From: Candidatus Bathyarchaeia archaeon
GTDB taxonomy: Archaea; Thermoproteota; Bathyarchaeia; Bathyarchaeales; Bathycorpusculaceae
Direction: 5' to 3'
NCBI GenBank assembly: GCA_050010515.1
Contig: JBEKKX010000005.1
Location: 14,698 to 78,697, forward strand
Length of the DNA: 64,000 bases
In this document: positions 1 to 64,000 of the stretch, one piece after another
How the letters are laid out: each line of letters starts with the position of its first letter
Numbering within the stretch: position 1 is the first letter of the stretch
The notes under the pieces: model-generated
The model's input: only the letters and a program-made list of their open reading frames with translations
What the model was told of the DNA's origin: nothing
Database searches by the model: none
Made by a program: the position numbers and the translations under genes

Positions 1-368
1 GCAATAACGCTTGAGACGACATTGGCGGCGAATTCGGCAATAAAAAGAGTTAGTGCAAGGAATAACGCGGTTTTTAAGTAGCTTTTAAAGATGTCGCTTT
101 GATTCCAGCCGAGTGAAAGTAGATATTCCAAAACTCCGTTGTTTTTGTCATAGACGTAAAGCAGAATAATAGATGTGGTGAATATAAGAATTCCAAGAGC
201 CATAAACGGAACAGCAATAAGAAAAAGTGCTTCAGGCGCACCTTTAGCAAGAAAGGTAATGGCGTCTGCTATGAAGGTTCCAAAGGAAGCAAAGAAAATC
301 CCCATTCCAGAATATATTTTGCTCAAATTGAGGCTTCGTTTAGCGAAAATCAATGTATTATTTGGCAA
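1..368 (-). CDS. ABC transporter permease (partial, runs off the window start)
   Basis: Manual translation from TTG at 368 gives a hydrophobic protein with 'YVYDKNNGVLEYLLSLGW'. It overlaps the stop of the ABC ATPase. Confidence 0.75.
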   Translation of the reverse strand, partial: MPNNTLIFAKRSLNLSKIYSGMGIFFASFGTFIADAITFLAKGAPEALFLIAVPFMALGILIFTTSIILLYVYDKNNGVLEYLLSLGWNQSDIFKSYLKTALFLALTLFIAEFAANVVSSVI

Positions 369-1251
369 CTTGCTGTGGCTCCTTTTGTGTTTTTTCCACT
401 TTTTCATTTGGTGACTCAAAAAGCTCTTGCAACGGATTATCTAGCTGACGCATTTCAGTTACCAAAACACCACTTTCAACTAACTTTTTCAACGCGAGCC
501 CTGCTTCCTCGGGGCTAGATACGTTCAAAACAAAATAGTCACCCTCTTGATGGGCATCTACAATTCTTGATATGTCTGTTGAGGCTTTAATGCCTACTCG
601 GTACTGTTTGGGTTTAATGTTTGAGATTTTATCAAACAATGTAACTGAACCATTTTTGATTAAAATCAGGTAAGTTCCAATGTCAGTTGCTTCGTAGAGG
701 TTATGGGAAGAGTAAAGAATCATTTTGTCTTTACTTAATTTTAAGATGATATCTCGAATTTCTTTTGAGATTGCTGGGTCTAAATTCGCGGTGGGTTCGT
801 CCAGTAAGTACAACTCGCTTTCGTGAAGAAACACCTTTGCGATTGCAGCTCTCTTTTTTTGTCCCTGTGAGAGGTCAGAAAATCTCTTATTTTTCAGTTG
901 GCCAAGGTCCAGCAGATCAATCACGTCGTCTGGGTCTCCGCCTTCTATGTCAGAGTAAAACTTTAGTGCGTTATACACGGTCATTTCTTCGGGCATTGCG
1001 TTGTACTGCGAGAGATAGCTCATTCTTGTTCTCGTCTTGCTTGATGTGGTTGTGTTTTGGTCGTCGAGAAGGATTTTACCGCTGTATGGCTCTAGTATGC
1101 CGGCGATTGTTCTAAACAAAGTTGTTTTGCCCGCGCCGTTTGGCCCTAAAACAACGTATATTGAGGGCTCTTGCAGTTTAAAGGTGATATTATGCAAGAC
1201 GGCTTGCTTGTTGTAGCCGGAAGTTACATTGTTCAATTCCAAAGCATGCAC
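358..1251 (-). CDS. ABC transporter ATP-binding protein
   Basis: Walker A GPNGAGKT, signature LSQGQ, Walker B LLLDEPT, H-loop SSH. Confidence 0.95.
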   Translation of the reverse strand: MHALELNNVTSGYNKQAVLHNITFKLQEPSIYVVLGPNGAGKTTLFRTIAGILEPYSGKILLDDQNTTTSSKTRTRMSYLSQYNAMPEEMTVYNALKFYSDIEGGDPDDVIDLLDLGQLKNKRFSDLSQGQKKRAAIAKVFLHESELYLLDEPTANLDPAISKEIRDIILKLSKDKMILYSSHNLYEATDIGTYLILIKNGSVTLFDKISNIKPKQYRVGIKASTDISRIVDAHQEGDYFVLNVSSPEEAGLALKKLVESGVLVTEMRQLDNPLQELFESPNEKVEKTQKEPQQVAK

Positions 1252-1528
1252 AGTAATTTACCGCTATTGTCTTTATATTCTAAATACTGAGAAGCATGAA
1301 ACTAATTAGTGTTGTTCAACGTCAAACATTGATATAACGGCAACATTTGCGGTTGAAAAAGTCTCGCCTTATGAACAAATGATTTCAATGTTCTGTGGCA
1401 TGTGCAAACTAAGCGCTAAGCCTTTTTATGCGATAAAGTTAGAGACATTTGTTAATTTTTTAGCGTTTATTGCACCCTATTTTTATAAATAAGCAACAAA
1501 CAAGCTCCATTTGGCAAAAGGAGTAAAG

Positions 1529-1612
1529 CGCGGGATGTGGGATTTGAACCCACGCGGCCTTTCGACCACAGACTTAGCAGGCCTGCCCCCTACCAGGCTA
1601 GGGCAATCCCGC
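1529..1612 (-). tRNA. tRNA-Ser(GCT)
   Basis: Reverse complement folds as a cloverleaf: acceptor GCGGGAT/ATCCCGC, anticodon arm CAGGC-CT GCT AA-GTCTG, long variable arm, T-loop GTTCAAATC. Confidence 0.95.
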
Positions 1613-1968
1613 ACAGGCAACAATTATAATTTTGGAACTGCCAAAGTCTATGTTATATTGTAGAGTGTGGCGCTCGGATATTTTTGCTTTCTGTATCCTG
1701 AAAACTGCAAATCACACCATTTAAAGCATTAACAGGATGACGCTCTCTGATGCTGGGCTCGCTCACCCTGGGGGAGGGGTATACTTTTTAACTGTTAAAA
1801 CACTAAACAAAAAGAGCTGCCCTTCTTTTCAGGAGCCTTTTCTTCAACAGAAACAGTATCAATCAACCTATAACAAAGTCTCTTTTTTACTGTGATTTTG
1901 AAGTTTAAGTGTCAATAACGCTTTTTATTAGCGCCGAACAATCAATCTGCATTAAAGGAGGAAGAGAA

Positions 1969-3882
1969 GTGACTGCGCCTACGCTTAGCGACACAATGAA
2001 ACATACATGCGACAATCTTAGGCAGGGCGCAACCAAACAAGTCACCGATTACGAGCAGCGATTCTCAATCCTGAAAGACGCTTATGATGGTTTGCTTGTG
2101 AACCTGATCAAGTCAGGCTTCAACCCGAAGGAGGCTTTGGAAACGGCTAAAGAGTTCTTCGGTTCTGACAAGGTTCGTTTTGCGGGTATTGACGGCACAA
2201 TGTATTCGAGGCCGCTGTTTGATATGGTTATTTTTTTCGGCGGCGCTTACGCAGCCACGGGCACCATAAAATTCATAGAAACAGCGGAGCCTCAAGTCGA
2301 ATATGACGCTAAAACTATTCAGCAGAACATAGGCATATCCAGCGTTGTTCCAATCTACGTAAACGAAATCACAGATGTTGACCACTCGTTTGCAGCTCAA
2401 GACCAGCCAGGCGAGGTTGACCCGTCAAAGCCAGCTATAGATGAAGAAATAGCCAACAACTCGCTAATAGCTAACGCGATTATGACTTTTTCAGAGTACT
2501 ATTTAGCCTACAAGCTTGCTGTTGACCCAGAACAGAACATTAGGATACTTTTAATGGATAGAAGCTTATCCACGGAACGCGCAAGCCTCCTGTACGAAAC
2601 TAGGAAAACGGATTTTTGGGATGCGAAAAGCACGCTCGTCGGCTATGTTAGCGATGGAAGGCAGTTTGATAGGAACGATTTAGCCATAGCACGCCATCAC
2701 GTTTGGAATAAGGCTTTGGGTTTGCCTGCTCCACGGGCAGATTACCTGCGTCACGCTATAACTTGCCTAGCTAAAGAAAACAAAACTTTAACCCAAATGC
2801 AAATCTGCGAAGCCTTAGGGATAACGGATGATAAACGTAAAAGAAGGGTCGAAAAAGCCTTATCAAGCTTAGTTAAAAAACGCATCCTAACAGAAGTCGA
2901 GGGCATCTACACTTTAAACCAGCAGTACATTGATAATTGGGAACGCACAAAAACTTTAACCATCGAAGTTGGCGACCAACTCTTTTCAACAAAAACCCCC
3001 ACACCAGAAACACCCAGCAGCATGAAAATAATCAAAAACGGCAAAGAGCACTGGCTAACCACCCTGGATATTGCCTTTTTGACGCTTTTCACTTTGCAAA
3101 TGCTCATGGAGGAGTGTTGGAGAAAATGCATCCTTCTCGTAGGCATCACTAAGGACACCTCCGCCAGGGATTTCAAGCGCCAACTTGTTCCAATAATGCA
3201 AAACGAAGGCTTACTGAAAGCATCAGTGGAAAATGAGGCGTTGGCTGCGCTTCCAAACACTGACCGCATGATTCTTCAATCAGCAAGCGTTTTTAACCCA
3301 GAGAAACTGGTGCCGCCTTGGAGCCTGATAGAGTATGATTCAGCTTTTAGAACCATGAAGCCTGATGTGAACAGAGGGCAAGGCTATGTTTCGGGTCTTA
3401 TTAAGAATAAGATTGGTTTAGAGAAGGCTTTTTTGAAGACTTATGTGCAGCTTAGCCAAGCAAAATCTGACCTGCTACTGAGGAGTAACGTGTTATTGAT
3501 TGACCGTTTAGCTTACGCTGAGTTTGACCTAAAGCCTGAGTGCTGTTTGGCTTTGTGCAATGAGATGAGTGATGGCGCAAGGGAACCAATAGAAGTTCTG
3601 TTATACAAGGACAAGTCTGTACCCAACAAGATGCAGAATATGGTTATGAGCATGCTTGTATCCATGGCGCCGTCGAATATCCCAGAGGCTTTTGGTCACA
3701 ACAAAGCGTTGTTTGCGGCTGACAAAATTGCCAAGTGGAATTACAGCCAATTCAAATGCGTTGCAGACTCCACAGCTAACTGGATTTTGAATAACCATAA
3801 ATTGCGAAAGTTCATATTTTACATGAGCACTTTCCGTGAGAGGCGAGCAAGTATTGAACAAGCAAGAAGAGAAAACCGTTAA
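1969..3882 (+). CDS. nurA: NurA-family nuclease with an inserted winged-helix domain
   Basis: NurA-like motifs FAGIDGT, LLMDRSL, LVGITKD and C-terminal GHNKALFAADKIAK. wHTH-like segment LTQMQICEALGI...VEKALSSLVKKRIL. Probable GTG start at 1969 after AAGGAGG. Confidence 0.7.
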   Translation: MTAPTLSDTMKHTCDNLRQGATKQVTDYEQRFSILKDAYDGLLVNLIKSGFNPKEALETAKEFFGSDKVRFAGIDGTMYSRPLFDMVIFFGGAYAATGTIKFIETAEPQVEYDAKTIQQNIGISSVVPIYVNEITDVDHSFAAQDQPGEVDPSKPAIDEEIANNSLIANAIMTFSEYYLAYKLAVDPEQNIRILLMDRSLSTERASLLYETRKTDFWDAKSTLVGYVSDGRQFDRNDLAIARHHVWNKALGLPAPRADYLRHAITCLAKENKTLTQMQICEALGITDDKRKRRVEKALSSLVKKRILTEVEGIYTLNQQYIDNWERTKTLTIEVGDQLFSTKTPTPETPSSMKIIKNGKEHWLTTLDIAFLTLFTLQMLMEECWRKCILLVGITKDTSARDFKRQLVPIMQNEGLLKASVENEALAALPNTDRMILQSASVFNPEKLVPPWSLIEYDSAFRTMKPDVNRGQGYVSGLIKNKIGLEKAFLKTYVQLSQAKSDLLLRSNVLLIDRLAYAEFDLKPECCLALCNEMSDGAREPIEVLLYKDKSVPNKMQNMVMSMLVSMAPSNIPEAFGHNKALFAADKIAKWNYSQFKCVADSTANWILNNHKLRKFIFYMSTFRERRASIEQARRENR

Positions 3883-5734
3883 CAAAGAATGCTTCACAGA
3901 CTTTGAAGACAAATTTCACGCAAGGTTAGCGGCAGTTATGCCCCGTTACGTTGGCGGCGACGGCGGCGACTCAAAAGTTACTGGCACAAGCGCACGCTAC
4001 CAATGCCGAGTCAAAATAGAGTACCAAAAAGACTTGATGGGGCTGCTTGAAGAAGGCATGTTGTTAGCGGTTAAGAATTTTAAGCCTGCAATCAGTGGCG
4101 TCGAGCGGTATACGCTTATGGAGATTAGCCGTGTTTGGCCTGAACACTTTGGTCTTCGCGGATTAAGTGATCATGGTTATTATCCGATGCAGTTTGAAAT
4201 AATCGAGCAGTCGGAAGCAGATTGGCAGACCGATGACAAGTCAACGATGATGATTCAAATTGACGCCATTCCCATCAACTATGACTTAATCGTTAAGGAT
4301 GATTGCACGTTTGAGTTTGTTAAGGGCTTCTCATACCCCATAGTTGGCAGTCCCATTCTTATTTTGAACAGTGAAATGATTAACCGCATGTACAACCAGA
4401 AAATCGCCGCTCAATTGGGTATTGACACAGCAAAATCGGTTGAAGATGCCCGTGTGGACCCAAGGCTTGGCACAATTAAAATGTTCGAAGCAGCCAAAAC
4501 GAAAATCCCCATATACGTTGACTTCGAAAAATTAATTCGATACCACTTCGGAGTTTTCGCCTTCACTGGCGGCGGCAAAAGCAACTTAATGTCCAACGTT
4601 CTAAGGCGAATAATGCTTCATATGAACGAGAAGAAAATCGTGATTTTCGACATCAGCTGCGAGTATGCTTTTCTCTTGCTTGACGTGCTTGCTGACCCAG
4701 CTGTGAAGGCTAAGCTGGTTCTTGAGCACAGAATCGATTCTTTGGACCAATTCTACAACTCAATTGTTAAGCCACGTGAATACGAGAGTGACTTGCGCAC
4801 GAAAGCTGGTTTGCAGACAATTATGGATCAAGACAAGTTGTCTTATTATACGAAGCCTAAGCAGAAAATTCCAACTTATGGCCAGTTTATGGAAGAACTT
4901 GATGATCAACGGAAGGATTCGATTGGCAGACCGCATTACATTAACGCTATTGATGCGATTCATGATGCGGTTCGTCAATGGGTTGAGAAGCAGGGCTTAA
5001 GTGAAAATCAGGAAGTCAGTGAAGACTTCATTGTCCATATTGACGAGGTAGCGCGAAATGCCATGGAAACCTTCAAGGTAAATGACAAAGCTGGACTATA
5101 CGCTTGGGCAACAACCCGAAGCACAATACTGGACCTCTTCAAGAAGCGCCAGCAAAACACCGAGAAAGCAGCGGCTGGATTAACGGTTGAAGGCATAAGA
5201 CAACTGCTCGAAGACAAAGACACCAACCTCGTAGTAATCTCAATCAGCGACCCCTTCACCATCAAAGAACTCGCCATAGCTTTGACCCAAGACTTGCTTG
5301 TACGCAGAAAACGCCGCTTCACAGTAAAACCCTACATTCTACTAGTCTTCGACGAGGCGCAGGAGTTCATCAGCAGCAAAGAAGGTGGGATAGACGGCAA
5401 ATGCTCCGCACATGTAGAAACGCTGCTCCGCCAAGGACGCAAATACGGTTTAGGCGTCTGCATAGCCACTCAACGCATCGCTTACCTAAACACTAACGCG
5501 CTTCAGCAACTGCACACCTACTTCGTCGGCACCCTACCACGACCATACGATAGGGCACTGGTGAGCGAGACATTCATGATAGACAAGGGCATCTTGGAGA
5601 AGACGCTGGAGTTTGCGCCAGGCGAATGGCTCCTATCAAGCTACATTGCAACGGGAATGGAGAACGTGCCCATATTCATTAAAGCAGACAACGCAGAGAA
5701 GGAAATAGAACGCTATCTGAAAGGCAAATCATAG
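3836..5734 (+). CDS. herA: HerA/FtsK-family ATPase (HAS barrel plus helicase domain)
   Basis: HFGVFAFTGGGKS Walker A, LVFDEAQEF Walker B, 'RQGRKYGLGVCIATQR' HerA signature. Overlaps the nurA 3' end; the true start may be TTG at 3854. Confidence 0.9.
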   Translation: MRGEQVLNKQEEKTVNKECFTDFEDKFHARLAAVMPRYVGGDGGDSKVTGTSARYQCRVKIEYQKDLMGLLEEGMLLAVKNFKPAISGVERYTLMEISRVWPEHFGLRGLSDHGYYPMQFEIIEQSEADWQTDDKSTMMIQIDAIPINYDLIVKDDCTFEFVKGFSYPIVGSPILILNSEMINRMYNQKIAAQLGIDTAKSVEDARVDPRLGTIKMFEAAKTKIPIYVDFEKLIRYHFGVFAFTGGGKSNLMSNVLRRIMLHMNEKKIVIFDISCEYAFLLLDVLADPAVKAKLVLEHRIDSLDQFYNSIVKPREYESDLRTKAGLQTIMDQDKLSYYTKPKQKIPTYGQFMEELDDQRKDSIGRPHYINAIDAIHDAVRQWVEKQGLSENQEVSEDFIVHIDEVARNAMETFKVNDKAGLYAWATTRSTILDLFKKRQQNTEKAAAGLTVEGIRQLLEDKDTNLVVISISDPFTIKELAIALTQDLLVRRKRRFTVKPYILLVFDEAQEFISSKEGGIDGKCSAHVETLLRQGRKYGLGVCIATQRIAYLNTNALQQLHTYFVGTLPRPYDRALVSETFMIDKGILEKTLEFAPGEWLLSSYIATGMENVPIFIKADNAEKEIERYLKGKS

Positions 5735-5842
5735 CTTATTTGTCTGCCTTTTGGAGGTAATTTGGCTCAAAAGATTTAACCCAGAGTTACATGAGTAATG
5801 GCAACAATCAAGGGATAGATTTGCAATGATTCGAGGTTTAAG

Positions 5843-7396
5843 ATGAAAAAACGCTTGGCAATTTTTCTGGCATTGGCTATAATTGTTGTTATTGTTGTGT
5901 CAGCATTTGCCGCCATGGAAATTTACGGCTCCTTTTCCGCTCCTGTTGCAAGTAAGAAGCCGTTTTACGTCGGCGTGACTTACTGTGGCGATAATGTCAC
6001 TGAAGCTGAGCAGTTAATTGACAGGGTTAAGACTTACACTAACCTGTTTGTAGTGCAATCCGGGCCCTTGATGGATAACGGTACCGCCTTGGAGCAGATA
6101 TGCGACTACGCCGTTAACTCAGGATTAAACATCATAGTGTATATGGCTAATGGGGTCACCACAATCAATGTGCCTTCTTTCCTCGACAGCGCTCAAGCAA
6201 GCTGGGGCAGCCACTTCTTAGGAATGTACTATGACGATGAACCAGGCGGGAAAATGCTTGACTCCACAGTGAACCTTTACATTAACAATGAGAGGGTAAC
6301 AAAGCAGCAAATGGGTGCGCCCTTGACGGTTAATTACGACAATTCTACCGGTTTCGTGTTGTTCTGGCCTTCAGGACAAATAACGACTTCGATTGGTTCA
6401 ACCACTAACGAGACAGTCAACGGCATCAGCAATGTAACTGTCACCAAGAACGCTTCTATCAATTACTATCCAAACGGCACAATCACCAGTTCACCGGACC
6501 AAACTTCAAACTACCCTAACGGCACGTCTGTATATGTTTACGAAGATCAGATAACTTACCAGCCGAATGGGGAAGTCATCAACGGAACCGAAGTCGTAAT
6601 GACTGGATATCCAAACGGCACTTACGTCACAAATCGAAACCAACCTATAAGCAACCCAGGCAATATTTCCCAGTTTGAACCATATCAGGAACTTTGGGAT
6701 TCAAGGCCACTGCAAACTTACAATGAAGCAGCAAACGCCTTTGTGAGTACAGAGCAGCAAACCCTAAGCTCAATCGGTAACCAATCGGATATTAACCTGT
6801 TCACTTCGGACTATGGGCTCTACTGGTTTGACTACCTAGGAGGCTACAATACTGTGTTCGCCGAGTTATTTGGAACGCAAACTGACGCCCAGACTCTAGC
6901 TTTAGTTAGGGGCGCCGCAGACATGCAAGATAAGAGTTGGGGAGCAATGATAGAATGGGCTAATAGGGCGTCGATTTCCCTGCAAACCGGCGACCAAATG
7001 TACAGTGAAATGAAGCAATCCTATGAGAGTGACGCTGAATACGTTATCGTCTTCAATTACTCACCGAGTGATAATGGCACTGGGCTCTTGCAAGACGAGC
7101 AATTTGGCGCAATCCAGAGGTTCTGGACGGATGTTGTGCAGAATCCCAAGGACACCAACAATGTGACAGCGCAGGATGCATTAGTTTTGCCTAACGATTA
7201 CGGTTGGGGCATGCGAAACCAAAACGACACCATATGGGGCCTATGGCAACCCGACAACAGCTCACAACAAGTTTGGAACGCTCTGCAGGCGTCGCTCTCA
7301 AAATACGGCTCAAAACTGGACATAATCTACGATGACCCAGCCTACCCAACGGCAGGACGGTACCAACATGTTATCTATTGGAACCAAACCATCTAA
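5843..7396 (+). CDS. Secreted or membrane-anchored protein with YPNG repeats
   Basis: N-terminal hydrophobic anchor, N/T/S-rich, several YPNG(T) motifs, 'YYDDEPGG' motif. Function not assignable. Confidence 0.75.
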   Translation: MKKRLAIFLALAIIVVIVVSAFAAMEIYGSFSAPVASKKPFYVGVTYCGDNVTEAEQLIDRVKTYTNLFVVQSGPLMDNGTALEQICDYAVNSGLNIIVYMANGVTTINVPSFLDSAQASWGSHFLGMYYDDEPGGKMLDSTVNLYINNERVTKQQMGAPLTVNYDNSTGFVLFWPSGQITTSIGSTTNETVNGISNVTVTKNASINYYPNGTITSSPDQTSNYPNGTSVYVYEDQITYQPNGEVINGTEVVMTGYPNGTYVTNRNQPISNPGNISQFEPYQELWDSRPLQTYNEAANAFVSTEQQTLSSIGNQSDINLFTSDYGLYWFDYLGGYNTVFAELFGTQTDAQTLALVRGAADMQDKSWGAMIEWANRASISLQTGDQMYSEMKQSYESDAEYVIVFNYSPSDNGTGLLQDEQFGAIQRFWTDVVQNPKDTNNVTAQDALVLPNDYGWGMRNQNDTIWGLWQPDNSSQQVWNALQASLSKYGSKLDIIYDDPAYPTAGRYQHVIYWNQTI

Positions 7397-7560
7397 CGCT
7401 CCCAATATCATAATTTTTTCTTAGGGCTATTTTTCTTGGACCCATTTAGTACAGCTTAGGCTTTTTAAGATCTGTATCTAAAAAGAAAGTAAAGCGAAGA
7501 AGCGAAAGAAAAAAATACTTTAATGTATGCTTTTATCATATTCTATCTGAAGCGTTTTGC

Positions 7561-7992
7561 ATGACCACGAAGTTATCCAAATCTGACGTTTCATTCATCC
7601 AGCAACTACCTGTGTGCCGACTTGCAACAGTAACTGAGGATTGTGAGCCTGTGGTGAGGCCTGTTTGGCCCGTTTTTGACGGCGTATTTATCTATATAGC
7701 GTCTGACCCTGAAACTCCCAAGCTGGAGCACATAGAAGGAAACCCTGAAGTTTCATTGGTCTTTGATGATTATGACAGAAACAACTGGTCTAACGTCAAA
7801 GGCGTCCGTGTTCAGGGAGAAGCAACCGTCCTTTGGAGGGGCAAAGAATACGTTTATGCGCATGATCTTCTCAAAGAAAAGTATCCTGAGTACCAAACTG
7901 AGGAAGGCGGTTGGAAAGAAGGCGACATACCAATAATCAAGATAACGCCAACATCTTTCACGAAATGGACATCTGGCGAATGGACAAAATAA
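7561..7992 (+). CDS. Pyridoxamine 5'-phosphate oxidase-like (FMN/F420-binding split barrel) protein
   Basis: RLAT...P.VRPVW, K...I..NP.VSL and GVRVQG.A motifs. Confidence 0.85.
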   Translation: MTTKLSKSDVSFIQQLPVCRLATVTEDCEPVVRPVWPVFDGVFIYIASDPETPKLEHIEGNPEVSLVFDDYDRNNWSNVKGVRVQGEATVLWRGKEYVYAHDLLKEKYPEYQTEEGGWKEGDIPIIKITPTSFTKWTSGEWTK

Positions 7993-8028
7993 TCACTCGC
8001 TAAAAAAAAATAGTTTCTTTAAAAACAT

Positions 8029-8121
8029 CTCGCAAAATATGGTTCAAAACTGGATATTGTTTATGTTGACGCTGCCTATCAAGCGGCAGAGCGGTATCAG
8101 CAAGTTTACTATTGGAACTGA
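8029..8121 (+). pseudogene. 3' remnant of a paralog of ORF 5843..7396
   Basis: Translates LAKYGSKLDIVYVDAAYQAAERYQQVYYWN*, versus LSKYGSKLDIIYDDPAYPTAGRYQHVIYWN at the end of 5843..7396. Confidence 0.85.
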
Positions 8122-8202
8122 AAAAAATTAAAAAACAAAAACTAGCCATTTACGCTATATAATAATTTAAATAATCAGAAAGCCAAATAGATTTGAGAAA
8201 GA

Positions 8203-8397
8203 ATGACGATTGAAGTTGATTTAAAAGAAATAAAGAATCTTCTTTCAGAAGTAAACAAAAAACTCGATGAACTGCTAGAAGAAAAGGACACCTATGCGCT
8301 TATGAGTCTGGCAGAGAAATCTCTCAAGGATTTTCTTGAAAAAGAACCCGATATTTACTCTGTAAAAGATATCAAAGCAAAGGTTACGTGCAATTGA
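8203..8397 (+). CDS. Putative antitoxin
   Basis: Small acidic protein ending 'AEKSLKDFLEKEPDIYS'. Its stop overlaps the start of a MazF/PemK-like gene. Confidence 0.7.
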   Translation: MTIEVDLKEIKNLLSEVNKKLDELLEEKDTYALMSLAEKSLKDFLEKEPDIYSVKDIKAKVTCN

Positions 8398-8723
8398 AGG
8401 GAAAAAATAGTCCTCATTCCATTTCCGTTTACTGATTTAACAGCTAATAAGTTAAGACCAGTCCTCGTTCTATACGAAGGAGAAAAAGACATCGTAGTAG
8501 CTTTCATATCTTCAAGAACAGAGAAAAACAGACAACTGACATTATTATTGGCGAAAATCATCCAGAATTTAAACAAACCGGACTCAAACTAACATCAGCC
8601 ATAAAACTCGATAAAATAGCAACTATATCCAAAGACTTAATCCTTGGAGAAATAGGTGAAGTAGGCGCAAAACTCAAAAAAGAGATAAACCGTAAATTTT
8701 CAGAAGTATATACGCTTAATTAA
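8394..8723 (+). pseudogene. MazF/PemK-family toxin with two frameshifts
   Basis: KIVLIPFPFTDL...KLRPVLV and TGL..TS.IKLDKIATI motifs lie in different frames. The shifts fall in A-runs near 8402-8407 and 8524-8528. Confidence 0.85.
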
Positions 8724-8742
8724 CAAGAATCGTAAGTTTACT

Positions 8743-8905
8743 TTATTTTTCTCCTTTAACAATGCCTATTCTTCCCACCGTAAACGGCAACTTCAAAACC
8801 CCAGGAATAAACGGAGCATTTCGCGTTTCTACAAACTCCACTTTGGTTATTCCCCAGCTTTCTATGGTTGCAACCAACTCGTCCATGTCACCGTAAATTT
8901 GTTTT
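8743..8905 (-). pseudogene. C-terminal gene remnant (possibly a SAM methyltransferase tail)
   Basis: Open frame QIYGDMDELVATIESWGITKVEFVETRNAPFIPGVLKLPFTVGRIGIVKGEK*; an upstream ATG is out of frame (only an internal Met). The family assignment is from memory and tentative. Confidence 0.4.
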
Positions 8906-8963
8906 CATAAAAAATCTTATATCTAAGTGATTGTTCCTTTCTAACTGGAAGTTGTGATTATTT

Positions 8964-9944
8964 ATGGCTGTTAAAACAACCCCCGATTATATAGACTTAC
9001 TAAACAAAGCAGTTGAACGTGAAATTGGTGTTTCAATCCAGTATATACTTCAACATGGAAAAATGGAAAAGCTCGTGCGCAGAACCATCCCTGAAAACAT
9101 TCTTCTGGACAAAACCACTTATGACGCCGTTGGAAAGTTCCTAAGAGAAATTGCAATCCAAGAGATGAAACATGCCGCAAGCATAATGGAGCGCATTTAC
9201 TATCTTGGTGGACAAGCAACAACTAAATCAGGCAAACCAGGCATTGGCGACAGCATAAGCGAATTTGCTAAACTAGGCGTGAAAGCTGAAGAAGAAGCGT
9301 TAACGCTCTACCGCCAAATCATCGAGACCGCTGGAAAAATGGGCGATTGGGAAACACGTGAACTCTTCGAAAAAATCTACGGCGAAGAAGAAGGACACTT
9401 ATTCAAATTCCAAGAATACACAAAGTTCCAAGACGAAAAAGAAGAACCAAGCAAAGTGCCACTGCCCGAATGGCGCAAAATATACACAGACGATTACTTT
9501 AGACTCTTAAACAAAGCTGTCTCAGCGGAAATCACTGGGATTATCCAGTATACGAATCAGCATGAGAAAGCAGCTTTTCTTGAACTCCGAATGAAGAACA
9601 CACCGCTAGAAACCGTAACTGAAACCAACAAAGCCGACGTAGTAAGCAAGATACTGAAAGGAATCTTCATGCAAGAAATGGATCATCTAGAAAAAATCAG
9701 CGAACGCATTTACCTACTTGAAGGCGAAGCAACGTATAAACCAGATCCGCTTCCAGTTGTCGGCGAAACAACTATGGATTCCCTACGCTTAGATCATGCA
9801 TTGGAAAGTAGCGCAATATCTCTGTACCGGCAAATCATTGCTGAAGCACTCAAACGTGGCGACACAACAACTAGACGCATGTTTGAAGACATAGTAATCC
9901 AAGAAGAAGACCACTTCTGGACATTCGATGACTTCGTAAGATAA
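8964..9944 (+). CDS. Tandem two-domain ferritin/bacterioferritin-like protein
   Basis: Two repeats of E...QY, EMxH...ERIY, E..A..LY and EExH diiron ligand sets. Confidence 0.9.
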   Translation: MAVKTTPDYIDLLNKAVEREIGVSIQYILQHGKMEKLVRRTIPENILLDKTTYDAVGKFLREIAIQEMKHAASIMERIYYLGGQATTKSGKPGIGDSISEFAKLGVKAEEEALTLYRQIIETAGKMGDWETRELFEKIYGEEEGHLFKFQEYTKFQDEKEEPSKVPLPEWRKIYTDDYFRLLNKAVSAEITGIIQYTNQHEKAAFLELRMKNTPLETVTETNKADVVSKILKGIFMQEMDHLEKISERIYLLEGEATYKPDPLPVVGETTMDSLRLDHALESSAISLYRQIIAEALKRGDTTTRRMFEDIVIQEEDHFWTFDDFVR

Positions 9945-10033
9945 AACAAAATCCACTCTTTCCTTTTATTCACAAAAATTTAAGAGAAAAGGTTATCCGA
10001 AAACTTAATTCCGAAGGTTCTCCAAACATAAAT

Positions 10034-10189
10034 ATGGCAGAGGCGAAGTTGATGGCAGAAAAAAATAAGCCTCGTTGCATGAACTGCGGAAACTTTATCG
10101 ACGATTGTAATTGTGTATGTCCATACTGCGGAGAGAAGGCAAAATGCACTTGCTGTATAGGCACCGATAAAGCAGCAGGCGGCGGGTAA
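10034..10189 (+). CDS. Cys-rich microprotein (51 aa, or 45 aa from ATG 10052)
   Basis: MAEAKLMAEKNKPRCMNCGNFIDDCNCVCPYCGEKAKCTCCIGTDKAAGGG*. Nine Cys; co-oriented between the ferritin-like gene and the oxidoreductase. Confidence 0.7.
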   Translation: MAEAKLMAEKNKPRCMNCGNFIDDCNCVCPYCGEKAKCTCCIGTDKAAGGG

Positions 10190-10229
10190 ATCATCCACTC
10201 TGTATAAAATTATTCAAAGGTGAAACAGC

Positions 10230-13110
<2,881 letters not shown>

Positions 13111-13361
13111 AAAAATAGTTGCCTCATAAAAGAGGCGTAAGAAGCCTCTCTTTTCTTACTTCCTTAAGTATCAATTTACCGCTTATAAAGCGCTATTTCC
13201 ACAATCGATATATGTCCAATAAAAAAGTGCTTTAGGCTTATTTCTGCTTCGTCGGAACAGCAGCATTTGCCCCCCCCCATATTTTGCGCCTTATTTTTTT
13301 GGAGTTAGCCAAGCTGGACTAGAAATAAACAGGGATGAGTGCCTTATTTTAATTATATTTA

Positions 13362-13539
13362 TGCGCAAGCCTTAACCCAACTAGTATTTACGCTAAAATA
13401 GGTTTTTTTGGGAAAAAAAGGTTTTTCTGGATTATTTTATTTTATCTTTTTTGTTTATTTTCTATGGAACTATTGTTGTCTCTATAGGCTATATTTCCAG
13501 TTTAATGTTGAATTAACTTATATATGCGCTAAATGTAGT
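13362..13539. repeat. About 180-bp dispersed repeat, copy 1 (nrdR upstream region)
   Basis: Co-linear similarity to 45312..45490, e.g. TGCGCAAGCCTTAACCYAACTAGTATTT, GTCTCTATAG and CTTATATATGC. Confidence 0.85.
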
Positions 13540-13573
13540 GTGTAGAATAGCTTGTTGACACTACATATATAAC
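13517..13573 (+). promoter_or_regulatory. TATA box plus two tandem NrdR boxes
   Basis: CTTATATA at 13517. GCGCTAAATGTAGTGT (13526-13541) and ACACTACATATATAAC (13558-13573) match acaCwAtATaTwGtgt at 12/16 and 11/16, with starts 32 bp apart. Confidence 0.75.
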
Positions 13574-13594
13574 AAAGCACGAGTATGTTAACCT

Positions 13595-14041
13595 ATGAGA
13601 TGTCCCTACTGCAACTCTGAAAATTCCAAAACCTTAGAAACGCGCGATTCCCCAGAGAATACTACGCGCAGACGCAGAGAATGCATCAGTTGCGGAAAAC
13701 GCTTCACGACCTACGAGTACGTGGAAACCGTGGAGCTTATGGTGAGAAAAAAAGACGGCAGGCTTGAACGCTTCGATGTTAACAAGATGATCCGTGGCTT
13801 GCAGAAAGCATGCGAGAAAAGGCCTGTAACCATGAATCAAATCAACGAGTTAGCAGATCAAGTGAGGCAGGACGTTATGCTTAAAGGCACTGAGGAAGTC
13901 TCATCCCAAGAAATCGGAGATTTAGTCATGAAGCACCTAAAAAAAGTCGACCGCATAGCATACATTCGGTTTGCTTCAGTTTACAAGAAGTTTGAAGAGC
14001 CTGAGGACTTCAGGCGGTTACTCCTTGAGGTGAAAAAATGA
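13595..14041 (+). CDS. nrdR: Transcriptional repressor NrdR
   Basis: MRCPYC...RRRRECISCGKRFTTYE zinc ribbon, ATP-cone, AYIRFASVY. Confidence 0.97.
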   Translation: MRCPYCNSENSKTLETRDSPENTTRRRRECISCGKRFTTYEYVETVELMVRKKDGRLERFDVNKMIRGLQKACEKRPVTMNQINELADQVRQDVMLKGTEEVSSQEIGDLVMKHLKKVDRIAYIRFASVYKKFEEPEDFRRLLLEVKK

Positions 14042-16164
14042 AGTTTGTATTAAAACGTGATAGTAAATTAGAATCCTTCGACCAAGAACGTATAACAAAC
14101 GCTATTTGGAAAGCCGCTAAAGCAGTAGGCGGAAGAGACAAAGAGCTAGCAAAACGCTTAAGCGACGAAGTAGTGGCTGAACTGCAAAAAATTTACGGCG
14201 ACGACGGAGTGCCTACAGTTGAGGAAATCCAAGATGTCGTTGAAAAACGTTTAATTGAAAACGGACATGCACAAACGGCGAAAGCGTACATTCTCTATAG
14301 GAAACAGCATACTGACATGCGTGAGTTAGCAGCATTGCTGAGCTCCTCAGACATGGTGGACCAGTACCTTGAGGTTGAGGACTGGCGGGTTAAAGAAAAC
14401 AGCAATATGAGCTATTCCCTGCAGGGATTGAACAATTATCTATCATCCACTGTGATAGCTAAGTACTGGATATCAAGGATTTACCCCAAAAATATTGCTG
14501 ATGCACACTTTTCAGGCGACATGCATATTCACGATTTAGGCGTATTAGGAGCATACTGTGTCGGCTGGGATGTAAGCGAGCTACTGCTTTCAGGATTCGG
14601 CGGTGTATCAGGTAAAATTGAGAGCAAACCTGCCAAACATTTTCGCACAGCATTGGGTCAGGTTGTGAACTTTTTCTATACGTTGCAGGGTGAAGCAGCA
14701 GGAGCACAGGCGTTTAGCAACTTTGATACTTACCTTGCTCCATTCATAAGATATGATAAATTGACACAGAAGGAGGTTGAGCAGGCACTTCAGGAATTTT
14801 TCTTCAACATGAACGTGCCGACCCGTGTGGGTTTCCAGACACCGTTTACAAATTTAACGTTAGATCTGACTGTGCCAGACTTCATGAAGAACGAGGCGGT
14901 TCTTTTCAATGGAAGGATAACCCAAGACACATACGGCGACATGACTAAGGAAATGGAAATGTTCAATTTAGCCTTCGCAGAAGTCATGCGGCAAGGCGAT
15001 TCGAAAGGCAGAGTTTTCACTTTCCCAATTCCCACGTACAACATAACTAAAGATTTCAATTGGGATTCACCTGTAGCCCAAGCCCTCTTTGAAGTCACAG
15101 CCAAGTATGGTGTGCCGTACTTCTCGAACTTTGTTAACAGTGACATGAAACCTGAAGATGTGCGCAGTATGTGCTGCCGCCTAAGAATAGACAACCGCGA
15201 GTTACGCAAACGGGGCGGCGGATTCTTCGGCGCCAACCCATTAACAGGCAGCATAGGCGTTGTTACCTTGAACATTCCAAGAATCGGCTACTTATCCAAG
15301 GATGAGGACGAATTCTTTGAGCGTTTAGAAAACCTGATGGAAGTTGCAAAATCAAGTTTGGAAATTAAGCGTAAAGTTCTTGAAGCGTTTACAGATAACG
15401 GTTTATACCCGTATTCACGGCGTTACCTGCATCATGTGAAAGAAGGCTATGGCAAGTATTGGAAGAACCACTTTTCCACAATAGGCATAGTAGGAGTGAA
15501 TGAAGCAATCATAAACTTGCTAGGGCAAAATATTGCATCGCATGATGGACAAGCTTTCGCCGTTAAAATGTTAAATTTCATGCGGAACCATTTAGCAGAT
15601 TATCAAGAGGAAACAGGCAGCATCTACAATCTCGAAGCAACCCCTGCTGAAGGTACATCTTACAGGCTTGCCCGCATAGACAAACGCCGATACAAAGACA
15701 TTATATTCGCTAACCAAAAACAAGTAATCGCAGACCATGCAGAACCATTCTACACAAATTCTTCCCAGCTACCTGTTGACTTTGCCGGCGACCTCTTCGA
15801 AGCGCTGGAGCATCAAGAAACTTTGCAGACGCTCTACACTGGAGGTACCGTGTTTCACATTTTCCTTGGTGAGAGGCTTAACTCCTGGAAATCTGCCGCC
15901 GAATTAATCAAAAAAGTAGCTTGGAACTCAAAGCTGCCCTACTTCACGTTAACGCCGACTTTCAGTGTTTGCCCAACCCACGGCTACACAAACGGCGAAC
16001 ACAAGCAATGCCCAACCTGCGGAGCAAACTGCGAAGTTTATTCACGAGTAGTCGGCTACCTACGGCCAGTTGACCAATGGAATGATGGAAAACAAGCAGA
16101 ATTCGCAATACGCAAAACCTTCGACCGATCAACCATAATGACTCCAGCATCCTTAACAGCTTAA
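14038..16164 (+). CDS. nrdD: Class III anaerobic ribonucleoside-triphosphate reductase
   Basis: N-terminal ATP-cone, HIHDL, RSMCCRL, TPAEG, C-terminal zinc site and YSRVVGYL glycyl-radical loop. Confidence 0.96.
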   Translation: MKFVLKRDSKLESFDQERITNAIWKAAKAVGGRDKELAKRLSDEVVAELQKIYGDDGVPTVEEIQDVVEKRLIENGHAQTAKAYILYRKQHTDMRELAALLSSSDMVDQYLEVEDWRVKENSNMSYSLQGLNNYLSSTVIAKYWISRIYPKNIADAHFSGDMHIHDLGVLGAYCVGWDVSELLLSGFGGVSGKIESKPAKHFRTALGQVVNFFYTLQGEAAGAQAFSNFDTYLAPFIRYDKLTQKEVEQALQEFFFNMNVPTRVGFQTPFTNLTLDLTVPDFMKNEAVLFNGRITQDTYGDMTKEMEMFNLAFAEVMRQGDSKGRVFTFPIPTYNITKDFNWDSPVAQALFEVTAKYGVPYFSNFVNSDMKPEDVRSMCCRLRIDNRELRKRGGGFFGANPLTGSIGVVTLNIPRIGYLSKDEDEFFERLENLMEVAKSSLEIKRKVLEAFTDNGLYPYSRRYLHHVKEGYGKYWKNHFSTIGIVGVNEAIINLLGQNIASHDGQAFAVKMLNFMRNHLADYQEETGSIYNLEATPAEGTSYRLARIDKRRYKDIIFANQKQVIADHAEPFYTNSSQLPVDFAGDLFEALEHQETLQTLYTGGTVFHIFLGERLNSWKSAAELIKKVAWNSKLPYFTLTPTFSVCPTHGYTNGEHKQCPTCGANCEVYSRVVGYLRPVDQWNDGKQAEFAIRKTFDRSTIMTPASLTA

Positions 16165-16178
16165 GAGGAAATGTAAAA

Positions 16179-16856
16179 ATGAAGTTTAGTGGATTACAAA
16201 AAACAAGCCTTCTCGACTACCCCGATAAAGTAGCCAGCGTGCTGTTCACTCCAGGCTGCAACCTGCGTTGCCCGTTCTGCCATAACTGGCGCATAGCCGT
16301 AAATCCGCAACCGCCGTTTCTGCAGGAAGCCGCTGCATTAGAAATCTTAGAAAACCGCAAAAAATACATTGACGCAGTAGTGGTAACTGGCGGAGAACCA
16401 TGCATGCATAAGGAGTTGCCGAAATTCCTCGCTAAGCTTAAGGAACACGGTTTTATGGTTAAATTGGACACGAACGGTTTCTATCCAGAAGTGCTTGAGG
16501 AATGCCTTGGCAGCGTAGATTACGTAGCTATGGACGTAAAAACCTGCAAAGAAAAATACAAGTTGCTCGGCGCTGAAGACACAACTGGACTTATACGAAC
16601 CATGGAAATCTTAAAGACGGGCAAGGTGCCCTACGAGTTCAGAACAACCATGGTGCCAGAAATAGTCACAGCCCAAGATGCCACATGCATCGGCGAACTA
16701 GTAAAAGGCTCAAAAAACCATGCACTCCAACAATTCATTCCAGAGGATACGCTAGATAAGAGATTCCAAACTCTCAAGCCTTACGCACCGGAAACAATCA
16801 ACGACTTCGCAGAAATAATACGCAGATACACAGAAAATGTTTTCCTTCGAATCTAA
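16179..16856 (+). CDS. nrdG: Anaerobic RNR activating radical SAM enzyme
   Basis: GCNLRCPFCHN, TGGEP and KLDTNG motifs; directly follows nrdD. Confidence 0.95.
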   Translation: MKFSGLQKTSLLDYPDKVASVLFTPGCNLRCPFCHNWRIAVNPQPPFLQEAAALEILENRKKYIDAVVVTGGEPCMHKELPKFLAKLKEHGFMVKLDTNGFYPEVLEECLGSVDYVAMDVKTCKEKYKLLGAEDTTGLIRTMEILKTGKVPYEFRTTMVPEIVTAQDATCIGELVKGSKNHALQQFIPEDTLDKRFQTLKPYAPETINDFAEIIRRYTENVFLRI

Positions 16857-16995
16857 ATTTGAGAAACTATCTCTTAAATAATCTCATAATTTTTTGAATT
16901 AGAAGCATATACTTAGTTTTTCGAGGCTAGCATGAGAGCTAGTCCAAAATGTCATTCTTCTTTTCATTAACCTGAACTTTCTTTGTGTTTCTTTT

Positions 16996-17376
16996 TCACG
17001 GGTAGAGTTCTAGTCCGAAGTCTTGAAAAGCGTTAAAGTGTTTTTGATTGAATGTGTATAGTTTTGCTCCGTTGTTAATTGCTATGGCTGCAATCATTGC
17101 GTCAGTTCTGCAGGCGTTTTTTCCTTTCTTTTCTACTTCGAGTTCAATTTTGCTAGAGAGCACCGCATCTTTTTTGGTGTAGCTTAGAATTGGGAGCAAA
17201 AGAAGCTCTTTGACGGGTTTGCCGTATTTGTTTAAGCCGAACAAAACTTCGTGCAGACTAATAACTGTCGTTGCTATCTCTTCTCCACTTTCAATAGTCT
17301 GCTTAAGGGCTTGGTCGCCTTTTACGGATTTTTTATCTAAAATTTCAATTAGGGCATCTGAGTCGAGGATTATCAA
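16996..17376 (-). CDS. vapC: VapC PIN-domain toxin
   Basis: IILDSD, E in ISLHE, DAMIAA, TFNQKHF. Confidence 0.9.
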   Translation of the reverse strand: MIILDSDALIEILDKKSVKGDQALKQTIESGEEIATTVISLHEVLFGLNKYGKPVKELLLLPILSYTKKDAVLSSKIELEVEKKGKNACRTDAMIAAIAINNGAKLYTFNQKHFNAFQDFGLELYP

Positions 17377-17585
17377 TTTCTTTTTTCAGCTCTTTTAGAG
17401 TAAAGTTCTGAAAGCATCATTTCTTTATCTGTGAATTCAACTTTGCCTCTGAGTTTCTTTAGCGTTTCAACAGGTGCTGTGCACTCAACCAGCCTGTCAA
17501 ATAACTCACTAAAGCTCTCGTCTTTTCCCTTAATGGTTAACAGTTTCCCATAGACTTCGTCTCTAATGGTGATAGTTTTTACCAT
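17373..17585 (-). CDS. vapB: VapB antitoxin (archaeal type)
   Basis: MVKTITIRDEVY...K...ESFSEL; overlaps vapC by 4 nt. Confidence 0.85.
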   Translation of the reverse strand: MVKTITIRDEVYGKLLTIKGKDESFSELFDRLVECTAPVETLKKLRGKVEFTDKEMMLSELYSKRAEKRN

Positions 17586-17899
17586 AACGAACCACATAAT
17601 CACATGTTTAAACATACATTTAAACATACTTAATTACGTTAGCTAATTGGAATAATCGGAAAGAGAATAAGAAATAGAAAGAAAGTTTGGGTTTGGGATT
17701 AAATTTTAGTCTCCAGACCCAAATGTATTGGCAAGTGTCCGATAATTACCCTTCCGAGTGCGAAATCAATTATTATCGGCTTATTTTTGGGTATTATTGC
17801 AAAAACTAAAAGCAATTGAAACAATATTTGACACGATGGGTCTCTGATGCTTGAGAAGACATTGAAAACCTCTTGCTGAGCATTCAAGGTCTCGTTTAT

Positions 17900-18421
17900 T
17901 TATTTATGTGGGTTCTTGTTTTCTGTTTTGTGCATCAGGTTAAGTGCTTCAACTCTATAGTGTAAAATATCGTCAAGTTTTATGCGTAAAAATATCTCCT
18001 CTATCTTTAGAAAGTCTGAATTGGGATTGTACTTTTCTTTACATTCAAGGTCGCACACTCTTTGAGCGTAGAAAACATGGTCTAGTGGAACTACAAGGAC
18101 CAAGATGGAATCACTCCAAAATTCCTTGTAGATATTCATCTTTCTTTGCTCGATATATGGGGTTTCTGAATTCCGCATTTTTACTTCGACAAGCATAAGG
18201 TCTCTTTTCTCGTCATCATAAACAAGTAAGTCGGGGGACGACCTTATTCTGCGCATTGTCGGCGAATTCTTTGTTTCTTTGGAAAATAGTTTGTCTCTAA
18301 TATCTGCAAGAGTGCTTTCATAACCATATGGATAGACGCTGTAACCCGACTTTTGCAGTAAAACCTTGATTAAACCTTTTGTAGTTTCGCCTTTGAACAT
18401 TGAATCATGAAAGTCGTCCAA
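17900..18421 (-). CDS. PD-(D/E)XK nuclease-fold protein
   Basis: SPDLLV...LVEVKMR motif. Confidence 0.7.
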   Translation of the reverse strand: MDDFHDSMFKGETTKGLIKVLLQKSGYSVYPYGYESTLADIRDKLFSKETKNSPTMRRIRSSPDLLVYDDEKRDLMLVEVKMRNSETPYIEQRKMNIYKEFWSDSILVLVVPLDHVFYAQRVCDLECKEKYNPNSDFLKIEEIFLRIKLDDILHYRVEALNLMHKTENKNPHK

Positions 18422-18783
18422 TCCAATACTTCCTAAGGTTAATCAACCAACTTAGTTTATAACTCCTCTGCATTAGCGCAAAAACTAGGGTTTGTTGTTC
18501 ATATCTGTTTAAGCGTTTTTGAGCATGTTAAGTTCAACTGTTTGGGTTTAGGCCTAAAATTTTAGGTCTGAACTGCACAATAAAGCCTAAAACACCTGTT
18601 ATTGTGCAGAACCATTCTTCACTGTTGCAAACTTCCTCTCCCATACCAATTAAACAACACTTCGTAAGCTTAAGTTCACGAGAGAGAGGATATTGCTCCA
18701 AATGTGATTTCAGCCCAGATGCTTTCGTGCTAAGTTATGGTTTAGAGTGGATTTAACAAACGCTTTTTTATATGGTTTAATTA

Positions 18784-20469
18784 ATGCTTTGTCTAAGAGG
18801 CGAGAGGCTGTCCATTAAACAATCAAGCACGTCGCAAGGCGCAAAGCAACAATTGGCTAGCACCTCTGCAGTGTTTCGGCTAAAACTTGCAATCAAAGCT
18901 AACAAGTGGCGGCTGGCTTTCCTCGCTTTCGCCATAATCTACGCTTATCTGGTTACGTTAAGTCTGGGCTATATGTCAACGCAATGGGACGAGATGCCTC
19001 ACTTGTACGGCGCCTTACTTTTAACTCGAGGGCAAACTTGGTCGTATTTGACGACATACGGTTATTACCCGCCGCTTTTAGATATCCTGACAACTGGCTA
19101 CATACAGATTTTCGGTGTAACCTCCGTTGCAGGAAGATTAGTTTCCGTAACCTTTTCCCTGCTTGCCCTGTGGATTGTATTCGAGTTTTGCAACAAGATA
19201 TATGGACCGAAAAATGCTCTACTCGCAAGTATTTTACTTGGCACAATGCCCGGGTTCTTTTGGCTTTCAAGGGTAACAATGCTAGAGACAATGCTCATAT
19301 TCTTTTTCACATTGGTAATGTTCTTTTTTTACTCTTGGATAATTAAGAATAGTAACAAAGCGCTTCTTTTCAGCGGCCTAGCCCTAGGAATAGGTATTCT
19401 TGCGGAATACGAAATTGTGGTTGCAGCCGTAGCAATGGTAGCAAGCGTCCTGTTCTTTTGCAGAAAAAGGTTGAAGATAAGCTTGGCAAAGCTCATAATC
19501 CTACTTATAATAGTAGTTTTGGTGGCGGCGCCTTGGTTTTTAATGGTGTACCAGGCTGATGGTTCAACAAAATTTCAAACTTTACAGCATGTTCTGCAGG
19601 GAGGTGATGAAAACCGGCCAGTGTACAGCAACAGATTTTTTTCTCCAGTGTTCTACTTGATTGAAATGACTTGGCCCTTTAATGGTGCCCCTGTTAATCC
19701 CATCTCGTTGCCCATTTTCATTTTAGGTCTATGCGGTTTAGCGTTGTTTGCTTACCGAAGGAAAAAACAAGATGTCTTCTTATTTACCTGGTTTATAGTC
19801 GTTTATGTTTTCTTTACTATTATTCCAAACAGGCAATGGCGTTACGTGACCCCGCTTTTCCCGATTTTAGCTATTTCAGCAGCGTGCTTCATCATGTTTC
19901 TCTATGGCAAAATTCATGCGTGGAAGCCCAAGCAGCTAGGTCTCAGCGGAGAACGCTTTAAGAAGTTTGCAGCGGCATTTTTCATTATTATTGTGGCATC
20001 AACGATTTTTTACAGTAGTTATAATGCGTATGAGATGACTGCCCGAGATCAAGTTGACATTCCTATACAACAGACAACAAACTACTTGGCTGGTCACTTG
20101 GGGCAAAACCAGTCAGCGGTGATTGTTTGCGCCTTTAACCTTTTAGACCAAGATATGTTTCGGTTTTACCTGCCCGCAAACATGTCAGAATACCAGATTT
20201 GGCAGTATCCAGAGTTAGCCGTTGACGCCTACACGCCTAACTTTAACATAACAGAATTCGTAAACCTATGTGAACAAAACAACGTCAAATACATAATTCT
20301 TTACGATTATGGATCTAGCACACAGTTTTACAACACAACCTTAACCTATTCAGATATACTCCAAATGATTGCCAATACACAGAGGTTCGGTGTCCCAACA
20401 GATCAGCCTTTCTTTGGCCAAATGCCACACAGGCTTTTCCTAGTCCGTTTCAATCAAACCCAAACCTAA
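18784..20469 (+). CDS. PMT/ArnT-type (GT-C) membrane glycosyltransferase
   Basis: WDE..H, YPPL, many TM helices, RY..P motif. Paralog of 53491..55029. Confidence 0.85.
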   Translation: MLCLRGERLSIKQSSTSQGAKQQLASTSAVFRLKLAIKANKWRLAFLAFAIIYAYLVTLSLGYMSTQWDEMPHLYGALLLTRGQTWSYLTTYGYYPPLLDILTTGYIQIFGVTSVAGRLVSVTFSLLALWIVFEFCNKIYGPKNALLASILLGTMPGFFWLSRVTMLETMLIFFFTLVMFFFYSWIIKNSNKALLFSGLALGIGILAEYEIVVAAVAMVASVLFFCRKRLKISLAKLIILLIIVVLVAAPWFLMVYQADGSTKFQTLQHVLQGGDENRPVYSNRFFSPVFYLIEMTWPFNGAPVNPISLPIFILGLCGLALFAYRRKKQDVFLFTWFIVVYVFFTIIPNRQWRYVTPLFPILAISAACFIMFLYGKIHAWKPKQLGLSGERFKKFAAAFFIIIVASTIFYSSYNAYEMTARDQVDIPIQQTTNYLAGHLGQNQSAVIVCAFNLLDQDMFRFYLPANMSEYQIWQYPELAVDAYTPNFNITEFVNLCEQNNVKYIILYDYGSSTQFYNTTLTYSDILQMIANTQRFGVPTDQPFFGQMPHRLFLVRFNQTQT

Positions 20470-20471
20470 CA

Positions 20472-20918
20472 CTAGCCGATTTCTAAAAATTCAAAACCCG
20501 TCTCCTTGTTTTTAGCTCTTTTAGCTGCAGAACCAGCCAGTTCCAAAATGACTACTTCGCCTATTTGCCATACATCAACTCCCATGCGCACGCAGCCCGT
20601 AACCGCCGTGTCATTTCTTCCAAAGCTTGCATGCATATGCAGTTTCGGTTTACCATGCTCATCGGCGAAGATTGTTCCCACACCGCAGCTTTCATGGACT
20701 CCCTTCAAAAGCGTGACCATCGGTTCAGGAGGAAGAGCTGTTCCGTCTTTAGGTCCCACGACAACTTTGCTTTTGTCTTCTGCGCCGCCTAAAAAGAAGC
20801 ACAATGCACTTGAAACTTGCTTTTCGGCAGCAAATTTTTCTATAACTTCATGTAAGCGCTCGCCTTGGTGGAGTCTGAGTATGAAGATTCTTCCGAGTTT
20901 GGCTTCGGTATAGTTCAA
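20472..20918 (-). CDS. PPC-domain (DUF296) protein
   Basis: RL..GE, LHMHASFG, GC and E motifs. Confidence 0.85.
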   Translation of the reverse strand: MNYTEAKLGRIFILRLHQGERLHEVIEKFAAEKQVSSALCFFLGGAEDKSKVVVGPKDGTALPPEPMVTLLKGVHESCGVGTIFADEHGKPKLHMHASFGRNDTAVTGCVRMGVDVWQIGEVVILELAGSAAKRAKNKETGFEFLEIG

Positions 20919-21020
20919 GGTTTTGCCCCTTTTTTCATCAAAACTGATGCGTAGTCAAATATAAAAGACTTCAACTTTGGCAAAAGTGTTCGGATATTAG
21001 AGAAGCAAACCTTTTGTGAT

Positions 21021-21170
21021 TTATATCCTGTTTAAGTAGAGAATCTCTTTTGCATCTTCTTTTCGTTTCTGCGCAGGCACGTTTGATGTGCCGTCATCCG
21101 TTGTTATAACTGCGTTTTCGGCGGCCATCTGGCAGTTTGAAAGGTGCCTTGCTTTATCTTTCTGAGACAT
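21021..21170 (-). CDS. Small hypothetical protein (49 aa)
   Basis: MSQKDKARHLSNCQMAAENAV...LNRI*, with a GAGGTTGA RBS-like and a TATA-like sequence upstream. Confidence 0.4.
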   Translation of the reverse strand: MSQKDKARHLSNCQMAAENAVITTDDGTSNVPAQKRKEDAKEILYLNRI

Positions 21171-21313
21171 ATTTTTCAACCTCTTGAAGAGTCCAGACAA
21201 CTTAAAGTAAGCTTATAAATGTTATCCCGATTTTAAAAGCTTTATGAATCAATAATTTATTGTTAATAAAAATTATGAATATGGATTGATTATGTTTAAA
21301 CAGCATTTCTTAA

Positions 21314-21910
21314 TCAGCGTTTGAAACGGTCGTTTCGCCACACGTCCGCGCTGTCACTGTACCCTCTTCGTTCCCAGAAGCCTAACTCTTTGCCGCGAGT
21401 AAACCGCAAATGCACCACCCACAACGCACTCTTATACGCATACTTGTTTGGCACTACAAGGCGCACTGGAAAACCGTACCCTTCCTCCAACACTTCCCCA
21501 TTTAGTTTGTAAGCTAAAAGCACATCACTGCCATAGAGTTCTTCTCGGAAAAGCGAAGTGGTATACGAGTCAGCGCATTCAAAAGTTACACTTTTAGCAA
21601 CATCTTTAGGCTTAACAAGCTTCTCGATTTCTCGAATGTGGACGCCCTCCCATTTACAATCTCGAACGCTCCAGCCCTCAACGCAATGAAAATCGCTGAT
21701 TGAGACGGTTTTGGGTAACTTCATGAAGTCATTCCAGCTTAGTTCCACTGGATTTTCTACTTCGCCATCGATTGTTAGTGTGTAGGTTTCAAGTTTGAGC
21801 TGTGGGTTAGTTGAGGTTATGCCTGGATGGTCAATGCCCCACCGTAAAAGGTGGTCGGTAGCCTCTTGGTTGGGCGGCAGTTTTCTTTTCTTTTGTTCTT
21901 CGCTAGACAA
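21314..21910 (-). CDS. Molybdopterin-dependent oxidoreductase (sulfite oxidase/MsrP-like)
   Basis: DFHCVEGWS, W.GV, GFPVRLVVP..YAYKS..W, GFWE.RGY. Confidence 0.9.
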   Translation of the reverse strand: MSSEEQKKRKLPPNQEATDHLLRWGIDHPGITSTNPQLKLETYTLTIDGEVENPVELSWNDFMKLPKTVSISDFHCVEGWSVRDCKWEGVHIREIEKLVKPKDVAKSVTFECADSYTTSLFREELYGSDVLLAYKLNGEVLEEGYGFPVRLVVPNKYAYKSALWVVHLRFTRGKELGFWERRGYSDSADVWRNDRFKR

Positions 21911-21964
21911 AATTTTGACCCCACTTAAAATGGGTTTACAGGGAGAAAAAGTTTTCTTTGGTGG

Positions 21965-23068
21965 TTAGCTTGTTTGGAAAAAGCTTGTCAGCTGTTTTTG
22001 CTGCGGTTCTTCCCTGCTGAAGCCTGAGACTTTCACTCCGACTCTTCGAACTTCAAGCTGGGTTTCGCTTAGGAATTTTCCGAATAGTTCTTTTACGTTT
22101 TTCTTGATTGTCTCTGGGTCTTTTGCTGGTTGCTCAAGTGTTATTGACCTGCTTTTACTGCTTAAATCAGTCAGGACCACGTAAATTGCAACTTGCTTAA
22201 AGCTCAAGTTCTTATCCGCTAGTTCCTTGGAGACATCATCTGTTAATTCATCTGTTTTCTGCAAAATAAACGCCAAATCCTTTGTGTCCTGCTTTAATGT
22301 GCCGATTCTGCTTATGGATTCGGCTTCCCCTTGCTCTTGAACAGGTTCATTATCAACCGCGTTAGCAGCATTATGAAAATAGACACCGAGAGTTCTGCCG
22401 AATATGTCTATGAGTTTTTGCACGTCATAATTTGCTAAGTCGCCAACTGTTTTGATTCCTAAGGAATCCATTCTTGCCGAAGTCTTCTTCCCGACACCTA
22501 AGAGTCGATCCACAGGCAACGACGAAAAAAAACTCTTAGCTTCTTCAGGTTTTACAATTGTTAAGCCGTTTGGTTTTTGGCTGTCACAAGCAATTTTAGA
22601 GACAAGCTTGTTGGGTCCAACTCCCACGGAGAAAGAAATGCCGACCTGTTTGGTGACTTCATTTTTCATTTTTTGAGCGTAATCTTTTGCTTTCTCGAAG
22701 CTGCCTTGAACTTGCTCTGTAACATCCAAGTAAGCTTCATCAACGCTGACTTGCTCCAGACTGCTTGCGTAGCCGCGGAGAATCTGCATTATCCTGTTGC
22801 TTATTTGGTCGTAGTACTCGTGGTCAACTGGCAGAAAAACTGCATCTGTGCCTTCTAGTTTCCGCTTAGCAAGGAAGAGGGGCATGCCAGATTTAACGCT
22901 GTATTTTCTAGCAATGTAGTTGCTGGTGCTTACTGCTCCGCTTTCCTCTGTGCGTCCTGAATAAACGCCTACGACAACTGGCTTGTCTTTCAGGGTTGGG
23001 TTGCGTAGCTCCTCGCATTGCGCATAGAAATAGTCGAAATCAACCAGCATGACGACACGGTTTTGCAT
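21965..23068 (-). CDS. dinB: DNA polymerase IV (Y family)
   Basis: VDFDYFYAQ, SNY.AR, SVDEAYLD, K..SKIA, KPNG. Confidence 0.95.
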   Translation of the reverse strand: MQNRVVMLVDFDYFYAQCEELRNPTLKDKPVVVGVYSGRTEESGAVSTSNYIARKYSVKSGMPLFLAKRKLEGTDAVFLPVDHEYYDQISNRIMQILRGYASSLEQVSVDEAYLDVTEQVQGSFEKAKDYAQKMKNEVTKQVGISFSVGVGPNKLVSKIACDSQKPNGLTIVKPEEAKSFFSSLPVDRLLGVGKKTSARMDSLGIKTVGDLANYDVQKLIDIFGRTLGVYFHNAANAVDNEPVQEQGEAESISRIGTLKQDTKDLAFILQKTDELTDDVSKELADKNLSFKQVAIYVVLTDLSSKSRSITLEQPAKDPETIKKNVKELFGKFLSETQLEVRRVGVKVSGFSREEPQQKQLTSFFQTS

Positions 23069-23072
23069 CCAA

Positions 23073-23948
23073 TCACTTTCCCTTATCCTTAGGCATAAGC
23101 CAAGACCCATCGCACGGTGCCGTGTTTAACTCGGGTAAGCCTTCTCTGCAAACACCAAACTTCATATTATTCGCAACCGCCAAGTCACGAACGCTTTTTA
23201 GAAGCCTGAGCCTAAATTCCTTTGGCAAGAGTGTGTTGCCGCCGATTTTTTCGCCCTGCTGAAAATAGAGCGGTTTCAGATTCTCTGCTACTTTAGGCAT
23301 GGCTTGGGCGAATCGCATCCAATTGTCTGGTTTAGCCTTGTAGGTTGAGCATGTTAAATGTTTGACGCCGATGCTTGCTAGTGCCGAGATGAGTTTTCGC
23401 GGTTGGTCGTTTACTAAGGGTATGATTGGGTCTATTCGCACTGAGACGGGTATGCCTTTTTTAGTTAAGTCTTGCGCCGCTCTAAGTCGTTGAGATGGCA
23501 GGGGTGCGTGTGGCTCGATGAGTTTTGCTATGTTATCATCGTCTGTAGTTATGGTTAACGCTACAGTTGATGGAACCTTGCTTAGCAAGTCATCGTCCCT
23601 TACCACAATGTTGCTTTTTGTTATGATTTGTATTTTGCAGTTGCTTTCCGCAAGTATTTCAAGGCACCGTCTTGTCAAGCCGGCGGACGCTTCGGCACGC
23701 GGGTATGGGTCCGATGAGTTGGCTATTGAAATGGTTTCGCCTTTGAGTTTTGCCGCTTCACGCTTAAAAGTTACAAGCAGGTCTTTTTTGGGTCTGCAAT
23801 CGCTGAAGCTTGGGATGTAACTGGAAGCGTAGCAGTAGATACATTGGTGGTCGCATCCAGTGTAAGGGTTAAACGTAAGCTTCGGCGGACAAGTGCACAA
23901 CCCAGAGCGCCATGGGTCAAACCTTGAAATTAACGGCACACATTTCAC
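23073..23948 (-). CDS. SplB-like radical SAM protein
   Basis: NPYTGCDHQCIYCYA, SDPY, ITKS, DPIIP. Confidence 0.85.
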   Translation of the reverse strand: MKCVPLISRFDPWRSGLCTCPPKLTFNPYTGCDHQCIYCYASSYIPSFSDCRPKKDLLVTFKREAAKLKGETISIANSSDPYPRAEASAGLTRRCLEILAESNCKIQIITKSNIVVRDDDLLSKVPSTVALTITTDDDNIAKLIEPHAPLPSQRLRAAQDLTKKGIPVSVRIDPIIPLVNDQPRKLISALASIGVKHLTCSTYKAKPDNWMRFAQAMPKVAENLKPLYFQQGEKIGGNTLLPKEFRLRLLKSVRDLAVANNMKFGVCREGLPELNTAPCDGSWLMPKDKGK

Positions 23949-24068
23949 TTACGGCTATTTATGCAGGTTAGATAGACAAAAAGTATTCGTAATATAAAAG
24001 GAATTTACAGATTAAAATCTTAGTGCAGTTAGAAAGCATTAAATCTTTTAGTATTCAATTATTAGCGC

Positions 24069-25478
24069 ATGAAATCTTTTCTCGTTTGCCTAAAAGAGGA
24101 AAACATGAGCTTATTTACAGATTTTTATGAGTTAACGATGTGCGCAAGCTACTTTGACAACAAAAACTTTGAACCAGCAACCTTTGACTTGTTCATTAGG
24201 CGTTTGCCTGAAAACCGCTCCTACTTCTTATTCGCAGGACTAGAAGAAGCCCTGCAGTACCTGCAAAGCATCAAATTCACAGATGAGCATCTGGCTTACC
24301 TGAAAAAACAGGGGTTCAAAGAGGATTTTCTTGATTATTTGCGCGGTTTCAGGTTTACAGGTGATGTTTGGGCTGTTCCAGAGGGCGCAATCGCTTTTCC
24401 AAATGAACCCTTAATCCGTGTTACAGCGCCGATAATTGAGGCTCAGCTAGTTGAGACTTTCCTGCTTAACACTGTTAACCTGCAAACTATGATAGCTACA
24501 AAAGCCTCGCGGGTAGTGTACGCAGCTAAGGGAAAATCCGTGATTGAGTTCGGCCTGCGAAGAGAACATGGCATTGACGCTGGAATGAAAGTGGCGCGAA
24601 GCAGCTACATCGCTGGGTGCCAAGGCACAAGTAACGTTTTGGCAGGGCAAGTCTATGGCATTCCAGTTTTCGGAACCATGGCGCACTCGTTTATCATGTC
24701 TTATTCAAAAGAGATTGATGCGTTCCGAGCATTCGCTAAAACTTTCCCAAACAAATCCACGCTTCTCATAGACACTTACGATGACATTTCAGGCGCAGAA
24801 AAAGCCGCAGTTGTAGCCAAAGAGCTTGAGGCTAAGGGTTTTAGGCTTGGAGGCGTTCGCTTGGACAGCGGCGATTTGGCGCAAACCAGCAAAAAAGTCA
24901 GAAAAATCCTTGACGACCAAGGCTTGGAATATATGAAGATTTTTGCCAGCGGCGACTTGGATGAATTCAAAATAGAAGAACTGCTAAGCAAAGGCGCACG
25001 AATAGACTCGTTTGGGGTAGGGACTAAAATGGGTACTTCAGCGGATAGACCTTATTTGGATGTAATTTACAAACTCTGCGAAACCATGACGGCTGACGGC
25101 AGCTTTTCGCCTATAATGAAGTTAAGCAAGGATAAAATTACTTTGCCAGGACGAAAACAAGTTTACCGCTTCATGGACGCGGCGGGAAATTTTGAAAAAG
25201 ACACCATTGCCTTGGCTGATGAGAAAGTGGAGGGCGAACCGTTGCTTGTTAAAGTCATGGAAAAGGGCAAATTAATCTACAAGCTTCCGTCGCTTGGTAA
25301 CATTCGAGCCACGGCTGCAGGGAATCTGTCTAAACTTCCAGAGGAGTATAAGGCGTTAACGGGTGCGTCTGTTTATCCAGTTGAGTTAAGCAGAAACTTG
25401 CTGAACCTGGTTAAAACTTTAAAGCGTCAGTTAACTGTAAACGAGATAAACCGTGGAGTTTCTGGCATTCACGTTTAA
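24069..25478 (+). CDS. pncB: Nicotinate phosphoribosyltransferase
   Basis: TDFYELTM, EFGLRR, GTMAHS, LIDTYD, VRLDSGD. Confidence 0.95.
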   Translation: MKSFLVCLKEENMSLFTDFYELTMCASYFDNKNFEPATFDLFIRRLPENRSYFLFAGLEEALQYLQSIKFTDEHLAYLKKQGFKEDFLDYLRGFRFTGDVWAVPEGAIAFPNEPLIRVTAPIIEAQLVETFLLNTVNLQTMIATKASRVVYAAKGKSVIEFGLRREHGIDAGMKVARSSYIAGCQGTSNVLAGQVYGIPVFGTMAHSFIMSYSKEIDAFRAFAKTFPNKSTLLIDTYDDISGAEKAAVVAKELEAKGFRLGGVRLDSGDLAQTSKKVRKILDDQGLEYMKIFASGDLDEFKIEELLSKGARIDSFGVGTKMGTSADRPYLDVIYKLCETMTADGSFSPIMKLSKDKITLPGRKQVYRFMDAAGNFEKDTIALADEKVEGEPLLVKVMEKGKLIYKLPSLGNIRATAAGNLSKLPEEYKALTGASVYPVELSRNLLNLVKTLKRQLTVNEINRGVSGIHV

Positions 25479-25648
25479 CTTTTCTTATGTTTCTTGTTGA
25501 TTCTCTTTTTATATTCGCCACAATAACTGTTTCCTCCTTCCCAGCATTGTGGGGTAACTTTATCACATTCTTTCAGATACTCGCACTTATAGAAAACCGC
25601 GTCAATTCTTTCTTGAAGACCAGTAAATCCTTCCTTTACTCTTCCCAC
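25475..25648 (-). CDS. Small 4-Cys hypothetical protein (57 aa)
   Basis: GTG start; MGRVKEGFTGLQERIDAVFYKCEYLKECDKVTPQCWEGGNSYCGEYKKRINKKHKKS*. Fills the gap between pncB and the thiolase gene. Confidence 0.5.
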   Translation of the reverse strand: MGRVKEGFTGLQERIDAVFYKCEYLKECDKVTPQCWEGGNSYCGEYKKRINKKHKKS

Positions 25649-25778
25649 GTAAAACGCCTGATGAAATTATTAATCAATCCATATGTTAGTTAGTCCCTTA
25701 TTTCGTGTGAAATATGGCAAACCCTTAATAGTCTTTTCAGAAAAGGATAATTGCTGTTCAAAAGGGGAAGAAGGTAAT

Positions 25779-26990
25779 ATGCAAAATCGCCCAGCCATAG
25801 TTGCTGTTGGCAGAACCAAGTTTGGGGAGCATTACGGCAAAGAACCAGAAAAACTAATTGAGGAAGCTTGGCTTGCCGCTTCAAACGAATGCAACATAGA
25901 ACGCAAGGACCTAGAAGCCTGTTACATGTCAGATTGTTTTCTTCCAATCACAAATAAACTAGGCTTAGAAGAAGGCTTTCTGTCAGAACTCACCGAACTT
26001 CACGTGCCCATGGAAGTAACCCGCTCTTTCAGCGCTGCATTGTTAACCGCTTGTCACGCAATTCAGGCTGGAGTTTACAGCACGGTTCTTGTTGGTGGCA
26101 TAGAAAAAATGACTGACCGCTGGGACAAAATACGTGATGACCTCATGCTTTTGGAAGACCCGTGGAGCTACTATGCAGGTGGGACTCCGGAAGCAAATCA
26201 TGAGCTTATGCTTAGAGCTTACATAAAAAAGCACAATATAACCGGCGAAAATCTTGACAAACTCAACATCGCTCTAGCTCAGGTGTCAGTTAAAAACCAT
26301 GCGAACGCAGCCAAAAACAAGTATGCTCAGTTCCAAAGAAAAATCACTGTTGACCAAGTCTTAAACGCGCGGAAAGCAGCGCATAAATCCTTGGGGCTCT
26401 ATGATTTTGCCCCAATTTCTGACGGCGCATCAGCCTTGATTCTTGCAAGCGAGGCAGTTGCCAAAAAGTTGAGTGCCAATCCAGTTTACGTTTTGGGCTG
26501 CACTTCAGCTACTGATTACCTGAATTATTCAGCAAGAGAAGACCTGTCCCATTTTGCCGCGACTGAAATTGCCATGAAGAATGCTTCTCAAATGGCTAAA
26601 ACAGCTTTGTCTGACATGCAGGTTATCGAAGTAAACGACCAGTCAACCATGATGGAGCTTGTTTCCCTTGAAGATTTAGGCTTTTGCGAACCGGGAACAG
26701 CTTGGAAGAGCATATATGAAAGCTACCAAAATAACCAAAACTGCTACGAAATAAAGGGTAGGCAACTTTTCGTTAATACGGATGGCGGGTTAAAGGCAGA
26801 TGGAAACCCGTTAGGCGCCACTGGCGGGGCACAAATTTTTGAGATTTACCGCCAGTTAAGAGGTGAGGCTGGCGAACGCCAAGTTTACGTTGATAAAGGT
26901 TCACCGAAGAATGGTTGTGTGTTAGAGTTTGAGGGCTTTGGAACTAAAGCTTACGTTAGTATTCTAGGAGAGAAGAAAGATGAGCAGTGA
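25779..26990 (+). CDS. Thiolase-fold protein lacking canonical catalytic residues
   Basis: GRTKFG, GGIEKM, KNH.NA, PISDGASA and GATG..Q are conserved. There is no ACASG Cys, and EVHD reads EVND, GHP reads GNP. Confidence 0.85.
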   Translation: MQNRPAIVAVGRTKFGEHYGKEPEKLIEEAWLAASNECNIERKDLEACYMSDCFLPITNKLGLEEGFLSELTELHVPMEVTRSFSAALLTACHAIQAGVYSTVLVGGIEKMTDRWDKIRDDLMLLEDPWSYYAGGTPEANHELMLRAYIKKHNITGENLDKLNIALAQVSVKNHANAAKNKYAQFQRKITVDQVLNARKAAHKSLGLYDFAPISDGASALILASEAVAKKLSANPVYVLGCTSATDYLNYSAREDLSHFAATEIAMKNASQMAKTALSDMQVIEVNDQSTMMELVSLEDLGFCEPGTAWKSIYESYQNNQNCYEIKGRQLFVNTDGGLKADGNPLGATGGAQIFEIYRQLRGEAGERQVYVDKGSPKNGCVLEFEGFGTKAYVSILGEKKDEQ

Positions 26991-28488
26991 ACCGATAGAG
27001 CGACGGGTTTCTTATTTAGGTGACAGGTTACGAGCAAGCCGCTGTCAAAGTTGCGGCAAAGAATACTTTGAAGTCAGAGACTACTGTAGCAACTGTGGCA
27101 GAAAAAGCTTCGGAAAAATGGATAATATAGACCTGTTTTACGATAAAGGCAAACTTGAATTATGCACATTCATCAATGAACCCACAAACAAGTTCACTAA
27201 ACTCTCCAGCTTCGTTTATGGAATTATTTCTTTTCATGATGGTAAAATCCGCGTTCCAGGAAGGCTAACTGACCAGTTGATAACTGATGATGACGATGTT
27301 GATTTTTCAAGCCTTGAGGGAAGAGAAGTGGTTCCGCGTTTTAGAAGACGCTATTCAGTCGGCCAAAGCGACATGATTCCAACAATATCTTTGGCTTTCA
27401 CGTTAGCCGACGAGTACTATCCGCACCAAGAGTACAGCGTACTCACGCCAAACAAAGAATACGACATCCCTGGAGTAATAGGTTACGGCGTTTACACTTC
27501 AAGATTTCGAATAAAAGAAAGCGGACTCGAACGTGCTGTTCCATTCATCGACGAAGATGCAGTAACAGCCTCAGTAGAGGCTGGGAAACTAGCGCTGATT
27601 CATTCAGGTGTTGACAGCAGGCTGGTTGGCAAAGTTTATGTTGGCTCAGAATCCAACCCGTACGCAGTTAAGCCAATCGCCTCAAAGGTAGCTCAAGTTC
27701 TCAAACTTGGCGAAGAAGACGGCGACATTCAAGGCGTTGATGCAGTGGACACGGAGTTTGCTTGTAAAGCGGCTACAAGCATGTTTAAAGACGCAGCCTC
27801 CCTTGTTAGCTACCCACGGTCAGATATAAAATACGCCATGGTTATTGGCGCAGATAACGCTCAAGCAGCACCCAGAGGTTGCCTTGGCGGTGAACTGGAT
27901 ACGTTTGTTGGGTACGGCGGCGCCGCGTTTATTTTCGGAAAACATGATGTTATCGCTGAAGTTGAAGGATGGTACTCATGCACGTCTGATACGCCCGATT
28001 TTTGGCGCAGAGACGGCGAGCCTTTTCCGATGCATGGTGGACGATTCACCGGTGACCCAGCTTATTTCAAGCATGTCCGCAAAGCAACATGTAAACTTAT
28101 GGAACGCTTTAACCTGAAGGCAAGTGATTTGAACTATTTTGTGGCGCATCAGCCTAACCCCCAGTTCCCAGTTAAGATAGCAAAGGAGCTTGGTTTTAGG
28201 GATGAGCAGTATTTGCCTTCGCTTCAAATTAACAAGTTCGGCAACACTTATTCCGGTTGCTCGCCTGTGGGTTTAGCTGCAGTATTAGACATTGCAGAAC
28301 CTGAAGAGCGTATCTTAGTTGCAAGTTACGGTTCAGGTGCGGGAAGCGACGCGTATTTGCTTAGAACCACAAGCCAACTTGTTGATAAGCGAAAGCGCCA
28401 AAAAGTTAATGTTAAATTCCAAGCTGAAAACCCGTTTATACAATATGTGGATTATACAACTTATCGTCGGCTTAAACTTGGGATGTAA
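26980..28488 (+). CDS. DUF35 (Zn-ribbon/OB) fused to HMG-CoA synthase
   Basis: N-terminal CQSCG...CSNCG zinc ribbon plus OB region. C-terminal ESNPYAVKP, FACKA, HQPN, GNTYSG and SYGSGAGSD. Confidence 0.92.
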   Translation: MSSEPIERRVSYLGDRLRASRCQSCGKEYFEVRDYCSNCGRKSFGKMDNIDLFYDKGKLELCTFINEPTNKFTKLSSFVYGIISFHDGKIRVPGRLTDQLITDDDDVDFSSLEGREVVPRFRRRYSVGQSDMIPTISLAFTLADEYYPHQEYSVLTPNKEYDIPGVIGYGVYTSRFRIKESGLERAVPFIDEDAVTASVEAGKLALIHSGVDSRLVGKVYVGSESNPYAVKPIASKVAQVLKLGEEDGDIQGVDAVDTEFACKAATSMFKDAASLVSYPRSDIKYAMVIGADNAQAAPRGCLGGELDTFVGYGGAAFIFGKHDVIAEVEGWYSCTSDTPDFWRRDGEPFPMHGGRFTGDPAYFKHVRKATCKLMERFNLKASDLNYFVAHQPNPQFPVKIAKELGFRDEQYLPSLQINKFGNTYSGCSPVGLAAVLDIAEPEERILVASYGSGAGSDAYLLRTTSQLVDKRKRQKVNVKFQAENPFIQYVDYTTYRRLKLGM

Positions 28489-28559
28489 CAAATACTTTAA
28501 TTTGCCTTTCTGCCGAGTCACATATTACGCTTTTTAGGTTTGTTTGGTTGTTCATTTAC

Positions 28560-28775
28560 TCAAATCTCCTCTGGAAACATCGGGTCGCCGAATTCCATCA
28601 GTCCATCGCCTTCGCTGTCTTCTTGCGCGGATTCTCTGCTTTCCCGTTCTAACTCTTCAGCTTCGAGAAGTTCTTTTTCAGTTGGTTTCTTAAAGTTTTC
28701 GCCATTCAGCCATTTTCTGAATCTTTGAGCTAAAGTCGGTTTAGGCTTTTGTGTTTCTGTCATGCGCATCATCAT
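28560..28775 (-). CDS. Small hypothetical protein of the element
   Basis: 71-aa ORF, basic N-terminal half and acidic C-terminal half, TATA-like sequence upstream. Confidence 0.5.
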   Translation of the reverse strand: MMMRMTETQKPKPTLAQRFRKWLNGENFKKPTEKELLEAEELERESRESAQEDSEGDGLMEFGDPMFPEEI

Positions 28776-29627
28776 TTATCTTTATAGCAATGGCAAACGG
28801 CTATATAAATCTGCCTCAAATTAGCCTTGAATCCAGTTTTTAACCTAATTGCACAACAGAAATACAAAAACAAGCCCAAAACAAGCCCAAGTGCCACATA
28901 CCCTCAAATTTGGGGAAAATTTGATTTTAGCCACGGATTTTTTAGTGTTTCCTAAACCGTTTACCGCAATCCCTACATTGCCCTTCTTTGCATAGGGTCG
29001 GCGAAATTCGATTTAATTTGAAAGAGGACAGACTCTCAAACCTTTCAGTTTTCCAATGGCTCAGGTGGCTCGGGAGTTGAAGAAAACAAGGTACATAGCC
29101 CGCTTTTCTGCTGAAATTTGATTTTTCTGCTTTCAATTCTCAAATCTTCAGTACGGTTGATTAAAAATCGCAAGGCAGTATTTTTTATCGAACCTTCAAG
29201 GTTTGAGGGTATGTCACTATTTAGCTTGTTCTGGGTCTAGTCTGGATTCATTAACAGTTTTTGCTATAGGTATGTGGTACAAGCGCGGGCTTACACTTTT
29301 TGTTATGTGTGTATCGCGGGGTGTGTGTGCGGGGGCGGGGGCTTATGCTAAAGCGAGACTTTGACTATTCCCCCCTTTTTAACCCCCCTTCCCCATTTCC
29401 CTAACCTAATCTAATCTAACCAGTTGAATAACTAACTTACTCTTACTCTCAACTGCTCTAAAAAAGATGGGGTGTGTTGACTTGGGGTTTGCCCGCGTAG
29501 TGCGGGGTGTGGATAGAGGGGGTTTGGGGCTTTGTGAATTTGAGCATGGGGTTTCTCGGCGAAGGTTTATATGGGAGTCGTGTGTCGTGTGTATTCAGAT
29601 AAAGTAAATAAGAAAATGGTGAAATAA

Positions 29628-30257
29628 ATGGTTGGAAGTAAAACCTCTGGGAACCCGTATAGCATACCGATAAACTACGATAGGGAAATAGGTGAACCCA
29701 TCATTTTTATAATTCGGAAAAAGGGGTTTGGCAAAGGCACTTATGCGGGTATGGTTCTTATGCAGAATTTGAAGGATGAAATCTTTGCATATTGGAAAGA
29801 TAAAGGTGAAGACCCTCAAGTTCTCTGGGATAAGTGGTTTCCTAAATGGTCAATGATGGAAGCTGAACAGAAAGAGATGAGAAACAAGGAAGCAAAGGAA
29901 GCGCATAACTTATTAGTGAATCAATATGTAGGTTTAGGCGAACTAAAGGAAAATGCGGAAAACTTGGCGTCTTTGTTTCCTGATAGTAACCCGTTAGATG
30001 TTCTCAGGGGAAAAAACTATAATACCCAGAACAAACCGATTGAGCAAAAATTAGAGACGATTGAGAATAAACAAGAAAAAACAGAACATCAAAAAGCTCT
30101 TATGAACGAGAAACAGAGTCTTGAAACAACTTTAAAGCAGTATGAGAGAACCCCAGAGTTTAGAGTTAGATTGCACAGAATTGCAGAAATCGAAAGAGAA
30201 CTAAGTGAAGAACAACCACAACAGCAAGCAGAGCAACAGCAACAACCGCATCCATAA
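29628..30257 (+). CDS. Hypothetical coiled-coil protein
   Basis: 209 aa, GGTGA RBS and TTTATA promoter upstream, Q-rich tail. Confidence 0.7.
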   Translation: MVGSKTSGNPYSIPINYDREIGEPIIFIIRKKGFGKGTYAGMVLMQNLKDEIFAYWKDKGEDPQVLWDKWFPKWSMMEAEQKEMRNKEAKEAHNLLVNQYVGLGELKENAENLASLFPDSNPLDVLRGKNYNTQNKPIEQKLETIENKQEKTEHQKALMNEKQSLETTLKQYERTPEFRVRLHRIAEIERELSEEQPQQQAEQQQQPHP

Positions 30258-30280
30258 GTTTCTTTTTTTAGCAGTTGGCA

Positions 30281-30310
30281 AAGTCTTAAATTCGCATAGC
30301 ACTAAATAAT
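30281..30310 (+). promoter_or_regulatory. Cassette-head promoter motif, copy A
   Basis: AAGTCTTAAATTCGCATAGCACTAAATAAT upstream of ATG 30332. Confidence 0.6.
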
Positions 30311-30331
30311 TAAAAATGGGAACGGTAGGCT

Positions 30332-30865
30332 ATGGATAAAGAGGAAATTTTGTATTATGCAAATAGATATGATAAAGATTATTTAGAAAAGTGGATGCGA
30401 ACAGAACGAGAGTTGGGTGATAAATTTCGAAAAACAAAAGAAGTAACAAAAGAGGATTTGGTTAAAATAGTGTGGTGGAAATTTGAAGGGTTGAAGGGTC
30501 GAAGGGATAGAATACTGAAATATGTTGAGAAAGATAGTGATGAGGAAGTATGTGCGTGTTCTCAGGTTTTTAATCTTACTACCCGTGAAGATTCATTTAG
30601 GATAGGCGTTCTTGACAATCTTCAAGGTGTTGGTCCAGCTTTAGCAAGTGTTGTTTTAACGTTCTATGACCCTAAAAACTATGGTGTGTTTGACATCCAC
30701 GTTTGGAGAGAATTCTTTGGGAAAGAGCCTAAGAACCTCTTTGGAAGTAGCCGTTATTACATTACACTTCTCTCTGAACTTAGAACGATAGGAAACAAAT
30801 ATGGCTTAAATGCAAGGACTGTAGAAAAAGCCTATTTTAAGAGAAACTATGAAAATTCAAAATAA
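30332..30865 (+). CDS. HhH-motif (HhH-GPD-like) protein
   Basis: LQGVGPALASVVL...YGVFDIHVWR. Confidence 0.7.
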   Translation: MDKEEILYYANRYDKDYLEKWMRTERELGDKFRKTKEVTKEDLVKIVWWKFEGLKGRRDRILKYVEKDSDEEVCACSQVFNLTTREDSFRIGVLDNLQGVGPALASVVLTFYDPKNYGVFDIHVWREFFGKEPKNLFGSSRYYITLLSELRTIGNKYGLNARTVEKAYFKRNYENSK

Positions 30866-30900
30866 ACAACATTCAATATACCAATTGGGTTTTCGTGGAT

Positions 30901-30930
30901 AAGTCTTAAATCTGCACAACGTAGAAATAG
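30901..30930 (+). promoter_or_regulatory. Cassette-head promoter motif, copy B
   Basis: AAGTCTTAAATCTGCACAACGTAGAAATAG; ATG 6 nt later. Confidence 0.85.
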
Positions 30931-30936
30931 CATAAC

Positions 30937-31428
30937 ATGACAGAAAAAGTTGCTAAAGAGTTTAAAGGCAATGTTGGCATTTTTCTTGTAGCATCAAAAC
31001 TCTCAGCAATGAATATTATCGCCTTAACAACTTCAAGAAATACTAAAGGTTACGATATCGTAGCTCTTAATCCTGAGACCAATAAAGGTAAAGGAATACA
31101 AGTTAAATGTGCTGATGTTCTATCCAATAAGAAAGAAGATTTCCCAGTAGTTAGTGCATTATTCAGAACTATGCATGAAGAACTTTGCAAAAAAATTATT
31201 TGCGATTTTGTGTTTGTTGATATCTCTAATATTGAACAACCAAAATTTTTCATACTTTCAAAAGATGAAGTAATTAATATCATAGAAACAAACACTAAAG
31301 TATGGTTAGCAAGGAAACACAGAAAACCACCTGAAGAAAGCAACAAGAAAATACTTCATACAATCAAACGGTCAGAGATAGAGAAATATGAGAATAATTG
31401 GAATCAAATTCTGCAAGATTTATTATAG
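30937..31428 (+). CDS. PD-(D/E)XK-type nuclease
   Basis: G.FLVA..L, RNTKGYDIVA, IQVK motif. Confidence 0.75.
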   Translation: MTEKVAKEFKGNVGIFLVASKLSAMNIIALTTSRNTKGYDIVALNPETNKGKGIQVKCADVLSNKKEDFPVVSALFRTMHEELCKKIICDFVFVDISNIEQPKFFILSKDEVINIIETNTKVWLARKHRKPPEESNKKILHTIKRSEIEKYENNWNQILQDLL

Positions 31429-31677
31429 CTATATTGTATAATCTTTAGGTGTTTTTTTTGGATAAAGATTTTTTAGCAGGTCATAAACCAAATTGCCTAA
31501 TATTATCGCTATAAACAAGAAAAATCCACTCCACCAATCTATTTGATACCTGTTTGAAATGTGTGATACTCCTAAAAAGTTAATCGCAAGAATGCTAAAC
31601 ACAACTATAGCAGAGATACAAACTGCAAAATATAGAAATTTAGTGATTTTGGATGCTGTGTTCTTTTTTGAGTTCAT
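31429..31677 (-). CDS. Small two-TM membrane protein
   Basis: Two hydrophobic segments; diverged cassette head (copy C) at 31689-31719 on the minus strand. Confidence 0.6.
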   Translation of the reverse strand: MNSKKNTASKITKFLYFAVCISAIVVFSILAINFLGVSHISNRYQIDWWSGFFLFIAIILGNLVYDLLKNLYPKKTPKDYTI

Positions 31678-31846
31678 ATCTAACTATTCTATTTACATTG
31701 GTGTGGGGTTTTAAGGCTTTTGTGATGGGTTGGTTATACCCTACCCCTTTGTATTTTTGACTTTTTGTCGGTTTATGGCTTTTTAATCAACTGTTTAATC
31801 AGCGAAAAACATAAAAAGAATTAAAGAAAAGAAGGGGAAAAGGGGT

Positions 31847-33082
31847 TTAGAAGTCTACTTTTTCGGGTCTTTTGCGTTCCTTTTCCTCTTTCAGTTTTTG
31901 CTGTTCCTCAAAAGTAGCTTTTAATTGGTTAAAGTCTGTGAGCATTTTGTTTATACTTAAACCGTTATCAAGGCATCGCTGTTCAAGTAACGTGATTCTT
32001 TTCTCCTTTTGCTCCAGAACTTTTTCCAATTCTGTTTTCTGTTGGTTTAGTTCTGCTTTAAGTTCTCCTGTTGTTTCTGGAATCAGATAAGGCAAACACA
32101 TCTTAAACAGCGTTAGATAATCTGAGTCGGGATGATTCGCATATGTTGCTTCTATTCCGCTTGGCTTATGAGAGGTTAAGGGTTTAGCTAAGTTAATGTT
32201 GGCTTTTATCTGTGGCTTTTCAAGAACTGTGCTTATTACGTCTCGAAAATCGTGAGGCGAAAAGTGTTTTTTAATATCGTCTCCAAAAGCAACTATTGAA
32301 GCATTTAGGAATATTGCGTTAAACTGCCTTAATGCACCACCAACAACCGAACCGTAAGGATTGCTATAATAACACATGAACAGCGGCGAATCCTCATCAT
32401 AGCTGATTTCTCTTTCTTTGAGTTCTTTTTTGTAGTCTTCAAATTTTTCATTCGCATAACTATGTAGAAAACCGATATGTTTAGTTCCTTTGTACTTGCC
32501 TTTTCCGTGACCTTTCAGCCTTGCCGACTCAATACTTATCCAATACGGAACTTCTTTATCATCTAAGGGTTTTAGGTCTCTCATTTTTAGCGTTCTTAAT
32601 GTTCCTTTTCGAACAGGGCAACTTTCAAGAAACCAAACTAAAAATTTGTCTCTTCTGCACGTCATAGCATTTTCAAGTTTTACGCAATCATCAACGCTTG
32701 GAGTTCTCTTTTTAGCTTCAGGAACTTCTATGTTCTCTCCGACATCTTTAGCTAAGTCTCTGCCTCTTGTAGATGAGTAAAAACTCTTAACCGCTGTTAA
32801 AACTCCCAATTGTACGCTTGGAGTTAAACCGCTATTATCCAGATAGTTCTCTAATAATTCCTCTGCTTGGAATTCTTTTTCTGTTGCTGGATTCTGTAGA
32901 CCTTCAAGTTTTAACGCAATCAATTCATCGGGATTCTTTTTAGCCCAATCGCAATAGTGTTTAAGTTTTCTGGTATACTCTGTTTCTGTGTCACCGCTAT
33001 TCTTTAATTTCTTATTGTAAAAGTTTTGACCGCTAACGAAACTTAATAGCCAAGTCTTATTATCGTCTGTCATTCGACTCAA
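31847..33082 (-). CDS. Tyrosine recombinase/integrase
   Basis: Catalytic R (PVRKG), K (RLKG), HxxR (PHDFR), H (TSHK) and Y (ATYA); C-terminal coiled coil. Confidence 0.88.
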   Translation of the reverse strand: MSRMTDDNKTWLLSFVSGQNFYNKKLKNSGDTETEYTRKLKHYCDWAKKNPDELIALKLEGLQNPATEKEFQAEELLENYLDNSGLTPSVQLGVLTAVKSFYSSTRGRDLAKDVGENIEVPEAKKRTPSVDDCVKLENAMTCRRDKFLVWFLESCPVRKGTLRTLKMRDLKPLDDKEVPYWISIESARLKGHGKGKYKGTKHIGFLHSYANEKFEDYKKELKEREISYDEDSPLFMCYYSNPYGSVVGGALRQFNAIFLNASIVAFGDDIKKHFSPHDFRDVISTVLEKPQIKANINLAKPLTSHKPSGIEATYANHPDSDYLTLFKMCLPYLIPETTGELKAELNQQKTELEKVLEQKEKRITLLEQRCLDNGLSINKMLTDFNQLKATFEEQQKLKEEKERKRPEKVDF

Positions 33083-33211
33083 AGATAGTCACCCCTTGAA
33101 AAGTTAAAGTTTTCCTTGATTCTCGGGCAAAAATTCAATATGTGACTTGATACGGGGACAAATACTTTAATAAATCACGTGTGAACTTCACATAACGACG
33201 GAGCCTACAGA

Positions 33212-34492
33212 TTGATTCTCGATGACATACCGCAAGTTATTTATGCGCCTGTAAAAGTGTTCAAGAAAATAATTGAGAACCCAAAATACTTGGGCGCAAT
33301 AATAATACTGCTTCTTTTCATAGTCGTACAAATTGGATATGGCTATTCACAGATCTCGAAAACTTACATAGAAGATACATCGCCTACGATTGGTCATTTA
33401 TCAAACTACATCAATGCAACAGCAACATCATCAAATGGAACATTATGGAGCGCTGGTACTGGCACAGCCTTAAGCAACAATTATGCTGACTTCTACAACT
33501 ATAGTGTTTACATTCCAGCGATTGCAACTAACTATAGTTTATTTGGAAACAACAGCCTAGAAATTAACTCCACAAACACTAACAACGTTTCGGCTACCTT
33601 AAGCAACGCTTTCGATGTGAACTGCGGTGCTGGCGGCTTTGAAAACTTTTCAATGACACTAAAAATGGTGGAGCCTCAGGTTGCGCCTCAAAGTGCAGCC
33701 TTAACTCTCTACTCACCTAACGATTCAAACTATTACATATATGACTTAACTTCTTCCTTATCAAACACGACAGCAATTGGGTTATGGACCAACTTAACCA
33801 TTCCAGTTGGACCAGCTGCCCAAGGTTGGACTAGTGGCGGCACACCAAACTGGGGCAATGTGACAGCTCTAAAACTAGACTTTACATACCCAGCTAATTC
33901 CAACATAACCATACTTATTGGTGCCTTATTCTTCCATGGCCAATATCAAACGTTCATTCAAGCCTCTGGCACTGGGATCATAATCTCGTTCTTAGAGGCC
34001 TACTCTTTACAGTTCATTTTTACCTGGTTCATATTAACAGGGCTAATTTACATCTTCTTCAAATTGTCAAAAGCCAAAATCACTTGGAAACCTCTTTTTA
34101 TCGCTTTAGCTTTTGCTTTGTTTGTGATGGTTATTAGATCAATAATAAACCTTGTTGCGACATTTACCTTACCCACAGTTTATTATCCCTTTGACGTGTC
34201 GCTTGGGGTAACCTCTAATCCTTTTGGAGCTTTATATGTCCCTGCACAAGCAGCAGTCACCTTTACAGCGCAGTCTCAAGCCGTTCTCAAAAATATTATA
34301 GCAAAGACTTCAGTTTTCAACTTTGTAGTTGAAGCGATGTTTTTCATTTCTTACGTTTGGTTAGGTGCCTTATGCACAATAATTGTTGGAACACTCAAAC
34401 CAGAGTTTTCAATGATAAAGAAGATAGCGATTTCCGCTGTCAGCATAGCAGCTACGCTTTTGCTATTGCTTCTGCTGGTAGGTATTGTTTAA
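33212..34492 (+). CDS. Yip1-like membrane protein with a large extracellular domain
   Basis: N-terminal 'P.K.FK.I.ENP' plus TM helix, N/T-rich middle, several C-terminal TM helices. Confidence 0.65.
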   Translation: MILDDIPQVIYAPVKVFKKIIENPKYLGAIIILLLFIVVQIGYGYSQISKTYIEDTSPTIGHLSNYINATATSSNGTLWSAGTGTALSNNYADFYNYSVYIPAIATNYSLFGNNSLEINSTNTNNVSATLSNAFDVNCGAGGFENFSMTLKMVEPQVAPQSAALTLYSPNDSNYYIYDLTSSLSNTTAIGLWTNLTIPVGPAAQGWTSGGTPNWGNVTALKLDFTYPANSNITILIGALFFHGQYQTFIQASGTGIIISFLEAYSLQFIFTWFILTGLIYIFFKLSKAKITWKPLFIALAFALFVMVIRSIINLVATFTLPTVYYPFDVSLGVTSNPFGALYVPAQAAVTFTAQSQAVLKNIIAKTSVFNFVVEAMFFISYVWLGALCTIIVGTLKPEFSMIKKIAISAVSIAATLLLLLLLVGIV

Positions 34493-34638
34493 ACCAGTAC
34501 TAATGCGTCTAAAATCAACTTCCAGTTTTTTCCTTCCTACTCGCTGATGCAAACATAGCTAGGCAAGATTTATATGATTGAAACTCACTTTTGCAAGTGA
34601 AAACCCTCAGTAGGGAATCACAGTTTAGGTGACTTAAT

Positions 34639-34932
34639 GTGACAGCAATTAAAGATTTGCAGAATGGAATGAAACGGGTTAGCGTTGAAGCGAAAGTTGT
34701 TGAAAAAGGTGACCCCAGAGAAGTCAAATCACGTTTTAAAGATGAGACTTACAGGATAGTTGATGCTGTGGTTGCAGACGAGACAGGCAGTGTAAAACTG
34801 ACGTTGTGGAATGAGCAGATTGACCGGGTTAACGTTGGCGATAACATTAAAATTGACAACGGTTACGTGACCAGCTTCAAGGGTGAAATCCAGCTTAACG
34901 TTGGAAAATTTGGGCAATTAACTGTTTCATAA
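34639..34932 (+). CDS. ssb: Single-OB-fold single-stranded DNA-binding protein
   Basis: ADETGSVKLTLW, NGYV..FKG..QLNVGKFG. Confidence 0.88.
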   Translation: MTAIKDLQNGMKRVSVEAKVVEKGDPREVKSRFKDETYRIVDAVVADETGSVKLTLWNEQIDRVNVGDNIKIDNGYVTSFKGEIQLNVGKFGQLTVS

Positions 34933-35121
34933 AAGCCATTTACCCGTTGTCTATCACGCTTTTGGAATTGTCTTTTTAATTATATTTACTCTTTAACGAC
35001 GGCACTTGTAATTTTAGATGGTAATGCCCTTTTAGCCTGTTATGACAGCGTCATATATTGTAATTAAAGAGAAACAGCAAGCCCCTAAAATCCGTTTCAA
35101 AAAACTGTTTCAAAATAACAG

Positions 35122-35260
35122 CCTTCTACGGTTACTATCACGTTGAAGTGCCATCTCAAGGCAAGCCTTACGGAATGTTAAGCGTAAACGGTTACACTGG
35201 ACAAGTCTGGTACTACAACTGGCAAGGCAGCTTCATGCAACAAACACAAATATCATTAAA
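35122..35260 (+). pseudogene. C-terminal remnant of a conserved protein
   Basis: FYGYYHVEV...GKPYGMLSVNGYTGQVWYYNWQG with no upstream coding region. Confidence 0.45.
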
Positions 35261-35500
35261 CCAACACCTACACGTACACTCTATAGGATCTACTTTTTGT
35301 GAACAAAACCACCAACAAAAAGACCTGTCTTTCTAAATTTATTTTTAGATAGCTTATCTTTAAAAAAATAACGTGAATTTCTCTCCCCACTTAACTAAAT
35401 CCGAATTCAACACAGAGGGCTGAAAAATAAGCGACCTTTAAGAAAAAACTTATTAGTTCAATTGGTAGGGTCATTTCTTGTTAGTTTGTGGAGAAAAACA

Positions 35501-37456
35501 ATGAAGTTCCAACTTGTCGCGCCATTCCAAATCTCGTCAGGGCAAGAAAAAGCAGTTGACCAGATAGTTAAGAACTTTGTTACGAAAGATAAGCAGACGC
35601 TTCTAGGCTTGACGGGCAGCGGCAAAACTTTTGTGATGGCTAACGTCATCAATCGCCTGCAGAAACCAACCTTGATAATTTCGCATAACAAGATTTTGGC
35701 TGCTCAATTGTATGGCGAGTTGAAGTCGTTTTTTCCGAATAATCGCGTGGAGTACTTCATCAGCTTTTATGACTACTACCAGCCTGAATCTTACTTGCCC
35801 GCGCAGGACATGTACATTGAAAAAGACTCCGATGTGAATGAAGAAATAGAGAAAATGCGTATGCACGCCGTATCCAGCATTGTTAGCCGAAGCGACACCA
35901 TAATAGTCGCCAGCATAAGTTGCATTTACAGTCTTGGGAACCCAGACGACTTCAGAACCATGGCCATCGAATTAGAGGTTGGAAAACAAACTACAAGGCA
36001 AGAACTCATTCATGCACTAGTAGACATGCAGTACGAGCGGAATGATATGGTGCTTGAGCCAGGCAGGTTCCGCGTGCGGGGCGATGTGCTGGATGTTGTG
36101 CCATCTTACGAGAATGACATTCTTCGGATTGAACTTGCAGGAAATACAATCGGCAAAATCAAGGAAGTCCACCTGTTAACGGGAGATGTTAAAGGAACGC
36201 TTGATAAGCTTACGCTTTACCCTGCACGCCAGTATGTGGTTCCTGAAGAGAAGCATGCACTCGCGCTTGAGCATATCAAGCAAGAGTTGGAACTTAGGCT
36301 ACCCGATCTTCCTCCGCTTGAGGCGCAACGGCTCAAACAACGAACAAACTATGATTTAGAAATGATAAAGGAAATTGGTTTCTGCGCAGGAATGGAAAAT
36401 TACAGCAGACACTTCGACGGACGCAAACCCGGCGAACCGCCGTTCACGTTGATGGATTACTTTCCTAAAGATTACCTCTTGATTATTGACGAGAGCCACC
36501 AGACGATTCCTCAAGCACACGCCATGTACAACGGTGACTACTCAAGAAAAAAGAACCTCGTAGACTTCGGCTTCAGACTCCCCAGCGCCTTGGATAACAG
36601 GCCACTAAAGTTTGAGGAGTTTGAGCGGAAAATGGGCAAAACCCTCTTCGCCTCCGCAACCCCAGCCGAATACGAACTAGAAAAAAGTGGGCCACCAGTG
36701 GAATTAATCACCCGGCCAACTGGTCTTTTGGACCCTGAAGTGGAGCTTCACCCCATAGCTGGACAGATGCAGCATTTAATGGCGGAAGCAAATAAAACCA
36801 TCGAGCGAGGCGACCGCATCCTAATTACAACCCTGACAAAGCGGATGGCTGAAGACCTTGCGGATTATCTTGTTAAGGAAGGCTTCCGCGTCAGGTACAT
36901 GCACTCTGACATTGAAAGCTTAGACCGAATAGAGCTTGTGCGGCAACTACGAGTCGGCGAATTCGACATTCTAGTGGGCATAAACCTGCTGAGGGAGGGC
37001 TTAGACATTCCGGAGGTTGCAACAATTTTCATTTTAGACGCTGACAAGGAAGGTTTTCTGCGAGATGAGCGAAGCCTCATCCAAACCATCGGGCGAGCAG
37101 CAAGAAACGTCAACGGCAGAGTAATACTCTACGCTGACGTGGAAACAGCGTCAATTAAGCGAGCTATGGAAATCACCAAGCACAGGCGCTCCTTCCAGAG
37201 ACGCTTCAACCAAATCCACCACATTACTCCAAAGACAATAGTGAAGAGTGTCTCTTTGAAAGAGGGCACAATTAAAGGCACCAAACACTTGGCAAAATCA
37301 GACATAAAACGCCAGATGATTGAACTAGATGCGCAAATGAGGGAAGCCGCAGAAAAACTGGACTTTGAGCGAGCTATCGAGTTCAGAGATACGATTGCGG
37401 AGTTAAATAGGGCGTTGTCTAGGAAGATGGAAAGCGAACTTAAACCTGAAAAATGA
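35501..37456 (+). CDS. uvrB: Excinuclease ABC subunit B
   Basis: GLTGSGKT, YDYYQPE, DESH, GINLLREGLD. Confidence 0.97.
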   Translation: MKFQLVAPFQISSGQEKAVDQIVKNFVTKDKQTLLGLTGSGKTFVMANVINRLQKPTLIISHNKILAAQLYGELKSFFPNNRVEYFISFYDYYQPESYLPAQDMYIEKDSDVNEEIEKMRMHAVSSIVSRSDTIIVASISCIYSLGNPDDFRTMAIELEVGKQTTRQELIHALVDMQYERNDMVLEPGRFRVRGDVLDVVPSYENDILRIELAGNTIGKIKEVHLLTGDVKGTLDKLTLYPARQYVVPEEKHALALEHIKQELELRLPDLPPLEAQRLKQRTNYDLEMIKEIGFCAGMENYSRHFDGRKPGEPPFTLMDYFPKDYLLIIDESHQTIPQAHAMYNGDYSRKKNLVDFGFRLPSALDNRPLKFEEFERKMGKTLFASATPAEYELEKSGPPVELITRPTGLLDPEVELHPIAGQMQHLMAEANKTIERGDRILITTLTKRMAEDLADYLVKEGFRVRYMHSDIESLDRIELVRQLRVGEFDILVGINLLREGLDIPEVATIFILDADKEGFLRDERSLIQTIGRAARNVNGRVILYADVETASIKRAMEITKHRRSFQRRFNQIHHITPKTIVKSVSLKEGTIKGTKHLAKSDIKRQMIELDAQMREAAEKLDFERAIEFRDTIAELNRALSRKMESELKPEK

Positions 37457-37538
37457 GTGTTTAGGGCAAAAGGTTGAAATCTTTCATGATTAAACTGGTT
37501 ACAATTTACAGAAGCGGAGTAGGGAATTGGTTTACGTT

Positions 37539-40439
37539 ATGAGAGATACCATTTCAATCAGAGGCGCAAGAGAACACAACCTCAAAAATATAGATGTGGA
37601 CTTGCCAAGAAACAAGTTTATAGTGATCACTGGTCTCTCAGGCTCAGGAAAATCCACCCTTGCCTTCGACACTATTTATGCTGAAGGCCAAAGAAGATAT
37701 GTTGAAAGCCTCTCCGCTTATGCCAGGCAATTTCTCGGCTTAATGGATAAGCCTGATGTTGACTCGATTGAAGGGTTATCTCCAGCAATCTCCATCGAAC
37801 AGAGAAGCACCAGCAAAAACCCCCGTTCAACCGTTGGAACAGTTACCGAAATATACGATTACCTCAGGCTGCTTTATGCACGTATTGGCACGCATCATTG
37901 TCCAAAATGCGGCAGCTCAATTCATCCCCAAAGCCCCGAAAACATAACCAGCTTAATTATGGCTGAGAAAGAAAAAACACTCACTTTCCTAGCGCCAATA
38001 ATTCGGGGCATAAAGGGAACCCACGAGCAAGTTTTTGATGACCTCAAAAAACAAGGCTACACCAAAATCCGGGTTGACCAAAAAATTTACGATTCAGACT
38101 CAATCAAAGAAGAAGTTAAGCTTGTGCGTTATGAGAAGCACTGGATTGAAGCCGTTATTGACACGGTAAAAATGGTCGATGAGGAACGCTCACGTATTTC
38201 TGAAGCTGTGGAGCAGGCGCTTCAAGTCGGCAAAGGAACCATGATAGTCATCGACGCCAAAAAAGCTGACGAGGAAAAGAAGAAGGAGCTTGAACGCTTT
38301 GAAGATGAAACAATGTTCAGCACTTTTGGAGCCTGCCCTAACCATCCAGAAATAGTGTTTGAAAGCCTTGAGCCGCGCATGTTCTCGTTTAACTCGCCCT
38401 TTGGTGCTTGTCCAAGCTGCCACGGCTTAGGGGAAATCACAGAAATCTCTGAAGACCTAGTGATTCCAGATAAGAATCTCTCCATTATTGATGGAGCATT
38501 AGCTGTTTACGGCAGTATGGATCTTAGCTGGCGGGCTCAGCAGCTTGCGACGGTTGGCAAAAAACATGGATTCGACGTTTTTACTCCAATAAAGGATTTT
38601 ACGGAACAGCAACTGCATGTGCTCTTGCACGGCGACAGAGAACCCATAAATGGCCAATGGTCGAATGGGGCAAACATGTGGATGCGTGAAGGTTGGGAAG
38701 GCATAATCCCGCAAACAGCAAGGCTTTATCGTCAAACTGAAAGTGAATGGCGGAAAGAAGACATTGAAAAGCTCATGACCTCTAGACCCTGTAACGCGTG
38801 TAAAGGGAAAAAATTGCAGCCTGTAGTGCTTGCAGTAAAAATACTGGACAAAAGCATAATCGATGTAACTGACCTTTCAATTGAAGAAGCAGTTGACTTC
38901 TTTAGCAATCTGCCCATCCAGCTGAACGAGAAAGAATTAACCATTGCTAAGCAGGTGCTAAAGGAAATCAACGAGCGCTTAAGTTTTCTTAAGAATGTTG
39001 GTTTGGGCTACCTTTCGCTTTCCCGTGCGGCAAGAACACTCTCCGGCGGCGAAGCGCAAAGGATTCGTTTGGCTACGCAAATTGGTAGCAACTTGATGGG
39101 TGTACTCTATATTCTTGATGAACCCAGCATTGGTTTGCATCAAAGGGACAATGCTAAGCTCATAAGCACACTTCGCCGCTTACGTGATTTAGGTAATACG
39201 CTGATTGTTGTAGAGCATGATGAGGAAACAATACGCAATGCAGACTGCATTGTTGATATGGGACCTGGCGCAGGAGTCCATGGAGGACACGTTGTCGCAG
39301 AGGGCTCGCCAGCTGAAATCATGGCGAATAAGCGAAGCCTCACAGGCAAATACCTTTCTGGAGAATTAAAAATTGAAGTGCCCGCGGTAAGGCGAAAACC
39401 CGTTGGCTGCATCACCGTTAAGGGAGCAGAAGAAAACAACCTCAAACACCTCACCTTGCAGCTGCCGTTAGGTGTATTGTGTGGAGTTACTGGTGTTTCT
39501 GGTTCTGGCAAAAGTACGCTGATGAATTTGACCGTTATTCCTATGTTGCGGCAAATGTTCGGGGAACGGGTTGACAAAGTCGGTAAACACGAATCGATTG
39601 ATGTTCCAAACGTAGTCAGGAATGTTATAGTTATCGACCAGGATCCAATTGGCAGAACACCGAGAAGCAACCCTGCAACTTACACGAAACTTTTCGATGA
39701 GATTAGGCGCATTTTCGCTTCAACCAAAGAGGCAAAGGCGCGCGGTTACAAGGAAGGACGATTCAGTTTCAACGTGAAAGGCGGCAGATGTGAAACCTGC
39801 CAAGGCGACGGCGTCCTGCGCATAGAAATGAACTTCCTGCCTGCTGTTTACGTGCAATGTAGCGACTGCAAAGGCAAACGGTACAACAAGGAAACCTTAA
39901 GCGTTCTCTATAAGGGCAAGAACATTGCTGAAGTGTTGGATATGACTGTGGAGGAAGCGGCAAAGTTCTTTGAGAACACTCCAAGAATTTCACGCAAACT
40001 AACCACGCTGTTAGACGTTGGATTGGGATACATTAAACTTGGGCAAAGCTCAACTACCTTGTCAGGCGGAGAAAGCCAACGCATCAAAATCACCCGTGAA
40101 CTTAGCAAAAACAAGTCTGGGCATGTTGTTTACATGCTTGACGAACCAACCACGGGTCTGCATTTTGATGATACTAAACGGTTGATTAAAGTGTTAAATC
40201 GGCTTGTTGACAACGGCAACACCGTCTACATCATCGAACATAACTTAGACGTGATTAAAAGCTGCGATTACCTTGTCGATTTGGGTCCTGAAGGCGGAGC
40301 AGCTGGCGGCGAAGTGCTGGCGCAGGGAACACCCGAGGAAGTCGCGCAAAAGGTTGCGTCTTATACGGGTATGTTTTTGAAGAAAATACTTAACCGTCCG
40401 CAAGAAGAAATTAGTTTGGCAGTGAAACAGTCTGCATGA
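37539..40439 (+). CDS. uvrA: Excinuclease ABC subunit A
   Basis: GAREHNLKN, two ABC domains ([21 protein letters not shown]), zinc fingers. Confidence 0.97.
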
Positions 40440-42040
40440 TCCAAATAACATGCCCCTCGGACTTCAAAAGCTCAGATATGCCAACAAACCCTGGAGTTTA
40501 CCTATTCAAGAACGAGCAAGGCGAAATTCTATACATTGGCAAAGCCAAAAGCCTCCGCGCCCGTGTCAAAAGCTACTTTTCAAACACAGACCAACCAGCG
40601 AAAACACGGCAGCTAGTTTCAAGGATTAGAAATATCGACTGGATTATTGTTAACAATGAAGTTGAAGCTTTGCTTTTAGAAAACAAGCTGGTTAAGCAGC
40701 ACACGCCCAAGTATAATATTGACCTTAAGGATGCTAAAACTTTCGCTTACATCTCACTCACAAGAGAGCCCTATCCAAGTATACTTACCAGCCGCAAAGT
40801 GTCACGCAAACTCGAATCGTTTGGACCATACACTGAAGGGTTCACAAGGCAGGATCTTCAGCGCTTAGTAGTGCGAGTGTTTAAACTGCGCACATGCAAG
40901 ACCATGCATAAACGTGCATGCTTAAACTTTCACATTCGCCTGTGTACCGCGCCCTGCACCGGAAAAGTCACCGCTGAACAGTACGCGGAGCAGGTTAAGC
41001 AGGCGCGCTCTTTTCTGAACGGAAACTACCAGCAAACAATCGAACAACTCAAATCCCAAATGCAAGCCGCCTCTACAGAGAAGAAATACGAAGAAGCCCT
41101 TGAACTGCGCAACCAAATCGCTTCTATCCGCCTTTTGACGGAACACCAGATTGTGGACAACGAGAGGCGATTTGACCAGGACATTATGGCGTTTAAGCAG
41201 GTTGGCGAAAAAATGCTGGCGGTGCAGATGGGAGTGAGAAGAGGCGTGCTGCTTGGCAAAAAACAATTCAGCGTAGACCTTCAGCCTCAGATCGAACAAG
41301 AATTCTTAAAGGCTTACTACGCAACCAACCAGATACCGCGCGAGATATTGTTGAATAAGCCTTGTTGGCAGGGAACAGAAGAGAAAAAAGCCTTAGAAGA
41401 GTTCCTTTCAGCGAAAAGATGCGCGCCTGTTGCGTTGACGATTCCTAGGCGAGCCGATAAGCTTGCGCTTGTGCAGCTGGCGGAGAAAAACTTGGAATCC
41501 ACATTGGAAGTTGATAGTGCACTTGTTGATTTGCAGACTAAGCTTAATCTTCCAGTGTTGCCGCGTGTGATTGAATGTTTTGATGTTTCCAATTTGGGGC
41601 AGGAGCATGTGGTTTCAGGCATGGTAAGCTTTAGGGACGCGAAGCCTGACAAGAAGAACTACCGTAAATTCAAAATCAAAACTTTCATGGGACAGGATGA
41701 TTTCGCCGCCGTCAACGAGGTTGTCATGAGAAGGTATAAGCGTTTGGTAGAAGAAAAAAGCCAGCTGCCCGATTTAGTGGTGATTGACGGGGGACCGGGG
41801 CAGGTTAGCGCTGCAAAAACGGCGTTGCAAACGCTACGATTGCAAATTCCGCTTATTGGCTTGGCGAAGGAGCATGAGGAAATTTATTTGCCAGACGAGT
41901 CTGCGCCAAGAAACTTTGACAAGAACAGCAGAATGATGCTTTTGCTGAGGAGAATCCGTGACGCAGCCCATGAGTTCTCATTGGGCTACAACCTTAAGAG
42001 AAGGCAAATGAAGATTAGGGAAGAATTCAAGCAAGGCTAA
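40436..42040 (+). CDS. uvrC: Excinuclease ABC subunit C (no C-terminal HhH)
   Basis: GIY-YIG (GVY...YIGKA), UVR domain, RNase H-like ECFDVS, DDF and IDGG. Ends soon after RIRDAAH. Confidence 0.93.
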   Translation: MIQITCPSDFKSSDMPTNPGVYLFKNEQGEILYIGKAKSLRARVKSYFSNTDQPAKTRQLVSRIRNIDWIIVNNEVEALLLENKLVKQHTPKYNIDLKDAKTFAYISLTREPYPSILTSRKVSRKLESFGPYTEGFTRQDLQRLVVRVFKLRTCKTMHKRACLNFHIRLCTAPCTGKVTAEQYAEQVKQARSFLNGNYQQTIEQLKSQMQAASTEKKYEEALELRNQIASIRLLTEHQIVDNERRFDQDIMAFKQVGEKMLAVQMGVRRGVLLGKKQFSVDLQPQIEQEFLKAYYATNQIPREILLNKPCWQGTEEKKALEEFLSAKRCAPVALTIPRRADKLALVQLAEKNLESTLEVDSALVDLQTKLNLPVLPRVIECFDVSNLGQEHVVSGMVSFRDAKPDKKNYRKFKIKTFMGQDDFAAVNEVVMRRYKRLVEEKSQLPDLVVIDGGPGQVSAAKTALQTLRLQIPLIGLAKEHEEIYLPDESAPRNFDKNSRMMLLLRRIRDAAHEFSLGYNLKRRQMKIREEFKQG

Positions 42041-42147
42041 GCGCTGCATTCCACGTTCCCTTAAAAAGCACCTTTTTTCCTTCCAAGCATCCAATTATAT
42101 TAATTAATAACTTGAAATAGTTTATTTCCAATGGCGGGAGAAAAGCA

Positions 42148-42978
42148 TTGCTTGACATGGTTACATTGCTTCTGATGTCTGTAGCTGTTGGCCTCGTAGG
42201 TTCTCTTATAGGTCTGGGCGGCGCCAGCATTCTAACCCCTATCTTGGTTTTACTAGGCTTCCCCGTCAAGGAGGCAGTGGCATGCGGAATGGTGGCTATA
42301 ATCGCTACGTCCAGCGGTTCAGCCTCATCCTTCGTGAAAGACAGGATTACCAACATAAAAATCGCTATGTACCTTGAAATGTTCACCATCATCGGCGCCA
42401 TCGCGGGAGCAACAATCACTGTAATAATCGCGCCAGTTTTCCTCTATTTCCTATTCGCAGGTTTCCTACTTACTTCCTTCATTAACTTTAGAAGCTCATT
42501 CAAAGAAGTTTATACTCCGCCAGAGAAACAAGACAAAATTTCCAAACGGCTCGGCCTTGAAGGAAGCTACTTTGACAAAGCCAAAAATCAAGTAATAAAA
42601 TACAAAGCCACCAACTCTCTTCTGGGAGGATTAGGCATGTTTGTAGCTGGCATTGCCGCGGGGATGCTTGGGATAGGGGCGGGAGCTTTCAAAGTTATTG
42701 TTCACGAGAAAGTCCTAAAAATACCCTCAAAAGTATCCAGCGCTTCAAGCAGCTTCATCATAGGCATGACTGCACTGGCAGGCGTGAGCGTTTACCTTTT
42801 TTCAGGTCTTTTGAACCTAACCTTAATGGCGCCAATGGCTGTGGGCACAACAATAGGCGCAGTGGTTGGCGGAAGATTGTTAAATAGAATCCGCGACAGA
42901 AACCTCAGAATACTCTTCCTCGTCATAGTTACACTCTTAATTATTCAGATGTTATACAAAGGAGTGGCCACGCTATGA
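42148..42978 (+). CDS. TauE/SafE (TSUP) family transporter
   Basis: GSLIGLGG and GMLGIGAG repeats, multiple TM helices. Confidence 0.88.
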   Translation: MLDMVTLLLMSVAVGLVGSLIGLGGASILTPILVLLGFPVKEAVACGMVAIIATSSGSASSFVKDRITNIKIAMYLEMFTIIGAIAGATITVIIAPVFLYFLFAGFLLTSFINFRSSFKEVYTPPEKQDKISKRLGLEGSYFDKAKNQVIKYKATNSLLGGLGMFVAGIAAGMLGIGAGAFKVIVHEKVLKIPSKVSSASSSFIIGMTALAGVSVYLFSGLLNLTLMAPMAVGTTIGAVVGGRLLNRIRDRNLRILFLVIVTLLIIQMLYKGVATL

Positions 42979-43367
42979 CTTCTCAGGGCTTAGGCAGCGG
43001 CGAATCAAAACTAGAATCCATCATAAGCTACATTCTAATAATAGGCGTCGTCATCAGCGTACTGCTGGAAATTATCGGAATAGCCCTCTTCTATGAGGCT
43101 TACGGTAACCTGCAAGTTTCCCAAAGTAAGGCTGTGTTTATTACTGGACAGGATTTTTTCGCTTTCATATACAACCAAATCCAACACTTACTCGTATCAC
43201 AAAACGCCCTCTGGTTCATGACAATAGGGCTAATAATATTAATTTTAACCCCCTACATCCGAGCAATTACTTCTGTCGTCTATTTTGCATGGGAAAAGAA
43301 CCGCAATTACGTGTTGATAACGCTTTTTGTGCTCATAGTGTTGACAGTAAGTTTGGCACTACATTAA
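42975..43367 (+). CDS. DUF1634-like membrane protein
   Basis: IS.IL..GV, GL..LILTP.R; typical TSUP partner. Confidence 0.8.
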   Translation: MTSQGLGSGESKLESIISYILIIGVVISVLLEIIGIALFYEAYGNLQVSQSKAVFITGQDFFAFIYNQIQHLLVSQNALWFMTIGLIILILTPYIRAITSVVYFAWEKNRNYVLITLFVLIVLTVSLALH

Positions 43368-43395
43368 ACAGATAAGATTAACGTTGGATTATTAC

Positions 43396-43473
43396 TGGCG
43401 GGCCCGACGGGAATTGAACCCGCGACCTACGGATTAAGAGTCCGCCGCTCTAGCCTGACTGAGCCACGGGCCC
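43396..43473 (-). tRNA. tRNA-Lys(CTT)
   Basis: Acceptor GGGCCCG/CGGGCCC plus GCCA, anticodon arm GCGGA-CT CTT AA-TCCGT, T-loop GTTCAATTC. Confidence 0.96.
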
Positions 43474-43601
43474 GCATAAAGACTTCTTTTGAAAAAGGTT
43501 TCATTGAATAATATAGAGCTTACGGTTTGTTGTTGCTGCAGCGTGATGCAGTGAAAAATTAATAACAAAGCAGTCCTTTACCTTTGTAATGGAGCATTTT
43601 T

Positions 43602-44528
43602 ATGACAAACTCTTTGGGCGAAGTTTTCATTCTAAAAACTACAGATAGAGCAACAGGTGTCCCTGCATTGCTCAACAAGTTTGGCTTAGGTGATTATTCT
43701 GGGAAGCAGGTGGCTTTGAAGGCGAATTTTAACAGTGCTGACCCGTTTCCAGCATCAACCCACCTTGACACTTTAAGAGCCATAGTGCAAACCTTAAAAA
43801 ACGCTGGAGCGAGCGACGTAACGTTGGCTGAACGCAGCGGCATGGGCGACACCGAGCAGGTTCTGGAGAAAATGGGCGTTTTAGCTCTATCAAGGGAACT
43901 AGGGTTTAAGGCTGTTGTCTTAAATAACGTGGGCAAGGAAGACTGGCTTAAAGTTGAACGAGGAGGCACCCATTGGGCAAGAGGATTCTACATGGCGAAA
44001 GTATTCCATGACGCTGACAAAGTTGTCCAGACATGCTGCCTAAAAACGCACAGGTTCGGCGGCCACTTCACGCTTTCGCTAAAGAATTCCGTGGGTTTAG
44101 TGGCAAAAAAGGTTCCTGGCGGAATGTACGATTACATGTGGGAACTGCATACTTCACCCTATCAGCGGCAGATGATTGCGGAAATAAACAACAATTACAA
44201 CGTGGACTTTGTTTTAATGGATGGAATAAAAGCATTCACAACCGGCGGTCCTGACCGAGGCACGTTGGTTGAGCCTAACCTTTTGCTTGCAAGCCGGGAC
44301 CGAGTGGCCATAGACGCAGTCGGAGTAGCGATCCTCAAAATGTACGGAGCTAAAGGCAAAGTTGGCGAAGCAGACGTTTTCGAGCAAGCCCAGCTACGAC
44401 GCGCAGCAGAGCTGGGTTTCGGAGTGAAATCAGCCGCCGAAATACAGTTGACGCCTCTAAATGATGAAAGCAGAGTTGACGCAGAGCGGATAGAGCGGGT
44501 TCTTAAAGCGCAGGTTGCTACGCATTAA
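43602..44528 (+). CDS. DUF362 family protein
   Basis: V.LKAN, LKTH...FTLSLKN..G, MDG, D.VAID. Confidence 0.85.
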   Translation: MTNSLGEVFILKTTDRATGVPALLNKFGLGDYSGKQVALKANFNSADPFPASTHLDTLRAIVQTLKNAGASDVTLAERSGMGDTEQVLEKMGVLALSRELGFKAVVLNNVGKEDWLKVERGGTHWARGFYMAKVFHDADKVVQTCCLKTHRFGGHFTLSLKNSVGLVAKKVPGGMYDYMWELHTSPYQRQMIAEINNNYNVDFVLMDGIKAFTTGGPDRGTLVEPNLLLASRDRVAIDAVGVAILKMYGAKGKVGEADVFEQAQLRRAAELGFGVKSAAEIQLTPLNDESRVDAERIERVLKAQVATH

Positions 44529-45192
44529 CACTCATGAGTATGTCTGGCTTGTCGCTGGCTATGCCGTCCACGCCTTTCTTAGCGTATTCCTCGACTTCTT
44601 CTGGGTTGTTTATAGTCCAAACTATCACTTTTAAACCGTTTTCATGGGCTTTCTGGACATTAGCGGTATGCGTGAATCTGTAGAGGGCAAAAAGATAGTT
44701 CGCTTTCAGTTCTAACGCTGCTTTAATTGGGTTCTTGTGCTTCGCGTAAATCAAGCCTGTCTCGATGTCCTTGTTTAATTCCCTAACTTTCTTTAGCGCA
44801 TCTTCAAGAAAAGAAGTGATAACAACATTCTTCTCTATGCCTTTCTTATGCACTGTTGAAAGCACTTGCTCTTCAATGCCCGTTTCCTTAAGCTCAACAA
44901 ACACCTTCACCTTCTTATCCAAAAAATCCAGCGTTTCCTCCAAAGTCGGAATTTTCTCGCCTTTCTCAGCGGAAAAGCTTTTGATTTCTTTAAGCGTAAG
45001 CTCACTTACTAAGCCTTCGCCGTTGGTTGTCCGCTTAACATCTGCGTCGTGAATGACGACAAGTTGGTTGTCTTTGGTCTTTCTAACATCCAACTCAACT
45101 GCATCTACGCCGATTTCTAATGCCTTCTTAAAACTCGCCAACGTATTCTCAGGCGCATAAGCCCTGGCGCCCCTATGACCAATACGCAACAT
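44518..45192 (-). CDS. Glycerophosphodiester phosphodiesterase
   Basis: IGHRG, PENT, ELDV, HD, VWT.N, GVDGI.SD. Confidence 0.93.
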   Translation of the reverse strand: MLRIGHRGARAYAPENTLASFKKALEIGVDAVELDVRKTKDNQLVVIHDADVKRTTNGEGLVSELTLKEIKSFSAEKGEKIPTLEETLDFLDKKVKVFVELKETGIEEQVLSTVHKKGIEKNVVITSFLEDALKKVRELNKDIETGLIYAKHKNPIKAALELKANYLFALYRFTHTANVQKAHENGLKVIVWTINNPEEVEEYAKKGVDGIASDKPDILMSVNA

Positions 45193-45251
45193 AATAAATT
45201 GATTCTTCAACGAAGAATAATACTTTTTGCAAGTTCCCTCTTTAGAGAGAT

Positions 45252-45281
45252 AAGTCTTAAATCTGAAAAGCGTAGAAATAG
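45252..45281 (+). promoter_or_regulatory. Cassette-head promoter motif, copy D (downstream gene apparently truncated)
   Basis: AAGTCTTAAATCTGAAAAGCGTAGAAATAG, ATG 6 nt later, then the nrdR-upstream repeat copy. Confidence 0.85.
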
Positions 45282-45311
45282 CCTAACATGGAAAAAACAG
45301 CCTTATATCTT

Positions 45312-45490
45312 TGCGCAAGCCTTAACCTAACTAGTATTTTATGCCAAAATGGTTTTTTTGAGCAAAAAAGGCGTTTCTAAAGTATTTTATTTTATCTTTT
45401 TTGTTTATTTTTTATGGGGAGTGTTCATGTCTCTATAGACAATATTTCAAATTTAATGTGGAAATACCTTATATATGCAAAAAACGTAGT
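45312..45490. repeat. About 180-bp dispersed repeat, copy 2
   Basis: Similar to 13362..13539; TATA retained, first NrdR box degenerate. Confidence 0.85.
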
Positions 45491-45833
45491 CATAATTTGG
45501 CATTAATGCCCCAAGGCAAGGCAGAGGAATGGAGTGTGTTACCATTCGTCTGTCTTGTCCCCTTTTTGAGTTTACTAAACCTTGAAATATTTTAGGCGAC
45601 TTTAACATATAAAAACTTTGGGTAAACGTTTCTGTCCAAGACAATGGTGTAAATCACCAGTCCAACCATTCAAAATTAATATCAAAATGTCAATTGACTT
45701 TTGAGACAATAACACACATGCTTAAAACTAAATTGCTTCAAATAATATATGATAAGTGTGATATCATGGTTAAAGATGACCGAGGCAAGAAATTTAGTTG
45801 TCTTAAATGTGGGGCTATGTTTAAGTGACCTGA

Positions 45834-45977
45834 ATGAGAGCAAAAGAAGTTTACTTATGCCATGAATGTCAGAAAAATATTGAAGTTGGTGATGACTTCA
45901 TAAGGTTCAAGGCTTTTGGGGTCGTTAGTTACTATCATAAAAAGTGTTTCAAAGAAACCCAGAAAAAACTAAGTTAG
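45834..45977 (+). CDS. Small CxxC...HxxC zinc-finger protein (47 aa)
   Basis: MRAKEVYLCHECQKNIEVGDDF...YYHKKCF. Its TAG stop lies within the junction repeat. Confidence 0.65.
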   Translation: MRAKEVYLCHECQKNIEVGDDFIRFKAFGVVSYYHKKCFKETQKKLS

Positions 45978-46073
45978 CTATCATGTAAAGAATTATTATC
46001 GAGTACATTCAAGGATTAGGAACTTCGCTATTATAGAGTAGACAAGTCTTAAATCTGAAAAGCTCTGAAATAG
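45971..46073 (+). repeat. About 103-bp junction repeat with CGAGTACAT core and cassette head E
   Basis: Aligns end to end with 47214..47316. Confidence 0.9.
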
Positions 46074-46092
46074 ACTAAACAGGGAATATCTT

Positions 46093-46524
46093 ATGAGTCC
46101 CATAGTGCCTAATTACGGTCCAATTCCAAAGTTAGAAGGTTACTTAGAAGACGCAGTAAAAACGAATTATTGGTTTTATGCTATTGTTTTCTCTGCTATC
46201 GAAGTTGAAAAATATGGCTGTGACAAAATTAGAAGCCATATGACCTCTCTAAAAGCTGAACCTTCTTTTATTGAAGCTATTTTAAAAAGAGTAAATTTGT
46301 TAACTGTAGCTGACTGTTTACTAGAATTAAAGTTCATTGAGAAAGAAGAGTACAAAACAATAACCGAACTTAATGCAATAAGAAATGATTGTGTTCATAG
46401 AACAGCAAAAGACCCAAGTATCAATGGTACAGAAGCTACCAAAAAATATGAACCACTAGTGAAGGAAGCAATAACTATTCTAAAAGAGAAACTTGATGCT
46501 GTTAGAATGTTTGCTGTTCCATAG
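46093..46524 (+). CDS. HEPN-like protein
   Basis: All-alpha appearance; RxxxxH motif in ELNAIRNDCVH. Confidence 0.6.
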   Translation: MSPIVPNYGPIPKLEGYLEDAVKTNYWFYAIVFSAIEVEKYGCDKIRSHMTSLKAEPSFIEAILKRVNLLTVADCLLELKFIEKEEYKTITELNAIRNDCVHRTAKDPSINGTEATKKYEPLVKEAITILKEKLDAVRMFAVP

Positions 46525-46604
46525 TGTTCTTCCTTGTTTTTGTAAACGGTTAGGGCTATTAACGAGTATTTTTGTTCTCAATACTGCTATTTTTCATTGA
46601 TAAT

Positions 46605-46635
46605 AAACCTTAAATCTGCATAAGGCACAGAATAG
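46605..46635 (+). promoter_or_regulatory. Cassette-head promoter motif, copy F
   Basis: AAACCTTAAATCTGCATAAGGCACAGAATAG; upstream TTTTCATTGAT is shared with copy H. Confidence 0.65.
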
Positions 46636-46653
46636 ACCAACTAAGGAAAATTT

Positions 46654-47220
46654 ATGAAAAGCTCGACTTACTATTTTTTAACTGTAATTATATCAATTTT
46701 TTTCTTTGCTGGAATGATTTTAACCACTCGATTTAATCCAAATATTAATTATGAAACTGCTTCCAACAGCACCAGTTCGTTTTTTGGAAATATACATTCT
46801 ATAGATTACGAAACAATACCTACCATCATTAACGGAATGACTACAATAACGAGTATTATTATAGGTTTTAGTGGCGCTATTATTGGGCTTGTTTATCGTG
46901 AAAATATGAAGAGTAAAGCACTAAGAAGAATTCTTCATGTATTTACCTTTGAATCTATAGCTGCTCTGGGTGTTCTGTTGGTTGTTTATTATTCTTTATT
47001 AGTCGGAGACTTTACCGATGCTTTAAGGTACTCTTTGGTTACAGTCCTCTTTTCGATATGCATTTTTTCTGTTTGCTTGGTTAGCGTTTTTTACAGAATA
47101 GATAAGCTGAAAGATGCAGAATTGCAAAATATGCAACCACCAACAAAAAGCTTGTCGAAATCATCGGAAAAAGAAGAGACTCAAAAAGAGGCTGAATTGC
47201 AAGAAAAAATTATAAGTTAG
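46654..47220 (+). CDS. Multi-TM hypothetical membrane protein
   Basis: About 4 hydrophobic helices and a charged tail; the stop lies within the junction repeat. Confidence 0.7.
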   Translation: MKSSTYYFLTVIISIFFFAGMILTTRFNPNINYETASNSTSSFFGNIHSIDYETIPTIINGMTTITSIIIGFSGAIIGLVYRENMKSKALRRILHVFTFESIAALGVLLVVYYSLLVGDFTDALRYSLVTVLFSICIFSVCLVSVFYRIDKLKDAELQNMQPPTKSLSKSSEKEETQKEAELQEKIIS

Positions 47221-47316
47221 CTACCATAGTAAACAACTCTTACCGAGTACATTCAAGGGTTAGGAACTTCGCTATTTAGAGTAGATAAGTCTTAAATCTA
47301 AAAAGCGTAGAAACAG
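47214..47316 (+). repeat. About 103-bp junction repeat with cassette head G
   Basis: Copy of 45971..46073; head AAGTCTTAAATCTAAAAAGCGTAGAAACAG at 47287-47316. Confidence 0.9.
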
Positions 47317-47322
47317 ATTAGC

Positions 47323-47907
47323 ATGGAAAATAAAAACAAAGAAGACACTGAAGATGCAAGAGCAAATAATGAAGACGAATGGCAACGGTTATCTTATCAA
47401 GAAATTGGTGAAGACAGACGACACTTCGACTCTATGTTGTGGGAAATTCCAACTGCAATCTTCTTGGTTGATTCCTTTTTATTAGGATTAGTCAGTTCTT
47501 TATCAGGTAAGGGCTTTTATCTGCTTATTCTTCAAGAAGTCTTGTTAGGTTTCGCTTCAGCTTTTACAATTCTCTTGACAGTGACCCTACGTAAAGTTGC
47601 TAAAAGGTCAATTGATAGAATGGAGTTGCTTAAACAAATGGAAGGGCAAACGAAAGAACAAACGAAAGAGCAAAGGGAAGTACAACTACCACCGATAAAA
47701 CACAAACGTTTTCCTGAAGAAAAAGGATACCTTACATGGAAGGTTGGAGTTCTCGTGTGTGGGTTGCTAATTTTGTTTGCTTTTGTCCTAATTGGTCTAA
47801 TGATTGCTCTATTTTTTTTACCCTCACATATTTTCAACCGTTACTCTTTCTATTCTGCAAAATGCATTAAACTGTTAGGGCTATTACCGAGTACATTCAA
47901 GGGTTAA
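47323..47907 (+). CDS. Three-TM hypothetical membrane protein
   Basis: YQ....DRRHFD..LW followed by TM helices; the 3' end reads through a junction core. Confidence 0.65.
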   Translation: MENKNKEDTEDARANNEDEWQRLSYQEIGEDRRHFDSMLWEIPTAIFLVDSFLLGLVSSLSGKGFYLLILQEVLLGFASAFTILLTVTLRKVAKRSIDRMELLKQMEGQTKEQTKEQREVQLPPIKHKRFPEEKGYLTWKVGVLVCGLLILFAFVLIGLMIALFFLPSHIFNRYSFYSAKCIKLLGLLPSTFKG

Positions 47908-48370
47908 GTATCTTCTTAATCTCCTTTTATCAAGTGCGGGGGGAGCTTACTCTATGGAGAGAATATTAAATAAAAACTGTAAATACTGATAAGAAAAGGC
48001 ACTAATTAACAATTTTTCATTTAATTCAATTTCCCATATATCAGTTCCATACCTGAAAGTAAATTATCTTTCCCAGATCACTTAATATCGGGACAAGGCA
48101 TCGCATTTGAAGGTCTCAAACGCTTTAAGGACATGTGACTTGTAACGAAAGTTTGCTGTCAAAACGTATATGCATTTTCCCCCGGGAAGGTAGTAGCCTA
48201 CACGTATATTCAATCCTATTGAAAACCATGACAATAGAAGAAGGCCCAAATAGCAAAGGTTACTTTAAGCAAAACCAAAAGTTGTGACTCTTTTTGCTAA
48301 AAAAAGCACTTGCGGAATCTACTGATAGAGTAACAATTTTTTTAAAGAAAATTAGCAAGGAGGGATAGGG

Positions 48371-48416
48371 TATCAATTTAGCAACTGAATTTCTCTAGCA
48401 AAATTGACAGGTAAAG
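48371..48416. repeat. About 45-bp island right-end repeat, copy 1
   Basis: TATCAATTTAGCAACTGAATTTCTCTAGCAAAATTGACAGGTAAAG matches 59023..59067. Confidence 0.85.
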
Positions 48417-48496
48417 AACGTAATTTTTGCATTTCTCTATAGACGTAGAGTGGGTGGCTATATTCTTTGAAAACACTATGGACACAAACATGATTT

Positions 48497-49327
48497 TTAT
48501 GCTGCTGCATCCAGTGTTTTTAGCATGCTTCCTGACCGGTAGCCTTCCAAATCAACTGTTACATACTTGAATCCTAATTTTTTCAAATCTTCAGCTACCC
48601 TGTCCAAAACATCGACATTGCAAAAGAGCGCTCTTTCAGTTTTTCCAACTTCTATTCTTGCTAACCCGTTATGGTCTCTAACTCGGATCTGCTTAACCCC
48701 AGTTATCGCTTTTACGGCTTGCTCTGCCTTGTCGATTCTACTCAACTTCTCAGCCGTAATTCTCTCATTAAACGGTATCCTCGAAGCCAAACACGCTAAA
48801 GCAGGCTTGTCATGAACGCTAAGCCCCATGGTTTTGGCTACTTGGCGAATCTCATCCTTACTAAACTTGTTAATCATCCATGGACTATACACGCTTTTTA
48901 CTTCCTGAACAGCTTTGAATCCTGGTCTGTGATCGTTTAAATCGGTGAAGTTTGTGCCTTCAAAAACCGCTTTGAACCCGAGTTCATGCGCAAAGTCAAT
49001 TAGGGATTTGAGTAATTCTTTTTTGCAGTAGTAGCAGCGGTTTTCAGGGTTTTTGCTAAAATTTTCGTTGGATAACTCGTCAGTTTCAATCACATGCAGT
49101 TTGATGCCTATGTCCTTGGCTGTTTTTTTAGCATCCGTTAGCTCTTCAGACGTGTATGTTGGAGATTGAGCTATAACGGCCACAGCCTTCTCGCCTAGAA
49201 CCCCGTGGCTTACAGCAGCTAATGTTGAGCTGTCCACGCCTCCAGAAAAAGCGATTACCACGCCGTCCTTTCCTTTTTCCTTGATGAAAGCTTTGAGTTC
49301 TTCAAGTTTACGATTTAAGTCTTCCAT
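48497..49327 (-). CDS. larE: ATP-dependent sulfur transferase LarE
   Basis: PP-loop FSGGVDS, RCYYCK, D.RPG, ACLASRIP, RVR.H, GYRSGS. Confidence 0.93.
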   Translation of the reverse strand: MEDLNRKLEELKAFIKEKGKDGVVIAFSGGVDSSTLAAVSHGVLGEKAVAVIAQSPTYTSEELTDAKKTAKDIGIKLHVIETDELSNENFSKNPENRCYYCKKELLKSLIDFAHELGFKAVFEGTNFTDLNDHRPGFKAVQEVKSVYSPWMINKFSKDEIRQVAKTMGLSVHDKPALACLASRIPFNERITAEKLSRIDKAEQAVKAITGVKQIRVRDHNGLARIEVGKTERALFCNVDVLDRVAEDLKKLGFKYVTVDLEGYRSGSMLKTLDAAA

Positions 49328-49341
49328 GCAAATCACGTCGT

Positions 49342-50586
49342 TTAGCTAAAAATTTCTTTTGCCTTCGAAATTGCAAGCTCCGAAAGTTCTCTAAGAGGCT
49401 TACTGGTTTTTTCTGCTAACCTTTTAAGATCGTCGTATTCGGGTTTTATGCGGATGATTTCTCCATTGCTGTTTTTTGAAACTTTTACTTTTACTGGTTC
49501 TTTAACGCCGCCGATCAGCAAATTGACAGAATACAATTCACGGGTTACAATGTGTCTTTCACATAAGTAAACTCTGACTCCCAACGTGCCTGTTTCATTA
49601 ATCAGCACACGTGAGAGGTGTTGGGTATCTTTTTGGTCAGCGATTACCTTGATAATTTGCCCAGGTCTATTCTTTTTAGTGTACATGGGAATGATGCTTA
49701 CGTCTTTTGCGCCTTCCGCAAGAAGCCGATCAACGGCATGCCCCACGATTTCCCCTGACACGTCATCAACGTTAGTCTCCAACACGGCAACCTGATCCTT
49801 CATCACGCTTTTTTCTAACGTTTTACCCATGGTTATTCGAAGAACGTTAGGTATTTCAGAAAACTCTTTTCCACCTGCACCATAACCAACTTTCATGGGA
49901 GCCATCTCAGGGTAAAACCTGCTTACTTCGTCCGCTAAATTAACTATTATTGCTGCCCCCGTCGGTGTAGCTAGTTCCGACTCGACCGGTCCGCCTTTAA
50001 TCGGAAAATTCTTTGATTGAAAAATAGCTAGCGCTGCCGGAGATGGACTTGACACTGTGCCATGCGAGAATTTGAATAATCCTCCGCCGACGGAGACAGG
50101 TGTCGAAATGATTTTAGCGTTAAAGAAGCCCAAGTCTTCCATGGCAACTGCCGAACCGATAATTTCCGCGGCAGTATCAACCAACCCGACCTCATGCAGA
50201 TGCGCATCAGCCAAATGATGTCCGTGAAGTTTCGCTTCTGCATCAACCAACGTGTGGATGACGTTTGAGGCGTACTGCTTTGCTTTTGCTGAAAGCTTGA
50301 GGTTTTCTGCTGTTTTTTCAACTATTTCGATTAATTGTTTCCCGTCTTTTCTGGTTTTTCCTTCGGCTGTGACGTCTACCTTGGTGGCTCTGAACTCTTT
50401 ACGCATAACCTGCTTGATATCAACCACCACGTTCTTGTAACCGTAATCGGCGTTCTCCAGACTTTTTATGGCTGAAGTAACCTTGTTTACATCTGCTCCA
50501 AGATCCAGTAATGCGCCCAGAATCATGTCTCCAGAAACTCCAGCGACTTGACAATCAATCATAACTATTCTAGAAAATTCAGTCAT
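49342..50586 (-). CDS. larC: Nickel insertase LarC
   Basis: GVSGDM.LGAL, AE..HG...HLHEVG..D, EL.TPTGA, ETNVDD, KKNRPG, TGTLGVR, KPEYDD. Confidence 0.93.
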   Translation of the reverse strand: MTEFSRIVMIDCQVAGVSGDMILGALLDLGADVNKVTSAIKSLENADYGYKNVVVDIKQVMRKEFRATKVDVTAEGKTRKDGKQLIEIVEKTAENLKLSAKAKQYASNVIHTLVDAEAKLHGHHLADAHLHEVGLVDTAAEIIGSAVAMEDLGFFNAKIISTPVSVGGGLFKFSHGTVSSPSPAALAIFQSKNFPIKGGPVESELATPTGAAIIVNLADEVSRFYPEMAPMKVGYGAGGKEFSEIPNVLRITMGKTLEKSVMKDQVAVLETNVDDVSGEIVGHAVDRLLAEGAKDVSIIPMYTKKNRPGQIIKVIADQKDTQHLSRVLINETGTLGVRVYLCERHIVTRELYSVNLLIGGVKEPVKVKVSKNSNGEIIRIKPEYDDLKRLAEKTSKPLRELSELAISKAKEIFS

Positions 50587-50665
50587 TCCGTTTCGACCGC
50601 TTGCATATATTAAAAAAGCAAAAACGATATATTGCTTGTGGTTCTTCAGGCAAGTGATTGAAATC

Positions 50666-51448
50666 ATGTCCACATTGAAAGAGATTCTTGAAAAAACCGC
50701 TAAAAACGAGTTAACAGTTGAGGAAGCAGAAAAACTGTTGCGGCTGCTAGCTATCGCTGAAGTTGAAGGCATGGCAAAAATTGACGCTAACAGGGAACAC
50801 AGGAAAGGCGTGCCTGAAATAATTTTAGCTGAGAACAAAACAACAAGTGACCTAGTTGAAATAACCCTTCGGATGCTTGGTGAAAACGGGAGAGTAATAG
50901 TGAGCAGATGCAGTCAAGAACAAGTTCAAGCCCTCAAAAAGGCGCAGCCTGACGACGCAGCTTTCCAGATTAACGAAAAAGCAAGAATGGTCATCATTAA
51001 AAAGAAAAACCTTGCCGTTAAAAACACAGGTGGAAAGATTGGGCTTTTAACCGCAGGCACCTCTGACATTCCAGTGGCTGAAGAGGCAAAGGTGATTGCT
51101 GAAGAAATGGGCTGCCAAGTTTATGCATCGTATGATTTGGGTGTGGCTGGAATTCACAGGGTTCTTCAACCCCTAAAAGACTTAATCATGAAGGATGTTG
51201 ACGTTATTATTGTGGTTGCAGGCAGGGAAGGCGCTTTGGCTTCAGTGGTTGCTGGCATGGTTAATGTTCCGGTGATTGCGGTTCCAACTTCTAATAGTTA
51301 CGGTTTTGGCGAAAAAGGAGTAAGCACCTTGATGGCTATGCTTCAGTCATGTTCACTGGGTTTGGCAGTTGTAAACATTGACGCTGGAGTTGCTGCTGGC
51401 GCGATGGCTACGTTAATTGCGAATCGTGCTGCTAAATTTAGAAGTTAA
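50666..51448 (+). CDS. larB: NPN cofactor carboxylase/hydrolase LarB
   Basis: G.PE, AGTSD.PVAEE, D.GVAG.HR, AG.EGAL, VPTS..YG, VVNID. Confidence 0.93.
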   Translation: MSTLKEILEKTAKNELTVEEAEKLLRLLAIAEVEGMAKIDANREHRKGVPEIILAENKTTSDLVEITLRMLGENGRVIVSRCSQEQVQALKKAQPDDAAFQINEKARMVIIKKKNLAVKNTGGKIGLLTAGTSDIPVAEEAKVIAEEMGCQVYASYDLGVAGIHRVLQPLKDLIMKDVDVIIVVAGREGALASVVAGMVNVPVIAVPTSNSYGFGEKGVSTLMAMLQSCSLGLAVVNIDAGVAAGAMATLIANRAAKFRS

Positions 51449-51555
51449 AGACGGGTTAGTTTTTGGCTTGCAGCGCCTTTTAGCAGGTTTATTCGAGATT
51501 TCAGTAGAATGCTTATATAGTTTTAGGGCTCACTCAAAAGTGAGGTATTTAACCG

Positions 51556-52017
51556 ATGACTTTTCAAGATAAAATCTTTTTGAACCCGATAGGCCGCGTA
51601 AAAACCGAAGCTGTTGGCGACGAGGTTAAAGATAAATCCAGAATCTCACAGATTATCCTTCGTGACGAGTTAGTTGGAACCTTAGAGGGTGTTGATGGCT
51701 TTTCACACTTGTTTGTGCTTTTTTGGCTCAACCAAATTTCCAATCAGCAACGTATGACATTGAAGGTTCATCCTAGAGGCAGAATGGACATGCCTCTGCT
51801 TGGAGTTTTCGCTACCAGAACCAACCTTCGCCCAAACCCCATCGGACTAACACTAGTTGAGTTGTTAAAGGTTGAAGGCAACACTTTGACTGTTCGCGGT
51901 CTGGACGCCTTCGACGGCACACCAATCTTGGATATTAAGCCCTTTGATTCTTGGGACAACACGGAAAAAGCCAGAGTCCCTGATTGGTGGATTAAGCTGA
52001 ACAAGGAAAAACGGTAG
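51556..52017 (+). CDS. tsaA: tRNA m6t6A37 methyltransferase TrmO/TsaA family
   Basis: GVFATR...RPNPIG, GLDA.DGTPILDIKP. Confidence 0.9.
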   Translation: MTFQDKIFLNPIGRVKTEAVGDEVKDKSRISQIILRDELVGTLEGVDGFSHLFVLFWLNQISNQQRMTLKVHPRGRMDMPLLGVFATRTNLRPNPIGLTLVELLKVEGNTLTVRGLDAFDGTPILDIKPFDSWDNTEKARVPDWWIKLNKEKR

Positions 52018-52020
52018 AAG

Positions 52021-52521
52021 CTATAACAAGTCTTGGATGCCATATTTTGCGTCAAACACTTTCAAAAGTTCTGCTCTAAGCTCTTCACCCTTTAAACCAG
52101 TAGCCTTAATGCCTCCAATTTCTTTGGTAAGCTCTTGCTCTTTGCAGGCTTCTTTTAGCCAGTTTTCAAAGTCGCTCCTGTAGAGGTGAAATTCAAGCGA
52201 ACCTGTGCTGACCTGCTTTATAGCCATGTAAAACTCTTGCAGCGTCTCCGCGGTTAAGTCTGCGGGCTGATTGATGCCAAAGTAAAAGTGGAAACTCATT
52301 TCTTCTGGAACAGGCGTGAACACTTTGAAGGCTGCTTTTCCTTTTTCAGTAATACCATATCCTCTTTCGCTTCTTTGCAGAAAGCCCTCTTTTGCTAGTT
52401 CTTGAATTAGCTGCATAGTTTGGGTTGTGCTCAAATTCACCTTTTTAGCAAACATGTTCAGGTCCATGCGGCCTGTAGCTTCAATCATAGTTTTTAAAAC
52501 TTTAAATTGTTCCTCTTTCAA
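52021..52521 (-). CDS. wHTH plus DUF5752-like domain protein
   Basis: N-terminal wHTH (YGITEKG); C-terminal 'SLEFHLYRSDFENW'. Confidence 0.65.
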   Translation of the reverse strand: MKEEQFKVLKTMIEATGRMDLNMFAKKVNLSTTQTMQLIQELAKEGFLQRSERGYGITEKGKAAFKVFTPVPEEMSFHFYFGINQPADLTAETLQEFYMAIKQVSTGSLEFHLYRSDFENWLKEACKEQELTKEIGGIKATGLKGEELRAELLKVFDAKYGIQDLL

Positions 52522-52589
52522 ATAGCTTCCCTCACCTACTATTATTGTTTAAACGTAAATTTAAATATCAACCATCCGCTATAATTACG

Positions 52590-53111
52590 TCAAAAGGTTT
52601 CTTTATGCATTATTTCACTTACTGGTCTTCTGCTTCTGGCTGCGGGTGCCTCGTTTGGATATCCTACTGGAATCAAGGCTATTGGCCGCATTTCTTTAGG
52701 GGCTTTAATGGCTTTCCTTATTTCGTCTTCTTTGAATGCTCCAATCCAGCATGAACCTAAACCAAGCGAGTAAGCGGTTAACAGGATATTTTGAATTGCA
52801 GCCGCGGTGTCCTGAATGCAAAACAATGATTTACCACGTTCAGCATAGCTTTGTTCAGCCAGCTTCTCATCAGCGCAAACCACAAAAACAACTGATGCTT
52901 CTTCAAGGTCTTTTTGCCCAAAAGCCGCCATAGAAAGATTTCGCTTCATTTTCTGCGAGCTTACAACTACAAATGTCCACGGTTGAACGTTTCCTGCGGA
53001 TGGCGCCCAGCGTGCGGCTTCAAGAAGTTTTTCAATAATGTCTTGGGTTACGGCTTGTTTTTTGAATACTCTTATGCTTCTTCTATTCTTGATAATTTCC
53101 AGAAGGTCCAT
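52590..53111 (-). CDS. Nitroreductase family protein
   Basis: RRSIR, APSAGN.QPW, QN.LL.A..LGLGSCW, GYP. Confidence 0.92.
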   Translation of the reverse strand: MDLLEIIKNRRSIRVFKKQAVTQDIIEKLLEAARWAPSAGNVQPWTFVVVSSQKMKRNLSMAAFGQKDLEEASVVFVVCADEKLAEQSYAERGKSLFCIQDTAAAIQNILLTAYSLGLGSCWIGAFKEDEIRKAIKAPKEMRPIALIPVGYPNEAPAARSRRPVSEIMHKETF

Positions 53112-53490
53112 TACCTTAGACCACTCCGCAACTAAATATTCAGTTGAATGGATTAAAAAAAGTTTCTTTATGGTCAATGTGTTTTAGCGGGGTTCTGTGA
53201 AGTCTCCATTTGGTAAGTTTCGCTGTGAAAAATCGTTGGGTGGGTTATTTGGTTCGATTAACTTTCGGTTTATGGCTCTTTTAAGGCACTTATGATAACT
53301 TCTTCAAGTTTATTCATAATTGGAGCTAAGTCTTCTGAACTTTTTAGGCCGGCAATTACAGCTTTCTCAGAAGCCCAGAAAACAATTTCAGCGTACAGAG
53401 ACCTCATTCTAACAAACCTTATATTTCAATCGAACAAACTTACCTCCAAAAAAGATTCAGTTCTCATAGTACATACAAGAGAGGGGAGGT

Positions 53491-55029
53491 ATGCGGCTCT
53501 TGAAAAGCAGTTGTAACTTCAGATTAGCTTTCTTCATTTTTGCCATTTGCTACCTCAGCATTCTTATTGGCTTTCTAATTCTGAACCTTTCAAACATGCC
53601 TATCCAATGGGATGAAGCCGCCCATCTTGACAACGGGCTATTCCTCAAACTTGGAATGTTCAAGCAGTTCTCGGGTAACCTGTTTTATCCACCGCTTTAT
53701 GACGCCCTAACCTTCCTGTCCTACAACATTTTTGGTGTAAGCGTTGTTTCCGCCAGAATGGTTGACGCTGTCTTCTCCGTTTTGCTTCTATGGGTAGTTT
53801 TTGAGTTCACTTACAAAGTCTATAACGGCAAAACTGCATTGTTAGGCTCAATTTTTTTAAGCCTAATGCCCGGCTACTTTGAAGCTTCTCACATGGCCAT
53901 GTTAGACATAATGGTAACATTCTTTTTTGTCCTTTCGATCTTCTTCTTTTACCTGTGGCTACAAACCCATAAAGACAGAATGCTGATCTTTACAGGGCTA
54001 ACCTTAATCCTTGGCTTCTTAGCCAAGTACCAAATTGTAGTGGCTATGCTTGTAATGCTTTTTGCCATAGTGATTTTCTCTAAGAGCCAGCTCAAAAGAC
54101 CTTTTTCAAGAAAACTCTACATTGCAATAATCTCAGTGCTGTTAGCAATAGCAGCTTATCTAATCTACAGCCTTCAGTCCTACTTAGGAATGTGGCTAAA
54201 CGCTATTGGAATGACCACTACAGGAAGCCAAACCATAACACCCGTCTATTACCTAATTGAAATGAATAGCCTATACTCCACCATTCACCCAATTTCGCTT
54301 CTAATGTATATCTTAGGCTTTCTCGGTTTGGGAATATTTGCTATTAGAAGACAAAACCCTGACAAACTCCTTCTGACATGGTTCATTACAGTTTATGTTT
54401 TTTACACTCTAGTTAACAACAAAAATTGGCGATACGTTCTTCCTTTGTTCCCAGTTTTAGCCATCGCAGCGGCGGTTTTTGTCACATATACATACACGGA
54501 ACTGCGGAGCCTCAACAGAAAAACTTTAACTAAAATCGGTGCTTCAATATTGATAGCTTTAACATGCCTATCCATGTTCTACAGTGTAAATGACACCATT
54601 TATTGGACAAACTCTGATAAAGCACCTTTTGAATTAGAACAAGCCGTTGAATATACAATAGCCCACGACAGCACAAACCAATCGATAATGGTGCTTATTC
54701 CTGATAACTACTTCAGTGAAGGCATAATAGAATTTTACCTTCTGAAAGACGGAGGACCCAAAATTCAAGTGTACAATTATCCTTGGTCAAGAATTATAGA
54801 TCCCTCCTTCAACATCACGGTTCTAATCAGCCGCTGCAAGGAGTACAACGTGAAATTTCTCTTCACAACAGAATTTGGCGGGAACAATTTAGACTATTTC
54901 AACTCAACGGTCACCTTAATGGATATCTATGCCCAATTGTATAGCTCAAACAATTTCACTCATGTAACACCTGAGCAGACTTTTGGTAAACCGCCCCTAA
55001 GCATCTACATATTAAACTACACAGGGTAA
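53491..55029 (+). CDS. PMT/ArnT-type (GT-C) membrane glycosyltransferase
   Basis: QWDE..H, YPPL, WRY..PLFP; paralog of 18784..20469. Confidence 0.85.
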   Translation: MRLLKSSCNFRLAFFIFAICYLSILIGFLILNLSNMPIQWDEAAHLDNGLFLKLGMFKQFSGNLFYPPLYDALTFLSYNIFGVSVVSARMVDAVFSVLLLWVVFEFTYKVYNGKTALLGSIFLSLMPGYFEASHMAMLDIMVTFFFVLSIFFFYLWLQTHKDRMLIFTGLTLILGFLAKYQIVVAMLVMLFAIVIFSKSQLKRPFSRKLYIAIISVLLAIAAYLIYSLQSYLGMWLNAIGMTTTGSQTITPVYYLIEMNSLYSTIHPISLLMYILGFLGLGIFAIRRQNPDKLLLTWFITVYVFYTLVNNKNWRYVLPLFPVLAIAAAVFVTYTYTELRSLNRKTLTKIGASILIALTCLSMFYSVNDTIYWTNSDKAPFELEQAVEYTIAHDSTNQSIMVLIPDNYFSEGIIEFYLLKDGGPKIQVYNYPWSRIIDPSFNITVLISRCKEYNVKFLFTTEFGGNNLDYFNSTVTLMDIYAQLYSSNNFTHVTPEQTFGKPPLSIYILNYTG

Positions 55030-55285
55030 GCTAAACTTCACATTATTGATAGACTTGCATAACTTAACTTTCTTTCAATCCTGCTCCCAAAATTTTTATC
55101 GCAATTTCGGTTGCTGGAACTGCCCATACTTTGCCTTTTGTCACCTTAAGTTTTCTTTTAGGTAGCTGCCTAACATTCAAGTTGACAATTTACCAAATGT
55201 TTTTTCACATGACCCCAAACCAAACGGTGACTTCACAGAACCCTTTAGCGTAAGAGTCTTAAGTTTTGTTGTCGATTAATGTTTT

Positions 55286-55348
55286 GGATGATGAGCACTA
55301 GAGTCACAGAGCTTGCGCAGTGATAAGGACTCGACGGGCGAACTGACA
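55286..55348 (+). ncRNA. Candidate C/D-box sRNA
   Basis: C box ATGATGA (55288), 12-nt guide, D' CAGA (55307), C' GTGATAA (55320), guide, D box CTGA (55343). TATA-like CTTAAG about 28 nt upstream. Confidence 0.6.
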
Positions 55349-55441
55349 CGTTTAAGCGGAAAACTTAATCAATAATGTAGCTGTGAAAAACTAAGTTAAA
55401 CACAAGAAATTGGCGTGACCTGAATCGAGGTGAACATGAAA

Positions 55442-55723
55442 ATGGTTGAAATGAAAGTCGATACTTCAGATCTTAAAGGTGACGAAGCTAAATTAATCGA
55501 TAAGCTAGCGGATTTCCTTAAGGAGAAAACAGGCGGAGAAGTGGCGACAGACGCAAAAATCTTAACGGTGAAAGGTGAAGGCGAAGGGCTAAGCAAAAAA
55601 TACGTACGCATAACTTTGAAAAAGTTCCTGCACAAACACGAACTCTCAGAGCTTTTCAGAGTAACAAGCCCAGAAGAGAACACGCTCAAAATTAAAAAGA
55701 GAAAACTTGAAGAAGAAGATTAA
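55442..55723 (+). CDS. rpl22e: Ribosomal protein eL22-like
   Basis: L.DFLKEK and LSKKYVRITLKKFLHKHELSELFRV resemble eukaryotic eL22 SKRYLKYLTKKYLKK..LRDWLRV. GAGGTG RBS upstream. Confidence 0.75.
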   Translation: MVEMKVDTSDLKGDEAKLIDKLADFLKEKTGGEVATDAKILTVKGEGEGLSKKYVRITLKKFLHKHELSELFRVTSPEENTLKIKKRKLEEED

Positions 55724-55821
55724 ATAGTCTCTTTTTCCCTGAACTTTAGTTAATTCTTTATTTTTCCCTTCTAAATCAGGCAAGCTGGAACAAGTGGGAA
55801 CGGTACTTTAACGGTTTAGAA

Positions 55822-55999
55822 ATGCCGACAACTACGGATATTATTTTAATTGGTGCTAATGGTTCTTTTCCAGAAAAAGTTAATCCCGGACCCCCATCAA
55901 GGCTTAATTTTGGTTGGTACTGTTTGGACATGCAAAGAAATGAATCCAGATGATAGTGCTAAAGAATGTGAATTTTGCCATGCTAAGAGAAAATATTAA
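55822..55999 (+). pseudogene. Frameshifted RanBP2-like zinc-ribbon microprotein
   Basis: GWYCLD / CKEMNPDDSAKECEFCHAKRKY* split by one extra base near 55929. Confidence 0.55.
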
Positions 56000-56047
56000 G
56001 TTCCTTCATAGCCATAGGGTTTAGTTACTCCATAGCTAGCCCATGAC

Positions 56048-56089
56048 AGGGGAAAAGGTCTTATCTTCACATTCTTCACCTTTTCCCCT
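56048..56089. terminator. 12-bp stem-loop between convergent genes
   Basis: AGGGGAAAAGGT...ACCTTTTCCCCT. Confidence 0.5.
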
Positions 56090-56119
56090 TAAACAGTTTT
56101 TATTAAATTAGAAGTTTCT

Positions 56120-56641
56120 TTAAGCTTGTGGTAACTTTTCTTCTATGTGATTGATTAGGTTTACAAGAAGCTCCTTTTTTATGTCCCTACCAATTTGCCA
56201 TCTTAAAGCATAGTAATCAACAAATGCGCAGTCTAATCGCGTTTGATATTCGGCATATGTATCCTCTTGTGCCATTCCCTTCACAAATAAGCCAATTTCA
56301 AACGCTCCCTCGTCAAATATTCTTTTGAACTTAGTATCTAAGAACGTCCAAGCTTTTTCTGTTTTGCTTGAATGATTGCTAAAAGCTTCGTTTTTCTTAA
56401 TGACTAAGGGGTCACTGTTGTCACTTGTCATTTTGTCTCTAAAAATCAGTATTTTGCCCAATTCTTCCAATGCAAATTGAACGCTAATATAAGCATGACT
56501 TAGCCTATTTTCACTAATAATAAGCCTTGCATCATTTAAGAAAGCCAGAACATTTTGTTTGCAGAGGTCAATTCCTTTAGGCATTTCTGCTCTAGGAATA
56601 ATTCTATCATCGTTTACCTTTTTCAAGAGTACTAACTCCAA
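56120..56641 (-). CDS. AbiV-like (HEPN-related) protein
   Basis: N...L.DA..., A.....FALEELGK, NHSSK, R...FVDY pattern. Confidence 0.65.
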   Translation of the reverse strand: MELVLLKKVNDDRIIPRAEMPKGIDLCKQNVLAFLNDARLIISENRLSHAYISVQFALEELGKILIFRDKMTSDNSDPLVIKKNEAFSNHSSKTEKAWTFLDTKFKRIFDEGAFEIGLFVKGMAQEDTYAEYQTRLDCAFVDYYALRWQIGRDIKKELLVNLINHIEEKLPQA

Positions 56642-56748
56642 AACCTAATCGTTTTATTTTACTATAAGAAACCTCCCATGTACTCGGTAATTAAGAAGGA
56701 AATTTGGAATATTTTATATCTGTAAAGTTGGAAAAGGGTAGTGATAAA

Positions 56749-57114
56749 ATGAACAAAGAACATTTAGCCTTAGTCGGTGTAGTTATAGCTTTAGCTGTTA
56801 TTCTAAGCGTAGTATCCATTTATGTGGTTTACGTAGATACTCCAGCGAACCAGTTTGAGCAAAAACTGAAAAATATACCTAGCCCAGACAAAGAGATACC
56901 TGCCGTAGAGTTTGTTTCAATGACTCAAGCAGAATTAAATGAGAACCTAAAAACATACACAGATCAGACACAGTTTGAGAAGGTTTCAGAATCACAATTT
57001 ATTCAAGAAATACAGAATAATAATAGAGATGGCTATACAAGTTTTATAGCAAGACTCGATAACACCTTTTACCTTATGGCTGAAGGTCAAACAAGTGTTT
57101 GTTGCACACCTTAA
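56749..57114 (+). CDS. Membrane-anchored hypothetical protein
   Basis: N-terminal TM helix; degenerate cassette head at about 56708-56736. Confidence 0.6.
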   Translation: MNKEHLALVGVVIALAVILSVVSIYVVYVDTPANQFEQKLKNIPSPDKEIPAVEFVSMTQAELNENLKTYTDQTQFEKVSESQFIQEIQNNNRDGYTSFIARLDNTFYLMAEGQTSVCCTP

Positions 57115-57160
57115 AGATTCAGTTCTACTTAGCACAGATTACTAAGTTTTCATTGATGAT

Positions 57161-57190
57161 AAGTCTTAAATCTGCACAGCGTAGAAATAG
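57161..57190 (+). promoter_or_regulatory. Cassette-head promoter motif, copy H
   Basis: AAGTCTTAAATCTGCACAGCGTAGAAATAG, 29/30 identical to copy B 26 kb away. Confidence 0.88.
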
Positions 57191-57210
57191 AGTAAATGAC
57201 GTGATGAAAA

Positions 57211-57876
57211 ATGGGTTTGGCTTCAGAGATAGCATTGCTTATTATATTGCTTATTTATTTCTCGACATTTTACGGACTTGCCTTAAAAAAGGGCAGAAAA
57301 TACTTGGAGTCATATCCTCATGGAAAAGATAATAAAGGCTATTTGTTTCAATTCCAAGATTTTTCACTAACATTGGCTGGTTTAGCTGTTACGGCAATTG
57401 CCTTGATTGTAAGTATAAAATTTGAGGGGGGCTTTTCTTCATTAGCAAGTTTTACTGAAACAATTTTATTCTTTTCTATTTCGTTTGTAACCCTTGCGCT
57501 TTCATGGAACCTAATACGGTTTCCAAAAGGAATTTACCACTTTGTAAGTGGCGTTCTTAGTGACATAGGCGTTCTATCGATAGGGTGTGGTTTACTTGTT
57601 TTCTTTTACAGCCTTAGTACGCTCTCCTTCCTCCCCACCTTTATAATACCAATTACATTTGGACTTTTCATACTGGTCTTTATTATTTTTGCAGGATGGA
57701 ACTTAAGAAGAGACATCAGTTTTTGGTCTTTAACCGAAAATTCTGAGAAGTTAAAAAGTGAAAATGAAGACAAACCACCTAAACAACCAGAAAGTACCGA
57801 GCAAAATTCAAATAATCAAGAAAAAAAAGAAAACGAAAACTGTAAAAATGTGAACGTTTTCGTAAACGTAAGCTAA
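57211..57876 (+). CDS. Multi-TM hypothetical membrane protein
   Basis: About 5 TM helices and a polar tail. Confidence 0.7.
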   Translation: MGLASEIALLIILLIYFSTFYGLALKKGRKYLESYPHGKDNKGYLFQFQDFSLTLAGLAVTAIALIVSIKFEGGFSSLASFTETILFFSISFVTLALSWNLIRFPKGIYHFVSGVLSDIGVLSIGCGLLVFFYSLSTLSFLPTFIIPITFGLFILVFIIFAGWNLRRDISFWSLTENSEKLKSENEDKPPKQPESTEQNSNNQEKKENENCKNVNVFVNVS

Positions 57877-57921
57877 AATAGCCCCTACCCCTCTCATTTT
57901 TTGACTTTTTGAAAGCACGAA

Positions 57922-57951
57922 AAATCTTAAATCTGGACAGCTTAGAAATAG
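57922..57951 (+). promoter_or_regulatory. Cassette-head promoter motif, copy I
   Basis: AAATCTTAAATCTGGACAGCTTAGAAATAG. Confidence 0.8.
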
Positions 57952-57994
57952 GTTAAACGTCGAAAAAATTGGTCGGTCTTTAGAGGTTGCGAAT

Positions 57995-58636
57995 ATGCCT
58001 AAGTACTCGAGTGCTGAGATAGAGAAAAGGAATGCTTTTTCACAGAAGATGTTCAGCCAACTTGAGGATAACATGGAAAAATTCTTAGATTATGTTCCCA
58101 TAGATGAAGACCACCTCAAAGTTTTTTCTCCCAAGCTAATTACATTGATTCTAGATGCGGGTCCAGAATTAATAAGCGCCTTTGACATTGCCATTAACTG
58201 TATTCCTACATGGGAATATTTTCAGCCAGAATTCACTATAGAACGGGAGAGTCTCTGGAAGAAAGAGCAAGAAGGCAGGAAACATAATCGAAGCTTAACC
58301 TTTAACGATTATACGAATTTCTTAGAAAGATACTCTTTTTTAAAATTAAGTACAAAGACAGTTCAACTTATCGAGTTGGATGCCTACTTCAAACCTTTTG
58401 AACTCAGCGCTACAACGTCATGGGCAAGCGTTGATTGGTGGAGCACTTACAACTTACTGAAACATGACAAGTATAGCAATCGAAAAAAGGCAACATTGAT
58501 TTCAGCCTTGAAATTATTGGGCGCTCTACTGTGTATCCTTGAGAATAATTCATGGCTAATATCCCATACCAGTTTACAGAGCGGGATTTTTCAACCAACG
58601 GGTTCACTACTCGACCCATCATTCAAAAAGATTTGA
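57995..58636 (+). CDS. Hypothetical protein, possibly HEPN-related (WW..YN..KH family)
   Basis: YVP....L.VFS.KL..L, PF, WWSTYNLLKHDK...A.L...L..LGAL. Confidence 0.6.
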   Translation: MPKYSSAEIEKRNAFSQKMFSQLEDNMEKFLDYVPIDEDHLKVFSPKLITLILDAGPELISAFDIAINCIPTWEYFQPEFTIERESLWKKEQEGRKHNRSLTFNDYTNFLERYSFLKLSTKTVQLIELDAYFKPFELSATTSWASVDWWSTYNLLKHDKYSNRKKATLISALKLLGALLCILENNSWLISHTSLQSGIFQPTGSLLDPSFKKI

Positions 58637-59022
58637 CAGAAAATCATAGATAAATAACATTTTTCTGTGGAAAACAAATTGGCTGGAAAGTCGCAACGAG
58701 CTTAGTGCCTTAAGGTCTATCTTCTAAGGTCTCTAACTTTCAAGGTCTAAAAGTGCTATGTTTCTTTAACCTGTTACAGAGTGCATTTAAGGATTAGAAA
58801 CTTAGCCAAAAACCATAGACCTTAAATTAACCCTAACCTCTTAATTTTCTATGGCTGTATGCAGAGAAAAGAGTTTTTCCTTTCCGTTAAAAGTTTCACA
58901 CACTCCTAACCTAAAGGTTTCTCTTAATCTCTCATACAGCTAAGTTTCTTTATTGCGGGAGGAAAGCCTAGCATGGTAATTAATTTCACTAATACTCAAT
59001 TTAATATCAAGAATTACAGTAT

Positions 59023-59067
59023 TATCACTTAGCAATTGAATTTCTCTAGCAAAATTGAAAGCTAAGG
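59023..59067. repeat. About 45-bp island right-end repeat, copy 2
   Basis: TATCACTTAGCAATTGAATTTCTCTAGCAAAATTGAAAGCTAAGG matches 48371..48416. Confidence 0.85.
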
Positions 59068-59167
59068 GGGACGGAGTAGGCTATTTGTTCAGTGGTTAGT
59101 AGTAAAAAGAGCAGGCAGGTTATCTAAAACAAAAAAGAAAAGAAAAGAATGAAAGCTTGCAGTGCGG

Positions 59168-61624
59168 TTACTTTCGTTTTAGCATGTTTTCGAGAATGGG
59201 TTTGAGCTTTGCGTTTTCAGCTTGGATTTTTTCTTTGCCTAGCGCTTTCATTTGGGCGTCTATTTCCTTGATGACTTCAGCGTAGTGGATGCCTTCAGCT
59301 GCTGAAACGTATTCTACTCTGAACCGTTCTGGACTCATGCCCAGTTTTGTCAGCATGCCTTTTAGGGCGTCTGTGCGTGCTTTCATCTTGTAATTTCCGC
59401 TGATGTAGTGACAGTCATAGGGTAAGTGGCATGCGCCAATCATGACCATTCCTGCACCGAGTCGCAGTGCTTCGAGGACGAATTCTCTGGCCACTCTGCC
59501 GCTGCACATAACTCGAATTGCTCGCACGCTTGGCGGGTACTCAAATCGGCTGGTTCCTGCTAGGTCTGCTCCTGCGTAACTGCACCAGTTGCATAGGATA
59601 GCTAGGATTTTCTCTTCCGGTTTGTCTTCAAGTGCAGCGCGTATTTGAGCCATAATTTGGGCGTCAGTGAAGTGCATCTGGGTAATAGCGTGTTGTGGAC
59701 ATTCAGCAACGCAGGTTCCGCAGCCGTGGCAGTTCGCAGTGGTTATGTATGCTGCTTTGCCCGGTTCTGCTTTGATAGCGCCGTAGGGGCATTTCTCAAC
59801 GCAGATACCGCATTTGGCGGTTTTGTTTCTGCATTTGGTTTCGTCAACTATTGAGATGATGGGTTCAATCTTCCACTTTTGCTTTGAGATTACTGTCGCT
59901 GCTTTTGCGGCTGCACCGCTACCTTGCGAAACGCTGTAAGGAATGTCTTTTAAGCCTTGACAGGCACCTGCATAGAAGACCCCGTCCGTCGGCGCCTCCA
60001 TCGGTTTAAGCTTGGGGTGAGACTCCATGAAGAAACCATCTGCACCGCGCGAAAGGTTTAGTATGCGTGCAATATCGGCTGAGCCTTTTTTAGCTATGCC
60101 TGCAGTTGCGAGTACTACCATGTCTACTTCAACTTCAATTGGTACACCAAGCTGTGAATCTTCTGAATGAAGGGTTAAATTGTGAGTTACTGGGTCTTCG
60201 TCAATGCGGCTTACGCGTCCACGGATGAAGTTTACGCCTCTTTCTCTTGCGCGGTCATAGAATTCCTCGTAGCCTTTGCCTGGACTGCGTATATCCATGT
60301 AGAAAACGTAGACTTCCACGTCTTCCTTGTATTTCTCTTTAATCTGAACAACATGCTTGAGCGTGTACATGCAGCAGAAGTTGCTACAGTAGGGGTACTT
60401 GTTCTTGTCTCGGCTACCGACGCATTGGATAAATGCGATTCTGTGTGGTTTCTGACCGTCTGATTGCCTGATAACTTTGCCGCCTGTTGGACCAGCAGCC
60501 AAAATGAGTCTTTCGAATTCCATGCTGGTGATGACGTTGGGGTATTTCCCGTAACCTAACAGCGGCATATCGTATGGTAAGTAAACGTCAAAGCCTGTGG
60601 AAACAATGATTGCGCCAACGTCTATTTCGACTTCTTCAGGTTTCTGGTCGAAATCTATCGCTTGCCGATCACCGCAAGCATCAACACATTTGAAGCATTC
60701 AATACAGTAATCCTTGTTAACAGCGTAAATTAACGGCACTGTCTGATCGAAGGGTACTGAAATTGCTTTCCGCGTGCCAAGGTTCATGTCCCACTCGTTG
60801 GGGTACTCTATTGGGCAAGCATCTTTGCATTCCCCGCAACCCGTGCAATTTTTAGATATGACGTAACGTGGATTCTTGCGGATTTTTACTTTGAAGTTGC
60901 CAATGTAACCATCAACTTTAACAAGATCAGAGTTGGCGAAGATTGTGATGTTAGGGTGGCGACCGCAATCCACCATTTTTGGTCCCTCAATGCAGATGCT
61001 ACAGTCAAGCGTGGGGAAGGTTTTGTCCAGTGCAGCCATGTGCCCGCCGATGCTCTGCGTGTTTTCCAGCATGTAAACCTTAAAGCCCATTTCAGCCAGG
61101 TCTAAGGCAGCGTTCATCCCCGCGATTCCTCCACCGACAATGAGCGCCTTGTTGGTGACTGGCACTTCGATGGTTTGCAGAGGCATCATTAACCGCACTT
61201 TTGCTACCGCCATACGAACGGAATCTTTTGCTCGGTCTGTTGCCCCTTGTGGATCATTCTGGTGGCACCATGAAGAGAACTCTCTGATGTTAGCCATCTC
61301 GAAAAGGAACGGGTTTAAACCTGCTTCTGAAACTGTGCGTCTAAATGTAGGTTCGTGCATTCTTGGTGAGCAAGCGGCAACGACGACGCGGTTGAGTTTT
61401 TGCTCTCGGATGGCTTTTCGGATTTCTTCTTGCCCCGGGTCTGCGCATGTGTAGCGGTTTTCTTTGACGTACACCACGTCCGGTATGGTTTTAGCGTATT
61501 CCGTAACTTGTTTAACATCTACTGTGCCTGCAATGTTTAAGCCGCAGTCGCAAACGAAAACGCCGACTCGAAGCTCTTCAGGTTTTGTTGCTTCAGGTTG
61601 TTTAGGTGCTTGTGGGGTAGTCAT
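59168..61624 (-). CDS. hdrA: Heterodisulfide reductase subunit A fused to MvhD
   Basis: VFVCDCG, ACSP, GGGIAG FAD site, DKTFPTLDC, QCVGSRD, CSNFCC, ferredoxin motifs; C-terminal MvhD CNWCSY.GAD...MCSGR. Confidence 0.95.
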   Translation of the reverse strand: MTTPQAPKQPEATKPEELRVGVFVCDCGLNIAGTVDVKQVTEYAKTIPDVVYVKENRYTCADPGQEEIRKAIREQKLNRVVVAACSPRMHEPTFRRTVSEAGLNPFLFEMANIREFSSWCHQNDPQGATDRAKDSVRMAVAKVRLMMPLQTIEVPVTNKALIVGGGIAGMNAALDLAEMGFKVYMLENTQSIGGHMAALDKTFPTLDCSICIEGPKMVDCGRHPNITIFANSDLVKVDGYIGNFKVKIRKNPRYVISKNCTGCGECKDACPIEYPNEWDMNLGTRKAISVPFDQTVPLIYAVNKDYCIECFKCVDACGDRQAIDFDQKPEEVEIDVGAIIVSTGFDVYLPYDMPLLGYGKYPNVITSMEFERLILAAGPTGGKVIRQSDGQKPHRIAFIQCVGSRDKNKYPYCSNFCCMYTLKHVVQIKEKYKEDVEVYVFYMDIRSPGKGYEEFYDRARERGVNFIRGRVSRIDEDPVTHNLTLHSEDSQLGVPIEVEVDMVVLATAGIAKKGSADIARILNLSRGADGFFMESHPKLKPMEAPTDGVFYAGACQGLKDIPYSVSQGSGAAAKAATVISKQKWKIEPIISIVDETKCRNKTAKCGICVEKCPYGAIKAEPGKAAYITTANCHGCGTCVAECPQHAITQMHFTDAQIMAQIRAALEDKPEEKILAILCNWCSYAGADLAGTSRFEYPPSVRAIRVMCSGRVAREFVLEALRLGAGMVMIGACHLPYDCHYISGNYKMKARTDALKGMLTKLGMSPERFRVEYVSAAEGIHYAEVIKEIDAQMKALGKEKIQAENAKLKPILENMLKRK

Positions 61625-62556
61625 TTGGCTTTTTCCTCCAAAACGAATCGTTTGGAAACTGCATTGTGCCTATTCTCAGAGGCAACGGTTCTAAATTCTT
61701 TAGCGGCGTCGGTTGGCGAAGTTAGTCTTTCTAAGGCTTTGTTCCATGTGCCTGAATGGATTGGTGTGTGATGTATTGTTGTTCGTTTAACTGTTAACGC
61801 TTCATCTACCGGGCAGACGTTTTTGCATGCGCCACAGTAAGTGCAGAATAATTCGTTAACATGAACTTTCTTGTCTTCGCCAAGCGTTAATGCACCTGGG
61901 ATGGGGCAAACGTCAAGGCAGTCTTGGCAGCCTTGGGGGCATTTCTCCTGATTAATAGCGATTATTCCTTCGAAGGCTTTTTTGACCTTTATTGCGCCTG
62001 GACTGCATTTGAACTCGCATACTCTGCAAGTTGGACAATAATCCCTTTGAATGGCAAGGTTGACTTGGACACGTTTTTTCTCGCTCGGCGATAAAGCCTC
62101 AAAGTTTTCGACTGGTTTGCCATCATAACCAATTTTAGAAATTTTTATGAGCGACAGCGGACATGCTGTTTCGCATTCTACGCATTCTTTCTGGCACTGG
62201 CTTGTATCAACTTTTATGTCGCGAACCAGCTGTGGGTAACTTTCTTTCGCCAAGATGGAAAGGTCATGTGCACCATTCAAAGTAACTCTGATTGCTCCAT
62301 ACGGACAGGTGACATCGCAGATACCGCAGAAATTGCATTTTGCCAAGTCAATGTCCACTTTGGCTTTTTTGGCTTTTTCCCCTTGAATTTTAGGCTGCTT
62401 CTGTGTTTTTATGGCTTCTTTAGGGCAAGCTAAACTGCATATTTGGCAGCCAACACAGCGTTTTTTGTCAAGGGTTAACTTGTAGTTCTTAACTTGCAAA
62501 CCCCATTCTAACGTTAAAGCATCTGCCGCATCTTTCTTTAAGTTTTTAAACGGCAT
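61621..62556 (-). CDS. Polyferredoxin
   Basis: Six CxxCxxCxxxC(P)-type motifs. Confidence 0.9.
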   Translation of the reverse strand: MPFKNLKKDAADALTLEWGLQVKNYKLTLDKKRCVGCQICSLACPKEAIKTQKQPKIQGEKAKKAKVDIDLAKCNFCGICDVTCPYGAIRVTLNGAHDLSILAKESYPQLVRDIKVDTSQCQKECVECETACPLSLIKISKIGYDGKPVENFEALSPSEKKRVQVNLAIQRDYCPTCRVCEFKCSPGAIKVKKAFEGIIAINQEKCPQGCQDCLDVCPIPGALTLGEDKKVHVNELFCTYCGACKNVCPVDEALTVKRTTIHHTPIHSGTWNKALERLTSPTDAAKEFRTVASENRHNAVSKRFVLEEKAK

Positions 62557-63440
62557 TTATTTGACCACCAAGAGGTTTTTACACGCGCGGTTCAAATTGG
62601 TCCAACCCTGACAGATTTGTTAGACTGATTTGATTACAGTGCTTTTGATATAAATATTGCTTGAAAAAACAACAGTTTCTACCTTACAAACAACAAATCC
62701 AGCTTAATTCTAAGTTATGAAAGAAGAACGGATTTGCAGTAAGCAAGGAAGCGCTAAATCCTATAACCGCTCGATTCAGAAAAGAACCATAATGACTTTC
62801 ACATATCCGCCTAAATTTCAGGTGACAACCTGTAGAACGGTATATAGGGTTCAATTCCCATCCTTAAACTCTTTGGCAAACATCCCCAGCTTTTGAGCGA
62901 TAGGAATTCTATTAACTGGAAGGCTCCTTCGTCCCTCTGATTAGTAAGATAACCAAGCCACGCTCCACGTTGGGGACTGCCTCAGGAACTGGCTCTCCAA
63001 ACTTTAACGCTAAATGAAAAGCCACATCATCAGCGCGCGCTTTTGATTCTAATAAGGATTACCTCTTGTTTCCTTGGCGGCTTGGCTACTTTGCAATGTT
63101 TAAATTCTACATAACTCTCTTTTTATAACGGTTTTACACAATCAATTTAAAGATAAGACGCCTCCTCGTTTGAAATGGGTTTCTACCCATTATGAGATTT
63201 TTCTTTGTCCTTGCGATTTATTGCCTTGTTCGCGCGCTGCCTTGCCCCGAAAATGGTTAAAAAGGGTTATTGATCGATGAACAGGGCGTTTCTGCTTCGG
63301 GCTTTCCCTGGTTCATCCTCAAAAAAATAACCGACCAAAAGTTTTATATGCAATTCGTTCAGAGTAGAGAAATAGGGTTTGAAAATGATTTTGAAGAAAG
63401 TTTTAGACAGAATAGTTGGGTTTGATGGTGAGGTGAAAGA

Positions 63441-64000
63441 ATGAAGCGAGGGACAACAAAGACTTTGAGAGTTGTGGGCATCCTTCTAGTCATCTTCTTC
63501 TTCTGTGCTTTCGCATTATTGCCTCAGCCAGTTCAAGCTACGAATACGGTGACGGTAACCGGTTTAAACGGTCCTTACGGTGTGGCTGTAACACCCAACG
63601 GCGCATACACCTATGTTACAAATAATGGCGGCACTACGGTCTCGATTATAAGCACGGCTACGAACACGGTAACAGCGACAGTAACCGTTGGAAGCGAACC
63701 TACTTGTGTGGCTGTAACGCCCAACGGCGCATACGCCTATGTCACAAATTACGGCAACGATACAGTCTCGGTGATAAGCACGGCTACGAACACGGTAACA
63801 GCAACCGTAACCGTTAGAAGCGAACCTTACGGTGTGGCTGTAACGCCCAACGGCGCATACGCCTATGTCACAAATTACGGCAACGATACAGTCTCGGTGA
63901 TAAGCACGGCTACGAACACGGTGACGACGACAGTAACCGTTGGAACCGATCCTAGTGGTGTGGCTGTAACGCCCAACGGCGCATACGCCTATGTCACAAA
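63441..64000 (+). CDS. Secreted YVTN/YncE beta-propeller repeat protein (partial)
   Basis: Signal peptide, then 42-aa repeats P.GVAVTPNGAYAYVTN.G..TVSVISTATNTVT; GGTGAGGTG RBS. Confidence 0.9.
   Translation, partial: MKRGTTKTLRVVGILLVIFFFCAFALLPQPVQATNTVTVTGLNGPYGVAVTPNGAYTYVTNNGGTTVSIISTATNTVTATVTVGSEPTCVAVTPNGAYAYVTNYGNDTVSVISTATNTVTATVTVRSEPYGVAVTPNGAYAYVTNYGNDTVSVISTATNTVTTTVTVGTDPSGVAVTPNGAYAYVT
63570..64000 (+). repeat. 126-bp coding tandem repeats
   Basis: At least 3.5 near-identical units (GTGTGGCTGTAACGCCCAACGGCGCATACGCCTATGTCACAAA). Confidence 0.9.

Follow-up and report, generated by a model that had tools for sequence, protein, structure and literature searches.

A small, precisely bounded cryptic integrated element of Bathyarchaeia with its own tyrosine recombinase

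Introduction

Archaeal integrases are sorted under the labels SSV-type and pNOB8-type (type II), in the latter of which the integrase gene stays intact after integration. Phage lambda has an integrase that contains an arm-binding domain and works with IHF. The element described here resembles the pNOB8 type and not the SSV type in its arrangement: int is intact after integration, and the attachment site lies 75 nt upstream of the int start.

The closest described systems are the small cryptic integrated elements of Thaumarchaeota. In the account given by Krupovic et al. 2019 (PMC6563490), 15 of 68 such elements are intergenic, sizes range down to 2.6 kb, attachment sites are short (a 17-bp figure is given, and only seven exceed 25 bp), and many elements have no identifiable replication protein. 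PsiM100 of Methanothermobacter wolfeii and phage lambda are described as using an AT-rich intergenic attachment site that leaves the neighbouring genes unharmed (PMC8371274). Intergenic attachment sites are, in these accounts, already on record in archaea (PMC8371274, PMC6563490). Integrases that target tRNA genes use a short, conserved target under functional constraint, whose duplicated core restores function (Williams 2002, as cited in PMC8371274).

Here we describe a 4.7-kb element in a 64,000-nucleotide stretch of DNA (the window) from the 2.38-Mb genome of a peat-soil archaeon of the Bathyarchaeia. It is a small cryptic integrated element, precisely bounded at 28488-33171, that carries five small genes beside the intact gene of a 411-aa tyrosine recombinase (Table 1). 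Like the Thaumarchaeota elements as described in PMC6563490, it is small and bounded by direct repeats, and its sole recognisable gene is a tyrosine integrase; it differs from them in its host class, in its integrase family, which is another and very divergent one and has a coiled coil at the C-terminus, and in that the sites of several clades of this family lie near −40 of housekeeping genes. The main text of PMC6563490 does not contain the word "promoter". The element shares with PsiM100 and lambda an AT-rich intergenic site and unharmed neighbouring genes, but both of these are complete head-tailed viruses. Elements of this kind are thus already known, and the unusual part is the choice of target; relatives appear to insert likewise at promoter-like sites of other genes, leaving the host gene unbroken.

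Results and discussion

Table 1. Coordinates of the element, its genes and its flanks in the window.
Feature	Position	Strand	Description
HMG-CoA synthase gene (left flank)	26980..28488	+	502-aa ORF, N-terminal zinc ribbon
attL	28488..28501	.	left copy of 14-bp direct repeat, core common to attP and attB
left inverted-repeat arm	28516..28526	+	11 bp, 14 nt inside attL
orf71	28560..28775	-	small protein, basic N-terminus, acidic C-terminus, conserved in element family
conserved non-coding module	28776..29627	.	34-nt inverted arms 28875-28908 and 29202-29235
orf209	29628..30257	+	family-specific; conserved N-terminal domain of ~140 aa, variable coiled coil
head 1	30281..30296	+	genome-wide promoter-leader motif upstream of orf177
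orf177	30332..30865	+	cargo gene; phrog_24538 (category unknown function), 3.2e-8
head 2	30898..30930 (motif 30901-30916)	+	same promoter-leader motif, upstream of orf163
orf163	30937..31428	+	cargo gene; phrog_29029
orf82	31429..31677	-	small membrane protein, 82 aa
degenerate head	~31704-31719	-	upstream of orf82; 3 mismatches, read by eye
int	31847..33082	-	411-aa tyrosine recombinase, intact ORF
int upstream region	33083..33136	-	conserved TTTAACTTTT-type box and GGGGTGA-type ribosome-binding sequence
right inverted-repeat arm	33137..33147	-	11 bp, 10 nt inside attR
attR	33158..33171	.	right copy of 14-bp direct repeat
membrane-protein gene (right flank)	33212..34492	+	426 aa, multi-pass

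Boundaries and empty site

The direct repeat ACAAATACTTTAAT is exact in both copies, which are the only exact occurrences of this 14-mer in the genome, and its three matches at no more than one mismatch were reached in 0 of 100 shuffles. attL opens with the final A of the TAA stop codon that ends the HMG-CoA synthase ORF, and 40 nt separate the end of attR from the TTG start codon of the membrane-protein ORF. Both arms of the inverted repeat AGTCACATATT are perfect. As a bare pattern in 64 kb the inverted repeat is not significant (at least two hits at one mismatch in 32 of 100 shuffles); when conditioned on position at the element ends it is, an exact inverted repeat of at least 11 nt between the 60-nt inner ends having arisen in 23 of 20,000 shuffles and in 18 of 20,000 random window pairs. 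The only tRNA genes in the window, at 1528-1612 and 43396-43473, lie outside the element. The GC content is 0.29-0.38 across 30000-31800, compared with 0.41-0.50 in the left flank. The preliminary description of this locus, which had reported the flanking repeat and its placement between the two genes, the inverted arms 14 and 10 bp inside the ends, and an insertion outside tRNA genes, is borne out on each of these points.

The left flanking ORF matched NCBIfam PRK04262 (3.8e-107) and Pfam zf-ChsH2 and ACP_syn_III_C. The gene on the right has orthologues in 31 of 41 genomes, the element-bearing genome (G000) counted; it gave no Pfam hit and only a weak NCBIfam match to YknW_fam (19.6 bits against a cut-off of 110), and its earlier label of "Yip1-like" was not reproduced. 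In relatives of the same genus, the end of the synthase gene lies within 1.5 kb of the membrane-protein gene at 11 of 19 loci. One relative (G009) has a single exact 14-mer between the two genes, and near-identical variants occupy this position in G016, G013, and G020. In metagenome run X11, one contig joins the final 17 nt of the synthase gene to the sequence from 33158 onward; this empty junction has a depth of ~165 versus ~6 for the element. The empty site expected in the preliminary description is thus seen both in relatives and in a metagenome. The exact 14-mer is found in only 2 of the 19 relatives' loci, and attB is therefore narrowly distributed.

The same site is also occupied elsewhere. 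The genome G084 has a 1.47-kb int-only derivative that retains both inverted repeats, so that the element described here is not the "minimal" one that it had been taken for. One of the repeat copies in G084 differs at position 2, and strand exchange therefore lies to the right of this position. In G019, a 1,809-bp insert without int is found between two exact 14-mers and has a homologous right end, with 31 of 38 nt identical at the right inverted-repeat arm. A metagenome contig from another strain (L161) shows the site occupied with the same repeat. For the G084 and L161-strain relatives, repeated integration and vertical inheritance of an old insertion fit equally well. Neither Logan contigs from four runs nor two JGI right-end contigs showed a circular attP junction, which is weak evidence because contigs cannot show rare forms; the element may still be able to excise. 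Searches with Pfam, PHROG, PADLOC, and NCBIfam recognised no replication, packaging, or transfer genes in the element.

Integrase family and attachment sites

The integrase had been credited with a complete R-K-HxxR-H-Y set, and this was confirmed by alignment: R158, K190, R280, H305, and Y314 are invariant and H277 is nearly invariant among 26 aligned family members, and the catalytic residues align with the R, HxxR, H, and Y of Pyrococcus XerA. It matched the integrase family phrog_1 (8.1e-7) but fell below threshold for the Pfam Phage_integrase model at E 0.01, a model that hit 20 of 26 relatives. The predicted structure (pLDDT 81.5) has a two-domain Xer/Cre-like fold with an extra long C-terminal helix of ~65 residues (339-403). 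Its top Foldseek matches were XerA (5hxy), IntI (2a3v), and Cre, at a probability of 1.00; the chains matched are two-domain Xer, IntI, and Cre chains, unlike the integrase of lambda, and no further domain was identified. XerA, Cre, and the integron integrases (5hxy, 4a8e, 1crx, 2a3v) share with int this fold and the R-K-HxxR-H-Y set. However, int is only 12-17% identical to the solved chains, scores 21 bits against a cut-off of 220 on the NCBIfam XerA equivalog, and has the additional helix; its setting also differs, being a mobile element bounded by attL and attR and not a chromosomal dif site. The box and ribosome-binding sequence upstream of int (Table 1) come from an alignment by eye of the int-upstream sequences of family members.

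The integrase has 129 homologues. Matches to the family were present in 38 of 101 genus genomes searched and were, in our searches, almost confined to Bathyarchaeia records. Of the 17 family loci examined, 9 have a repeat of 14-20 nt at a distance of 45-77 nt upstream of int; six loci had no convincing repeat, and two more had one of only 10-11 nt. Each integrase clade has its own AT-rich site ~70-77 nt upstream of int, and clades track the type of target, with support of 99/99 for the clade of this site and 100/100 for the wHTH/Kae1 clade. Three sites were checked against empty sites, namely, the one described here, a thermosome promoter, and the wHTH/Kae1 intergenic region. These and a weaker site upstream of IlvC lie ~36-48 nt before the host start codon, with the host gene oriented away from int. 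Of the 30 wHTH/Kae1 loci, 27 are empty and have one conserved copy of the site, and the three that are occupied carry the element-type variant; an 8-bp core, AAATATGT, lies between the mismatches, and the elements have analogous inverted repeats at offsets of 10-11 nt. From such mismatches between repeat copies, strand exchange can be placed within the repeat. The 20-mer of the thermosome site was recognised in 17 of 30 loci, where it sits 36-45 nt upstream of the start codon; GAAAAAYTTATA occurs in 27 of the 30. Across the genus, exact copies of the sites were found in 22 of 30 and 10 of 30 loci. The comparison of homologues proposed earlier thus yielded similar ends, a repeat upstream of int, and AT-rich, promoter-like sites.

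TATA-like words upstream of 1,347 ORFs of at least 200 aa show a genome-wide peak at −50 to −41, and attR places a BRE/TATA-like TTTAAT at −46 to −41 of the membrane-protein gene. A CTTAATAAAT-type box at the attR position is kept in relatives. It is possible that the attachment sites are functional promoters; AT-rich conserved intergenic words are often promoters by default. The earlier statement that the element targets a TATA-like sequence has its support from sequence only, namely, from position and consensus.

Integration and alternative explanations

We consider it probable that this is a mobile element integrated by its own recombinase at a 14-bp attB and that clades of the family use AT-rich promoter cores of housekeeping genes. 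The two-domain recombinase would recombine attP on the circular element with the identical 14-bp attB of the chromosome, attP being the 14-mer with an arm of the 11-bp inverted repeat, to which the integrase would bind, 10 nt away on one side and 14 nt away on the other; the left arm is likely an integrase-binding site of attP. Strand exchange would take place within the shared 14-mer, so that the 14-mer would be duplicated. The attL copy would preserve the stop codon of the HMG-CoA synthase and the attR copy the BRE/TATA-like promoter core of the membrane-protein gene, as tRNA-targeting integrases restore a tRNA. The unit restored here appears to be a promoter core and a stop codon, however, and not the 3' or 5' half of a tRNA. 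The attB would differ from clade to clade, being each time the conserved, AT-rich promoter core of some housekeeping gene.

There is about an even chance that the overlap with promoters is incidental, that is, that these integrases simply require 14-20 bp of conserved AT-rich sequence, that such intergenic stretches in a compact genome are nearly always promoter cores, and that transcription factors and promoter function play no part in the mechanism. AT-rich intergenic sites on record (PsiM100, and the 15 of 68 thaumarchaeal elements that are intergenic; PMC8371274, PMC6563490) are consistent with this, the high conservation of the sites noted above would by itself favour such targets, and the integrase matches two-domain chains with no other domain identified. 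However, one narrow band takes in the three checked sites as well as the weaker one upstream of IlvC, with the host gene reading away from int, and TATA words of the genome peak in the same band, which points to promoters being hit and does not separate selection from mechanism. It is possible, but we think it rather unlikely, that the element is a cut-down, immobile descendant of a larger (8-10 kb) virus- or satellite-like element, vertically inherited since before the split of G000 and G084. At other sites, larger relatives encode an RHH regulator, a DUF87/HerA-like ATPase, an HNH endonuclease, and an HK97-gp10-like neck/tail-completion protein (phrog_5, 4e-13), and orf71 corresponds to only the C-terminal 55 aa of their ATPase; decay has gone further at the same site in G084 and G019, and the circle junction was absent from the contigs examined. 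Yet the int ORF is intact with every catalytic residue present, both repeat copies and both inverted arms are perfect, and orf71 is kept as a gene of its own in several relatives' protein clusters. In two runs, the strain with the element is outnumbered by abundant empty-site relatives, which fits either gain or loss.

Unrelated inserts at the same intergenic spot (in G003 a lone gene for a 607-aa secreted protein, with a repeat of only 8 nt, and spacers of 119-825 nt in other relatives) might suggest a genomic islet formed by homologous recombination or another hotspot, with the integrase as a passenger and the 14-bp repeat as a hotspot feature. This is very improbable, as the distance from repeat to int is fixed across clades with different sites, the inverted repeats lie at matching offsets, the mismatch patterns are those that an attP-by-attB exchange predicts, and the sites are tracked by integrase clades. 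Scarcely credible is a transposon whose insertion produced the 14-bp repeat as a target-site duplication: flanking direct repeats and inverted repeats near the ends would suit it, but there is no transposase, the sole recombinase being a tyrosine recombinase, and the inverted repeats lie 10-14 nt inside the ends and are not terminal. Moreover, one and the same 14-mer is common to G000, G084, G019, and L161, and the site pre-exists in G009 as a single copy.

Other genes and the head motif

The small protein encoded by orf71 occurs as a stand-alone gene in seven protein clusters, with invariant QRF-KWLNG and PEEI. Its homologue in an 8.5-kb relative (L057) is the C-terminal 55-aa part of a DUF87/HerA-like protein of 378 aa. 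By eye, orf71 is also similar to an extension at the C-terminus of the G084 integrase. The adjacent non-coding module, present once in the genome, has G-rich/C-rich tracts at 29300-29420 and fold z-scores of −4.2 (minus strand) and −2.8 (plus strand); it had no match in Rfam and is a candidate origin, regulatory region, or noncoding RNA. This region is 96% identical over 349 bp (28775-29123) to an element in G106 and 80% identical (28596-29078) to one in G004, and the integrases of those elements are only 45-61% identical to int. The product of orf209 is 40% identical to a 239-aa protein of a paralogous element on contig C2 and has only 10 homologues, none of them named; its model is poor and all-helical (pLDDT 66.6), and it had no match in Pfam, PHROG, PADLOC, or NCBIfam. 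The Atlas neighbours of orf177 are unnamed Bathyarchaeota clusters, with OGG and HHH (10% of members each) the nearest named ones and weak leads only. The predicted structure of orf163 probably has a restriction-endonuclease-like fold, a lead only, its Atlas neighbours being DUF4365-like, SMEK_N, and NOV_C clusters (TM 0.75-0.85). Weak PADLOC matches were obtained for orf163 (PDC-S02, 8e-4) and orf82 (PDC-M39A, 3.6e-3).

The head is a genome-wide promoter-leader motif with 46 occurrences in the genome, and the three head-bearing cassettes of the preliminary description amount to two clear heads and a degenerate third. The suggestion that the element is the likely vehicle of these cassettes is not upheld: the only copies within 5 kb of any of seven tyrosine-recombinase loci are the two in this element, the paralogous element on C2 has no head, and G003 has sequences matching head segments yet no match to the integrase family. 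In metagenomes, head 2 is highly repeated, with a depth of 500-750 versus at most 54 in neighbouring bins and many loose ends on both sides.

Boundaries and gene content of the element

The element is bounded by two exact copies of the 14-mer ACAAATACTTTAAT, which is found nowhere else in exact form in the 2.38-Mb assembly; with up to one mismatch allowed, the window holds 3 matches, a count reached in 0 of 100 shuffles. The left copy begins with the final base of the TAA stop codon of the 502-aa HMG-CoA synthase gene, and the right copy ends 40 nt 5' of the TTG start codon of the 426-aa membrane-protein gene. Inward of the direct repeats stands an inverted repeat, AGTCACATATT, with one arm at a distance of 14 nt from the left copy and the other, in opposite orientation, at 10 nt from the right copy. 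This motif was not significant as a free pattern in the window (shuffle test); when the test was confined to the two 60-nt inner ends, only 23 of 20,000 shuffles gave an exact inverted repeat of at least 11 nt shared by them. The 14-bp direct repeat and 11-bp inverted repeat by which the preliminary description had drawn a precise boundary were both reproduced at the same coordinates, and the insertion is, as it had proposed, not in a tRNA gene, the only two of the window being at 1528 and 43396. GC content is 0.29 to 0.38 over positions 30000 to 31800 in the element's interior versus 0.41 to 0.50 in the left flank. Elsewhere in the window, AAAAATACTTTAAT differs from the 14-mer at a single position; it may represent a secondary site or the core of a different promoter.

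Features of the element and related motifs, in coordinates of the window
Feature	Coordinates	Strand	Remarks
One-mismatch 14-mer	7511-7524	+	AAAAATACTTTAAT
14-mer, left copy	28488-28501		exact
orf71	28560-28775	-	
Noncoding stretch	28776-29627		850 nt
34-nt inverted arms	28875-28908, 29202-29235		in the noncoding stretch
orf209	29628-30257		
Head	30281		in the element
orf177	30332-30865		
Head	30901		in the element
orf163	30937-31428		
orf82	31429-31677	-	small membrane protein
int	31847-33082	-	tyrosine recombinase, 411 aa
int upstream region	33083-33136		own conserved box and ribosome-binding sequence
14-mer, right copy	33158-33171		exact
Other heads	45252, 46044, 46605, 47287, 57161, 57922		

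Scans of the six open reading frames against Pfam, PADLOC, and NCBIfam gave no firm match, and, apart from that of int, all matches in PHROGs were to families of unknown function. No hallmark of capsid formation, packaging, conjugation, or replication was recognized in the six by Pfam, PHROGs, PADLOC, or NCBIfam. The structural neighbors of orf163 in the Atlas are of the DUF4365, SMEK_N, and NOV_C kind (TM 0.75 to 0.85), which gives a lead, at the level of predicted structure, toward a restriction-endonuclease-like fold. The relatives of orf177 in PHROGs and the Atlas are all unnamed, and its sole match among PDB sequences was at chance level (E 0.043). The model of orf209 (pLDDT 66.6, pTM 0.35) was too poor for a structure search. 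An Rfam scan of positions 28300 to 33300 at E 1 returned no match, and no spacer-like match to the element was found elsewhere in its genome (G000) except for the heads and the paralogous element on contig C2, both described below.

In the left flank (25683-28488), a thiolase gene overlaps the 5' end of the HMG-CoA synthase gene, whose product has a zinc ribbon of the zf-ChsH2 (DUF35) type at its N terminus. Other archaea encode this domain as a protein of its own, and the gene would be a fused form of the thiolase/HMG-CoA synthase/DUF35 trio.

Empty and occupied sites in related strains

The membrane-protein gene is present in 31 of 41 genomes (G000 counted), and the synthase gene lies within 1.5 kb of it in 11 of the 19 loci fetched from relatives; six of the loci without it at that distance (L018, L019, L020, L022, L023, and L025) were left out. 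The single-copy junction expected from the preliminary description was found in the same-genus genome G009, where the two genes are ~55 nt apart with one exact 14-mer between them. Close variants of the 14-mer occupy the empty junction in G016, G013, and G020, and in more distant relatives the spacers are longer and a CTTAATAAAT-type box is kept at equal distance from the start codon. In the metagenome run X11, a contig joins the final 17 nt of the synthase gene to the window from position 33158 on, which is the empty junction. Depth was ~165 at this junction versus ~6 in the element in X11, ~75 in the left flank and ~5 in the element in X10, and ~54 to 66 in both flank and element in X4; these contigs come from related strains and are not proof of excision. 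The joint of a circular form (33157-28502) was absent from the Logan contigs of X4, X9, X10, and X11, which cannot show rare forms, and two JGI contigs with the 35-nt right end both run on into host flank and show no circle joint.

Other inserts occupy the same site. In G084 it is a 1.47-kb derivative that consists of int (87% identical) and both inverted-repeat arms and lacks cargo; by eye, the integrase of this derivative has a C-terminal extension similar to orf71. Its synthase-side repeat copy differs at position 2, which places the exchange to the right of that base. In G019 (locus L102), an 1,809-bp insert that lacks int and carries two genes for secreted or membrane proteins sits between two exact 14-mers, its right end matching that of the window in 31 of 38 nt. 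A single gene for a 607-aa secreted protein is found at the site in G003 (L103), with 8 nt repeated only, and the integrated right end is present in L161, a JGI contig from another strain. These four occupants indicate that the intergenic spot is a strain-level insertion hotspot where the element family has a history.

We propose that a circular form would carry attP as the right inverted-repeat arm, 10 nt, the 14-mer, 14 nt, and the left inverted-repeat arm, and that Int would recombine it with the chromosomal 14-mer, with strand exchange within the common AAATACTTTAAT. With the 14-mer duplicated in this way, the left copy would preserve the stop codon and the right copy the promoter core.

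The integrase

The integrase was described as retaining R-K-HxxR-H-Y, and an alignment of 26 of its 129 homologs bears this out: no member departs from R158, K190, R280, H305, or Y314, and at least 90% have H277. The residues follow the tyrosine recombinase order R ... K ... HxxR ... H/W ... Y; the catalytic lysine lies somewhere in the loop of residues 186 to 201, with K190 as a candidate. A phmmer search of the PDB with the single sequence found nothing relevant, and the family profile was needed to align the catalytic residues to R/HxxR/H/Y of Pyrococcus XerA 4a8e (E 4.3e-4). Likewise, the window's integrase has no match to Pfam Phage_integrase (PF00589) at E 0.01, and 20 of the 26 aligned relatives match it (best, 2.1e-11). 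In PHROGs it matches the integrase family phrog_1 (8.1e-7). Its homologs are named hypothetical protein, integrase, or XerC/D at their sources, and two NCBI rows among them are labeled Candidatus Bathyarchaeia archaeon; IMG/VR contributed one distant integrase only, 27% identical. The AlphaFold2 model (pLDDT 81.5) is that of a two-domain recombinase with a helical core-binding domain and a catalytic domain. It matched 46 PDB chains at E <=0.001, the best being XerA, IntI, Cre, and XerH, and has an additional long C-terminal helix (residues 339 to 403).

An integrase family with recurrent attachment sites

Matches to the integrase family (cutoff, E 1e-10) were found in 38 of 101 genomes of the genus (G000 counted), many of them fragments or interrupted by stop codons. 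Of the 16 integrase loci in named records, 15 bear the title Bathyarchaeia or Bathyarchaeota and one that of Limnocylindrales. In the last (L118, Candidatus Limnocylindrales bacterium), the integrase is preceded by a junction sequence of the wHTH/kae1 type as in Bathyarchaeia genomes; this contig is probably misbinned.

The targets of homologs agree with the architecture of the window's element. In 9 of the 17 loci oriented by int, a repeat of 14 to 20 nt starts 45 to 77 nt upstream of int and recurs 1.5 to 10 kb downstream; two further loci have a repeat of 10 to 11 nt (L058 and L070) and six have none. The repeat search found nothing at L059, L063, L064 (a contig end), L065, L067, and L069, and L061 was too short for it. 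Four sites are recurrent, the window's own among them. The second is ATATTTAAATATAAATTTTT upstream of the thermosome gene (occupants, G106, G095, and L108), and the third is GATA[A/C]AAATATGT[T/A]TCC between a wHTH gene and kae1 (occupants, the C2 element, G004, G098, G076, L064, and L118, with G046 counted from its Kae1-side junction alone). The fourth, which is weaker, is TAATTAAGAATT upstream of ilvC (L112, L114, and L119). The kae1 site is empty with one conserved copy in 27 of 30 genus loci (exact 16-mer in 22), and in the three occupied loci the copy next to kae1 is the element-type C variant, the pattern expected from an attP x attB exchange within the 8-bp AAATATGT. At the thermosome site, the 20-mer was recognized in 17 of 30 loci, at a distance of 36 to 45 nt 5' of the start codon; it is exact in ten, G000 included. 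Three attB sites were compared with empty sites, the attL/attR pairs are base-precise, and the exchange region is narrowed to 8 to 12 bp. In a tree of 22 integrases (the short rows L061, L069, and L119 were dropped), clades track sites.

The genome carries a second family element of 5.1 kb on contig C2 (~53414-58560; L071 3414-8560), between the wHTH gene and kae1. Its integrase is 48 to 52% identical to that of the window, it is bounded by a 17-nt repeat whose two copies differ at 2 positions and has inverted repeats offset by 10 to 11 nt, and both elements have homologs of orf209 and orf71 and part of the noncoding module. Positions 31754 to 32010, comprising the last ~55 codons of int (the coiled-coil tail) and the DNA just 3' of it, are 83 to 96% identical at the nucleotide level to the C2 element, and the remainder of int is not alignable with the C2 gene as DNA. 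The tail is near-identical among family members that are otherwise 45 to 64% identical, and this conservation suggests either module exchange between coresident elements or a strongly constrained interaction surface.

Larger family members of 8 to 10 kb were found in G095 (L057, 8.5 kb), G098 (L068, 9.2 kb), and G104 (L070, 8.3 kb). Among their genes are an RHH regulator, an HK97-gp10-like neck/tail-completion protein (phrog_5, 4e-13), a DUF87/HerA-like ATPase whose C terminus is homologous to orf71, and an HNH endonuclease; no capsid protein was recognized in the three. These larger elements may represent satellites, or else viruses of very small size, in Bathyarchaeia, and their gene set indicates that the family may descend from virus-like or satellite-like elements. 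The window's element is a reduced member of the family.

What kind of element it is

A repeat-bounded insert with an integrase and an empty site in relatives fits a cryptic integrated element. A transposon flanked by a target-site duplication is rejected: Pfam and PHROGs showed no transposase, the same 14-mer is found in four independent records, and G009 holds a single preexisting copy. Virus satellites of the PICI kind combine an integrase with genes that hijack the capsid or packaging of a helper; Pfam and PHROGs recognized no such gene in the window's element, and a neck/tail-completion protein and an HNH endonuclease occur only in its larger relatives L057 and L070. Despite the structural match to XerA, a role in chromosome dimer resolution is rejected, as the NCBIfam equivalog scored 21 bits against a cutoff of 220 and the gene lies in a repeat-bounded insert that is absent from relatives. 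Nor is this an SSV-type (type I) integrase with attP within its own gene: the 411-aa open reading frame is uninterrupted, and 75 nt separate its start from the repeat upstream. An integron combines IntI, attI, and an array of promoterless cassettes that each end in a folded attC. The heads here are promoter-like and at the 5' ends of genes, and the fold of Int is no closer to IntI than to Cre or XerA.

This kind of element, the cryptic integrated element, is already known, and its target class, which is well documented here, is somewhat unusual. A survey of Thaumarchaeota describes cryptic integrated elements down to 2.6 kb and attachment sites that are intergenic in 15 and in protein genes in 14 of 68 elements (PMC6563490). 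An AT-rich intergenic attachment site is described for PsiM100 in a review of archaeal tyrosine recombinases (PMC8371274), and haloarchaeal virus satellites have already been published. The portion available of a Bathyarchaeia virome study reports proviruses and no small integrative elements (PMC10541130). A search of published main texts found no paper on a family of archaeal integrases directed at promoters or TATA sequences. The sites described here would add to tRNA genes and 3' gene ends a class of targets formed by housekeeping promoter cores, restored by duplication, and the variable inserts at them would make such promoters hotspots of strain-level variation in gene content in peat populations. 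To our knowledge, mobile elements of the abundant but uncultured Bathyarchaeia have barely been described. A defined integrase family with mapped sites is raw material for an integration tool in this lineage without genetics.

Attachment sites and promoters

The preliminary description took the target to be TATA-like. Position and word usage fit: the int-proximal junction lies 38 to 48 nt from a start codon at the element's own site and at the thermosome, kae1 (wHTH side), and ilvC sites, and at each the host gene reads away from the element. TATA-like hexamers upstream of 1,347 open reading frames of at least 200 aa genome-wide peak at -50 to -41, and in the right 14-mer copy TTTAAT begins at -46. 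At the thermosome site, GAAAAAYTTATA, which we take to be a textbook archaeal BRE and TATA box by consensus, is kept in 27 of 30 loci. We infer from these sequence patterns that the attachment sites are promoters. On the other side, any conserved AT-rich word between genes is likely to be a promoter, no matter how the integrase selects its target. A further reading, which we consider improbable, is that the family reads the archaeal initiation platform, with BRE/TATA DNA bent by TBP/TFB acting as an architectural host factor of the intasome, as IHF does in lambda integration. If true, it would explain a directional attP x attB synapse by an integrase that matches two-domain Xer/Cre-type chains, the position of every checked site ~36 to 48 nt 5' of a start codon whose host gene points away from int, and the repeated gain of new promoter targets by new clades. 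Promoter-guided integration is known from Ty3- and Tf1-type elements, of which this would be a prokaryotic counterpart.

The noncoding module and the heads

The G106 element, which is from another species, matches part of the noncoding module (28775-29123) at 96% identity, and the G004 element matches positions 28596 to 29078 at 80%; the integrases of these two are 45 to 61% identical to that of the window (G106, 61%) and use other sites. The fold z-score of the module is -4.2 on the minus strand. The inverted arms could suggest a multicopy MITE, but the region is single copy in the genome except for partial similarity to the C2 element. The module is a candidate cis element, origin, or noncoding RNA.

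The head is a conserved stretch of ~50 nt composed of the core AAGTCTTAAATYYGCA, which is TATA-like, and after it a conserved leader up to the start codon. The core occurs 8 times in the window versus 0.41 expected and 46 times in the genome. An open reading frame of at least 45 aa begins within 16 to 61 nt 3' of the head in 32 of 45 copies, 19 of these frames having a hydrophobic segment; the genes are many, different, small, and often membrane proteins. The element had been proposed as the likely vehicle of these cassettes. This does not hold: only its own two heads lie within 5 kb of any of seven tyrosine-recombinase loci, so the element carries two or three such genes and is not their vehicle. 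The head could be a mobile promoter, a recombination boundary of a cassette system, or the operator of one regulon. Arrays are frequent, with a second head within 1.5 kb in 27 of 46 cases; 27 of 46 likewise lie within 5 kb of a contig end, and metagenome depth at the head at 30898 to 30930 is 10 to 100 times that of its neighbors. The head array at 45.2 to 48.4 kb varies in length among the genomes of the genus, and the conserved flank stops where the first head starts.

Follow-up and report, generated by a model that had tools for sequence, protein, structure and literature searches.

Why do near-identical sequences of 30 bp stand in front of unrelated genes in an archaeal genome? The stretch of DNA analysed here (the window, 64,000 nucleotides from a Candidatus Bathyarchaeia archaeon) has such a repeat, called the head below, in three islands of accessory genes. 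In the original prediction, head and gene form a cassette that is captured and stacked, possibly by a tyrosine recombinase encoded nearby. The repeat was confirmed. Of its window copies, six, all on the plus strand, match the consensus with at most three mismatches (30901, 45252, 46044, 47287, 57161 and 57922), versus 0 expected; none of 100 shuffled sequences contained any match. The core kept in the heads is (G)ATAAGTCTTAAATCTGNANAGCRTAGAA. The heads and the ORFs behind them are listed here with their identity to the consensus.

30281..30310, plus strand: weak or decayed head (20/30, 14.6 bits), with a 177-aa ORF 21 nt on
30901..30930, plus strand: head B, strong (29/30, 53 bits), in island 1, with the ATG of a 163-aa ORF 6 nt on
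45252..45281, plus strand: head D (30/30, 57 bits), which opens island 2
46044..46073, plus strand: head (27/30), with a tail element before it (45999-46018) and a 143-aa ORF behind it (46093-46524)
46605..46634, plus strand: weak or decayed head (19/30, 13 bits), preceding a 188-aa membrane ORF (46654-47220)
47287..47316, plus strand: head G (28/30), with a tail element before it (47243-47262)
47323-47907, plus strand: 194-aa membrane ORF of head G, with its ATG 6 nt past the head
57161..57190, plus strand: head H (30/30, 57 bits), with a 221-aa membrane ORF behind it (57211-57876)
57922..57951, plus strand: head (27/30), with a 213-aa ORF behind it (57995-58636)

Heads B and H are 29/30 identical, and the ATG follows exactly 6 nt past the motif in B, D and G, both as predicted, though the ORF of D has just 30 aa. 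Behind head D, which begins 8 nt past the end of the flank homology, there is only this ORF and a 190-nt non-coding repeat, and no convincing ORF. The ORFs behind the window heads are mutually unrelated by BLASTP, again as predicted. Ten copies had been proposed, and six of them are the strong heads. The other four are weak against the consensus, those at 31689 (minus strand) and 56708 reaching 18/30 each; random 30-mers of the genome, each scored at the best of 13 offsets, have their 99.9th percentile at 19/30. The copies at 30281 and 46605 are plausible decayed heads, since the first 11 nt of the former are exact and the upstream box of the latter is common to a head in the related genome G062. 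Those at 31689 and 56708 are indistinguishable from ordinary promoters.

Are the heads promoters? The information content of the head alignment is high from -3 to +34. The layout comprises a BRE-like GATAAG and a TATA-like TCTTAAAT (by the usual BRE and TATA consensus forms), a fixed spacer CTGNANAGCRT and an AT-rich proximal element AGAAATAG. The 5′ part resembles the local BRE/TATA sequences, as judged from the frequent 8-mers upstream of 621 ordinary genes (TTTAAATA, CTTAAATA, TTAAATCT and AAAGCTTA). In the leaderless class, GATAAG/TCTTAAAT lies about 29-32 nt ahead of the ATG, and head orientation always matches that of the following ORF. Thus, the heads have BRE/TATA-like elements at the right distance and in the right orientation to the gene, and the promoter assignment holds as a sequence likeness: they look like complete archaeal promoters. 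The ATG is 6 or 7 nt past the head in 40 of 154 cases, and with this usual spacing the mRNA would be leaderless. On these sequence grounds, the heads may be active promoters of leaderless transcripts. Archaeal transcription begins some 25 nt past the TATA box. A search of RNA runs listed none that contains this stretch. The spacer is presumably conserved for a bound regulator, for the needs of a recombination substrate, or for both. This genome has two TBP and two TFB genes. A head-specific TBP paralogue was considered and rejected, as at least two TBPs occur across the genus in genomes with or without heads.

The genome scan with a PWM that the original prediction had proposed gave 40 heads of at least 20 bits, versus none of at least 16 bits in a Markov control. 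The 40 heads form 21 clusters, with a single orientation within each. The sub-motif AAGTCTTAAAT lies inside full heads in 30 of its 32 occurrences, and sub-motifs outside heads are almost absent. The claim that heads never precede housekeeping genes holds for the window, where no core gene lies behind a head, but not quite genome-wide, since one of the 40 heads stands 113 nt upstream of a core NAC-domain gene. Is the head common in Bathyarchaeia? It is limited to a subclade of one peat/soil genus, being found in 29 of 60 genomes of that genus. A relaxed head pattern gave counts like those of the reversed-pattern control in five distant genomes of the genus, so that no diverged heads were evident there. 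Adjacent heads are co-oriented in 100 cases versus 2, and in 64 versus 2 on further metagenome contigs. The same 26-mer has 50 occurrences, spread over 27 of 46 assemblies, while the conserved flanks of those species are just 75-90% identical; strong selection or frequent exchange is needed for this. The loci of other genomes were gathered via an exact motif match and are therefore biased to intact heads. Genome-specific head variants, a sign of concerted evolution, were also looked for and not seen (identity 0.855 within a genome versus 0.875 between genomes, in a comparison that shares this collection bias). In the present genome, 29 of the 40 heads lie less than 5 kb from a contig end and contigs terminate at heads. 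Heads break short-read assemblies, and the head arrays are truncated as a result.

What do the heads drive? The 187 head-driven proteins form 139 families, of which 112 are singletons; these more than 130 unrelated families are mostly orphan and are often membrane proteins. A Pfam scan of 150 of 163 head-driven proteins (at least 50 aa) matched 42 families, none with more than two members, and the domains include GNAT acetyltransferases, NosD/beta-helix, NYN, HNH, EVE, 2′-5′ RNA ligase and NAC. DUF4760 was absent from the 25 of these 42 families that were listed. PADLOC matched five families with one member each among 150 head-driven proteins, and only weak matches were found for the window cassettes in the defence search. 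The many small membrane proteins (at least one predicted TM segment in 53% of head products versus 25% of background ORFs) might suggest one fast-diverging paralogous gene family with a retained 5′ start module. This idea is contradicted by the domain diversity and by product lengths from about 40 to more than 700 aa, and I find it scarcely credible. For the 213-aa protein, three homologues in other genomes also lie behind heads; it has no Pfam match, its AlphaFold model from four sequences was unusable (pLDDT 36), and the ESM Atlas offered just look-alike clusters of bacterial hypothetical proteins. In sum, the proposal of unrelated accessory genes behind heads in co-oriented stacks was borne out. 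The strict rule of one promoter and one gene has to be relaxed, as some units lack a convincing ORF and one cassette ORF has homologues without a head in four genomes.

The islands and their surroundings are as follows.

28502..33157, unstranded: island 1, an integrated element of 4.66 kb, flanked by direct repeats of 14 bp (28488-28501 and 33158-33171)
31847..33082, minus strand: diverged tyrosine integrase at the end of island 1 (PHROG phrog_1 integrase, E 8e-7)
44518-45210, minus strand: conserved 230-aa gene, left flank of island 2
45245..48483, unstranded: island 2, a hypervariable hot spot where relatives hold 1.3-7 kb of unrelated sequence
47887..47906, plus strand: tail element with the core CCGAGTACATTCAAGGGTTA, not followed by a head, closing the last unit of island 2
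48497-49336, minus strand: conserved 279-aa gene, right flank of island 2
55776..59028, unstranded: island 3, a hypervariable hot spot flanked by a conserved 97-aa gene and a large Fe-S gene (59168-61624)
56120..56641, minus strand: AbiV-type HEPN gene in island 3, on the opposite strand and not head-driven

In close relatives, the sites of the window islands are empty or hold other genes, often behind the same head. All three islands are insertions or hypervariable hot spots. It had been predicted that the gene content behind heads varies at orthologous loci of close relatives, and the check confirmed this. For example, the island 3 site holds other head units in G046 and just 44-427 bp in G004, G020, G019 and G044. 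The C3 locus is a further variable hot spot in addition to islands 2 and 3. The Rfam search of the window detected two tRNAs and no other RNA; with the threshold relaxed to E 1, islands 1 and 2 still gave no meaningful match.

Island 1 has an integrase, flanking direct repeats and a site that is empty in relatives, as an integrative element should. By alignment, its site is empty in G046, G016 and G062, and in G041, G052 and G013 the two flanks adjoin directly. The element contains two head units. The integrase had no Pfam match at E 0.01 and no meaningful match to solved structures. Its 14-bp repeat, ACAAATACTTTAAT, is unrelated to the head, and the integrase, as the repeats and empty sites indicate, inserts the whole 4.66-kb element at this att site of its own. 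Thus, the idea that this recombinase captures the cassettes is not supported. The expected link between integrase and heads is likewise missing. The integrase family occurs in 19 of the 60 genomes of the genus, 11 of which also have heads, while 18 genomes have heads only, 8 the integrase only and 23 neither; the head-rich G046, G063, G013 and G052 gave no match to the integrase of island 1.

A single head-plus-gene unit was also found in a tailed virus with portal and large-terminase genes. Phage morons, too, are genes with their own promoter that are inserted between neighbours and transcribed apart from them. Unlike heads, morons are not known to share one promoter or to be arrayed in chromosomes. 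Are the heads, then, leftover promoters of one integrated virus or plasmid family, and the islands decayed mobile elements? Heads do occur in the island 1 element, in a related element of G022 and in the virus, and the intergenic repeats of halovirus HF2 would be a precedent (PMC8707807). However, the viral unit is antisense to its neighbours and the virus's own genes are headless, and so are the elements of G004, G049 and G076 that carry this integrase family. In this genome, 19 of the 21 head clusters have no tyrosine-recombinase match (PF00589 or paralogue) within 5 kb; clusters C2 and C21 have weak matches at a distance of about 8-9 kb, and one of these is a pseudogene. Replication and structural genes are not recurrent in the arrays, and islands 2 and 3 have no att-like terminal repeats. 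An origin from leftover viral or plasmid promoters is thus quite improbable.

Do the units recombine at the head? Among 344 unique heads, homologous pairs of loci were two-sided in 21 cases, upstream-only in 79 and downstream-only in 174 (253 one-sided). It was revealed that the homology switch between loci falls within the 26-29-bp head core. In upstream-only pairs homology ends at head +13 to +34 (39/40), and in downstream-only pairs it starts at -23 to +5 (140/141), while in control pairs alike in the head only, similarity spans -1 to +26. The end points of indels and replacements between relatives thus lie inside the conserved motif, as in the PeSL cassettes treated below. These breakpoints support the view that units recombine at the head, possibly by homologous or by site-specific recombination, which the switch inside the block fits alike. 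Assembled contigs of public runs gave no circles or precise excisions at heads; island cover was low or absent in some runs, and contig joints at heads are ambiguous because their sides are short (26-35 nt) and the sequence between the sides is missing. No terminal inverted repeats or target-site duplications were apparent around units in the junction alignments.

These data also bear on an ordinary regulon, that is, a promoter and operator kept by selection before vertically inherited genes with no role in movement. The entire promoter including the spacer is conserved, which suggests a bound regulator, and some head-gene pairs stay together across genomes (the downstream-only pairs). But at least 26 identical bases before more than 130 unrelated families are beyond what point mutation can make, the genes are absent or different at the same site in close relatives, and the neighbours on both sides are reshuffled at the head. 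A regulon as the sole explanation is contradicted and is very unlikely; it is tenable only as the functional side of a portable promoter that is also a joint.

I consider it rather probable that the head is such a portable core promoter, at which single-gene modules also recombine, much as the T4 PeSL cassettes do. The head would be a complete archaeal core promoter, followed by a leaderless start or short leader and a single small accessory gene. Units are stacked unidirectionally at chromosomal hot spots that are hypervariable in this one subclade, and are also carried by an integrative element and a tailed virus. As the core is identical everywhere, its 26-29 bp (up to about 55 bp) may serve as the crossover point at which units are inserted, deleted or swapped within and between genomes. 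The likeliest route would be ordinary homologous recombination, aided by a second conserved element, the tail, at some 3′ ends. The tail holds an 8-bp inverted repeat, GAGTACAT-N12-ATGTACTC. Of 28 tail contexts, 13 have a head 24-39 nt downstream and 15 have no following head; a tail-type element is absent before most heads.

Alternatively, an integron-like site-specific system may exist, in which a recombinase recognises the head, or head plus tail, and moves units, perhaps via circles. The sharp homology switch in the core, the strict co-orientation, the identical cores in different species and a rare half-head would suit it. So would the tails with and without a next head, as array ends predict, and the confinement to a subclade, as though tied to a lineage-specific factor. 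On the other hand, no recombinase or other gene family recurs beside the head arrays in the flank survey, and the sole adjacent integrase has another att site and shows no co-occurrence with heads. The head has no hairpin or clear dyad, and its fixed start-codon distance and BRE/TATA-like sequence would be needless in a pure recombination site. The predicted absence of attC hairpins was upheld by folding: for 115-nt regions around 20 of the 40 heads, mean z was -0.57 (top strand) and -0.19 (bottom strand) with no attC-like fold, and three tail-head junctions, on both strands, gave z of -2.1, -2.0, +1.0, +1.3, +0.9 and +1.35 with no common structure. This system is therefore doubtful. Its fuller form, that head and tail are the recognition site of a dedicated, subclade-confined system whose promoter is the attachment site across chromosomes, integrative elements and viruses, seems a similarly long shot.

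How does the portable promoter joint compare with known systems? Recombination between the promoter/stem-loop (PeSL) cassettes of T4-type phages shuffles genes (PMC2839356, PMC4122927). As with the heads, small and mostly orphan genes of hyperplastic regions are bordered by short conserved motifs that carry a promoter, and close relatives gain, lose or exchange genes by recombination at the motif. A subset of head junctions also pairs an upstream inverted repeat (in the tail) with the promoter-like head. Unlike these PeSL, heads are archaeal (BRE/TATA, not sigma-70) and occupy many chromosomal loci as well as mobile elements, the stem-loop is confined to a subset of head junctions, and no mini-circles were observed among the assembled contigs.

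Integrons and CALINs (attC clusters without an integrase), including archaeal integrons, share with head arrays co-oriented single-gene units of mostly unknown function that are hypervariable between relatives, and the recurrence of the same unit in different contexts (PMC9668308). Unlike those integrons, head arrays have no IntI and no attC hairpin; there is no common Pc, and the putative joint is the promoter-like head 5′ of each gene. Bacteroidales rAID (recombinase-associated acquired interbacterial defence) arrays are similar in their co-oriented short genes (about 100-300 codons), conserved intergenic motifs, variability and mobilisability (PMC12247911). They differ in having a tyrosine recombinase at the start of the array and immunity cargo, whereas the archaeal heads are without a recurrent recombinase or recognised immunity domains. 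The 58-bp repeats of HF2 are proven archaeal promoters conserved over their whole length, and the class I repeats, like heads, have BRE, TATA, proximal element and initiator with conservation beyond promoter needs (PMC8707807). In contrast to the heads (40 in a cellular genome, at variable positions), there are seven in one virus at conserved positions, and no role as recombination joints is reported for them. Putative mobile promoters are also highly similar upstream sequences before unrelated genes, within and between genomes, but they are mostly pairs defined at -150 to -50 with no known mechanism, whereas heads make up a large family, stand in arrays and have homology breakpoints that were mapped (PMC3575422 for the mobile promoters). 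The literature search, which covered publications without their supplementary material, returned none on promoter-bounded cassettes in Bathyarchaeia. A layout with the promoter as joint, known from some phages, is apparently undescribed for archaeal chromosomes.

Since heads exceed the word size used in assembly, contigs break at them; islands are poorly assembled as a result, and accessory genes are under-counted in metagenome-assembled genomes. If the portable promoter joint is true, this archaeal lineage holds a stock of single accessory genes, each expressible from one common promoter, and the head promoter would be the site of gene gain, loss and exchange with viruses and integrative elements. 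This would be a concrete, testable route by which orphan genes of uncultivated soil archaea arise and turn over. The head may also be a natural portable promoter for Bathyarchaeia, a group without genetic tools.

Six copies of the head, the near-identical 30-bp promoter-like motif predicted in front of unrelated accessory genes, were confirmed in the window (30901, 45252, 46044, 47287, 57161, and 57922). All of them lie on the plus strand with at most three mismatches to the consensus (27-30/30 identical), and a consensus match was found in 0/100 dinucleotide shuffles of the window. The remaining four predicted copies are weak, namely 30281 (20/30), 46605 (19/30), 31689 on the minus strand (18/30), and 56708 (18/30), the random 99.9th percentile being 19. 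Two of these are backed by their context, as the first 11 nt are exact at 30281 and the upstream box of 46605 is common to a relative. Those at 31689 (minus) and 56708 are indistinguishable from ordinary promoters. As predicted, the ATG lies 6 nt past the motif at 30901, 45252, and 47287; the ORF at 45252 has 30 codons only.

The assembly (2.38 Mb, 66 contigs, 42.6% G+C) includes the window as positions 14698-78697 of contig C5. A PWM scan of the whole genome revealed 40 heads scoring at least 20 bits and none at 16-20 bits, and the Markov-shuffled genome gave no match of at least 16 bits. The 40 heads fall into 21 clusters, and all 12 clusters with multiple heads are co-oriented. Positions from about -3 to +34 are conserved, preceded by a less strict box, AAGTTTTCATNGATGAT, and for most pairs the alignment of two copies covers 50-65 nt. 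The sub-motif AAGTCTTAAAT occurs within a head in 30 of 32 cases, and sub-motifs are rare elsewhere. A half-head without the TATA half, CTGCATAGCGTAGAAATAGCC, was found on the minus strand at position 26862 of contig C22 and might be the scar of a recombination event. Of the 40 heads, 29 are no more than 5 kb from a contig end, compared with 26% of the genome (p ~ 9e-10), and public peat-metagenome contigs also begin and end at heads. Thus, the repeat breaks assemblies and the arrays are truncated.

Are the heads joints between exchangeable units? Unique heads with at least 330 nt on both sides were compared in pairs, which were scored for upstream, downstream, or both-flank homology. In a first set of 220 heads, homology covered both flanks in 10 pairs, the upstream flank only in 34, and the downstream flank only in 52; in the full set (426 heads from 306 sources, 344 of them unique), the numbers were 21, 79, and 174, respectively. 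Of 40 pairs whose upstream-only homology reaches the head, 39 lose it between +13 and +34 (mode +25). Among 141 pairs with downstream-only homology, it starts between -23 and +5 in 140 (mode -2), and pairs without flank homology are similar only from -1 to +26. In addition, units (a head plus its gene) of about 250-280 nt between two heads were found again in other genomes with different neighbours. The one-sided homology and the recurring units thus indicate that units have been reshuffled with the crossover within the shared core. At the level of sequence comparison, the homology switches establish the head as the point of exchange. Moreover, more than 130 unrelated families share at least 26 identical bases, which is impossible by point mutation; therefore, the head must have been copied or exchanged between genes.

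By its sequence, its orientation, and its spacing from start codons, the head is predicted to be a complete archaeal core promoter. Of 229 heads, 112 (about half) run on as GAAATAG CCTAAAC ATG, and the remainder have other 3′ ends, including 72 with AATAGA-type ends, in many cases ahead of a purine-rich leader. Most ordinary genes of the genome have leaders, with a Shine-Dalgarno-like motif in 37%, and their TATA-like hexamers form a broad peak at -47 to -39. Common 8-mers upstream of ordinary genes (TTTAAATA, CTTAAATA, TTAAATCT, and AAAGCTTA) resemble the 5′ part of the head. Two TFB and two TBP genes were found in this genome (C7:71.2-72.2 kb, C22:41.0-42.0 kb, C44:13.9-14.4 kb, and C28:12.7-13.2 kb). 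Multiple TBPs occur genus-wide, up to five by match count, and TBP copy number does not track head presence across the genus.

A second conserved motif, the tail element CCGAGTACATTCAAGGGTTA (at most three mismatches), was found in 28 contexts, and lies at unit 3′ ends where examined. A head follows 24-39 nt downstream in 13 of the 28 contexts and no head follows in 15; the copy at 47887-47906 closes island 2. The tail precedes only a minority of heads. It is apparently a DNA-level element, because the reading frame differs between subfamilies. One tail subtype (for example, at about position 160 of contig C18, and in the head-bearing stretches L099, L076, and L097) has an 8-bp inverted repeat, GAGTACAT-N12-ATGTACTC, whose pairing is kept through G-T changes in some copies. 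An RNA hairpin formed by the sense strand would show this pattern, and the subtype could be a 3′-end or terminator-like element.

What do the heads drive? Among 199 heads in 117 loci of other genomes, 154 are followed within 135 nt by the start of an ORF of at least 40 aa, most often at a distance of 7 nt (22 cases) or 6 nt (18). Including this genome, there are 187 distinct head-driven proteins with a median length of 120 aa, forming 139 families, of which 112 are singletons. By a crude hydropathy rule, 53% of them have at least one predicted membrane segment, compared with 25% of 876 background ORFs. A Pfam scan of 150 of the 163 proteins of at least 50 aa matched 42 families with at most two members each, including GNAT, NosD, NYN, HNH, EVE, and 2′-5′ RNA ligase, and PADLOC reported five families with one member each. 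One head of this genome lies 113 nt upstream of a core gene, that of a NAC-domain protein. An AbiV-type HEPN gene lies in island 3 (56120-56641, minus strand, E 3e-11), and the head-driven ORF at 46093-46524 (plus strand) in island 2 shows weak similarity to HEPN (E 0.007, short of the Pfam cut-off). These matches hint that the cargo is partly defence-related.

In a prokaryote collection with one genome per species, exact matches to the 26-nt core were found in 106 stretches, and 105 of them come from records titled Bathyarchaeota or Bathyarchaeia metagenome-assembled genomes, most of which were recovered from peat, bog, or soil. The other one, L098, belongs to a record titled Limnocylindrales bacterium, probably through mis-binning of an archaeal contig. 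Together with synteny, these matches suggest that the window comes from a bathyarchaeal genome. Of 46 assemblies, 27 carry the most frequent 26-mer, in 50 copies altogether, and at least 120 further metagenome contigs carry the head core. Of 60 further species in the genus, 29 have heads (none with a reversed-pattern control), and 16 genomes from the order's other families have none; a relaxed pattern gave counts similar to the control in five distant genomes that are complete or nearly so. When relatedness is gauged by identity in the conserved left flank of island 1, heads occur in 14/14 genomes at 80% or more, 13/23 at 74-79%, and 0/18 at 73% or less. Thus, the head distribution follows relatedness.

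Four loci were compared with those of related genomes (G numbers; G000 is this genome):
28502-33157: island 1, an integrated element by adjoining flanks in relatives and a terminal repeat
45245-48483: island 2, flanks 85-94% identical in five relatives
55776-59028: island 3, site nearly empty in four relatives
C3:63826, outside the window: 2.3 kb including a head unit in this genome

As predicted, the gene content behind heads at orthologous loci is variable, since islands 2 and 3 differ among relatives. The content of island 2 is unrelated in all five relatives with conserved flanks, and the site has 2.9 kb in G062 (two heads), 1.5 kb in G052 (one head), 1.3 kb in G016 (no head), and 7 kb in G004 (no head), and is spread across two contigs in G046 (one head). 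The island 3 site has 389 bp in G004, 44 bp in G020, 362 bp in G019, and 427 bp in G044, and what looks like a candidate ABC transporter gene pair in G003, G041, and G075. G046 has 3.0 kb there between flanks 93-96% identical, with a strong head, a weak one, and a partial head-like copy, and the three ORFs behind them (245, 155, and 272 aa) are unrelated to those of this genome. No terminal repeats were seen at the island 3 ends. In one peat metagenome, the contig depth, which is indicative only, was 60-90 for the flanks and 5-10 for the island content; thus, a dominant relative there lacks these units. The C3 site has only 47-184 bp in relatives, and homologues of its unit ORF lie in other places, all without a head, in G016, G019, G055, and G003.

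Other variable sequences were noticed. A separate 2.1-kb insertion (53112-55242) carries a 512-aa multi-pass membrane protein (53491-55029); its flanks are adjacent in G046, a dominant strain in one peat metagenome joins 53111 to 55243, and its nearest DNA matches are in non-syntenic places in G063 and G050. A non-coding AT-rich repeat of about 190 nt occurs directly after head 45252 (45303-45490) and, with 83% identity, at 13353-13539, upstream of a 135-aa zinc-ribbon ORF (13595-14002, NrdR-like by eye). It also occurs in G004, G016, G052, G041, G043, and G071 (78-84% identity) and has no Rfam match. A repeat of about 115 nt at C3:64825-64939 (about 6000-6115 of stretch L127) has a second copy in this genome at C11:28733-28844 and several copies each in G004, G046, G062, G052, and G016 (81-88% identity), and could represent a small element, either mobile or regulatory.

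Island 1 differs in having an integrase. Its flanks abut in G046, G016, G062, G041, G052, and G013 (aligned for the first three), and the window contains exactly two copies of ACAAATACTTTAAT (28488-28501 and 33158-33171). The island contains one strong and one or two weak heads. Its right end holds a 411-aa gene that matches a PHROG integrase family (E 8e-7) and no Pfam family at E 0.01. Paralogues or relatives of this integrase lie at:
G000:C2:53507-54724
G004:C22:36521-37738
G076:C9:178123-179199
All three adjoin a conserved pair of a 142-149-aa ORF starting with MPKRNDLEQKALHYV and a 213-aa ORF, which suggests a second preferred integration site for this element family. The integrase at 31847 had been proposed to capture the units. 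Its family is present in 19 of 60 genus genomes (with heads in 11 and without in 8, heads only in 18, neither in 23), a hand-calculated odds ratio of about 1.8 among kin that are not independent. The proposal is not supported, as the family has no match in the head-rich G046, G063, G013, and G052, and related integrase elements have two heads in G022 and none in G004, G049, and G076. The cassette idea is supported by the anatomy and the comparative genomics, and the integrase mechanism is not supported.

A dedicated recombinase of another kind may act on the heads; it would suit their fixed spacer, the tail element, and their restriction to one clade. However, none recurs beside the arrays: clustering of the 1,413 ORFs of all head loci revealed no recurrent gene family, the largest non-cargo family being found at 10 loci. 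No fold signal was found around the heads, in agreement with the predicted lack of attC hairpins, and the heads have no Rfam match. Since there is neither a recurrent recombinase nor a structured site, homologous recombination between heads, which would shuffle the units, is the simplest mechanism. One tailed virus (three IMG/VR contigs encoding a portal protein, E 2e-18, and a large terminase, E 4e-41) also carries just one head, followed by a 245-aa membrane ORF, in a unit that is antisense to the neighbouring genes.

PeSL cassettes of T4-type phages recombine between motifs (PMC2839356, PMC4122927), the same mode of head-to-head homologous recombination as proposed here. The 58-bp promoter repeats of halovirus HF2, whose conserved parts outside the TATA and initiator are thought to bind regulators, are a precedent for the fixed spacer (PMC8707807). 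Integrons, including archaeal ones, have an array logic in common with the heads, which have none of the tested defining parts (PMC9668308). The rAID arrays of Bacteroidales resemble the heads in their co-oriented short genes and conserved intergenic motifs, but have a defining recombinase (PMC12247911). "Putative mobile promoters" are the same general phenomenon without arrays or breakpoints (PMC3575422). No published description of head-type promoter cassettes in Bathyarchaeia was found in the searchable literature. The heads represent promoter-mediated modular shuffling in an archaeal and chromosomal form, which is apparently new to that literature.
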